From assembly GCA_910592345.1 (NCBI GenBank), contig CAJVPI010000183.1, positions 1 through 44,749 of the forward strand: 44,749 nt of DNA. The letters are read 5' to 3'. Below, in pieces: positions 1 to 44,749 of this stretch. How positions within the stretch are numbered: the stretch's first letter is position 1; the number at the start of each line of letters is the position of its first letter. Below the pieces are notes generated by a model. That model ran no database searches. It was given only the letters and a program-made list of their open reading frames with translations, and was not told the origin of the DNA. This DNA is from Paraglomus brasilianum (lineage: Eukaryota). The position numbers and the translations under genes were made by a program.

Positions 1-180
1 TCATTTTCATTAACTTGGTGTGTTTTACATAATAATAGACAAGCTTAAACAACAATAAACCAAATGTGACAAAACAGCTTTAATACAATAATAGCCCTTT
101 GCATGGTATGGTAAATATAATATAATAACAACGACAATAGACAAGGGCGGTTTGCGCTATTAGCTAGTAATTGTGTTACA

Positions 181-417
181 CACATGACTGGAAATTTTCT
201 GGGTATTGTCGAAAACGTGACTTTTGCCGCAGATGTATCAAAAAAGGAACCAAAATTTGGGGTGCTTGCCGATCTATCAAAAACGGAACTCCTGGTGTAT
301 CAAAAACGAAACTTTTGCGTCTTGGGAGGAGTAGTCATGTGATATAGAATGTCTATATCAAGAAGTTCTAAAAAGAACCACTTCAATTCCCCCATTTCAT
401 ATGTCTTCCCAGTCATT
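181..417. repeat. Short inverted repeats enclosing three direct repeats; possible transposon-end relic
   Basis: CACATGACT (181-189) is inverted at AGTCATGTG (333-341), and CCAGTCAT near 409-416 inverts ATGACTGG. Three TATCAAAAA(N)G(G/A)AAC copies lie between 236 and 312. Confidence 0.3.
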
Positions 418-1387
418 TCATGGTAGAATTCACTTGCAAGTGAATGATTTCAGAAATGAATATGTCCATATCTAAATAGAATAACTTTAGTTTTAGTTTT
501 TTTCATTTACAACAAGTGAATAGAATATAATAGTAATATTACCTTTTATCTTTTGTTTTTATAATATGTACAAAGGGGACTGGTGAGATGGTCAGTAACC
601 ATTGTCATCAGTTATGCCTTCAAGATTCCCTGAGCACAGCACAGAGCACTGAGGTTGCCCACAACAATATTGTAAGGAATCCAGAGATAAGAAATGGCCA
701 ATCACTGGTTAATTTTTTCATAGCATTTATTAAGCTTGTATCTGCTTCTCTTACTAACACGTTTACCGTTTGTTCCACTCGTTACTGTAATGGTTATGGT
801 CAGAGTGTGTTATCAGGCAGGTGTGACTCTAAGGTCCTATCCCGTATGCTGGACCCGTTGTTGTTCTTGCCATCGTCCTGGGCATGGCTCTTCTTCTTTT
901 TATTTTTGTTTTTTTTTAGCCGTTGATGTCGTTATTGGTGTTGTGTTGATTATATTTATGTGGCCGATCTCCAAGTCCATGACAGCAGAAGACCGAGCAC
1001 GTCGTATCATCTCATACGTGATGTTTGCACCGTAGAAGCGTTGAATTTATTACTGTCATGTGTTTTCATAGACCAGCCTTCCAGTAAACTGAACAAAATC
1101 ACCGACATTAAAGTCTTGCCGATAGATTCCGCTTGATATTTTGGAAACAATCGGGTTCATATTGGTAGGCAGCGACTCCTTGGATCATTTGTTTTATGAT
1201 GTTTTTTGTGTTGACTATGACAGATACTGTGGCAGTGTTTGGCGCGTAGAAAGCTGAAGAGGTAATAAAGGTGTGTCTGAGTTCAGGTCTCAAGTTACTA
1301 AGTCCAGAACTCAGTTCCAGAACAACAACAAAAGTCACAGAGTAACACAAAAATTTACGAATCAAATTATATGGTGACGCAGGGAGT

Positions 1388-2047
1388 ATTATCATGTGGA
1401 TGATTGCCACTGGTGAAGCACCTTTTCAAGATAGACAGTTCAATAGAGATTGTCTGTAGTGAACGCTAGTTATCATGAATTAAGGCCTCAGACAAGAGTG
1501 ATTCACTATACAGACAACGTCAATTAATTGTAAAAAGCTTAACGCTTGGAAATTACAAAAACTTTTATTACACACTGGCGATATTATGGGCGGACTACGA
1601 CCTGATTCAGCATCAGAATACAAGAAACTTGCTCAGCATTGTTGTTGTGCAATTTCAGATCCTTTTTGTTGATGTAAGGGTGGACGATGATATATTGAAT
1701 GCTGTTTATCATAATGAAGTAAGACCCTTATCACGTCTTGAGAAGGAGAATAAAGGCAATATTTATGCTAGTAGATATTGCCTTGCCCATCCCTAAGAAT
1801 TAACAATTTTATCATTGAATCATATCACATGATTGCTTACAAAGAATTGTTTTCGGTTTTACGGGATATTCTAGAAGCTCTTGCCTACTGGAGATCTGCC
1901 TAAACGAAACAGTTATGATTCAGTTGCAGGTATGAAGACAACAATCACTCACATTGATATAAATGCAGAGTATTAACATCGTCTATTATTGTTTTATGAT
2001 CTATATCTAGTGACCCAAGATTTTGTAATCTCCCATGCTGGGAGAAG
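1388..2047 (+). pseudogene. Decayed C-lobe and tail of a TKL-family kinase, same family as the genes at 6.6-9.0 kb and 40.5-42.9 kb
   Basis: Fragments translate as IMWMIATGEAPFQDRQFNRD (about 1391-1450), DIMGGLRPDSASEYKKLAQHC (about 1580-1645), DDDILNAVYHNEVRPLSRLEKENK (about 1684-1755) and LPKRNSYDSVAG followed by GTATG (about 1896-1934). They are separated by insertions and frameshifts. Confidence 0.8.
1450..1517. repeat. Small hairpin or MITE-like insert interrupting the kinase relic
   Basis: TTGTCTGTAGTGAA (1450-1463) is the near-perfect inverse of TTCACTATACAGACAA (1502-1517), with a 2-nt indel. It begins exactly where the kinase reading breaks. Confidence 0.5.
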
Positions 2048-2105
2048 TAAATTACCTCCCCTGTAGTGATTGCAACTTCGATTGCCAAGTCTGACAGAGA
2101 GGTAG

Positions 2106-2406
2106 CTGATGAAAAAGCACTCTCAATTTATTTGTAGACTGATAATAATTGACACATTTGTTTACAACAAGATGACGTGGACGATAAAATTTGGTATTAA
2201 AAGTGTTTATATGTGACTTTGGTCTCTCACAATCACAGGCGTTAGAGCGCAAATTAAAGTTTAAGTGGTCATACCTTTTATTGCAAAAGTCAGACAAATA
2301 TGCATTTGTTATTTTGATGCGAATGGTGAACTACCTCTCAAATAGACTATTTGATAGCGAATTGATACGCGATATTATGGGTGGACTCGACCAACTGTGC
2401 CTGATT
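2106..2406 (+). pseudogene. Second, internally deleted TKL kinase relic
   Basis: KMTWTIKL, KVFICDFGLSQSQALERK, KSD-YAF and NRLFDSELIRDIMGGL match the kinase exon at 6576-7301 (EMTWKMKL, DFGLSQSRASERK, NRLFDSDLVCDIISGL), with deletions and frameshifts. Confidence 0.85.
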
Positions 2407-3189
2407 TAACGCCCTTGGTTTTTTGTTATTAACAATTCAGAGATTCCAAATATTGGCATACACTAGAAGAAACGTGTAAACATATGCTATTCTATTTTTT
2501 TTTTTAACAAGTACGTACTCGCCGCTCCTCCACTATAATAGTTCGTTCAAAGTATGTACAAAATTTTATTGATACATTAGTATGTAACAACTTGATCTTA
2601 AGCATACTAATACAGTTTAATCCCCTTTTTGTCTGTCAGCGATTTTCTTGCGAGCCGGCTGTGTTTCCCTCGGTTGACTTGGATATTGCTGGACAAATGA
2701 TTTTACGGTTGCTAGACGAATAACTTTACATTTGCTAGACCGGACAATTTACTATCCTTGATTCGTGTTTCTTAGTACATAGCATGCGAAACTACACGCA
2801 GAAGATGAGTCATTGGGTCAATCCGTGAATTGTTTCCGTGGTCCAGATGTGAAATACAATCTACGTGAAACGTCGCCTAAAATAAAAGAACGAGCCACAT
2901 TACAAATATAGTACATTTGCATGCTACGACAAGCTACAATATTAAATTATGCTACTTCGCAATACGTCTATAAATGAGTATTTGACGAGAACTATAATCC
3001 GTAATAATGTTGGTAAGCTTGAGCTTACAAGAGTTGGTCTACAATATTTTATTCCTCGCGTGAAGACCAATTTTGTTAACTCTCGGCGGCGATAATTTAA
3101 TGAGACTTGAAGTATTGGCTCTGACTTCAATTGTTTGTATAATTACTTGCAAACATTATAAGTTAATGGTATTTCGAAATTTCTCCGAA

Positions 3190-4357
3190 TTCGTAATGTA
3201 CTTGAGTTATATGCCAGAGAGCTGCTTCGAGACAAAGGCATTTAAGTGCGACTTTTCGATCGTTGCGGCATTGATCAGAGGGTTACAGGTTCCAAGAGAA
3301 AACGCCTTGATACTATATGAAAGAAAATATTTAAGAATAATGCTTTTTATGCACTGGAGAAAAAGCACAAGTCAACAATCTATACTAACAACTTTTATTG
3401 CAAGGTTCGTATCACTTCCACTATTATCTTGCGAGAAAAACGTTGTGAGAAAATCATGAATATTTTCAGGAATCAGAGCTTCAGTTGTCTTGTCAATTTC
3501 TGAAAGGTACGAGGTTACCAGCGGCATTGAGAGCTGCATCAGAAAGGGAGACTTGGCTTCATCATTTGGATGATATTTTGTATGGACCACACAAATCTCC
3601 TTCACAGCCTTTGAATATTCAACTGCATTGTTTAGTATGTCCACTATATTAATATCCTGTATGTTGGCAACAGCATTAAATTACAAAGTGTTCATTAATA
3701 CTTCATCATTTTTTCTGTCATAATGGCCAGTCTTACAGCAATATCATCTGATCCATTGTCTATTTGTGATCATTGCTCATTGTGCTTTTCACCTTGATCG
3801 CCATCACTTCGACAATAACGCTCTGTAATAGAAATATCCTTTGAGTACAATATTACAAGCACTGCAAATCGTGTTTAAAAGAGTCATCTAACCTGACTTT
3901 CAACTAATGAATTGAATTTTTTGTGGACGTTTTCATTGGTCTCTTGAATCGAACAGTGAACTCGAGTCTACGTGTATAAAGCAGGAATATTAGTATTAGC
4001 GATCACAAGCCTATGGCTTAAAAGACTTAGAGTACCGCTCTCTTCTCTTGCATCCAAATTTCCCAGTCTTGTTTATATTTTCCGTCCTAATTAAAAGAAA
4101 GAACTACAATAATATAAACATGAAAAATGTATTCGATTATGTACATCAAACTCGTTTCGCATTTTTGTAAGCTTCTTCTGTATTTCCTTATTTTTAGGAT
4201 TGCACTCCAATGCTGAATTAAGAGTATTACGATACTTCTCATTTGCACGGTTATGATGGGTTGGTTTTATATATCGATAGAACGCAAGGGGTGTAGGTTT
4301 ATCACAATTAATCATCCATCTTATGTTTTCTTTTTTCATGCTCTCGGATTTCGGCAT
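3190..4357 (-). pseudogene. Multi-exon hypothetical gene, 3' half disrupted
   Basis: Three clean phase-0 exons: 4357-4145 (MPKSE..RNEFD), 4086-4036 (DGKYKQDWEIWMQEKRA) and 3967-3893 (TRVH..VESQ), with GT-AG introns. The next exon reaches a stop from either candidate acceptor. Protein-like frames continue at 3644-3372 and about 3330-3200 (IKAFSLGTCNPLINAATIEKSHLNAFV). Confidence 0.55.
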
Positions 4358-4437
4358 TCTTGGTTTAATCGTAAAAGATATGGGTAAGTATCTTGTTGAA
4401 CAAAACTTATTAATTAGTCATCAAAGTGAGATGTCCT

Positions 4438-4657
4438 TCACTCAAGACCGGCCATCTACTGATGACTTGCCACTATTGATTGGCTTCCGACAGATCTAGA
4501 GATTCCAGTCTGCCCGCTGGCGTCTTTTGTGTCCAACAACCTCATAATAATAACTCTGCGCGACACTCAAAGCCGGCCATCTATTGATGACTTGCCACTA
4601 TTGGTTGGCTTCCGACAGATCTGGTGTTCCCAGTCTGCCCGCTGGCGCTTTTTGTGC
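4438..4657. repeat. Direct duplication of about 93 bp with a short spacer
   Basis: CACTCAA..CCGGCCATCTA.TGATGACTTGCC..GGCTTCCGACAGATCT..CCAGTCTGCCCGCTGGCG occurs at about 4438-4531 and 4564-4657. Confidence 0.9.
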
Positions 4658-5111
4658 TTAACAGAGCTATCGAAAAACTGTGGAGAGAAGAAAAAATCTT
4701 ACACTCGCCTGAATAATAATAAATAGTAATTATGTACGCGGAAGGAGCTACGAAGAATTGTAAAATGAAAAAAAAAACCAACTTTATTTATTTATTTTTT
4801 TACCGTAACACAGATCAGCTGATCAGCTGATGGGTTACACAAATAGAAGCTTTACTTACGTACTCGATGGTGACAATGCGGGTGATCAGAATAAAAATAA
4901 TGCCACTATTTGATTTTACCTATATTTAGTAATTTGTAGTTATTATGAAAGTATTAACTGGCGGATATGTAATACAGAAGTCACGGGTCGCACGACTGAT
5001 ATAGCAAATAGTCCTACATCCGCTGGACGGATTTCCCTTATTATTATTGTACATCACGATCAGTATAAATCTACCCCAGATTATGATCGTGCCTCTACTA
5101 TATTACAAATC

Positions 5112-5196
5112 CAGGCCACATAAATCAGGCCACATAAATTCAGGCCACATAAATTCAGGCCACATAAATTCAGGCCACATAAATCAGGCCACATAC
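5112..5196. repeat. Minisatellite, 6 x CAGGCCACATAAAT(T)
   Basis: Six head-to-tail 14/15-bp units with no spacers; the last is partial. Confidence 0.95.
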
Positions 5197-5198
5197 AT

Positions 5199-5525
5199 AT
5201 GTTGAAGAAGAAGACTCAAGCGACTAAGAGGAGGCTACTATTTATGTACAAATGGGAAGAGAAGCTCTCGAATTAGTTAAAAAATTTTTAGAACAAAGAG
5301 AGTTTACAATAGAAAGTGATATAAGGTATATACGTAGTATAATTCGACGCTTAGACGAGTCAGTAGAAAGGTCAAAGCTTTATTAACAGAATTATTAACC
5401 AATAAAATTGCATGCTTTAAATAACGTTACACACACATATATGCCTTAGTTGTATCCCACCTCGAATATATCCCCGAAAAAGCTCCGTCCCGTCCCAAGG
5501 TGGGGATATAAATGAGGTAGGACTG
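5199..5525 (+). mobile_element. 3' relic of a pogo/Tigger (Tc1/mariner superfamily) transposon with right TIR
   Basis: The frame reads VEEEDSSD*EEATIYVQMGREALELVKKFLEQREFTIESDIRYIRSIIRRLDES, an acidic patch plus helical tail typical of pogo/CENP-B-like transposase C-termini. It ends in GGGGATATAAATGAGGTAGGACTG followed by TA, related to the TIR of the 21518-22207 element. Confidence 0.65.
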
Positions 5526-6575
5526 TACATTGTTAAGAACAAATGCGCATCGATATGAACGCGAGATTAGCGGTTTTACAACTATACCAATAATTTATCA
5601 GGAACGAATCGAAAGTGATTCAACACACATGCATACTGGATCTATGTTGCTTATATTAATATATCCTCCGGGCTTACGTGTAAATTTCGTATTCGGAATC
5701 TGAATGGTGTGGTGTCGCTTTTTTGACGCTGTATGACACAAATTGATCGGATATTGTTACCGTCGGAAATTAGGGAGGAATATACGCCATAATTAATATT
5801 AGCCTTCACAAAAGCAATCTTTCTAAAGAGCAAAACGCTTATTTTGTTATATCGACATTATGGATGAACCGTGATATACGAACACACTAACACTGCAGAT
5901 CCAGCTTTTGTTATCTAAAATTATATAGTAGAAACTGGTGTCTAAAAGCACACGTTTAACAAAATATTATTTTACTTGTTTACGAAAAAAGATTGGACTG
6001 GTTTACAAAATTGTAATATTAATATTTAATAACCATTTCTTAGACGTCAAATTGAGCAAGGTAAATAGTCTTTACTATACACTATAAGTTCTTGCGCTAT
6101 ATACCAAATGAATACATTGTTGAATCGTGTATAACATACTCATAACGCTCTTACTAATTTTTGACTCGTCAATTATTAAGTTTTAAGTAGTTCAGCGCAA
6201 CACAGGTGACAGCTTTATCTTAACAATAAGAGGTAACGTTAGTCACCTACAAGAATTATTTTGACGCGCGTTTAAGCAAGGGCATATCTTAATATTAATA
6301 TGGAAACATCCTTAGTCAATGTGCATCTCTCCCAGTACAGCTGAATAAAAAAATAGTTCTTACAAGCAAAAGGGAGGGAGGTTACTGTATGTATAAAGGT
6401 TTTATTATTATTATTACTCAGGTCGTTACGTATTTTGATAATTAAACTTCACACGTACTTTGAATAGCAAAACTTCAAGTCATTTGCATTCGTGCTATTC
6501 ACTGTATTCATACATGAACTGAATCAAAACCATAGCCGTTTCTCAATTTAGGCTAACAAGATTTGATTAGAGTAT

Positions 6576-8992
6576 TTACTCTACTTCTCCAAATGTGATA
6601 TTGGTATAATATATAGTATTCCATATATCGTTATCTGACTCATTCTTGCTTATCCTTTCAATGAAACCATATATATAATTAGAAAGATCATAGTATGTTG
6701 GACGTTTGTCAGGATCAGCATCACAACACCGCCCCGCGAGTTCCTTGTAAGCCTCTGGTGCGGAATCAGGCATCACGGGTCGCAATCCACTTATAATATC
6801 GCATACTAGATCACTGTCAAATAATCTGTTTCTGAAAGGTGGTTCACCATTGGCAAATAAATACATAATAACACCAAAAGCATAAATGTCTGATTGCTGA
6901 GTAAATTTGCGAGTCCTAAAGACTTCTGGTGCAATAAAAGGTATGTTACCGTGAATAGTTGATTTACGTTCTGATGCCCGTGATTGTGAGAGACCAAAGT
7001 CACCTACTAATGTTTTAATTGAACCATCACTTCTGGTCTTAAACATGATGCTTCCACCATGAAGATTGCAATGTACCAATCCACAAAAATGTATTCCAAT
7101 CAGATTCCTCACAATACTCTTCAAAATCATTAATTTCATCTTCCATGTCATCTCATTAATATTCCGATTCAAATAAGATAAAATATCACCATTATCGGCA
7201 TATGGCAACACGATCATGTATTCGTTGGTCGCCGGTTGTTGTGTAACCCCGTAAATTTTAATAAAACAAGAATATCCAGTAGACTTGGCGTGATTCCTGA
7301 ACTATTATTAAATGAGGAATAAACAATAAATTGGTACAGTACAACTTGTCAGAGATTGCTTACCTCGTGAATAAGTAATTCCGGCATGTGATCAAAATTC
7401 TTAAAACGTTTGAGAACAACACGTTCTTGTTCTTCGGCAAGAAATCCGTTATAATTACGTCTGGCAGTATAGATTGTTCTACAACTATCAGATACGATCT
7501 CTTGAATTCTATCAAAGTTGGTGTATTGTATAAATGCCACCTGACCATTAGCTCGCATGAATCTATCCAATACTTCACGAATCCCACGGTAGAACACCAA
7601 ACAATAGTCATGGGTAGATGGGTTTTGAGTAATTCCAATAACCCAGATATTATCCGGTGTTAATATCTCTGGATAATGCTTACGCAGCTGTTTGAATAAA
7701 TAACATAAAAATCGTTGCTTGAAAACACGCGATTTGACATACCTTATAATATATACTTTTTTTATACAAGTGGAAACATTTACCTGATAGAAATCGAACG
7801 ACTGACTGTTCTGTCCATCAACTATCGTTTTGAATGTTACTTTTACCAGTGTATCCGTTGCTGGCTCTAACCAGATTGCTTCGTGAGTGCACCCATGATG
7901 TAATAATGTCGCCTCTTGTACATTCCTCAGTTGCGAATACTCTATCCATTGCATATGAGCATCAGCTTCACTCATCGTATCTCTCCATGATTCCATTATA
8001 AATGAATCCAGCAAATCGTTGCCGGTAGTCCAATCAAGAGGCCTTGATGTCTTACACCGAAAACAGAATGCAGCTATGTGAGGTACTAAATATTCTGCAC
8101 ATGCCAGACATGCACCGACTCTAGGTGTTTGTGTTATTAGACAATATTTTTGCTCCCCCGTATCGTATGTAAATCCAATAGTAATCCACTTGTCCAGATG
8201 CTGATCACACAACTGATAAAATAAAAAGCAGCATGTTAGGTCCAAAAGCCAATAAATATATTGTATAATTGAATAGTTTACCTCGTCATAATATGAATCG
8301 TCTGTCTCGTCTGTTATTTCGAGTGAAATCAGTTCAACTAATACATTACACCCAATACCAATAGATAAAGGTAGACCACGTAAGTTTGTTCCTGCTCCAA
8401 ACATGGGAGCGCCACGTCCAATGCAATCAAACGGAATCCATTCTAAATAGGCATCATTTGCTGACCCCGTTTGTATTTGCGACTTTTTAATAAACTCGTC
8501 GAGCTTTTTATTATTGCTAGTCCAAGTATTAGATAATTCTTTACGGCCACAAATGCACCACACTGGACTGCATCTGAATATTCCGCATTCAGAACAGAAT
8601 CCATATCGAGAGTAACAATATTGAAACTGTATTCCAGCAACCATGTAATAGTTGCTTTCATACTCGGTAAATCCCAGTATCATGCCGTTACGATAATTAA
8701 GCCATTTTGTATATCTTCTGAACTGATTGGGTAGAGTATAAACACGCTTGCATGTTGGAAGGGAGTGCTTTCTGGCAAACTCGTTTATAAATTCTGGTGT
8801 ACATTTGTCATCATTTCCAAGAAGTAACAGCATAAGCCGACGGGATCCTTGTCTGCAGCGAATGATTTGGTCAGCAGTGTCTTGAAATAACTCTACGTTA
8901 GAAAATTCTGAATAATAAATCCATCGAAGACTATAATATTCCTCCGGTAAAGAGGCTTGGATCAAGCTGTCGATTGCCTGATGTCCTGACAT
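6576..8992 (-). CDS. Cytoplasmic TKL-family protein A, about 729 aa, with repeated N-lobe/Cys modules; probable pseudokinase
   Basis: Exons 8992-8282, 8212-7784, 7687-7364 and 7301-6576; GT-AG introns of 69, 96 and 62 nt, all phase 0 and at the same positions as in paralog B. VVLK, DFG, APE and SDIYAFG are present. The catalytic loop reads HCNLHGGS and the Gly loop reads IVSDSC. Confidence 0.88.
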
Positions 8993-9070
8993 TTTTTGCG
9001 AAACTTCAAAGTACAAGGCTTTTTGTATCACACTACTTGAATTTTTTCACACTGTATACCATAATAAATA

Positions 9071-9450
9071 TATCTTAGCCTTAACGGGTTACCGTAGGCA
9101 TGGACGCCTTTTGTACCTCCTTCTTCTGTTCCTCCCTCATTCTTTCTTATAAATCCATTACTTCTTCCCTTCCTTGACCTTCTATATCTGAAATTTATAG
9201 ATTCTCCTCTACCTTGTCTTCTCCATAATAATTACAATTCATTTTTTCCATATTAATATTGATATACTGTCATAATTAACAATAACAATTTCTTTATTAT
9301 TATCTTAAACATTAACTTTGTAACTATTGCTATTCAATATTATTTCATCTGCACATATTCTCTAGGCTTCTTAGCCAAGCTCTTTATTGTACCTATGTAT
9401 GCCTAGCATATATGTTAAAACTAGCTCTAGCGGGTAACCGTAGTTAGACA
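9071..9450. mobile_element. Possible decayed solo LTR or other insertion just upstream of TKL A
   Basis: Ends read TATCTTAG... and ...TTAGACA (TG..CA-like with one mismatch). Related motifs CGGGTTACCGTAG and CGGGTAACCGTAG lie near each end, and the interior is CpG-poor. No clean target-site duplication was found. Confidence 0.25.
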
Positions 9451-9924
9451 ATAAAGTTCTATATTATAAAAAAAAAAAAAAATTCCTGTTCTTGATACTG
9501 TAAACCGGAAATCCTGTGACTATCTTTAAACTAAGGAATAATTAAAGTCGATAAGCAAAAAGGTATCTTCACGTTGCGAGTAGCAACTTGTTAACTGTGA
9601 TCTTTCATGCTGATGTATGTTTGTACCCACAACAAAGAAAATGTAGCTTTCTTATCAACTGCAATATGAGCGTAGAAAACTGTAAGTTCAGGCGCGGCTT
9701 TTGAAAAATTTAATTCTTTTTCCGAGCACTTTTAGTGACTGAATATGATTTGACATTGATTGTAATCTTTCCTTATTTGAAGGAGATTGAGCCTTTGCAA
9801 CTATGACGTATGAAATAGCAGTAATCGTAGCAAAAAGTTGGACAAATTTAAATTATTCGTGTATGGCATGCAAGGGAGGGAGGCAAGTTAGATCAAAACT
9901 TGCAGATGTTGAGTGTAGATTACC

Positions 9925-11880
9925 TGGGGTTTTCTGTCTATCTTTAAATTGTAGTGAATCTTAATTTATTGTGGATGAAGTCAGTTTCTTGTTGCAATCA
10001 ATCGGACTGTATGCAAATATTCCATTAGCCTTTGTATTCGGTATGTGGGATGATTATCTGCTTGAATGTTTGATAACATGTGCAGCTGTCGAATCGAAGT
10101 AAACAAACTTTTTATTCTTTAGAATGAGAAACAGGGAAGAGTGTATCTGGATGAGGCTATAACTTAATTAGTTTTTTGATTGTGTAGCTTAAAAGCTCAA
10201 GTTATTTGGGATGTACGGTGTTCTACGTAAGTAATACACATTATTGTACGCTTGATACGAAGAGAAAATTTGGGGGTGAATATTTCTTCCTAACAAGGAA
10301 TACACGGAAATTGGGCGAAGTCATTTTTAGTGAGATGGGATAGAATAATCTTGCGCAATGCGGCAGAAGGACGCCAATATGAATGACTACTGACTTCGTG
10401 TAATGGAGTAAGCATATTATTGTGCGCACCGATATGCGAAATCTATGAATCTGTATTTGCATCGAGAACAATTTCGTTGGTGTTAAGGGAAAATATACCG
10501 ATAACGTAAGACATTTTGATCAAGTTGTGTTATTGATTCTTTTATGAGTTTTTTATATTATTATGTCGAAAAAAGCAAGCGATAGAACTGAAATATGGAT
10601 TAATCGTCTATTTTTGGGAAAATGTAATAATGATGTAATGTGTGTGTCTGTGACAGACAAACAAAATGCAGCGCTAAATTGTGGCAAGGGTAAATATAAT
10701 GCTTTTACGGGAAAGGATCGGCAATTTAGTAGTCTAATTATGACGAAATTTCGTATTCTTTGGAAAATAAGCAACACCCGAAAATAAGCAACACTTCAGA
10801 ATAAATAATTTACCTTTATAAATATATTCAATTGATTATTTTATTATTACAATAAAGAAAATTGTCGGAAATGATTAATCCGTGATATGAGTATCAATGA
10901 TGTATCATCCTCGCCAATGACGAAGTCAGTGGTAATTTCTTTCGTTTTATTAAACTACCCGAAAATAAGCAATACTATAACAAAAAAGTGTTGCTTATTT
11001 CCAAAGAATACGGTAATAAGTATTTGTGTAATACGGGATTCCATGATTTTACCCCAAAAAATTACTAAACTTTGGAGAAGGGAGAGAGCTGCAAACAAAG
11101 AAACCCACTTCATATTAAATTGGAATGGTAATGACAGTTGTCTTCAGTGCATTTGTTATTGTAAAATATATCATGTTGTAAGTTAAGTTATTATAAGGAA
11201 AGAATACTGCGGCACATTTTCTTTCCCTTATAAATACACGTACGGTGTCAAGGCTTCCTTATGCATAACAGTTATATAAAAACGGTCGTATAAATTCTTA
11301 TGAAGGGAAGTCCGCAATTGAAATGATACACGCAAATAACGAATGGGAAGGTGCCATCGACAAACCAGGTTACGTGTAACATCGGGCATCAAGTGATAAA
11401 GGGATATTTACTATACGTTAAAATAGATATTACTTCCTCATGGCAAGGTGAAAATCACATACCCAATATAAATTAATCGTCCTTCAATAAAGTGTACTTG
11501 AACATCAGTATTCGATCTCAGATACATGAAAAGAAAAGCCATTTTGTTAAAATGGGTGAATTTATGCAGCTGGAAGTGTAGCAGTAACTACCCCCACAGC
11601 AACTGTGTTGCGCTCACTTGAATCTGACCAATAAAGTTTGTCTTAGTCTAACCGGTATGTACGTCCGTTCCTTAATTGGTAAAATGATAACTTAATTGCA
11701 AAATTTTGGCCGTATAAAACGTAACCAAACCCATATTTAGTAAATCGCCAAAATTACACTATGGAGCTTCGGTCAAAGTTATGTTAACTATAACAGATGT
11801 TCTGGCAAACTCAAAAACCAAGAATGATGCGTTTCTTCGGCTGCAAGATAATTTGTCTCAAATATAGGTTCAAATACAAA
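9925..11880. repeat. Segment duplicated in inverted orientation at about 24945-26400
   Basis: 10021-10292 is the reverse complement of about 26000-26260, 11497-11555 of 25941-25990, and 11585-11875 of 24950-25210. An example shared string is TTCTGGCAAACTCAAAAACCAAGAA. Confidence 0.9.
10752..11013. mobile_element. MITE of Tc1/mariner (pogo-like) type
   Basis: Left TIR CGTATTCTTTGGAAAATAAGCAACAC matches right TIR GTGTTGCTTATTTCCAAAGAATACGG followed by TA. CCGAAAATAAGCAA subterminal repeats are present. It lies in a block absent from the inverted paralog at 26 kb. Confidence 0.75.
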
Positions 11881-13119
11881 TACTTCATAACAACATAAGT
11901 GATTAACCTATCAACGCAACTGTCACAAAATATTCTATATTTCCGTATTGTCGGCAAATTTGCCTACAATTTGAATTCGCCAACAAAATCGCTTTATATC
12001 ACTTGCAACATATTCGTATGTAATCTGTTAGTCAATATTTGTCATAGATATTCTTATAAAAAAAAAAGTCTTATCCCATCAACTCTGAGTCACATCAGAC
12101 TCACAATACTTAATTCGTGAGTCGGCTCCATAAAGAAACAGATTTCAGTGAGGACATACGGAATATGATGTGAATCAGAGCAAGAAGAACGATAATAAAA
12201 GCTCTGAAGCAACAAAGCAGTAGAAGCAATGTAAGAGTTCAAGAAAAAGAAAGAATTGTGTGTAGGAGAGAGGAAGCAGGCGGGAAAGTATGACTTTAAT
12301 GGGCATAAGTGTCCGTCTTCAAATGGCCATTATTACTCAATGACTGCAGCTTAGCTCATTTAAATTCTAGGATTAGATGAATTATTTTTCTTAATGGTTA
12401 ACATGCATGCAAATAACATAGTGACATTGTTCTCAAAAATGCATCATAGAATTATGTGTCAAAAATTAGCCTACGGACTAAGGGATAATACACATCTATG
12501 TTAATATTTGCCATGTTACCGTTATATAATATGCGCCTTTAACTTGCAATTATTGTTCTGAAAGATTAAAGACAGTACACTAATGTTATATGAAGGAGAT
12601 ATATAATGACAAATTTGTGAGGCGTTGATACTGAAAGGTGAAAAAAGCTTACATGCTCATAGTCAGTAGGATGCTTAGGGTCTGCGTTGTTTACTTCGAG
12701 TAACTAACATTAGTACTTTTGTTTATTGTTACAATATGGCGCGCAATTTGTTTACTGTTCAACAAGCTTCCAACTCGGACGTACATTCCGCATCGCATAA
12801 CTTACTCCATGGGCAAAACTTTTTATTGGTCAATGTCAACAGATCTTGGGCAGTTAGTTAACACCCTCTACATGTAAGTAGATAGCTAAAATGGGCTTTA
12901 GCGAGCTCGGGATAGGTAGTTAACAATGGGTGCTTTCGTCAGCTTACCTCAGGTAAGTTAAAGGGGAGGTAGTGTTCATAAGCTCTTGCCAAATAAAGTG
13001 GAACGATTTCTTTATTGTTTGACAAATTATACATGTTATTGAATAAGATAAATAGCACGATTACTGAAAATGTCTTATTTCCCCCGCAGCTTTGATTGCC
13101 AGATCTGATAGCTGTATGT

Positions 13120-13211
13120 ATATGCACATGCATATATAGTTAGTTCACTTTCGATGATGCAATATGCACATGCATATATAGTTAGTTCACTTTCGATGAT
13201 GCAATATGCAC
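13120..13211. repeat. Perfect 42-bp tandem duplication
   Basis: ATATGCACATGCATATATAGTTAGTTCACTTTCGATGATGCA at 13120-13161 and 13162-13203, plus a partial third start. Confidence 0.95.
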
Positions 13212-13527
13212 GTTTACATTATGCTTATTATTGTACAAATATAACAGTATGCAGGTGCGACAGTAAGTTGTTTCAGGGGGGGTATAAAGAAGGGAATGTG
13301 GCATTAATAGATAACGAATCGAGAACAACTTCATTGTGGATATGTCGATGATCTGAAACATTTTAGGTTATCGATATGAACGTAGTGTTGTTGGTGTGTG
13401 ATAGTGATAGAATTGCATCTAGATGCAGATCCTAGAACAATATATTTCAGAGTAACCAAGGAGCGTTCGATTTATAATTAGTAAAAGATGAGCAAATTTC
13501 ACGATAATTTGTGACGTTTCTAAAATC

Positions 13528-13825
13528 ATCTCAACAAAAAAGCCACATCATTACTAAGAACGGTAATTGTAACGGGGAGTTGTTGGAATTACTGTTACTA
13601 CATTGCTTTCTTTTTCTAAAGCTACATGAATCGTAAGAGGCGTTAGTCAACCAATGGTCTTTCGTACTTTATTTGAGTATTATTATGGCACTAATGTTAT
13701 CTTTCGAAACCACAATATTACGCCATGTATCAATGTTTAACCTGTTTAAATTAGGTTCTATCAAATATTACCGATTGTTAAGATGCACGTTACTGCGAGT
13801 CCTGGTGTAAAATTATTACTACATT
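13528..13825 (+). repeat. Copy of the recurrent non-coding module (core GCGTTAGTCAACCAATGGTC)
   Basis: Collinear with copies near 20.6, 21.4, 23.2 (-), 28.6, 34.3 and 39.7 kb: TCTCAACAAAAAAGC..GTAATTGTAACGGG..TACATGAATCGTAAGAGGCGTTAGTCAACCAATGGTC..GAGTCCTGGT. Confidence 0.85.
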
Positions 13826-14824
13826 GCTAAATTAAATTGTCCCTAGTCAACCAAGTATCGTGCGCATAGTACGTTTGTTAAGTAATGTCTTTATTTTGCG
13901 TTTAATGCGATATATGACATTATTACATGTTTTATATGTGCAATATTACATCCCTGGCTTAAGCAAAATATCAAAGCTTGAATCTAAATCAGCATGTTGC
14001 AAAATTCGCAAATTCAACCCCGATAAAAAATGACGCCATTGTATCAACACTAAGAACAAAGGCCATTCTTTTGGAAGTCAATTGTTTGTGGGACAACCAT
14101 AGTAAAAATTTAATCGATATGTGTACACTGTTACATTGTCAAAGCGCCCCCATAGTCTAAGTGTGATACGATCGTTGATTTGTCATTTACCTGCCAAGTC
14201 GTACAGGCTCAAATATTGTCCCTTCTCGCTTGGCAGGTATCATGGTTTCAGCTTCAGCCAAGCCTGATTATCAGCGACTAGACAAAATAGTAATTTCCAA
14301 AGTTCTCTATCAAAAAACCGCATTGTAAAACACAGGTTTACTTTTTTTTATTCACGGGTGAAAAGGTAGTATCGTGGGCAAAGAGTTGGTGCGGCAATTG
14401 CGAAGATATAGAGTCGTTAATGCGTCAGATTAAAGAACGCATATTCAGCAACCAAAACACGCAGAAAGAGATTATGTGTGTTTCCATTGTATTGACTTTT
14501 TTACCCAACCCAATTTAAAGATTGTTTCACATTGATAATAATCAACAGAGCATGGAGACTCCTTGTACTATTCAAAACCCGGTTTCTATTCTCTTCGCTT
14601 TAATCACATTACTTACACAACAGGGTGTGATACAAACAACAAATTAAGAGTCACTTGTTTTGGAACGTTGATTCCAATTCTGCGATTTCTGCGATTGTCC
14701 ATAAAATGCTCGATCCAGCAACATGACACTGTCATAGCACTATCAACTTTTTTTTTTACAGAGCAGAGTTTCTCTCTCTTATTCCATTCATTTTATCCCG
14801 CCAAAAGTTCATCGCCTTATCACC

Positions 14825-17800
14825 ATGTTCCTATTCACTATACAAAATCGCAACACATTTCTTCTTGCCCTTCCTACTCTTCTCAGTTTTCCTATATCTT
14901 CTAATTCTCAAATCTCTTCTCCCAATCCATATCCGGGACCGCGGGTTGATCATTGCGCATTCGCCTACAAAAACCGCTTTTACGTATATGGTGGTGTGGG
15001 CAATGTAAATGAGGGCAATGATAACCATTCCTACTTCAGTTACACCAATACGCCCTTCCATATAACAGATCCCAAATGGACTTCTCTGCCAGTAGCAAAG
15101 GCCACAAAAGTTAGTCGGCCAGCGTGCTCTGTTACATCAGATGGTATCTTATACGTGACTGGCGGAGCAGATCCAAGCGATAATAAGTATGCCGGCATTC
15201 AATCGTTTGATTTGAAAAAAAGTGCTTTGGGTTTCTGGGACACACCAAACACTAGGGGATTAAATACGAGTCAACATTTGTCACATCGACGTGGCCACAA
15301 GTCCATTGTCGTAAAAACGTTATCGGAAGAAGTGTTGTTTATCTTTGGAGGGTCTGAGTCGAACGATGCGTTTATTTTAAATGTAAAAAATTCAACTTGG
15401 GAGGCTGTACATACAGGGGTGAGTATGCAAATAGTAAAAGAATGTGAATGATTACGCTAGATCCATAGAGTATGGTGCGTTGATAAGTCAACCGTAGGCG
15501 CCTGTTAATGATAGTATGTCACATATAACTTGACATCCAGTTATTCTAATTATTCTCTGCCGTCATTCATCGTCTAGCCTGACGCTCCACCATCCATGGG
15601 CGCATTCGCCATAACTTCCTCTAAAGATAAAATCTATATCATTGGTACTCCCACCGAAGAGTCTGGCAGAAACCTGTGGGCATTCAATATTCCAAAGAGG
15701 AGCTGGTTTAATCCGCATATTACCGTGGATATTCCTATGAATGTCCACGTTGAGTGTGCAGGGACACTTAACAATACGATTTATTTGATTGATTCGGGTA
15801 ATTCGTCATTAATGTGGAAATGGAATTTGGGTGAGTTGAAATGAAAACGTAGTTACATATTGCACGAGTTGTTGCAAATTAAAAAATCTCATGTTTTGCG
15901 CGTTTTGAAAATAAATAGCTGATAAGAGCACAACACGCTTTACGCCGGATCGTACTGGGGCTGGCCTGCAGACTTATAACTATGCTTTTGCACAGTTGCC
16001 TGGCAGCGATGTTTTTATTGTAAGCTTCTCATACTTAAACATGTCTGTACCATTATTATAGTCTATTTATATTCCGCATATTAACTTCTATATTAACATC
16101 CACTTTCAAGACCTATGGCGGGAAAACCGGGGTCAAAGCAACCGATAGCTTAGCCGCATTCAACATGACCCAAAATGTTTGGGTCACTCAAGTCAACAAC
16201 TTAACTAATATACCCAACAATCAGGACCATTATTATTATGGGCTTCTTGCACCTGGTCAAGAAGATTCATTCCTGAAACCACCACTACCACAAAAGATAA
16301 CTGCGGAATATGGAGCGAATCTGAAATATTCTGATCATACCATCTTTATCTGCGGACTTTTAATACTAGCAGTGGTCATACTAGTGACGGTGGTCAAGGT
16401 CATAGTTTCACGCTTGCTTTTGTATAGACGGAAAGAATATAAAAAAAAGGAGGAGGAGCTGACCATAGTGGAAACTTGTGGGGCTTTTGGAAGCAACACT
16501 GAAACTGGTTCTCAGAGGGACAGTGTGACTTATCGACCACCCAATTTTGAAGCGTCTGATTTTCGATGCGAACATTACTCGATTTCGTCAGACACAGTTT
16601 CGGTTCCCGACTTTCAAATATCTGCAACTTCACGCCTTACGGTGAAACTGAACTCTACTCCCCCTACTCCATCGTCAATTGTAAGCGAGCTCCGTCGACA
16701 TAAAGTGACGTCCATGACATCCGAATCTTCATCTACTTCGATTTCTCCGTCGGCTCCAGAAGGTGCTATTCTAGATAAGTACAAACTCAAGGGGGAGCCA
16801 GCATTCGGCGTCAGCAAATCCGTTTGTTATGCAAAGGATGAGACTGTGAATGAAGACGTGATGGTAAAGTTTTTCTCAGACTATGATTCATTCGATCGCG
16901 AAGTTATGATGTTAAAGTTTCTTCGATCGAAATTCGTTGGTGCATTGCGCGGCGACGTATTCCATGTTTCCGATGCTGCTGATTGGAAATATGCTATGAT
17001 CATGGACTATTATCCTATGAGCTTGGATAACCTTATCGTTAGCAGAACCGAGACTATGGATGAATTATGCGTGAAGATAGTGGTAAAGTCATTAGCACAA
17101 GCAATACAGTATGTTCATAGTCACGGAATAGTGCATCTGGATATTAAGCCGGGAAACTTTGTACACGAGGTTGGAGACGTGAACAAATGGAGATTGATTG
17201 ATTTCGAGGCGGCAAGGGTTGACGGAGAAGAAGATGTTTATAAGAGTACATTAAGATATGCTCCGCGTAAGTATTGAGCAGTTATTTATATTATCGAGCC
17301 TTTGAAAGGATTTTGAATTCTGTGGCATACTGATTTTTTTTCTTCTTTAAACACAGCCGAACTAATCAATGTGGATGCATTGCGTACTAGTATTAAAGCA
17401 GATACATCGATGGACATGTGGTCGTTTGGGTGTACAATATATGAGTTGTATACTGGAAGTCCTCTGTTCTTAAATGATCAGGAGGCTACTGCTAAATTAT
17501 TGGACGCATATTATACGCGGCGCTTTGAATTTCCTGTTAAAAAAGTGCCTGACGTTCAGGCACAGCATGTACTTGAGAAGTTGTTAGTCATTAATCCTCT
17601 GAAGAGAGCTTCAGTTGAGGAAATTTTAAGAGGAGCATATTTGACTGGTGGTGCTGATAGCGCTCAGGTATATATATCATCAATTCTATTATTGCTGTTG
17701 CTGTCTGTCTCCCGCCGCTTGCAAACACTCACCTCATACTTTCTTGCTTTATAAAGATATACGAGATGCAGTCAGAATCCACCGAGAGAATCATCAACAC

Positions 17801-18559
17801 CCTAAACCAGAATACAAACGTTGTTCTTTCCAACATGCAAGAGGCCACTAATATGATATTGTCACAATTCGATGTGGTCGTGAATAGTATATCTGATACT
17901 AGAGATGCGAGCGTCCCCCGCTTGTTCATGTTATTACCAGGAAAAAAGCCTCACTCAGTGTTCAAGCCAAAGGCTTGGGGAAAGAATACATTCGTAGTCC
18001 ACATTCTTTGTGAAGGTCATGCTTCTGATAATAGCAAAGCCCATTTCACTGACCATCCTGGCTACATGGTATGTTTATTCAATGACATATGTTTTTGACA
18101 AGATATACAAAGCGGTTCGCACTTATTAATATTGTCTATATGTTTGTTCAGATACTTAATCCGAAACCGTTTCTTGCCAAGGTTGGCCCATACCTCTGTA
18201 TCTTGGCCACTCTCATAGGCTCGGCTGTCAGTTTATTTACAGGACTGCAACTGTCGGACAAAATAACAGCCAATATATCATCTGGCCCTATTGATTACTT
18301 TAGAAAAATAGGCGAAGTTATTGACGCAATAGAAACGGATGGGTCTGTTACAAGAGATTTAGCAGCAGTTCAGAACGATCCACTCAATAAGATGATATCA
18401 GCGCAAGGCCCTGCACTGCGTGAATTTAAAGCGTTCCTGTCTGATAACGATCCTTTGCGCGAATTCGGTGGATTGCATCGTATTACCATGAGTGATGGAC
18501 GATGGCGATGGGTTTGTGATAGTTGCAAGGAAAGAGCACATGGAAACCACGGATATTAG
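14825..18559 (+). CDS. Kelch-ectodomain receptor-like Ser/Thr kinase, copy 1, about 1044 aa: SP-Kelch-TM-kinase-C-terminal Cys/His domain
   Basis: Exons 14825-15418, 15578-15830, 15919-16019, 16111-17266, 17357-17667, 17757-18068 and 18152-18559 splice in frame with GT-AG introns (3135 nt). Start context is CACCATG and the leader is hydrophobic, ending SNS-Q. Kelch motifs: PRVDHC..FYVYGG, LYVTGG, RRGH..LFIFGG, FITYGG. TM: IFICGLLILAVVILVTVVKVIV then RRKEYKKK. Kinase: VMVK, HLDIKPGN, DFE, YAPPE (split by an intron), DMWSFG. Confidence 0.92.
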
Positions 18560-18791
18560 AATTGTAGGTGGCTATATAGTTGCGATATGAGTTATTAACA
18601 GAATTGATATATTATAATATTAATGTGTACAGTTGAGAGTATCAATAGATATAATAATCTAGTTAGTCTTTATTGACATTACAGTCGAACGTAAAAGGAA
18701 CACAATTGGACACTTATAGTGCCGTTCTATTATAGTCATTATTCACTTATCAAAATAATAGATAAATTTGATATTTTCTAAATAAATTACA

Positions 18792-18928
18792 CAGTGAAAT
18801 TCACTTTAACGAAATCTCACTTGAACGAAGATGGCTTATAACGAAGTATTTTTCTGGAACCAGTTCGAAGATTTATATATAGAGTTATATAACGTTGAAT
18901 GAAGAATTCACTTGGGCGAATTTATCTG
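18792..18928. mobile_element. Short Tc1/mariner-type MITE relic
   Basis: CAGTGAAATTC at the left end and GAATTTATCTG followed by TA at the right end, with internal (T/G)AACGAA repeats. Confidence 0.4.
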
Positions 18929-19261
18929 TATAACTCGAGCTTGAGTTGTGAGGGGCTTCGCCCCTTTTACTTTTGTGATTGCGTTTCTGGTTAGAACTTG
19001 AAATTTTAAAGCGGCCCGTCTTATAGTTTAGTGTAATAGTTGGATTATTAGATTTTTTGATAGTCGGAGTGAAATTTACGTGTCTAACGCGAGTGTTAAA
19101 ATGGTATTGAGAGTTAGGCGGTCAGATGTCTTATTTATTAAGAGTCGTATTGTCAGATTGGAATAATTCTGTTTCAATCCTGACTTACTACTATGTCAAG
19201 TTTGTTGTATGCATACTAATATTACTCGAATAAAGTACGGAAGACATTGGTTGACTAACGC

Positions 19262-19650
19262 AATTTACTAGTAAAACATATGAAAAAACCTTTTGAAAAA
19301 ATCTCTCTTTCTGCAAACACTATACATGGCAATAATTTTTATATGGTTTTGAAACTAATTGACTGTGCTGTTTGAAAAAAATAACAGTAAATTTTAACAC
19401 ATTATTATAAAGTTGTAGCTAGATAAATTGTTATGAAATGATAGTTATATAAAAATATACTAATCCAGATACCTGTTATATGTGAGATTAATAATAATAA
19501 TCATTAAATTTTACTGTTATTTCTTTTTTCAAAAGTGCCGTCAATTACTTTCAAACCCATATAAAATTTATTATCACTTAGTAATAGTGTTTGCAAACAA
19601 GAGAGATTTTCGAAAAAAAAAAGTTTTTTCTTATGTTTTACTAGTAAATT
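19262..19650. mobile_element. Foldback/Mutator-like MITE with long imperfect TIRs
   Basis: About 145-bp arms, 19262-19405 and 19495-19650, for example AATTTACTAGTAAAACATA / TATGTTTTACTAGTAAATT and TGCAAACACTAT / ATAGTGTTTGCA. The spacer is about 90 bp. Confidence 0.8.
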
Positions 19651-19899
19651 TTAAAACAATCCCAGGCAATTCATTGGTTGACATACAAACGATCTTTTTG
19701 GGAAATCTTATACATTACCCAAGGGCTGAATTTCTTTTCCCCGTGTTAGTCTTAAGACATCATTCCGTCAATAAAAATAACATACTCTCCTAACCGTTCA
19801 AAGAAATATATTACCGACAATCATGCTTTGTTGCACACCTATGAATTAATACTGCGTTCAAGTTTCGCACTCAAGAAACTAAAATGTCTCAAATCATCG

Positions 19900-20750
19900 A
19901 ATTTAACTGAAAACAATTGGCATCTCTATTCTTGAATTCTATGTCAAGCCTTATTGTTACACCAGAAATTTTGAATGTCGCTTCAAAACAAAGTTTGCTT
20001 TGCGCGTTATAATTGATTATTTTACACATTGGTTACCAATCAATGCGCTATTTATTATCAGAAATGACTTGTATGATCTGACAGCTGAACTAATGCTTGC
20101 TGAGTATACAGAGTGTAGAAGTAACATAACCAAACTAAACGCTGAGAAAAAGTATAGAAATTAACAAAATGCATTCAATAAGATTATATTAAGCAAGAGT
20201 AATATAAACAAAGAAGAGCGTTATATAATTTTTAGACATAAATCCTGTTATTAACGAATAAACACTTTGACTCATTGAGAGTTAAAGTTTGAATAGACAA
20301 TACAATAAATAAAAATACGAATACGAGCCTAAAGTTTCAAAAATTTTGGTTTAACTCTTAAAAGCAAATACGAGTATTTGTTAGATTAATTAACACCCAT
20401 GAAACTCTTCGCATAACTAACCAAAACAATATTACTGTGAGAAATATTAACATTACAGATTACGGCTAATACTAATCTGCTATCATAAATTATGAGCTAT
20501 ATGATAACATGTTTAGCACGATAAACTTCAGATTAAAGTAATCACGCGTTTTGGTTTGCATCTCCCTGTAAAAACGTTCAATCTAGATTGTGATGATGTT
20601 TTTGTGGCATCTCCAACTAAAAAAGCGATATTACGTTTATGTCATACATTAAGTGATTGTAACGGGGGGTAATTACTACTTTATTCTAAATTTACATAAT
20701 CGTTAGTTAACTAATGGTCTTTCGTAATTGCTTTGTTAGAATAAATTTGA
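19900..20750 (+). repeat. Long copy of the recurrent module downstream of receptor kinase copy 1
   Basis: Shares AAACACTTTGACTCATTG, CATGAAACTCTTC, ATTACAGATTACG and TTACGTTTATGTCATACATTAA with 33.85-34.4 kb and 39.3-39.8 kb. Confidence 0.85.
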
Positions 20751-21500
20751 TACGGAGACTGTGATACAACGATATATCGTATGTGTATTTCAAATATTCA
20801 TAATTAATTTGGAATAGCTTATAATGATGGCTATATACTTAGCCCGGGATAGAACGTAATATCCAATGACTATATAGATAGTTCCTTTTTTTCACGTATT
20901 TGATAAATGATGTTATATACATCACTGATATTGCACATCAAGGCGTAGAATTGAACATAAGTTGCTTAATGCAGAGGGGGGAGGATAAGGAAAATTTATT
21001 GGTTTAGAGACGTTTTAGTGTCGTTCTTTAAATGGTATGAATGATGTCGTAAGACCCAAAGGAAAGAAGGTGTGTGGTACTTGGGTGGTGGCCGGTATAT
21101 AAGATTTTCCAAAAAATCTACACAAAGAAATACACCTTAACGGGGCATCAGGGGAAAATTAAAAGAAGTTGGTGATATTACAAGTGATAGCGTTGAAATT
21201 GTACCTAGGTGCTTACGATTTTTATAACACAGATTAAAGTAAAGCTCACATTATAATTATAGTTCATGTTCACGTAAAAACGTATTTAACCTCGGAATAC
21301 CCAAGATTTGTAATTAGCCGATATTTTGTAAGTATCTTGAGCAAAAAAAAACTACATTACGATTATGTCATACATTAAAAACGACGGGAACAGTAATAGT
21401 AATTGTAACGAGTAGATATTGAAATTACTACATTGCCTTTCTTTGTTCCAAATTTACATAAATCTTGGGAGGCGTTAGTCAACCAATGGTCTTCCGTACT
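20751..21500 (+). repeat. About 750-bp direct segmental duplication of 27921-28650
   Basis: TACGGAGACTGT, CCGGGATAGAACGTAAT, GTCGTAAGACCC.AAGGAAAGAAGGTGTG, AAGAAGTTGGTGATATTACAAGTGATAGCG and CCCAAGATTTGTAATTAGCCGATATT are collinear in both. Confidence 0.92.
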
Positions 21501-21517
21501 TTATTCGAGTACTATTA

Positions 21518-22207
21518 CAGTCATCCTTCGTTTATATTCCCACTTTGGAGCGGAGACTTTCTTATTCTAGGGATTATCTGAAGATATACCATATATTTAT
21601 TAATTGAGTAATACAAGAAATTTATTGGTTAATATGTACTTATATCATGCATATATCTTATTATGTTATCTTCCGTTGTAAATTCCTTTGTTCTAAAAAT
21701 TGTTTCGCAGTCTTAAGCGCCTAAACATGCGAGATAAGGAAAATTAAAGGGGAAGAATTGAACGTAAGAAAAGAGATGGTCAGAGGTAACTGTACTGTAG
21801 CTTTACTTTTTCAAAACGATACTATTTGTCCATTGCCTTTTTGTTACATAATACAGTGATAAACAAATCAATTGTTTATCATAACCAATAATCAATAAAA
21901 ACTGTAACATTTGCATGATACAATTCACTTTGTCTTGTTTTAAGCAATAAATTAACAAAGATCTGGTAGCAAATGAACATTGAAAGAAATTTCACATAAG
22001 CGCACAGTCCAAACTTGTATGCCAACTAAAAATTTAAGAGACGATGTTTTATGTAACACGAATGTGCATAGTAAGGTGGGATATAAACGATAATAGATTC
22101 TATGAGATACGATATTGGAATATTGGGGATAGGGATATATCTGAGTAGGATGCACCGAGAGAAATTTATATTGAGATACAATAGGGGATACAAATGAGGG
22201 ATGACTG
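21518..22207. mobile_element. Non-autonomous pogo/Tc1-mariner element, 690 bp, TA target-site duplication
   Basis: TA-CAGTCATCCTTCGTTTATATTCCC ... GGGGATACAAATGAGGGATGACTG-TA gives 24-bp imperfect TIRs. The empty site is visible in the paralogous module near 13675-13700 (GAGTATTATTATGGCACTAATGTTATC). Confidence 0.92.
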
Positions 22208-22619
22208 TATAGCATTAATGTTATCTTTCGAAACCACGTATAGTACTACTCCATGTATCAATGTTTAACCGGTTTAAATTAGGTTAAGATGCGTGTTACT
22301 GCAGTCCTGGTATAAAAATAGACTACACTGCTTGAGCGACGTTGCGCACGAAAACCAAAATTGGAATGTGAACACCAAAACTGGAGATGTTCATGTTTGT
22401 TTGTGTATGTAATGTTTGTTACCTTTTTGTGCACAGTTTTAGCATAGTACAAGATATATCGAGATGTCGTAATTAACTGTGAAACGGAAGCTTAATCATG
22501 AACAAATATTGTACAAGTTGATAGGACAGATTTAATACAATGGATGAAGGTTATGTCTGCGGTCCAGATTATTGACCTTGTTATACTAGACTGGCATCTT
22601 CAATTTGAATAAAGTCTTC

Positions 22620-24340
22620 CGTACAACAAAACTGATGATGTTGATTTGGACTCTAATGTTCAGCGACAATATCTTCATCATACGAAATCCAATACTTACT
22701 AGCCTCGTTCTTGAGTTGTTGGAATCGGATGACTGAAGGACATCAAATCAGGGACCGTATCACATTGGACTTGCCATTTAGGTATGCTAATAATGAAAAT
22801 AGGTCATTGTTTTAATGGAAATGACGGTCGGTAATTCCATTCACACACAAAGCTTCTATGACAAGGTTTGCCACTGAATTATTCAGCATTGTCGCTATAA
22901 TAATTGTGCCATTTTTTATACCAGGACTCACTCGCAGAAATATGCATCTTAGCAATCGATGGCAGATTTTTGCAGCAGGTAATACAGTCAGCTGATTTGA
23001 CATAGTCAAAATTCTGATATTCGCGGCTAATATTAAGAAGAACCTAATTAAACTGGTTAACACATTGATACACAGCATGTGGGATAGTTCATATCATCGC
23101 CGGCAATACTATAATAGTAAGACAAATGTACTCTAACAAAGCAGTTACAAATGACCATTGGTTGACTAACGCTTCTTACGATTCATGTAAATTTAGAACA
23201 AAGAATGCAATGTAGTAATTCAATATTTACCCATTACAATTACTGTTCTTGGACAATCCCGTAATTTAATGTATGACATAATCGTAATATCGCTTTTTTG
23301 TTGAGACATCTAAGCCCCTTACTAGTTGTCCACTCGGATTATTCGCTGGTTATTAACGAGCGTCTTACAAAAAAATGCAAACTACAACGTGCGATTACTT
23401 TAATCTGAAGTTTATTGTGCCACACACGCTACATCTAGCTCATAATTTATGATAACAGATAAGCCGTAATCTGTAATTTCAATATTTTTCACAGTAATAT
23501 TGCTTTAGCTGAGTTATCTGAAGAGTTTCATGGGTTTGAAAAACGGTTCTGTTTTAACCAAAACAAGCAAAATGTCTGCAAATACTAATTTTAATACTCA
23601 AAAATACAAATAATTCAACCAAACCAAGATTTGAAACTTTAGGATCATGCTCGTATTTCTGTTGGATTGTTTATTCAAACATGAACAATATTATAGCGTG
23701 AACTCCATAATAGCATATATGGTAAACTTGCTGCTTATGATTGCATCTGGAATTCTCAAAATTTGAAAGGCTAATATGAATGTTGACAAATATACCCTGC
23801 AAGTGAAAACTCTTTATCAAAATAATGGATATATCAATCGTTATGATATATAGGATCCCAATATAACAGCGACAAATCTTAATGGTAACGGGAATGCCCC
23901 TACTTGTCAATAAAGCTATCCAGCAGCAATTGTTTCTTTGATTGAAATGCAACTAGTTCAAAAATTCTAAATTGATATTATCTTGTTGCTCGAACAATTG
24001 CATAACCTCGGCAGCTTTGCAGGCTTTCCATCAAGACTGGTTGCAAGCTACCTTTTTTTTATACAAGTTTGCTGTTCTTCAGTGTATGTTTTTTCTTCTT
24101 GTCAGACATAGCTGACGTTCTGCGCGTTTGTTAAAGATTTCCTTTAATAGACTTGGCTTTCTATAAATTACGTTTCTACATGTTAAATATTCATTGTATA
24201 CCCTATTGACCAACCAAACAACCATATTAATCCGTCCTCGCAACTAACGCGAGTTACTATAAAATTTCATTATAATAATAACGAACGATTTTAACTGTGA
24301 CCAAAAAGAAGTTCTTTTGCAATGCGATTCCATTCTAACG
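22620..24340 (-). repeat. Inverted copy of the module region 38800-40245
   Basis: Reverse-complement matches include GGAAATGACGGTCGGT, CCAGGACTCACTCGCAG, TAAGCCCCTTACTAGTTGTCCACTCGGATTATTCGCTGGTTATTAACG, GACATAGCTGACGTT and TAACGCGAGTTACTAT. Confidence 0.92.
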
Positions 24341-24944
24341 TAGGTCTATTGTGACAAACTTTGACTGTTTACTGATAATAAAAAGTGCATTACTGTGGGG
24401 TTTTTTTAGCAACTAGTGTGCTAAATAATCAATTATAATGCGCAATAATAAGGCTGACATGGAAATATATGTCAATTGCTTTCAGGTGTATTTGGTTAAA
24501 TCAATTATGCAATCGATGAACAAAATGCAACTGAAAAGGTTTTTAGGGCGTCACATAATGCATCAAATTTACTTTTTCCGTTTTTCATATAACGATAGCG
24601 ATAGCTTTTTAATCATTCGATAATCCTCCGTATAAAATAATTAGGGTAATTAATCTAAAAGCATAACCCACTGCTCTTTGTTTTTATATTTATTTATCGT
24701 TATTATTCAAATTAATCTTTTGCTTATATTCCTCCGTCACTTGGACAAAATCTTCATCTTTTAAATCACTCACCAAAGTTTTTAACATGATAAATATTAT
24801 CAGCTTAAATATGCCGACTGCATTTATAATCCGGCATAGCATAATATTTACCGGGTCCTAAATGGTCGCGGTTAGAAGTAATTAAAGCATGATATCAATA
24901 AAAAAATCAAATTTAATAATGATTGAATATTATAGTTTTTTTTT

Positions 24945-26400
24945 ATTTGTATTTGAGACAAATTATCTTGCAGCCGAAGAACGCATCGTTTTCTTGGTTT
25001 TTGAGTTTGCCAGAACATCTGTTATAGTTAATATTAATATAACTTTGACCTAAGTTCCATGGTGTAATTTTGGCGATTTATGCTGTGGCCGAGTTGACCA
25101 TCGGACGTACAGTACATTCCGGTTAGCTAAATTTTGCATTCCATCAGACAAACTTATTGGTCAGATTCAAGTCAATGTCATGTGAGCGCAACACGGTTGC
25201 TGGGGTAGTTATCATTTGTCCGGAACAGTCTTTAGGTTATTGCAACAAAAATGGCATAGATATTGTAGGGCTTCTAACAGGCAACTCGTCTTCCTCATTA
25301 TTCTGATTTTCATTATCTTCTAGCATAACGTCTATATAAATTTATATCCCGGATTAAGTACGTGTACGAGTAATGATGCGATTCTTCTCTCCAACAATGA
25401 CAATTATCTTAGATGAATTTCAAACGAGAATACATAATCATCTAACACTGAGAGTCAGAATAAGATTTGATAATTCAACGATTGCAGAAATATTAGAGAT
25501 GAATATGAAAATGCAAGCCCGGGTGACTGATGCCAATCGTTTGTGGAAAGACTTATTAATCTAAAAACTTACATTATGACTACATGCGTCAAGTACTGGC
25601 TTGACAGATTAAATGGATTATTTATTTAGAAAGATTAAGTGAAGTGTTAAGTCGACTCTCGAAGGAAATCGAATACCACCCGTTCTGTAATGTGAAAATT
25701 AGACGTTCAATAAATGCGCAATCAAGCTTTTAGTTAGTCGTGTAATTTTTATTGTTGTCTCGTGATAACTTGTTCCGCGGGACATTTCCACAAAATTCGA
25801 AAATGATTAGCAAGTTTAGCTTGTTCCGTGATCGCTATCTGGCGGGACATTTTAAAATCGATATTATTCCGTGACTTATAACATTGTTTTGTCACGTCAA
25901 TGATAAAATCTCGCACTTACATAACTATCGTTGCCACACACATTTTAACAAAATGGCTTGTACCTGAGATCGAATACTGATGATGTTCAGTAGTATCTAT
26001 TTAGGAAGGAATATTCAATAAGTTTACCCCAATTTTCTCTGCGTACAATAATGTGCGTTAGAACACTCATCCCAAAAAAACTCGAGCTTCTTAAATCAAC
26101 CGCCGTATTTACGAAAATCACTCTTAACTGTTAACTGCCCAATCAAAGAACTAATTAAATTATAGCCTCATCCAGATACACTCTCCCCTGTTTCTCATTC
26201 TAAAGAATAAAAAGTTTGTTTACTCCGATTCGACAGCTGCCGAATACAAAGGCTAATGATTGATTTGTCCAGTCAACCATCCCGTGATCTCGGGAAAAAA
26301 AAAGATCAGTATTAATCGCCAACCAAAATCAACAATCCAAGAAACTGACTTCATCCACAATAAATTAAGATTCACTACAGTTTAAAGACAGAAAACCCCA
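24945..26400 (-). repeat. Inverted paralog of 9925-11880 with its own insertion at about 25210-25940
   Basis: Blockwise reverse-complement identity with the 9925-11880 segment, for example TATAGCCTCATCCAGATACACTCT.CCCTGTTTCTCATTCTAAAGAATAAAAAGTTTG. Confidence 0.9.
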
Positions 26401-27920
26401 ATATTCAGTTCAAATAATTTCACTATAATAACAAATATGACAAGCACGGTTTGGCAGATGAAATAGAACGATTAAGTAGATAAATGATGGTGTCGGTTAC
26501 TTAGAAGATTTTATAAACAATTAGTCAATGAGTTTAATAGATCGTATAAAGATACAATGATGAAAAGAAAGAACACGGCAGCAAAATGGTCGAGTTATAA
26601 ACAATTTAGTCAATGAATTTAATAGATCGTAAAATATTATTCGCCAAAAATTACACAGAAAACGTATGTATCGAAATGTCATTCTTATGAAATAGAACGA
26701 GCGGGAATATGAATGATGTTAAACGATAGTAGTTACTTGGAAGATTTACAATTGATCCGCAAATCTGTGAATAAACTATGACATAAATTTTGGGCCCTGT
26801 ATTAGCGTTGATGTAAGGACATCTATTTGGACAATTAATGCATCTATTATGTTGTGAGATAAATATTTATAAAAGAACACAGTCGGGATAGCCAAATTAT
26901 ATTCTATGCCATATCATTTCGCATTTGAGTGTTGTCTTTACAGTGGCAACGGCCCTCAACAAAGTTCGTGCTCGTAGAACGTTTGTCGAAAATTTTGACG
27001 AGACATGGCATTTGTATTTATTTGTGGGTGAAATGCTTAGAGAATAGTGTAAGGGTAATAAAAATTATGTTACATAAATCAGACGACAAAGCAAGATGAT
27101 TTGGAAAGTTTAAACAATAGTAAAGAGACGTTAGTAAAAGTACATATGGTAGCGCTATTGTCGTGTAAGTGAGTGATGGTTTCTGCCACTTACATAAGTT
27201 ATCAAGGGAAAAATATGTTGTGGCAAGTCAGGACCGAGTTTCTTTTAGAATGTTTACTTTTAAACGCATGCGAACGGGTTGATCAGCAAAATTAAGAAAT
27301 TCCCCCACAGGCTTAAATAAATTTACATCGAATTTGTTTTCTTCATCACGCGAATTGTGGTGAAATCTATGTTAACGAGCATTTTTATAATTATTTGCGA
27401 TTACATATGAATAAAAAATTAGCGATGTGTTGACGAGTATTATGCGCGCGCGTAGGAGATGGGCGACAAAAGAATGATAAGAATTTCAGGCAAGAGTGGA
27501 TAGTGGCGTATTTCAATCTGTCATCGTTGGACAAAGGTAAATATTTGAGTAATTGATAAGGCAAAAGCTTTTTGGGTTAGTGGCGTATTTCCAAGTTTAG
27601 TGGAGGTAGAAAACAATCGTTTTTTTCAAAAATTGAAATTTAAACTGAGAGATCAAACTTTTTACTTGACAAAATCAATCAGTGAACGCTGTCTGTGGTT
27701 AAATTGCGTTATTTTATTTGTTATCGTATGGTATAACAACAAAAGAACAATTGTTCTCAAAAGGAATCAGCGAACGTTCTCTGTCGTGAAATGGTATAAC
27801 GACAAAGAGTTGTTTTTTTAGGGGAAAGGGCGCATTTCTAATCAGGTGAGGTATAGTGTTGAGGTGTAAACATATTGTGGCTATAGAAATAAAAAGGGAA
27901 TACAATGATACCGTAGATGG

Positions 27921-28720
27921 TACGGAGACTGTAATGCAGCGATAACGTTTATCGGAAAGGCTCTTATGTGCATTTCAAATATTCATAATAAATTTGGAAT
28001 GGTTTATGTGCGGCTTAAACTAAATCGTCATATGTGAAATAATGACTATATACTTACCCCGGGATAGAACGTAATATTCAATGACTAGATAGTTCTTTTT
28101 TTTTTTTTCCCACGTATTTGATAAATGATGTTATATACATCATTGATAAAGAAAATTATTGGTTTGAGATATTTTATTTTTTAAGCCAATAAGAAACATG
28201 AACATAATGTTGTTCGTTATATTTCTTTAAATGGTATGTTTTTTTATTGACGGAATAATGTCGTAAGACCCGAAGGAAAGAAGGTGTGCGATGCTTGGGT
28301 GGTGGTGGTATATAAGATTTTCCAAAAATTAAAAGAAGTTGGTGATATTACAAGTGATAGCGATGAAATTGTACCTAGGTGCCTACGGTTTTATAACACA
28401 AACTAAAGTAAAGCCCACATGTTCATGTAAAATGTATTTAACCGCCGATGAATACCCAAGATTTGTAATTAGCCGATATTGTGTGAAGCAAGTCAAGCAA
28501 AAAAACTACATTACGATTATTATTATGTCATACATTAAAAACGACGGGATCGTCCAAGAACAGTAATTGTAACGGGTAGATTTTGAAATTACTACGTTGC
28601 CTTTCTTTGTTATAAATCTTGGAGGCGTTAGTCAACCAATGATCTTTCATCTGTTTTACTATTATAATAATACAATAATATGAACTATCCCACATGTATA
28701 GTACAATATTACTGTTTGGC
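27921..28720 (+). repeat. Duplicate of 20751-21500 running into a module core, upstream of receptor kinase copy 2
   Basis: Collinear with 20751-21500. The core GCGTTAGTCAACCAATG is at 28625, followed by ATGAACTATCCCACATGTAT. Confidence 0.9.
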
Positions 28721-29608
28721 AATCAAAGGCAGGCGAACCGGGAAAGTAAATCGCAATTTAAACTGGGTAACATGGCACTATGAGATAATATCATATCGCA
28801 TTAAATGCAAAATAAGAATTACTTCCATAATAGCTGACAGCGTACATTATTGGTTGTTAGTAGCAGCTGAGTGATATTCCGCTTGCAGCTTGAGAACCTA
28901 ATTCAAACCGGCTAACACATTGATACATGCATATTACTGCAAACGCATCGCAGTATAAAAATGACGCCATTGCATCAACAAGAACTGCAACTAACTCTTT
29001 TCCTTGTTCAATTTTCGCACTAACCTTCAAATACCCGTTTATCGTAAATTTTCGTCGTGAAACAACATTGTACGAAAGTTTCATCATCATGGAAGTGTCT
29101 CGAACAAGTTTGAAATAAAGAATCGAGATATATTGACATCTTTCTGTAATACTAAAAATGTAATCAGTGCAACAACACTGTATGTCGGAGAAAATCTCCG
29201 TCAAGACTCTATTTTAAAATCACTTAAAGAATGTAACGTCTTGTACGACAAAGCCCGCAGACAAAGATTTTTGTTAAAGCTTCGTTCATTGTGTGAACTG
29301 AAACAGGAGCATGCGGTTTGTCGAGACTCACTTGTACTATGAAAAAAACCGGTTTAGAGATGTCCTGTCTTTGACCACATTGCAACGTGCGATAAACAAA
29401 CTAATTAACAGTTACTTGTTTTGGAATGTTGATTCCAATTCTGCGACTCCTCCATTTGTCCATAAAATGCTCGACAATATCCTCTTGACATTAGCAACAT
29501 GATATCGTCTTAGCACTATCGACTTTTTTTTTTTTACATCGCAGGGTTTTCTCTCTCTTATTCCGTTCATTACTCTGGGAGTAAAAAGTTCATTGCCTTA
29601 TCACCACC

Positions 29609-32600
29609 ATGTTCCCATCCACTCTGCATAATCCCAACACATTTCCTTCCGTCTTTCTTCTTGCCCTTCTTACTCTTCTCAGTTTCCCCATCTCTTCTAA
29701 CTCTCAAACCAGTAATATCGATCCAGCTCCGGGACCACGGAGTGATCACTGTGTATTCGCCCACAATGGCAGCTTTTACGTATTTGGTGGTGTGGGCAAT
29801 GTAAATAAGGGCAATGATAACCATTCCTACTTTAGTTACATCAAAGCGCCCTTCGATGTAACAGATCCCAAATGGACTTCTCTGCCAGTAGCAAAGGCCA
29901 CAAAAGTTAGTCGGCCAGCGTGCTCTGTTACATCAGATGGTATCTTATACGTGACTGGCGGTGATCCAAGTGATAATAAGTATGCCGGCATTCAATCGTT
30001 TAATTTGGAAAAAGGTCAATCGGGCACTTGGGACACACCACCAAAAACTAGGGGATTAAATACGAGTCAATATTTGTCGCATCGACGTGGCCATAAGTCC
30101 ATTGTCGTAAAAACGTCATCGGGAGAAGTGTTGTTTATCTTTGGAGGGTCTGAGTCGAACGATGCGTTTATTTTAAATGTAACAACTTCAACTTGGAAAA
30201 CTGTAGATACAACAGGGGTGAGTATGCAAAATAGTAAAAGAATGTGAATGATTACGCTAGATCCATAGATTATGGTGCGTTGATAAGTCAACCGTAGGCG
30301 CCTGTTAATGATAGTATGTCACATATAACATATGAGATTAATTTGACATCCAGTTATTCTAATTATTCTCTGCCGTCATTCATCGTCTAGCCTGACGCTC
30401 CACCATCCATGGGCGCATTCGCCATAACTTCCTCTAACGATAAAATCTATATCATTGGTACTCCCACCGAAGAGTCTGGCAGAAACCTGTGGGCATTCAA
30501 TATTCCAGAGAGGAGATGGTTTAATCCGCATATTCCCGTAGATATTCCTATGAATGACGTTAAGTATGATGCAGGGATATATAACAATACAGTTTACTTG
30601 ATTTCGTCATCGTCAATGTGGAAATGGAATTTGGGTGAGTTAAGAGTGAAACGTTACACGAATTGATACACAGTACTAATCCGAATTTCGCGTAGTTGAT
30701 AACCATACTGATACACAAGCCCGTACTGGTCTGCAGACTTATGATTACACTTTTGCACAGTTGCCTAACGGCGCTGTTTTTATTGTAAGCTTCTCATACT
30801 TAAAGGATGTCTAGTCTATACCATAATTATTATCTCCTGCATATTAATAATTAACTTCTATCCATTCTCTCAAACTAATTTCAAGACCTATGGCGGGAAA
30901 ACCGGCTCCAAAGCAACTGATACCTTAGCCGCATTCAACGTGACCCAAAATAATTGGGTTACTCAAGTCAATAAACCCGATCTTCCCCATGATCCTCCCC
31001 AAAATCCTCCCAATGATCCTCCGAATACCGGTATCAACAACAACTACAACAAAGTTATATTAGTATTAGAATGTGGAATACCGCCGTTAATACTATTGGC
31101 GGGCATAGTTTCAGGCTTGTGTTTGTATAAACGGAAAAAAAATAAAAAAGAGGAGGAGGAAGAGCTGACAATAGTGGAAACTTGGGGGGCCTTTTTTGGA
31201 AACAACACTGAAACTTTTCAGAAGGACATTGAAACTGGTTTTCGGAAGAGTGCTGAAACTGATTCTCAGAGAGACAGTGTACAGATCTATCGACCACTCA
31301 ATTTTGAAGCGTCTGGTTTTCGACGTGAACGTTGCTCAATTCCGTCAGACACAACTTCAGTACCCGACTTTCAAACATCCACAACTTCACATCATACGGT
31401 GAAACCGAACTTTACCCTCCCTACTCCATCATCAGTTGTAAACGAACTCTGCCCTCGATATAAAGAGACGGCTTTTCCATCGGCTCCAGAGGGTACTATT
31501 CTATCTAACCGATACAAACTCAAGGGAGAGCCAGCATTCGATGTCAGCAAATCCGTTCGTTATGCAAAGGATGAGACTGTGAATAAAGACGTGGCGGTAA
31601 AGTTTTTCTCAAACAAAGATTCATTTGATTGCGAGGTTAAGATGTTGAGATCTCTTCGATCGGACTTTGTTGGTGCGTTGCACGACGCATTTGACATTTC
31701 CAATCCCACTTATTGGAAACATGCTATGATCATGGACTATTATCCTATGAGCTTGGATGTCTTTATCCTTAGCAGAACCGATAGCTTGGATGAATTGTAC
31801 GTGAAGATGATAGTGAGGTCATTGGCACAAGCAATACAGTATGTTCATAGTCACGGAATAGTGCATCTGGATATTCATCCTGGAAACTTTGTACACGAGG
31901 TTGGAGACATAAACAAGTGGAGATTGATTGATTTTGAGTCGGCGAGGGAAGATGGAAAAGAAGATGTTGATATCAGTACATTGGGATATGCTTCGCGTAA
32001 GTAGCATTCTACCGAGCCTTTGAAGGAATATTTATTTCCGTAACATACTGATTTTTCTTTCTCTTAACACAGCCGAACTAATCAATGCAAGTGCATGGGG
32101 TACTAGTATTAAAGCAGATACATCGATGGATATGTGGTCGTTGGGGTGTACGATATACGAGCTGTATACTGGAAGTCCTCTGTTCTTAAATGATCAGGAG
32201 GCTACTAATAGATTATTGGGCGCATATTATACGAAGCACTTTGAATTTCCTGTTAAAAAAGTATCCGACGTTCAAGCACGCCACATACTCGGGAAGTTGT
32301 TGGCCGTTAATCCTATGGAGAGGGCTTCAGTTAAGGAAATTTTAAAAGGAGCATATTTGACTGGCGGTGCTGATAGCGCTCAGGTATATATATCATCAGT
32401 TCTACTATTTTTGTTGTTGTCTGTCGTCTGCCGCTTGCAAACACTCATCTTATGCTTTCTTGCTTTAAAGATACGCAATATGCAGTCAGAATCCACCCAG
32501 AGGATCATTAACACCGTACACCAGAGTACGAACGTTCTTCTTTCCAACATGCAAGAGGCCACTAATATGATATTGTCACAATTCGATGTGGTCGTGAATA

Positions 32601-33266
32601 GTATATCTGATACTAGAGATGCGAGCGTCCCCCGCTTGTTCATGTTATTACCGGAGAAAGAGTCTTACAAAATGTTTAAACCATACGCTTGGGGAAAAAA
32701 TACATTCATAGTTCACATTCTTTGTGAAGGTCTCATTGCTGATAATAGCGAAGCCCATTTCACTGACCATCCTGGTTACAAGGTATGTTTTGCCAAAAAC
32801 GTGCGAATACGATGTTTTCAATGCAGTCGCGTTTATTAACAAGACCAATATTTTGTTACAGATATTACATGCAAACCAGTTTCTTGCCAAGGCTGGCCCA
32901 TACCTCTCTATCTTGGCCACTCTCATAGGGGAGGCTATCTGTTTGTTTACAGGAATAAGAAAAATCCCTTTTAAGACAGACATCGACAGGATAGTGTCCA
33001 ATCAAAGTAAATACTTCAATCAATTATGTGAAGCTATTAACCAGGTAGAAACAGATAAGTTTGTTGCAAGCAATCTAGAAGCAGAACGTGATCCAGTGGA
33101 GTGGATGAAATATGCACAAGACGCTGCACTACGTGAATTTAAAGCGTTCCTGGAAGTGAATGATCCTTCGGGCGAATTCGGTGGATTGTGTAGTATTACC
33201 ATGCGTGATGGACGATGGAGATGGGTTTGTGATAGTTGCAAGGAAAAGGCAGATCACGGACATTAG
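29609..33266 (+). CDS. Kelch-ectodomain receptor-like kinase, copy 2, about 1026 aa
   Basis: Exons 29609-30217, 30391-30634, 30696-30784, 30886-31996, 32073-32383, 32471-32782 and 32862-33266 (3081 nt), with the same intron positions and phases as copy 1. It has a signal peptide, Kelch GG motifs, a Pro-rich stalk and TM VILVLECGIPPLILLAGIVSGLCLY then KRKKNKK. Kinase: VAVK, HLDIHPGN, DFE, YASPE. C-terminus: PRLFMLLP..HILCEG..WRWVCDSC. Confidence 0.92.
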
Positions 33267-33849
33267 TTGTAATTTTAGCTATTAACAGATTTGAATATTA
33301 TAATAATTAATGTGTATAGTTGAGGATATAATAATAGTGGGTCTTTATTGACATTATAGTCGAACATTCGTAAATGGACACTTGTAGTGCCGTTCTATTA
33401 TAGAGTTTGCTAGTCATACTTATTGAAATCATATTAAAGTTTTCATCACCTAACAACTTTCTTAACGATTGATATACGTGAGTAATTGTAATTACGGTTG
33501 CATTTTGTTCAAAGTATACCTGAAGCAATCTCGGCATATCTAGTTTTTAACACACCAGTTGCAAAAATCTACATCAATGTGCTACTTAATATCAGAAATG
33601 ACTTGTAATCTGACTTTTTCCAATTTAATCGCCAAGCGAAAGAGAGATAATCCCCTTTTTAGTATATATCTTTTTGGAATAAAAAGGATTCTTGGCGGGT
33701 TGACTTTTTTGGGACTTTGGCAATTAATTTATCTTGTCACTGCCGAAACTTGAAGCTAAAGAAATTAAAATAGTTTCCGAAATTATTCTTTTTGTAACTT
33801 GTATCACTTGGTAATCCATAGGTTGACGCCGAAAAAAAAGTACAACCTT

Positions 33850-34720
33850 TAACAGAATGCATTCAATAAGTAAGTAAAACCATAACAAGTAAGTAATACA
33901 AACAAAGAATAGCGTTATACAATTTTCGGGCCAAACAGTTAGTAAACCATGCTACTAACCGAGTAAACACTTTGACTCATTGTGAGTTAAAGCATGACGA
34001 ACAGGAGCCCGGAGTTTCAAATTTTTGCCTTTTGATCATGAGAAAATAAATTAACACGAGACTGTTTTATTATTATCAAACCATCATATAAATATTACCG
34101 TGAAATTACAGATTACGACTTATCATGATAAGATGTTTAGCACGATAAATTCATCACGCTGCGGTTTGAATTTCCCTGACGGGGCTTAGATGTGACATCT
34201 CCCAAAGTATCTCAACAAAAAAGCCACATTACGTTTATGTCATACATTAAACAAGAAGAACAGTGATTGTAAGGGGTAATTACTACATTGCTTTCCTTGT
34301 TCTAAATTACATGAATCGTAAGAGGCGTTAGTCAACCAATGGTCTTTTGTAATTGCTTTGTTCGAGTACATTTGCTTTACTAATATAGTATTGATATTAT
34401 CTCCGAAACCACTTGCGGTTTAACATGATGATATGAACTATCCAGCATATGCTTGAACTATCCCACATGTATAGTACAATGTTACGCCATTACAATTATG
34501 CCATGTATTGATGTTAATGTGCTAACCCCGGTTTAACTTGGGTATTACTGCTACTTGCTTGCAGCAAATATCTGCCGTCGGTTGCTAAGATGCGAGTGAG
34601 TCCTGGTGTAAAAAAGGCACAATTGTTATAGTGACAATGTCAGTGGGGATGGTATTACGTCATTTCCATTAACGATTATTTAACGTTAACAATGACAAGC
34701 TAGTGTGATACGGGCTGTCC
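33850..34720 (+). repeat. Module copy between receptor kinase copies 2 and 3
   Basis: Core at 34325; collinear with 39.2-40.2 kb and, inverted, with 22.75-23.6 kb. Confidence 0.85.
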
Positions 34721-35241
34721 GATTTCAACTGTTACCGTTATATTGTATTCCATTCGCAGCCAATTTTGCGTCATATTTCTACTACAAGAACGAGGCTAGT
34801 AAATCATTACAGTCAATGAATGCAACAAAATGGATGAAGACAAAGATTGATGTTCTTTCAACGCAAACAATGAACAGCTAAATTTTAATCTTCAGCCATT
34901 GTACTACATCTGTTCTATCAACTTGTACATGGTGAAACGGGTGCCATTATAGACACCAATTATCGATAAATAAACTGTCATATCAATTCCTCGAATAGGC
35001 AAGGTGCATTCCTTGCACAAAAAGGTAACGTTACATACGATAAACAAACAAACTGAACATCCAGTTTAAGGATTCAGATTCCAATTTTGGTTTCCGTGCG
35101 CAACTGCTCTGGTTCCATAAATACTCGAGATATCCTGCCAGCATTAACAACATTCTTTTTTTTTATCCCTCCTTAGGTATAGAGCAGAGTTTCACTCTTT
35201 AATTAACCCGGGGCTACCCACTCAATTTCCTCCTTCCCACC

Positions 35242-38146
35242 ATGCTCTCGTCCACCATGCATAATTTTAATACATATCCTTCGGTCTTTCTTCTCTCCAT
35301 TCTCACTTTCCTCATTTTCCCCATCTCTTCTAACTCTCAAACCGATCCAGCTGGACCACAGATCAATTACTGTGTATTCACCTACAATAGCAACTTTTAC
35401 GTATTTGGTGATGAGGGCAATAATAACCATCCCTACTTTGTTTACACCAATACGCCCTTCGATGTAACAAGTTCCCCATGGAATTTTACGCCAGTAGCTA
35501 ATGCCACAAAAGTCTTTCGACCAGCATGTTCCGTTACTTCAGATGGTATCTTATACGTGACTGGCGGAGTAGACATAGACAATGGTAAATACATCGTCCA
35601 ATCGATTGATTTGAAAAGCAGTATTTTGGGCTCTCGGTACACGCGTCAATGTTTGTCGAATCAATGTGATTTTAAATCTATTGTCGTAAAAACGTCATCG
35701 GAAGAAGTGTTGTTTATCTTTGGAGGGTCTGAGTCGAATGATGCGTCTATTTTAAATGTAAGGAATTTGACTTGGGAAACTGTACCTAATGGGGTAAGTG
35801 TGCAAAATAGTAATAGAATGAGATTGATTACATTAGATCCATAGATGCTGATAAGTCAACCGTAGGCGCGCCTTGTTGATGATAGTAATTTTTTCTCTCT
35901 GTCATTTATCGTCTAGCCTGACGCATCGTTCATAGACGTACACGCTATAACATCCTTTGAAGATAACATCTATATCATAGGTACTCCAACCAAAGACTCT
36001 GGCAAGAGCATATTAATATGGGCGTTTAATATTCCGAAAAGGAGCTGGTTTAGCCTAGATACTACCGTGAATCTTTTTGCGAATGACCAGAATGCGTATG
36101 CAGGGATTCAGTTGATTAATTCGGATGATTTGTCATTCTCAGTGTGGAAGTGGAATTTGGGTGAGTTGGAATGAAAACGTAATTAGACTAATTGAGAGCA
36201 AATCTCATGCTAATCCGAATTTCGGCGTTCGAAAAATAGCTAATAATAGCGCAACATTCCTTGGGACGAACGGGTACCCTTTTGCACAGTTGGCCGATGT
36301 TCTTATTGTAAGCTTGTTATATTTAAAACATACCTGCACCATAATTATAATCTATTTATCTCCACGCATGTTGATCTCTATCCATTTTACCTCCAATTTC
36401 AAGGTTTATAACGGTGATTATGATAGCTTAGCCGTATTCAACATGACCAAAAATGCTTGGGTTATTCAAGTCAACAACGCCACCGGCGTACCCACCACCA
36501 GCCCCAACGACCCCAACGACCCCAACGGCCCCAACGACCCCAACGACCCCAACGGCCCCAACGGCCCCAACGACCCCAACGACCCCAACGAACTTTCCAC
36601 ACCGGTTCAGTCAAAATCTTTGCCGAATATTATTGGTGCAGTTGGAGTATTGGTGGTTCTAGTGGGCATGGGCTTGTTCTTGCATGGCCGGACCAAAAAT
36701 AAGAAAAAGAATGGGGAGCAGCCGGCAATAGCGGAAACTGATGCGGCATCTGAAAGCAGCATCGAAACTGGTTCTCAGAGAGACAATTCAGAGATTTGTC
36801 AACTACCTACACTTGAAGTATCTGGGCTTCAAAATGAACATTATTCATTTTTGTCCGATACTACTATTAATATGAACAGTTCGCTGATTTATCAATCAAA
36901 AATTGAGCATTGTTCATTTTTGTCCGACACTACTGTAGTATCCGACTTCTCAACATCTCCGACTTCACATCGTACAGTGAAACTAAACTCTACTCCCCCT
37001 CCTCCATCGTCACGTATAAGCGAACTCTATACTCAATATAAAGTGACAACTATTACATTCACTGCTTCTCCATCAGCCCAATCGGATGCAATTATATTCA
37101 ACAAGTACAAACTCAGCGGCGGGATGCCAACGTACGATGTCAAGAATTCTGATCGTAACTCTGTTCGTCGTGCAGAGGATGAGACTATGCATGAAAATGT
37201 TGCGGTAAAGTTTTTCTCAAACAAAGATTCATTCGAGCGTGAGGTTGTCATGTTGAAGCATCTTCGATCGGAATTTGTTTGTGCATTGCGCGACGTATTT
37301 GACATTTCCAATTGGAAATATGCTATGGTCATGGACTATTATCCTATGAGCTTGGATAACTTTATCATTAGTAGAACCGGAACCACGGATAAATTATACG
37401 TGAAGATAGTGGTGAAATCGTTAGCACAAGCAATCAGTTATGTTCATAGTCACGAAATAGTGCATCTGGATATTAAGCCGGGAAACTTTGTCCACGAGGT
37501 TGGAGATGTGAACAAGTGGAGATTGATTGATTTTGAGGCGGCGAGGGTCAATGGAGAAGAAGATGTTGATAGCAGCACATTAAGATATGCTTCGCGTAAG
37601 TAGTGAGAAATATTGAAAAACCATGATTTATATTCGAGCACTTGTAATTTTTACTCATTAATATGCAAACTTACCTTTTCCTCCTTACACAGCTGAAATA
37701 ATCAATGCGGCTACATTGCATACTAGCATCAAAGCAGATACATCGATGGATATGTGGTCGTTAGGGTGTACAATGTACGAAGTATATACTGGAAGCCCTC
37801 TCTTCCCAAATGAACAAGAGGCTAATGATAAATTATTTGAAGCATATGATACAAAGCACTTGGAATTGCCTCTTGATAATGTAGAGGATATTCAAGCAAG
37901 GCATGTACTCGAGAAGTTGTTAGTCATTAACCCTATGAAGAGAGCTTCAGTTGGGGAAATTTTAAGAGGAGCATATTTTCATGGTGGTGCTGATAGTATT
38001 CAGGTATATATATATATATTGCTATTGTCTGTCGCCTGCTGCTACCGTCTGCAAACACTCACCTCTCTTATTATAATGATTTAAAGATATACAATCTGCA
38101 GTCAGAATCCGAGAAAATCATTAACATCCTAAACCAGAGGTCGTGA
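35242..38146 (+). CDS. Kelch-ectodomain receptor-like kinase, copy 3, about 808 aa, truncated just after the kinase; may be a young pseudogene
   Basis: Exons 35242-35793, 35917-36160, 36240-36307, 36404-37595, 37693-38003 and 38087-38146 are open in frame. TM: IIGAVGVLVVLVGMGLFL then HGRTKNKKK. Kinase: VAVK, HLDIKPGN, DFE, YASPE. A deletion of about 64 nt in exon 6 gives ...LNQRS*. Several Kelch GG motifs are degraded (YVFGD, VYNGD). Confidence 0.8.
36503..36592 (+). repeat. Coding 9-bp tandem repeat, 10 units of CCCAACG(A/G)C (last unit CCCAACGAA), encoding a (PND/PNG) stalk
   Basis: Reads PNDPNDPNGPNDPNDPNGPNGPNDPNDPNE between the last Kelch blade and the TM helix. Confidence 0.95.
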
Positions 38147-38189
38147 ATAGTATATCTGGTACGAGAGACGCGACTGTGCCGAGATGATT

Positions 38190-38395
38190 TTAAAAACGTC
38201 AAAGGGCGAAAAAGATTTGTTTAGCTTGGGAGTGAAGCGTTTGTTTTAAATGTAAAGAGATTTATTACGCTATTATTGTGCTTGCGTTGATAAGTCAGGT
38301 GTTTTGTTAATAATATGCCACGTATATAGCATGTGACGTTAATTTGACATTCAATTATTTCCGCTGTCATTCATCGTTTATATTTAGCCTGACAC
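38190..38395 (+). pseudogene. Decayed fragment of receptor-kinase exon 1 end, intron 1 and exon 2 start
   Basis: AAAAACGTCA, GCGTTTGTTTTAAATGTAA, ATTACGCTA, GCGTTGATAAGTCA, TTAATTTGACAT, GTCATTCATCGT and TAGCCTGAC occur in the same order as in 30108-30396. Confidence 0.75.
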
Positions 38396-38659
38396 TTTCA
38401 CAGATATAACAATAGTTGGGTCTTTATTGACATTGCACTCAGTCAAACATACACAGTTGGACGCTTATAGTGCTTTTCTATGATAGAGTCTAGTCATTAT
38501 TTAATTTGAACTTGTCAAAATAAATTACATTAGAGCCTTCATCTCCTAACAACTTTCTTAACGATTTAATATACTTGAGTAATTGTAATTACAGCTGCAA
38601 TATAACCTCACGAATTTCAGAGCATTTTGTTCATCGATTGTAATAATTTAATCTTTCAT

Positions 38660-40245
38660 ATTTGGAAAGGCGTTGAAAGCAATATTCTTGAGTTTCTATG
38701 TCAGCCTTATTATTATGCTGGCAGTTTTTATATGTCACTTCAAACAGAGCCTGTACATGTATTTAGCCAAAATCCAGCTCGTTACAGTTGAATAAGATCG
38801 CATTGTAAAGGGACTTTTTTTGGTCGCAATTTTCATATATTAAAAATCGCTCGTCATAATGGAATTCATAGTAACTCGCGTTATTAGCTATAAAGGAATT
38901 TTTGTTGAATCAGAAATGGATGAAGACGGATCAAATTCAAACATTAATATAATCGATTGGACGTTTCGCACGTAATTTATAGAATGTCTAAGGCTAAGTC
39001 GATTAAGTGGGTATCTGTAAAAAACGCACGGAAACGTCAGCTATGTCTTGACAAGGAGAAAAAAAATACACATCAATGAACAGCAAACTTGCATCCAAGC
39101 ACAGAATTAAAGAAAAAAAGAACGGTCTTTGCAATCTTGATATCAAAAAAATGTGAATATATGCTCAGTTGGAACGTAATCGGCCTTCAAAGGAGATTGG
39201 GTTGAAGAATATAATCAATCCATTTCTAAACTCATAATATGTAAGGAATAGCATTATACAATTTTGGGCTAAATGGTTAGTAAATCCTGCCATTAAACGA
39301 GTAAACACTTTTGACTCATTGAGAGTTAAAGTTTGAATAAACAATACGAATATGAGCCGTTGTTAAAAGTAAATACAAGTTTAATTAATATTAATAGGGG
39401 ACTGTTTATCAAACCCATGAAACTCTTCACATAACCCAACCAAAGTACTATTACTGTGAAAATATTGACATTACAGATTACGGCTTATCTGTTATTATTA
39501 TAGCATGTGTGGCACAATAAACTTCGTAATCGCACGTTGTGGTTTGCATTTCCCTGTAAGACGTTCGTTAATAACCAGCGAATAATCCGAGTGGACAACT
39601 AGTAAGGGGCTTAGATGTGACGATGTTTTGTGGCATCTCAACAAAAAAGCGATATTACGTTTATGTCATACATTAAAATTACGGGATCGTCCAAGAACAG
39701 TAATTGTAACGGGTAAATATTGAAATTACTACACTTGCATTCTTTGTTCTAAATTTACATGAATCGTAAGAAGAGTTAGTCAACCAAAGGTCATTCGTAA
39801 CTGCTTTGGTAGAGTACATTTGTTTTACTATTATAGTATTGATATTATCTTCCGGCGATGATATGAACTATCCCACATGTATGGCACAATATTACGCTAT
39901 GTATCAATGCGTTAACCAGTTTTAAATTGGGTTCTTCTTAAAATTAAGCCGCGAATATGTCAAATCAGCTGACTATATTACCGCTATTTGACTTGCTGCA
40001 AAAATCTGCCATCGATTGCTAAGATGCATATTACTGCGAGTGAGTCCTGGTATAAAAAATGGCTGAATAATTCAGTGGCAAACCTTGTCACAGAAGCTTT
40101 GTGTGAATGGAATCACCGACCGTCATTTCCATTAAAAGCAATGACCTATTTTCATTATTAGCATACTAAAATGGCAAGTCCAATGTGATACGGTCTCTGA
40201 TTTCTGAATATCAAATCATATGATGAAGATATTGTCGCTGAACAT
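38660..40245 (+). repeat. Longest copy of the recurrent module, between receptor kinase copy 3 and TKL B
   Basis: Contains all the blocks seen in the other copies, with a variant core GAGTTAGTCAACCAAAGGTC at about 39773. Confidence 0.88.
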
Positions 40246-40250
40246 CATCT

Positions 40251-40323
40251 CATTTCACCGACCATCCTGGCTTGTTCATTGACATATCGAATAAATATAC
40301 AAAGCGGTTCGCGCTTATTAAAA
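40251..40323 (+). pseudogene. Relic of receptor-kinase exon 6 end and intron 6 (copy 1 type)
   Basis: CATTTCACCGACCATCCTGGCT..TGACATAT..ATATACAAAGCGGTTCGCGCTTATTAA matches 18042-18129 (HFTDHPG plus intron 6). Confidence 0.8.
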
Positions 40324-40545
40324 TAGTAAATAACACATCTTGAAAACAGTTCGAGACTTCATTTAATGGATTTTATACATCTTTTACATGAGCTGTAAGA
40401 CCCAAGGTCCCAGTGATACGCGTCTACAGTATCTGCCAACTACCCGATTTTTAACAAGATGAAATAAGCTGAGTATGAGCTGAATTTGAGTATGGTTATT
40501 ATCCAAGATTCTGAGTCACTAAAATAATGAACAATAAAGCGTTAA

Positions 40546-42916
40546 TTATGTGTAATAGATGGTATTCCATATATCATCAGGCTTATCCCCACGTATATCT
40601 TTAATAAGGTTCTGAATACGTAAAAAAAGTTCCTCGCATGTTGGACGTTTCTTGGGATCAGCATTACAACAACTCTCGGCAAGTTTCTTATAAGCCGCTG
40701 GTGCTGAATCGGGCATTGTAGGTCGCAGCCCACCCAGAATATCGCATACTAAATCTCTATCGAATGATCTATTCCTGAACGGCGGTTCACCACTGGCAAT
40801 TAGATACGTAATAATGCCAAATGCATATATGTCTGATTCTGGAGTAAATCGACGAGTGATGAAGGCTTCTGGTGCAATAAAAGGTGAAACACCTTGAATG
40901 GTTGATTTTGACATGGACGACTTTGATCGTGACTGACCGAGATCGCATATGAAAAGTTTGCTTGTGTTGGGCTCGCTGAAAATTATATTCCCACCATGGA
41001 GATCACAGTGTACCAGTCCTCTGTCATGGAGATCATTCAGATGGATGGCAATATCCCTCAAACACGACAATTTCATCTCCCATGTCATCGCGTTAATATT
41101 TTCATTCAAATAAGACAAAAGGTTACCACCTCTAGCATATAGCATTACGATCATGTATTCTCCTGTCACCGGTTGCTGTGTAACTCCATAAATTGGAAGG
41201 AAATGAGTATCCGAACACTTGGCATGATTCCTGAACTATTAATGAAAGATAACGTCAAATAAATATCGCTTTAATAAATTATGGCTTAACAATTCGGAGA
41301 CTATACCTCGGAAATAAATAGTTCCGGCATCGGGTCAAAGGTTTTAAAGCGCTTGAGAACAACGCGTTCATGTCGATCGATAGGAAATACGTTTATGTCG
41401 TGTTTGGCAGTATAAATTGTGCTATAACCGCCAGATCCGATCTCTTCGATTCCATAAAACCTGTTGTATTGTATATAATTCACATCTCTATTATTTCGGA
41501 AAACTTTTGCCAATATTGTATATATCTCGTTATATAATACCAAACAATAGTTGTGGGTAGATGGTTCTTGAGTGAATCCAATAACCCAGATGTTATCCGG
41601 GGTTAATATTTCAGGATAATCCTTAGTTAGCTATGTTGAGTATATAATGTAATCATCGATTAAAAACACAGGCAATAGCAAGACTGTGATTATTTGAAAT
41701 ACAATGCTTACCTCATAAAAGTCAAATAATTGATTCTTCTGTCCATCAACTATCGTTTTGAATACTACGTTTATCGATCCATTCAATGTTGGTTCTGGCC
41801 AATCGGCTACATGTGTGCAGCCATGGCGCAGTGATGTTGCCTCTCGTACATTCCTCAAATGTGAATACTCTATCCATTGCAAATAGGGATCATTAATCTC
41901 ACACACGTTACTCCATGATGTCGTTATAAATGCATCCAGAGAATTGTTGCCGGTAGTCCAATCAGGAGGTCTTGCTGCTTTACAGCAATAACAGAATGCA
42001 AGTATCTCGGGTTCTAATTCTGATGTACATGCCAGGCATGCTCCATCATTGCTTGGTCCTCTAATTATAATTAGACAATATTTTTTGTTTTCTGTATTGT
42101 ATGTAAATCCGATCGTATTCCAAATACTTGTGATAAGAATATCTGGATGTTTATCGCACAACTATTAAATTAAACATTATGTTAAGTCAAGAATAGTCTA
42201 TAAGTATCATATGTTCACAACGGAATAATTACCTGGTCGAAATATGAATCATCTATCTCATCGGTTATTTCAAGTGGAACTACCCTCGCGTAACAGAATG
42301 CGGGTAGACCATTTAAGTATGACCAAGGCTCACCACAACTAAGACAATCAAATGGAATCCATTCCAAATAGGCTTCGTTTGCTGAGTTGGTTCGTATTTG
42401 TGACTTTTTAATAAACTCATCGAGTTTCTTGTTATTGCTAGTCCATCCGTTGGATAATTGTTTATGTCCGCAAATGCACCACACTGGACTGCATCGGAGT
42501 ATCCCACATGCGGAACAGAATCCATAGAGAGAGTAACAATCTTCAAACTTTCTATCGGCAACCATATAATAGTTATTGTCGAGTTTGGTAAATCCTTTTA
42601 TCATGCGGTTGCGACAACTAAGCCATCTTGCATATCTTCTGAACCGATTAGGTAGAGTATCGAGCTTACATTTGCGTGTTGGGAGTGAGTATTTTCTGGC
42701 AAACTCACTTATGAGTTCCGATGTACATTTCTCGTCATTGCCGAGAAGTAGCAGCATTATTTTACATAATCCTCGTTTGCAATGGATGATTTGATCAGTA
42801 GTGTCTTGAACTAACTTTATGTTAGTGAACTCAAAATGAGAAACCCATGTAAGACTATCGTATTCTTCGGGTAAAGAGGATTGAATCAAGCTGTAAACTG
42901 CTATATTTTCAGGCAT
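40546..42916 (-). CDS. Cytoplasmic TKL-family kinase B, about 715 aa, with repeated N-lobe/Cys modules
   Basis: Exons 42916-42233, 42161-41712, 41630-41307 and 41235-40546; GT-AG introns of 71, 81 and 71 nt, all phase 0. Motifs: IGSGGYSTIY, VVLK, alphaC Glu, HCDLHGGN, DLG, APE, SDIYAFG. Confidence 0.9.
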
Positions 42917-43429
42917 TTATGCTTCTTACGGGGTGTGTTAGGTTTGTAATGAGAGTGGGCTGAAAGTGCTGCCATATATGTATATATACATATATTTGCT
43001 GCGGCCTGCTTGAATTCCCATCAAACGTGTGCTATGAATAAGCTTAAATAGTAGTTAAAGACACGCCTATTATATCGTTTGATTGAATAGACAACTAATC
43101 CGACATAAAGAATGTGTATACTCCTCAGAAACGACCTTCTAACACCCCGTTCTTTTCAACAGCTTTGATGCCCTCGATCGAATTTGGTAAGCAGGGGCAC
43201 AGAAAGCAGATAACTTTCTTAATTTCCATTTTGTAATGAGACCGTTATGATATATTCGAAAGTTTATTGCATTCTGATGACAAGAAGTGCAAAAAACGGT
43301 GCAAAAAATCTAGTAAATAAAATGAAATGTGCACAGGGCTAGCTACTATGACTGCGCACATACTCGACTTGTTATCGTCATTGCTCGTAATAACTTGTAA
43401 TGAAATGCAGCTCATTTTATCAATGCACA

Positions 43430-44250
43430 GTTAATTATTTTGCACAATAACTTCTATTTTTTGGTCAAGGCTTATTATTATGTGCTCAAACACCAACCTT
43501 AGGTTCAGCCTATAAACATTAGATTAAGAAGCCAAGAAAGAACATTAATTCTTTTCTTTCTATTTTGTTTTTATCTGTGTGGCTACATTATAGTCCTGGA
43601 ATGTGTAATCTTTATTATCAAGATCATATTAAGAGGGAAAGATGTTCTTTAACAAGGTTTTCCAGTAGTTTACCTTCAACAGCTAATGGTCCTAACTTAT
43701 TCTTACAAAAAACAACCCAGATCATAGTCCCATCTGATTTCTTTGCAGTTGGCTGTAAGTATTCAACTTTGTCTTTCTTGTCAGGTTGATGCCATTGGTG
43801 TGAATCATTGCTAAATATTTCAAATCACTGGATATGATTTATTCTCAGAAACTAATTTTTCTTCTTAGCAGCCCTCCCATAATACCCTTCAGCATGTAGA
43901 GCACATTGAATTAATAGTGACTGCCAATTCATGGTTAATTCCTTCAAGTGTTTTCATCTGATTATCCCTTGAAAATTTGTAACACCACAGCCACTAAAGA
44001 ATGGAGTTTTACCTGGAATTTTGCATTATTTATTGTCAATACCCAACAATTGAATGCTAAAGGTGTTGGGCTACAGAGCAGGAATGGCAGTTATAGTTCC
44101 TTTTTTTCATTTTTTATAACATCACAGACTGTCAAATAAGAAAATGTCAGGCCTCTGCAATCTCAACTCTGGTACTTTTTCCTATTCTTGAGCAACAACA
44201 AACTTTTCTTTTGTCAAGATTAAAACTGGTTCCTCCCTGAATGTTAAAGC
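43430..44250 (-). mobile_element. Heavily decayed Tc1-family transposase relic
   Basis: Minus-strand fragments ALHAEGYYGRAAKKK (about 43900-43858) and EYLQPTAKKSDGTMIWVVFCKNKLGPLAVEGK (about 43766-43670) resemble the Tc1 GR.A.KKP and PT.K.G..M.WG.F...G.GPL motifs. There are many stops and the boundaries are approximate. Confidence 0.7.
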
Positions 44251-44544
44251 AATGCATCAATATGATCAGTCTATTTGGGCAACAATGGGTGATTTGAATA
44301 TTAGTCTTACAGAGTTACTTTACTATTACTATGGCTTTATTCTGATTTATGTACCACTTTAATACACCACCATGACATTTGTTCTCAATATTTACTTGTA
44401 ATTAATGTTCTTATAAGTACAATTGTTAAACAAGAATACAAGTTCATAAACAGGTTTTCAAATGTGTATTTAATAAAGATAAATTATAAATAAATAATTA
44501 GTAAATAATGTGACTTATCACTATCCACATATTAAGAATAACTT

Positions 44545-44664
44545 TGATTTCAAAGCCTTTGCCAAGTTGTTGCTCCTATATCTCCTATCTGATTACTCTA
44601 CTGAAGTTTAGAGATGTTAAAGAAGAAATTGATTCCAAAGCTTTTCCCAAAGCTATTGCTTCTG
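44545..44664 (-). pseudogene. RNI-type (NLRC3-like) leucine-rich repeat relic
   Basis: The minus strand reads EAIALGKALESISSLTSLNFS / SNQIGDIGAT / LAKALKS with two frameshifts, fitting the 28-residue LxxAL..N.SL..L.L..N.IGD.GA consensus. Confidence 0.65.
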
Positions 44665-44666
44665 TA

Positions 44667-44749
44667 CAGTGTGTAACAAAAGTTTTTGGAATTATATTTT
44701 AGTCTATTGTGTGATGAAAAAAAAAGCCAAATTGTCCAGAATTTATAAT
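44667..44749. mobile_element. Terminus of a probable Tc1/mariner element running out of the window
   Basis: TA followed by CAGTGTGTAACAAAAGTTTTTGGAA, a Tc1-like TIR start, truncates the LRR relic exactly at the TA. Confidence 0.5.

Follow-up and report, generated by a model that had tools for sequence, protein, structure and literature searches.

The locus raised the question of whether a fungus carries single-pass receptor kinases that combine a Kelch propeller with a Ser/Thr kinase domain. According to two surveys, fungi have no receptor-type Ser/Thr kinases other than Ire1, which agrees with the earlier note on this DNA; Ire1 is also the main single-pass Ser/Thr kinase on record for fungi (PMC10463195). 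The window, i.e., the whole analysed stretch of 44,749 nucleotides, had been suspected to come from an arbuscular-mycorrhizal-type fungus, and a 100%-identical protein assigned it to Paraglomus brasilianum.

Three tandem paralogs were modelled in the window, all on the forward strand and stop-free after splicing (Table 1). All 17 introns were of the GT-AG type, 61–173 nt long, and matched in position and phase in all copies. The copy 1 model was the same as public protein P0001 except for 30 extra N-terminal residues in the latter, the public start being located upstream. No full-length public protein of copy 2 was retrieved in three protein searches. Exon 1 matched Kelch and exons 4–5 matched Pkinase. 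The splice models, Pfam matches, and hydropathy thus bore out the description of three spliced paralogs, each having a leader, Kelch blades, a transmembrane helix with a basic cluster, an S/T-rich linker, and a kinase.

In all three copies, exon 4 alone encoded in one frame the last Kelch blade, the stalk, the helix, the linker, and the first half of the kinase, so that the Kelch-to-kinase link is independent of splicing. The joins of Kelch exons 1–4 were predicted from splice consensus and from gene predictions in other genomes, which share methods, and none of the four exon-1 read-through peptides was present in the protein collection. It is very improbable that gene finders fused an adjacent secreted Kelch gene to a membrane kinase gene. 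Of the nine cases with intron 1, 2, or 3 retained, eight ran into a stop within 16 codons, and the missing copy 2 protein would fit such mis-splicing as well, but the propeller needs the blade that lies in the helix and kinase exon, the short introns leave no room for a promoter, and their positions and phases are common to all copies. Moreover, 14 of the 15 proteins found by the C-terminal tail alone also contained Kelch, the remaining one being partial.

Table 1. Features of the three paralogs, in positions of the window.
Feature	Position	Strand	Remarks
Copy 1, whole gene	14825..18559	+	7 exons, 1044 aa, GT-AG, equals P0001 residues 31-1074
Copy 1, exons	14825-15418, 15578-15830, 15919-16019, 16111-17266, 17357-17667, 17757-18068, 18152-18559	+	
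Copy 1, signal-peptide-like leader	14825..14908	+	residues 1-28, SNS then Gln, 11-residue hydropathy 2.12
Copy 1, six-bladed Kelch propeller (exons 1-4)	14930..16200	+	two family-conserved Cys, family-conserved sequons
Copy 1, transmembrane helix	16339..16395	+	residues 393-411, best hydropathy window, basic cluster next
Copy 1, juxtamembrane linker	16450..16775	+	Ser/Thr-rich (32% S/T)
Copy 1, Ser/Thr kinase	16780..17640	+	beta3 Lys, alphaC Glu, HLDIKPGN, DFE, YAPPE, DMWS.GC; split by intron 4
Copy 1, C-terminal tail (exons 6-7)	17757..18559	+	long helix, then alpha/beta part ending W-V-C-x-x-C
Copy 2, whole gene	29609..33266	+	7 exons, 1026 aa
Copy 2, exons	29609-30217, 30391-30634, 30696-30784, 30886-31996, 32073-32383, 32471-32782, 32862-33266	+	
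Copy 2, transmembrane helix	about 31054-31110	+	
Copy 3, whole gene	35242..38146	+	6 exons, 808 aa, tail lost
Copy 3, exons	35242-35793, 35917-36160, 36240-36307, 36404-37595, 37693-38003, 38087-38146	+	
Copy 3, stalk	36497..36592	+	Pro-Asn-Asp/Gly repeats, in frame, omitted from public model P0004
Copy 3, transmembrane helix	about 36629-36685	+	
Tail-exon remnant after copy 3 stop	38140..38190	+	out of frame; 71% identity to P0003 859-875 in another frame

Exon 1 matched the Kelch family PF24681 with E-values of 2e-17, 4e-18, and 3e-7 (copies 1, 2, and 3, respectively), and the Attractin/LZTR1 propeller was matched in Pfam with an E-value of 7e-21. The full-length structure model was poor (mean pLDDT 47). 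About 24 strands were seen in residues 40–345 of this model, in keeping with six blades of four strands each, and the GG and Trp motifs of Kelch blades were present. In a Foldseek search, the N-terminal part of the model matched solved six-bladed Kelch structures (E 4e-14 with the NS1-BP Kelch; target TM 0.77), and the solved Kelch matches were 14–19% identical to the family propeller. The fold is common to attractin/MEGF8, KLHDC2, LZTR1, and NS1-BP, but these have no kinase. Attractin and MEGF8 are animal single-pass proteins with an extracellular Kelch domain, and the Kelch domains of the other three are cytosolic.

The seven sequons reported earlier for copy 1 were present, but they did not significantly outnumber those in shuffled sequences of equal composition (7 vs 4.8, P = 0.18); the other single-copy comparisons gave 7 vs 4.6 (P = 0.15) and 6 vs 5.2 (P = 0.42). 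The sequon argument is therefore valid only through family conservation. Of the ten conserved Asn columns N-terminal of the helix, five were sequons (in 20, 19, 17, 15, and 13 of the 20 family rows), compared with 1 of 13 C-terminal of it, which was the G-loop. Among related rows, 31% of ectodomain Asn vs 12% of cytosolic Asn lay within sequons. Two Cys columns of the propeller were conserved in 19/20 and 20/20 rows. The conserved sequons, Cys pair, and cleavage site support a predicted secreted propeller.

The leaders of all three copies ended in SNS-Q and were signal-peptide-like by hydropathy and motif, as had been proposed; that of copy 1 was the weakest, its hydrophobic core being broken by Pro. 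Leader hydropathy was at least 2.1 in 16/20 family rows (three of the four misses are labelled partial), and a small-x-small-Gln cleavage site was present in 17/20. The best 19-residue hydropathy values were 3.13, 2.44, and 2.47 for copies 1, 2, and 3, with 8, 6, and 5 Lys/Arg in the 20 residues after the helix vs 2, 1, and 1 before it. One internal helix of at least 2.0 was detected in 19/20 rows and a second one above 1.9 in none. Lys/Arg were more numerous after the helix than before it in 17 of 19 rows and equal on both sides in P0006 and P0026; P0025 had no leader and P0009 no helix. The helix was preceded by a stalk of 28–72 residues rich in S/T/N/G/P. Topology was called by hydropathy and motif, and type I topology is supported as far as sequence can show. 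We infer leader cleavage, glycosylation, one propeller disulfide, and a plasma-membrane location. The proteins are probably single-pass surface receptors with the Kelch propeller outside and the Ser/Thr kinase in the cytosol.

An endomembrane sensor, in which the propeller of a type I protein would face the lumen of the ER, Golgi, or vacuole and report luminal cargo or stress, as in Ire1/PERK, is an unlikely alternative. The leader, sequons, and disulfide suit any secretory compartment, Ire1 itself is the main fungal precedent (PMC10463195), and low copy number with steady conservation outside Paraglomus would suit a housekeeping sensor. However, no Ire1 RNase or luminal family was matched, and the tandem duplication and fast change in Paraglomus seem more typical of non-self sensors. 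The stalk also points away from a lumen, as S/T/N/G/P-rich stalks resemble those of surface proteins reaching through a wall.

The beta3 Lys, alphaC Glu, catalytic Asp/Asn, DF Asp, and alphaF Asp of the kinase were conserved in 20/20 family rows. The catalytic-loop Lys was replaced in 3/20 rows, including copy 2, which has HLDIH instead of HLDIK (His at 31876–31878) and zero glycines left in the G-loop. All 20 rows had the non-RD catalytic loop (HLD), and DFE was found in place of the canonical motif. As the G-loop and DFE are non-canonical, the proteins are best regarded as putative active kinases.

The kinase group was placed by Pfam score comparison and PDB matches. Membership of TKL/Pelle/TK was not supported, with Pkinase scores of 108–125 bits vs 46–55 for PK_Tyr_Ser-Thr in 5/5 proteins (108.7 vs 47.4 in one pair). 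Ire1 identity was not supported either, as the KEN RNase and Ire1 luminal families were absent in Pfam and the ectodomain is a Kelch propeller. The view that the kinase is unlike plant RLK/Pelle or Ire1 was thus upheld. The best 60 of 1660 PDB matches were STK33, TTK, Snf1, ULK3, MELK, CDPK1, GSK3, and MAPKs, plus a single entry that bore no name beyond "non-specific serine/threonine protein kinase". Two TKL-type kinase neighbours were also observed in the window, with the order of the two Pfam scores reversed.

Many non-RD kinases are independent of activation-loop phosphorylation. The HLD loop in 20/20 rows would thus suit a kinase that is wall- or polarity-anchored and needs no soluble ligand, its propeller binding the wall or a partner and serving only to position a constitutively active kinase or to sense wall strain, and so would the similar identities of propeller (49–60%) and kinase (52–54%) between Paraglomus and other orders, as expected for a fixed self partner. 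We consider this quite unlikely, since the long S/T linker and the additional tail suggest regulated docking, and the non-RD receptor kinase EFR is ligand-regulated (PMC10317173).

Compared with known systems, the surface receptors proposed here share with plant RLK/Pelle proteins the leader, ectodomain, single helix, juxtamembrane linker, Ser/Thr kinase, and tandem duplication, and with the plant immune receptor EFR the non-RD catalytic loop (PMC10317173). They differ in the Kelch ectodomain, Pkinase-type scores, DFE, and a unique 240-aa tail. Fungal Ire1 is likewise a single-pass Ser/Thr kinase of type I topology that carries a further domain after the kinase, but it has no Kelch propeller, its luminal and RNase families were not matched, and the tail was unrelated to it by any search. 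No published description of a Kelch-TM-kinase family in fungi was found in the literature searched, which agrees with the novelty claimed earlier. The domain order itself is not unique to fungi: rows with the order SP-Kelch-TM-kinase appear for Trypanosoma brucei (AAZ11428, AAZ11429) and T. cruzi (ESS66992) in supplement 8 of PMC10463195, the main text of which never mentions Kelch. These proteins, known here by listed domain order only, are 1424–1642 aa long with longer ectodomains, and they were not retrieved in three protein searches with family queries. The likeness probably reflects convergence.

Copies 1 and 2 extended approximately 240 aa beyond the kinase, a region absent from the earlier description, and copy 3 was broken in exon 6 and has lost this tail. 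The tail had no match in Pfam (E up to 10), NCBIfam, PDB sequences, or the ESM Atlas. Its model (pLDDT 57) had no Foldseek match at E ≤ 0.001, and the best VIA-align hit (Z 6.2) was on a generic helical hairpin. A homodimer prediction (score 0.01, alignment not used) carries no weight for or against self-association. In the intronless metagenomic relative L001, the helix, kinase, and tail followed each other across all three downstream intron positions. Among the 80 kept metagenome loci (111 relatives among 297 stretches), the tail was present only in L001 and in L002, a decayed relative. Its motif pattern presumably recalls the C-terminal part (COR) of fungal and algal Roco-type proteins, but this guess is unsupported and serves as a lead only. 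Roco proteins differ by the Roc GTPase, COR family, and fold, none of which was matched in the family; no full-length member matched Roc or any other GTPase family in Pfam.

The search for the architecture across fungi returned full-length Kelch and kinase relatives (46–63% identity) in ten named species of Paraglomerales, Archaeosporales, and Diversisporales. No member was retrieved from Glomerales; this absence and the range beyond Glomeromycota rest on word-index searches. Domain order, predicted propeller fold, one internal hydrophobic helix, and kinase motifs can be read in the sequences, and the arrangement is kept in the three orders. An Atlas search with P0023 gave clusters combining Kelch and kinase in ciliates and sponges at 0.90–0.92. 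Prokaryotic or viral origin was rejected for lack of support, 5/26 and 4/32 of the candidate stretches being generic kinases of 23–29% identity.

In a quick tree of family rows, sequences were grouped by order, with branches of 0.16–0.46 for the window copies vs 0.05 for P0003, which represents the conserved low-copy form with intact GGNN loop and HLDIK. A local tandem invention was not borne out: the family is an old low-copy gene of three orders, and the window copies are Paraglomus-specific, faster-evolving, partly degenerate duplicates. The dN/dS was 0.75–0.85 in the propeller vs 0.42–0.53 in the kinase, the difference not being significant (Fisher P 0.07–0.23). Three full-length P. occultum paralogs (P0002, P0005, and P0029) carried the same His/Gln change, so it has persisted across species.

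The long branches, the lost GGNN loop, the Lys-to-His change of copy 2, the broken tail of copy 3, and the existence of decayed L002 elsewhere would all be expected if the copies, above all 2 and 3, were decaying duplicates of a real family with no function of their own. This is rather unlikely, though to be taken seriously, as all three frames are open across 808–1044 codons, the kinase dN/dS is 0.42–0.53, and full-length P. occultum paralogs carry the same change; in any case, it bears on the copies and not on the family.

As surface receptors, the proteins would be expected to cluster once a ligand has bound to the propeller, and clustering would trigger phosphorylation of downstream targets and of the S/T-rich linker, with the tail possibly having a scaffolding or oligomerising role. 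In copies 2 and 3 the output is likely to be weaker or different, whether they act as decoys or co-receptors or are decaying. The ligand would most likely be a glycan or peptide that any glomeromycotan hypha encounters, on its own wall, other hyphae, or microbes, rather than a plant-specific signal. Of the host-plant, microbial, or non-self ligands suggested earlier, we do not favour the host-plant part: Geosiphon, the known partner of which is a cyanobacterium, has retained the family, and the searches yielded no member from Glomerales.

As a more tentative possibility, Glomeromycota may have evolved receptor kinases of their own from Kelch, a non-RD kinase of no known group, and a new signalling tail. 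These would date back to the base of the phylum and act as pattern-recognition receptors for molecules from symbionts or microbes, and Paraglomus would have turned its duplicates (active, kinase-weak, and tail-less) into a receptor and decoy set. If true, fungi would thereby gain their first ligand-gated surface Ser/Thr kinase. On the plant side, the receptor kinases involved in the symbiosis have been studied in depth; on the fungal side, to our knowledge, few receptors are known. The model genus Rhizophagus seems to lack these genes, which would explain how the family escaped notice. A conserved receptor-type kinase in three orders of arbuscular mycorrhizal fungi would overturn the view that fungi lack such kinases, and the family provides a concrete, expressible candidate for environmental sensing by obligate symbionts.

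The window was low in GC and eukaryotic, and paralogous regions with a GC content of ~40% were found at 14.8–18.6, 29.6–33.3 and 35.2–38.1 kb, with 68–81% DNA identity in long blocks. When joined at common GT-AG sites, these tandem copies gave open frames of 1044 (copy 1), 1026 (copy 2) and 808 aa (copy 3); all 17 introns (61–173 nt) were canonical, which bears out the three spliced paralogs proposed in the earlier note. The copy 1 model was identical to the public protein P0001 from P0001 residue 31 onwards, and the leader is hidden in P0001 because the public model adds 30 upstream residues, common to no relative. Copy 3 matched the public protein P0004, from which its stalk repeat is omitted. 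For copy 2, no full-length public protein was present among the word-index search matches.

Behind the leader and propeller, each protein continued with a low-complexity stalk, one hydrophobic helix, a basic cluster, an S/T-rich linker and the kinase. The Kelch part of the predicted structure had ~24 strands (pLDDT mostly 55–85, only 47 overall) and matched solved six-bladed Kelch domains in Foldseek (E 4e-14, target TM 0.77), in line with the Kelch propeller of the earlier note. A single exon, exon 4, encoded everything from the last Kelch blade through stalk, helix and linker to the kinase as far as its activation segment, so the connection of ectodomain, helix and kinase in one protein does not depend on splicing; that Kelch and kinase parts are separate genes is accordingly very improbable. 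A relative on a metagenome contig (L001:1–2010) was intronless from the helix end through kinase and tail (one in-frame TGA in the tail) and crossed all three downstream intron positions, which supports those joins. The domains listed in the earlier note were thus recovered, but its account lacked a C-terminal tail of ~240 aa in copies 1 and 2, consisting of a long helix and an alpha/beta part ending in W-V-C-x-x-C. Copy 3 had an early stop within exon 6.

Features of the window and of the encoded proteins
Feature	Position	Strand	Remark
Leader	residues 1–28		ends SNS-Q
Kelch propeller	residues ~36–345		Pfam and fold
Copy 1	14825–18559	+	
Copy 2	29609–33266	+	
Copy 3	35242–38146	+	
Tail remnant behind copy 3	38140–38190		out of frame
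Intron 1, copy 1	15419–15577		
Intron 1, copy 2	30218–30390		
TKL-type kinase gene	6576–9046	-	multi-exon; PK_Tyr_Ser-Thr E 1e-27
TKL-type kinase gene	40546–42916	-	multi-exon; PK_Tyr_Ser-Thr E 1e-29
Fragment resembling TKL-type kinase genes	2210–2406	+	opposite orientation
Dispersed repeat, long copies	22745–23547, 39401–40203		
Dispersed repeat, shorter copies	e.g. 13556–13685, 21330–21517, 28474–28712, 34181–34402		about ten

Topology was assessed in 20 rows (17 public proteins and the three models); the partial P. occultum paralog P0029 was excluded, as were P0001 and P0004, duplicates of copies 1 and 3. Leader hydropathy was at least 2.1 in 16/20 rows, the misses being three partial records and P0025, and a small-x-small-Gln site was found in 17/20. 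Internal helix hydropathy was at least 2.0 in 19/20 rows (P0009 had no helix), and no second internal helix exceeded 1.9 in any of them. The signal-peptide-like leader and the single TM helix with its basic cluster were thereby upheld, the leader by hydropathy and motif and the helix by hydropathy. Before the helix, five of ten conserved Asn columns were sequons in 13–20 rows, versus one of 13 after it; the sequon argument of the earlier note thus holds through conservation in the family, as single-protein counts showed no excess over shuffles in the six of 20 rows tested (P 0.13–0.50). The propeller had two conserved Cys in the 20-row set. In the linkers of P0005 and P0029 (P. occultum), an S/T/P/H unit of ~13 residues was repeated in tandem, adding possible phosphorylation sites.

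The beta3 Lys, alphaC Glu, H-L-D, catalytic Asn, D-F-E and alphaF Asp were kept in 20/20 rows. The family G-loop is GGNN, with one glycine left in copy 1 and none in copies 2 and 3; in place of the catalytic-loop Lys, copy 2 and P0002 had His and P0005 had Gln (P0002 and P0005 are from P. occultum). Decay of copies 2 and 3, a matter separate from the other alternatives, is rather unlikely. Among the copies, dN/dS was 0.42–0.53 in the kinase and 0.75–0.85 in the propeller, a difference that was not significant. All members were non-RD (HLD). HLD is found in CAMK-group kinases too. The likeness to the plant receptor kinase EFR, described as non-RD in the available part of PMC10317173, is thus suggestive only. 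The Pfam Pkinase score was two-fold above that of PK_Tyr_Ser-Thr, whereas the two TKL-type neighbours showed the opposite preference. Among 1660 PDB matches, the best 60 included STK33, TTK, Snf1, ULK3, MELK, CDPK1, GSK3 and MAPKs with similar weak scores. By these scores and matches, the kinase falls into no clear group and is not RLK/Pelle- or TK-like. We infer an independent assembly of the receptor kinase.

Relatives were sought by three word-index protein searches. Exon 1 (longer proteins) gave 5 matches from 527 candidates; P0003, the conserved Paraglomus form, gave 22 from 7993 (nine from the family, the other 13 being generic kinases of 23–37% identity); the tail only gave 15 from 1056, with a kinase in all 15 and Kelch in 14, the remaining one being labelled partial. 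The family was found in Paraglomus brasilianum, P. occultum, Ambispora leptoticha, A. gerdemannii, Geosiphon pyriformis, Gigaspora margarita, Dentiscutata heterogama, D. erythropus, Racocetra persica and Acaulospora morrowiae, that is, in Paraglomerales, Archaeosporales and Diversisporales (the order placement of Dentiscutata and Racocetra is assumed). These word-index searches gave no member from Glomerales or outside Glomeromycota, a weak negative. L001 had 53% GC and a GC3 of 0.66, versus 0.40–0.43 in the window, which hints at a higher-GC organism, and the family may reach past the ten named species. A quick tree of 21 rows grouped by order, with P0003 and P0030 (91–93% identical) as a slow Paraglomus form and copies 1–3 within a long-branched, Paraglomus-only group. 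Another metagenome contig (L002:1–1542) held a decayed Paraglomus-like copy, with kinase and tail in broken pieces, a presumed HMG-box-like fragment (by motif) between them and, on the other strand, part of a Kelch exon.

On the best reading, the proteins are probably surface receptor kinases regulated by a ligand. Domain order, propeller fold, helix and catalytic residues are seen directly in the sequences and models. On the pattern of receptor kinases in plants and animals, a ligand would contact the propeller at the cell surface, and the response would be receptor clustering and kinase activity. Kelch propellers bind peptides and sugars; the solved matches included degron-binding KLHDC2, and the Pfam matches the sialic-acid mutarotase family. 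That the proteins instead sense from an endomembrane is unlikely, and that they are wall-anchored kinases without a ligand is slightly more so. For the surface receptor, the ligand is likelier to be a general one, from the fungal wall, self or microbes, than one specific to plants, because the propeller is conserved about equally to the kinase between orders (49–60% versus 52–54% identity), persists in Geosiphon and did not turn up in Glomerales in the word-index searches; the earlier suggestion of a host-plant ligand is disfavoured on the same grounds.

The two TKL-type genes, one on each side of the cluster, were paralogous (71% identical over 2345 nt), and in both the Lys of the catalytic loop was missing (HCNLHGGS, HCDLHGGN); the duplicated segment may be larger. 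A dispersed repeat family (70–90% identical, both orientations) occupied the spacers between copies and could have driven their duplication. Copies 1 and 2 shared 91% identity in intron 1 (other introns 49–85%), and dS was lower in the propeller (0.16) than in the kinase (0.26), so gene conversion is possible.

No full-text paper describing the family was found, most subscription journals and bioRxiv supplements being beyond the search scope, and the novelty in fungi apparently stands. The available part of PMC6733946 reports no receptor-kinase architectures in fungi, Rhizophagus among those covered, and 12 of its 19 supplementary files gave no match. In the available part of PMC10463195, the fungal sample is 18 Dikarya only, and the rows listed include SP-Kelch-TM-kinase for Trypanosoma brucei, the same domain order as here, and Kelch-TM-kinase for T. 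cruzi. The available parts of PMC3886924, PMC5293756, PMC5909441, PMC8778642, PMC4778271 and PMC1266030 deal with the abundance of kinases and Kelch proteins in AM fungi, with Kelch proteins that these fungi secrete, or with trypanosome membrane kinases, and do not mention a Kelch-TM-kinase fusion in fungi. The family is real and conserved, and apparently undescribed so far. Its members are kinases of the receptor type, from a kingdom in which such kinases have been reported absent, and carry a so far uncharacterised C-terminal tail.

Follow-up and report, generated by a model that had tools for sequence, protein, structure and literature searches.

A predicted Kelch-type receptor kinase of Paraglomus brasilianum ends in a module homologous to the C-terminal part of bacterial LRR-Roc-COR proteins

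The animal Roco kinases DAPK1 and LRRK2 combine a kinase with Roco-associated elements in a single chain; they retain Roc-COR, and their C-terminus is a death or WD40 domain. Prokaryotic proteins of the LRR-AP-GTPase(Roc)-COR type were predicted to be “counter-invader” proteins; according to Kaur et al. (2021; PMC8195603), the slot behind COR can be filled by any of at least 24 effector or EAD adaptor domains, which are interchangeable, and most of the named ones are enzymes. The plant protein TORNADO1 (LRR-Roc-COR) is a cytosolic Roco acting in leaf patterning; it is not known to act in defence, and no ectodomain, membrane helix, or kinase is described for it (PMC4104024). The plant receptor kinases XA21, FLS2, and EFR have an ectodomain, one membrane helix, a juxtamembrane linker, and a non-RD kinase; it is in plant receptor kinases, which typically carry Cys or Gly before the catalytic Asp, that non-RD kinases have been linked to microbe sensing (PMC3411088).

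The window, i.e., the whole analysed stretch of 44,749 nucleotides (Paraglomus brasilianum, contig CAJVPI010000183.1), contains a receptor-kinase gene at positions 14825..18559 on the forward strand, as are all features given below. Its seven exons (14825-15418, 15578-15830, 15919-16019, 16111-17266, 17357-17667, 17757-18068, and 18152-18559) are separated by introns that all have GT..AG borders and form one frame of 1044 aa with zero internal stops. The deposited protein P0005 (1074 aa) corresponds to this copy 1, being identical at 100% over exon 7 and having 30 extra N-terminal residues. Copy 2 (29609..33266) is an intact paralogue of 1018 aa with the same seven exons, the last two of which, encoding the tail, are located at 32471-32782 and 32862-33266. 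In the tandem copy 3 (35242..38189), the ectodomain, the transmembrane helix, and the kinase are open; the tail has been lost, with exon 6 being 67 nt shorter and out of frame and the remainder missing. The copy number in P. brasilianum was taken from database matches, namely P0005, P0006, and P0008, plus copy 2.

The N-terminal part of the protein has the features of a cell-surface receptor. A hydrophobic stretch at 14825..14908, judged from the sequence, is a likely signal peptide; such a stretch was present in six of the seven homologues examined, the seventh being a partial model. It is followed by a Kelch beta-propeller ectodomain (14930..16200, exon 1 to the start of exon 4), which matched the Pfam models PF24681 (E 2.2e-17) and PF24981 (E 2.3e-14). 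A single transmembrane helix (16339..16407, hydropathy 3.13) precedes a basic stop-transfer cluster with 8 Lys/Arg within 21 residues. N-glycosylation sequons numbered 1.2-3.2 per 100 aa before the transmembrane helix vs 0.3-1.0 after it in all seven proteins. Hydropathy, sequon bias, and the basic cluster thus agree on the predicted topology, and the protein is very probably a single-pass receptor kinase with the propeller outside.

The protein kinase domain (16771..17640) is split by intron 4 and matched PF00069 in both exons (E 2.5e-13 and 1.8e-11). The beta-3 Lys, the alpha-C Glu, the HxD..N motif, and the Asp of the DF motif are all present, so that the kinase may be active, but the glycine loop is degenerate in P0005, and the catalytic-loop Lys is replaced by H or Q in 3/9 rows of the alignment. 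The kinase is of the non-RD type (HLDIKPGN) and has DFE replacing DFG, motifs that were found in 9/9 homologues. In its general plan, from the ectodomain through the single membrane helix and the juxtamembrane linker to the non-RD kinase, the fungal protein resembles XA21, FLS2, and EFR. It differs from them, however, in the Kelch instead of LRR ectodomain, in the DFE motif, in the Leu before the catalytic Asp, where the plant receptor kinases typically have Cys or Gly, and in an added C-terminal module of 240 residues; membership of its kinase in RLK/Pelle/IRAK is not assumed in this comparison.

This module is encoded by exons 6 (17757-18068) and 7 (18152-18559), which are split by an 83-nt GT..AG intron, and starts immediately after the last kinase exon. 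The phase-0 intron at the kinase/tail junction (17668..17756) is skipped in RNA contigs from two studies, run X2 (279 nt with 1 mismatch) and run X4 (244 nt with 2 mismatches), both of which join the last kinase exon to exon 6. In a contig from X3, the end of exon 6 is joined to letters unique to the start of exon 7 of copy 2. The architecture is shared by four Glomeromycotina genera, namely Paraglomus, Ambispora, Cetraspora, and Racocetra. The spliced contigs and the four genera ruled out an artefactual gene model fusing two genes, and the fusion of the tail behind a receptor kinase, proposed from the sequence-only reading of this DNA, was confirmed as one transcribed frame. That reading had further described a chain of sensor, kinase, and effector; sensor, kinase, and tail do lie in one chain, whereas “effector” describes the tail by its position and not by an activity. 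The helix and tail ends of P0045 and P0050 are 51-61% identical to those of P0005; the values for the kinase and the Kelch domain are 48-49% and 41-42%. Copy 3, although tail-less, has an open kinase frame and a matching RNA contig.

The module consists of an amphipathic helix of 45 residues (17760..17891; residues 2-45 in the fold model) with a period near 11/3, a candidate oligomerisation element, and a domain of ~185 residues without a name (17916..18556), which is interrupted by the phase-0 intron 18069-18151. The motifs noticed in the sequence-only reading were all located in exons 6-7 (17757-18559), and along the domain the conserved motifs follow the order P-x-x-F, Cys-E/Q, Tyr, Pro, L-R-x-L/F, Asp, G-G-L, and W-x-C/H. 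The conservation reported for copy 2 held for the helix, PRLFMLLP, LCEG, HFTDHPGY, and WVCDSC, but not for FGGL.RI, which reads FGGLCSI there. Between copies 1 and 2, dN/dS was 0.73 for the tail and 0.49 for the kinase; judged by these estimates, the tail is under weak constraint between the tandem copies.

Profile comparisons connected the module with bacterial Roco proteins in both directions. A profile built from the Paraglomus sequences only matched 11/251 cyanobacterial genomes (best E 9.2e-12 per genome), and a profile of fungal sequences only retrieved the ends of LRR-Roc-COR proteins. Conversely, a profile of 20 bacterial tails only scored 55.7-76.4 bits on 9/9 fungal proteins, while the best of 1800 shuffled tails (1146 of which gave a score) reached 7.9 bits. 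The same bacterial profile was also run on the window, split into 793 six-frame segments; its four highest-ranking matches were the frames of exon 7 and exon 6 in copies 1 and 2 (E 4.7e-16, 2.1e-15, 5e-4, and 0.023). An hhalign comparison of fungal and bacterial tails gave a probability of 99.5 and E 1.1e-22 over 172 columns. The suspected kinship with the domain C-terminal to COR was thus borne out by these profile comparisons, and we regard it as practically certain that the helix and tail share their ancestry with the module that ends bacterial LRR-Roc-COR proteins. A long amphipathic helix also stands in front of the bacterial tails, and helix and tail move together in both kingdoms. The median helix period was 3.66 in both the 9 fungal and the 64 bacterial rows; a period of 3.67 is indistinguishable from the 3.6 of an ordinary helix (power 0.053 against 0.050).

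COR was located upstream of the tail in every bacterial carrier scanned (41/41 non-fungal rows, 4/4 long frames, and 12/12 loci), and a Cys4 ribbon was found in 38/39 long bacterial rows. Neither element accompanies the fungal tail: PF16095 and PF25497 (COR) matched no fungal row, the ribbon is absent from the fungal receptor, and PF08477 (Roc), a model that matches full bacterial carriers at E 1e-20 to 1e-25, was found neither in the fungal Pfam lists nor in the exon scans. Since Roc and COR are missing, the protein was not filed as a Roco. Compared with the prokaryotic LRR-AP-GTPase(Roc)-COR proteins, the helix and the ~185-residue domain are homologous and the layout of repeat sensor, switch, and tail is common to both; however, the fungal protein lacks LRR, Roc, COR, and the Cys4 ribbon, its sensor is a Kelch propeller predicted to be extracellular and across the membrane, its switch is a kinase, and its tail ends in CxxC instead of the bacterial CxxH. 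With DAPK1 and LRRK2 it shares the presence of a kinase and a Roco-associated part in one chain, but this part is the bacterial-type tail only, without Roc-COR.

The tail domain had no family in scans of Pfam, NCBIfam, or PADLOC, the best Pfam match of exons 6-7 having E 0.078. Pfam matched 1/20 bacterial tails to a coiled-coil family, and a PADLOC match of 1/20 bacterial tails (JAB, E 7e-4) was judged to be chance. Two catalogue entries that agree with our Roco hits in organism and length, namely WP_096566542.1 (1268 aa) and NEO85545.1 (1127 aa), are given there as LRR-repeats+AP-GTPase+COR with the tail unnamed (PMC8195603). A full-text search, mostly of journals outside subscription, revealed no paper naming the tail domain or the receptor architecture. 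The tail profile found no match in five single genomes or in an archaeal phylum sampled with 201 genomes, none of 24 candidates from a pattern scan of genome contigs was a relative, and a plasmid tblastn match (E 0.7) was rejected as antisense to an unrelated frame. According to the sequence-only reading, plant TORNADO1 and Mortierella LRR proteins may bear this tail, too; no plant or Mortierella protein was among the protein matches of a search that needs shared exact words. On a tail tree computed by a quick method from 69/73 rows, the 9 fungal tails grouped as a single clade, whose branch is very long (2.9). The tree tool flagged the neighbours of this clade as possibly false; therefore, we claim neither a donor nor a direction of transfer.

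Four protein ligands are typical of structural zinc, and the domain has four Cys/His positions that are conserved as a set. In tail-module numbering, Cys85 (codon at 18009) was found in 64/64 bacterial and 8/9 fungal rows, His96 (18042) and a second invariant His, His100 (18054), in 9/9 fungal rows, and the terminal CxxC in 8/9; the two halves of the candidate site thus lie at 18009..18056 and 18515..18526. In most bacterial tails the second half is CxxH, and 47/47 rows with this ending also have a His seven residues after Cys85. The four-ligand set is complete in 7/9 fungal and 47/64 bacterial rows; one of the two incomplete fungal rows is a gene model without the Cys85 stretch, and the other is cut before CxxC. 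Joint conservation is thus in favour of the zinc site expected from the Cys of LCE, a His, and CxxC, but the site is not universal, since the set is missing in 11/64 bacterial rows, which have HxxF/Y and no His at +7. These rows form one clade, so the joint change was a single event. Both ligand segments were modelled at pLDDT 85-93. On account of this joint conservation, we consider a zinc site likely, and the tail probably binds one structural zinc, with Cys85, His96 (or His100), Cys226, and Cys229 as the candidate ligands. Conservation further extends to Tyr103 (73/73 rows), Arg194 (9/9 fungal and 53/64 bacterial rows), and Asp204 (9/9 and 57/64).

The hydrophobic helix of the tail (18161..18241, residues 108-134) is one arm of a predicted helical hairpin. 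Its 19-residue hydropathy was 1.89 in P0005, at most 1.54 in the 8 other fungal rows, and at least 1.6 in only 3/62 bacterial tails (median 1.16). The earlier suggestion of a membrane role is weakened by the low values in relatives; on hydropathy, a second standing transmembrane helix was rejected, and the segment probably does not anchor the tail permanently in a membrane. Within the tail, conservation is also lowest in the hairpin region (residues 951-1020, 16-61% identity) and strongest around the Cys/His and GGL motifs. A first fold model from 6 sequences (pLDDT 44) was unusable, and a later one was built from 73 rows. With this model, the best Foldseek match had E 0.47 and the best VIA-align match Z 4.6, the latter covering helical hairpins over residues 109-168 only; no MLKL/HeLo-type four-helix bundle was among the matches listed. 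A PDB sequence search with the tail gave no useful match (best E 0.011), and neither did the ESM Atlas. The absence of a clear PDB fold match is no proof of a new fold.

The receptor may work by clustering and partner recruitment, a mechanism to which we give about an even chance. The starting point is one spliced frame in which a Kelch propeller, a membrane helix, and a kinase are followed by a long amphipathic helix and a tail of the bacterial LRR-Roc-COR kind, without Roc, COR, and Cys4 ribbon. The propeller would bind a ligand outside the cell, most likely a microbial or plant-derived one; ligand binding would cluster the receptors, and the non-RD kinase would phosphorylate its neighbours, taking the switching role that the GTPase plays in Roco. 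The zinc held by Cys85, His96 (or His100), Cys226, and Cys229 would tie both domain ends, and the helices with the 11-residue period could bundle and present several tails, which would then bind a downstream partner, as Death, TIR, or EAD adaptor domains do. Several observations weigh against this mechanism: the bacterial clade without the four ligands, the helix period that cannot be distinguished from 3.6, the weak constraint on the tail between copies 1 and 2 and its loss from copy 3, the DFE motif, degenerate glycine loop, and replaced catalytic-loop Lys of the kinase, and, as regards microbe sensing, the Leu before the catalytic Asp. Taken separately, an adaptor-type output of the tail is about as likely as not.

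Output by cell death seems rather unlikely. Here the tail would be phosphorylated and oligomerised, its hairpin would enter the membrane in an MLKL- or HeLo-like manner, and the protein would be a one-chain surface immune receptor killing or sealing a hyphal compartment. Such a role would suit the place of the tail in the slot that effectors occupy in predicted counter-invader Roco proteins (PMC8195603), the non-RD kinase, the tandem copies, and the fast turnover, and one arm of the helical hairpin is indeed hydrophobic in P0005 (1.89). However, in most relatives this arm is only weakly hydrophobic (median 1.16 in bacteria; 3/62 at or above 1.6), and conservation is lowest in the hairpin and highest at the Cys/His and GGL motifs.

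Two other roles of the tail are, in our view, improbable, and to a similar extent. A small enzyme or a nucleotide or lipid binder could form its pocket from the metal and Tyr103, Arg194, Asp204, and Trp224; the conservation of the polar residues Tyr103, Arg194, and Asp204 across kingdoms and the enzymatic nature of most named domains in the slot (PMC8195603) are consistent with this, as is the one bacterial clade that retains Cys, His, and His only and resembles three-ligand catalytic zinc sites, whereas the four protein ligands of the fungal and most bacterial rows suggest structural zinc. Alternatively, the tail would serve regulation or localisation, holding the kinase (in bacteria, Roc-COR) as a dimer or in the off state with no downstream partner, in which case the receptor might act in development or nutrient sensing instead of defence. 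The joint movement of helix and tail in both kingdoms, the open kinase frame and matching RNA contig of the tail-less copy 3, and the role of TORNADO1 in leaf patterning with no known part in defence (PMC4104024) all accord with such a module. Nevertheless, the module follows unrelated switches, GTPase-COR and kinase; therefore, a self-contained output fits better than a switch-specific clamp.

For the perception of the host and of bacteria by arbuscular mycorrhizal fungi, this ancient and transcribed family of single-pass receptor kinases is a concrete candidate. It is conceivable, though doubtful, that these fungi possess a plant-style family of surface immune receptors with which they sense bacteria or the host plant. 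Each receptor would combine a Kelch ectodomain and a non-RD kinase with an output domain that is tied by zinc, has a new fold, and is common to the Roco immune GTPases of bacteria; the domain would then be a signalling or death module used across kingdoms, comparable in rank to TIR or Death domains and grafted behind GTPases as well as kinases and repeat proteins. In bacterial LRRK2-like proteins, the output end is occupied by a well-conserved domain that has no name, family model, or clear structural match, and a small soluble piece of 240 residues with four candidate metal ligands is directly testable in both kingdoms. In addition, tail-module positions S44, S46, T98, and T166 are occupied by Ser/Thr in at least 8/9 rows.

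The gene of copy 1 was rebuilt from seven exons at 14825-18559, with every intron bounded by GT..AG, and encodes 1044 residues with no internal stop. The protein consists of a likely signal peptide, a Kelch propeller (Pfam, E 2e-17), a single strongly hydrophobic helix with basic residues directly after it, a Ser-rich linker, a kinase domain, also identified by Pfam, and the product of exons 6-7, termed here the tail module. All the motifs quoted in the sequence-only reading were present in exons 6-7, the exon-7 peptide matched the deposited protein P0005 at 100%, and both introns bounding or splitting the tail module are in phase 0. The P0005 model opens with a 9-codon upstream exon (12926-12952), which places the signal peptide 30 residues inside; we favour the ATG at 14825 as the start because the paralogues support it.

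The kinase-tail fusion is real. Contigs from two RNA studies exactly skipped the 89-nt intron that separates exon 6 from the last kinase exon: X2 (1 mismatch in 279 nt across the junction; classed as RNA on a guess of the tool) and X4 (2 in 244 nt; a rhizosphere metatranscriptome). In a third run, X3, one contig skipped intron 4 and another ran from the end of exon 6 into the beginning of exon 7 of copy 2; the RNA contigs gave no direct view of splicing at intron 6 of copy 1 itself. The Kelch-kinase-tail architecture was also found in P. occultum, Ambispora gerdemannii, Cetraspora pellucida, and Racocetra persica. Identity with the homologous fungal proteins P0045 and P0050 was 51–61% over the helix and both tail ends, 48–49% over the kinase, and 41–42% over the Kelch domain; the tail has therefore been long constrained. 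The proposal that sensor, kinase, and tail sit in one chain was borne out by the RNA contigs and by recurrence of the layout, and this architecture is real, expressed, and ancient within Glomeromycotina. In a metagenome paralogue (L179:1-1239), the reading frame passes directly from the first part of the kinase to the helix and tail, the remaining kinase being deleted; a frameshift farther upstream points to a pseudogene or an assembly error.

The suspected kinship with the domain C-terminal to COR in bacterial Roco proteins was established by reciprocal profile matches. A profile built from six Paraglomus tails alone matched 1/5 and then 11/251 cyanobacterial genomes (best per-genome E 9.2e-12). 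Nine of the 11 matches formed the final ~190 residues of long frames, one carried an internal stop, and one was a 63-residue fragment. Pfam analysis of four of the nine long frames identified LRR-Roc-COR-A-COR-B in three, the COR part in the fourth, which was cut by a contig end, and no family over the tail in any of the four. A mixed profile matched 22/251 of the same cyanobacterial genomes, 6/251 in a second phylum, and 2/401 in a third, and COR lay upstream of the tail in 12/12 loci scanned and in 41/41 non-fungal rows of the protein search; no bacterial carrier outside the Roco proteins turned up in these searches. In the reverse test, a profile made from 20 bacterial tails gave 55.7–76.4 bits on 9/9 fungal proteins (shuffles, at most 7.9 bits), and the fungal-only and bacterial-only profiles aligned over 172 columns with a probability of 99.5. 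Only the helix and tail are common to both groups: the helix is preceded by a Cys4 ribbon in 38/39 long bacterial rows and by the end of the kinase in the fungal proteins. The fungal protein is not a Roco, because it is without Roc and COR; it bears a Roco-type tail. Five isolated short frames of 63–98 aa (L144, L165, L172, L174, and L175) cover just the C-terminal part of the tail and are probably what is left of disrupted Roco genes.

The tail domain received no name from Pfam, NCBIfam, PADLOC, PDB sequences, Foldseek, or VIA-align, and a full-text literature search found no description of it or of a Kelch-kinase-tail receptor. In layout, the protein resembles plant non-RD receptor kinases.

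A candidate metal site was examined in an alignment of 73 rows (9 fungal and 64 bacterial, many closely related). Cys85 was present in 64/64 bacterial and 8/9 fungal rows. The bacterial C-terminus was CxxH in 47 rows, all with a His seven residues after Cys85, and HxxF/Y in 11 rows, none with that His; it could not be scored in the other six. The fungal rows carried His at +11 and +15 from Cys85 (9/9) and CxxC (8/9, the ninth being truncated). The 11 HxxF/Y rows form one clade of bacterial Roco tails and were therefore counted as one event, although the two halves of the site have altered jointly in it. In this clade (L134, L137, L140-L142, and relatives), Cys-x-His plus His-x-x-Phe/Tyr stands in place of Cys-His-Cys-His, a natural variant for testing the metal site. 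In the AlphaFold2 model of the tail module (mean pLDDT 76.9, pTM 0.69; pLDDT 85–93 over both ligand-bearing segments), Cys85 lies at the end of a strand and Cys226/Cys229 at a strand-helix turn. It is quite probable that the tail holds a structural CHCC zinc, as predicted.

Residues 2-45 of the tail module form one helix, whose median hydrophobic period of 3.66 in both kingdoms would suit a right-handed coiled coil with an 11-residue repeat; the value speaks against a heptad (3.5) and is also compatible with 3.6. In bacteria, the slot after COR takes at least 24 interchangeable domains, either enzymes, e.g., TIR and caspase, or EAD adaptors (PMC8195603), and the two rows of that catalogue matching our hits by organism and length leave the tail unnamed. 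The switch in front of the fungal module is a different one, a non-RD kinase with a predicted extracellular propeller above it. We give roughly even chances to the tail being a portable output module, in the simplest version of which a ligand would cluster the receptor, the kinase would then fire, the helices would bundle, and the zinc-tied tails would recruit a partner.

Three other roles were weighed against this output module. The tail is unlikely to be a membrane-attacking death effector. The membrane role proposed earlier for the hydrophobic segment, one arm of a predicted hairpin, was weakened: its hydropathy is 1.89 in the copy 1 protein, at most 1.54 in the eight remaining fungal rows (the segment is missing from one of these gene models), and 1.16 at the median in bacterial tails (n = 62), whereas the true membrane helix of the receptor reaches 2.08–3.13 across seven proteins. 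A standing anchor is unlikely; the segment may still insert when triggered. Somewhat more doubtful still are a small enzyme or ligand-binding pocket formed from Tyr103, Arg194, Asp204, and Trp224 and, to the same degree, a clamp acting on the switch itself. The Roco context, the non-RD motif (PMC3411088), and the tandem turnover hint at an immune role, but each is unspecific.

Copy 2 (29609-33266) is intact. Copy 3 (35242-38189) has lost the tail, its frame being open through the ectodomain, TM, and kinase, and is a candidate tail-less regulator or young pseudogene. An X3 contig with copy 3's unique 3' letters looks spliced: two anchor points lie 51 letters apart in it, against an expectation of 59 for a spliced and 142 for an unspliced transcript, the shortfall of 8 letters being unexplained. 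Constraint is weaker between the tandem copies than over the long term, with a dN/dS of 0.73 in the tail module, compared with 0.49 in the kinase and 0.77 in the Kelch region. In copies 1 and 2 (14825-15830 vs 29609-30634), synonymous divergence (pS) was 0.13 in the Kelch region, 0.09 in the helix, and 0.22–0.23 in the kinase or tail; the low Kelch and helix values, together with a near-identical intron 1, make gene conversion possible. The extracellular stalk differs wholly from copy to copy, with Pro/Asn/Asp-rich short repeats in copy 3 (36500-36590) and copy 2 (30975-31030).

Two further paralogous multi-exon kinase genes (6576-9046 and 40546-42916, - strand; Pfam PF07714) share 71% identity over 2345 nt, and their N-terminal Cys-rich regions matched no Pfam family. 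A dispersed non-coding repeat family, present in both orientations (13556-13685, 21330-21517, 23076-23547, 28474-28712, 34181-34402, and 39281-40203), sits upstream of the receptor copies or between them. The window also contains a MITE-like imperfect palindrome of about 390 nt (19262-19650; 73% identity to its own reverse complement) and an exact 42-nt head-to-tail duplication (13120-13203).
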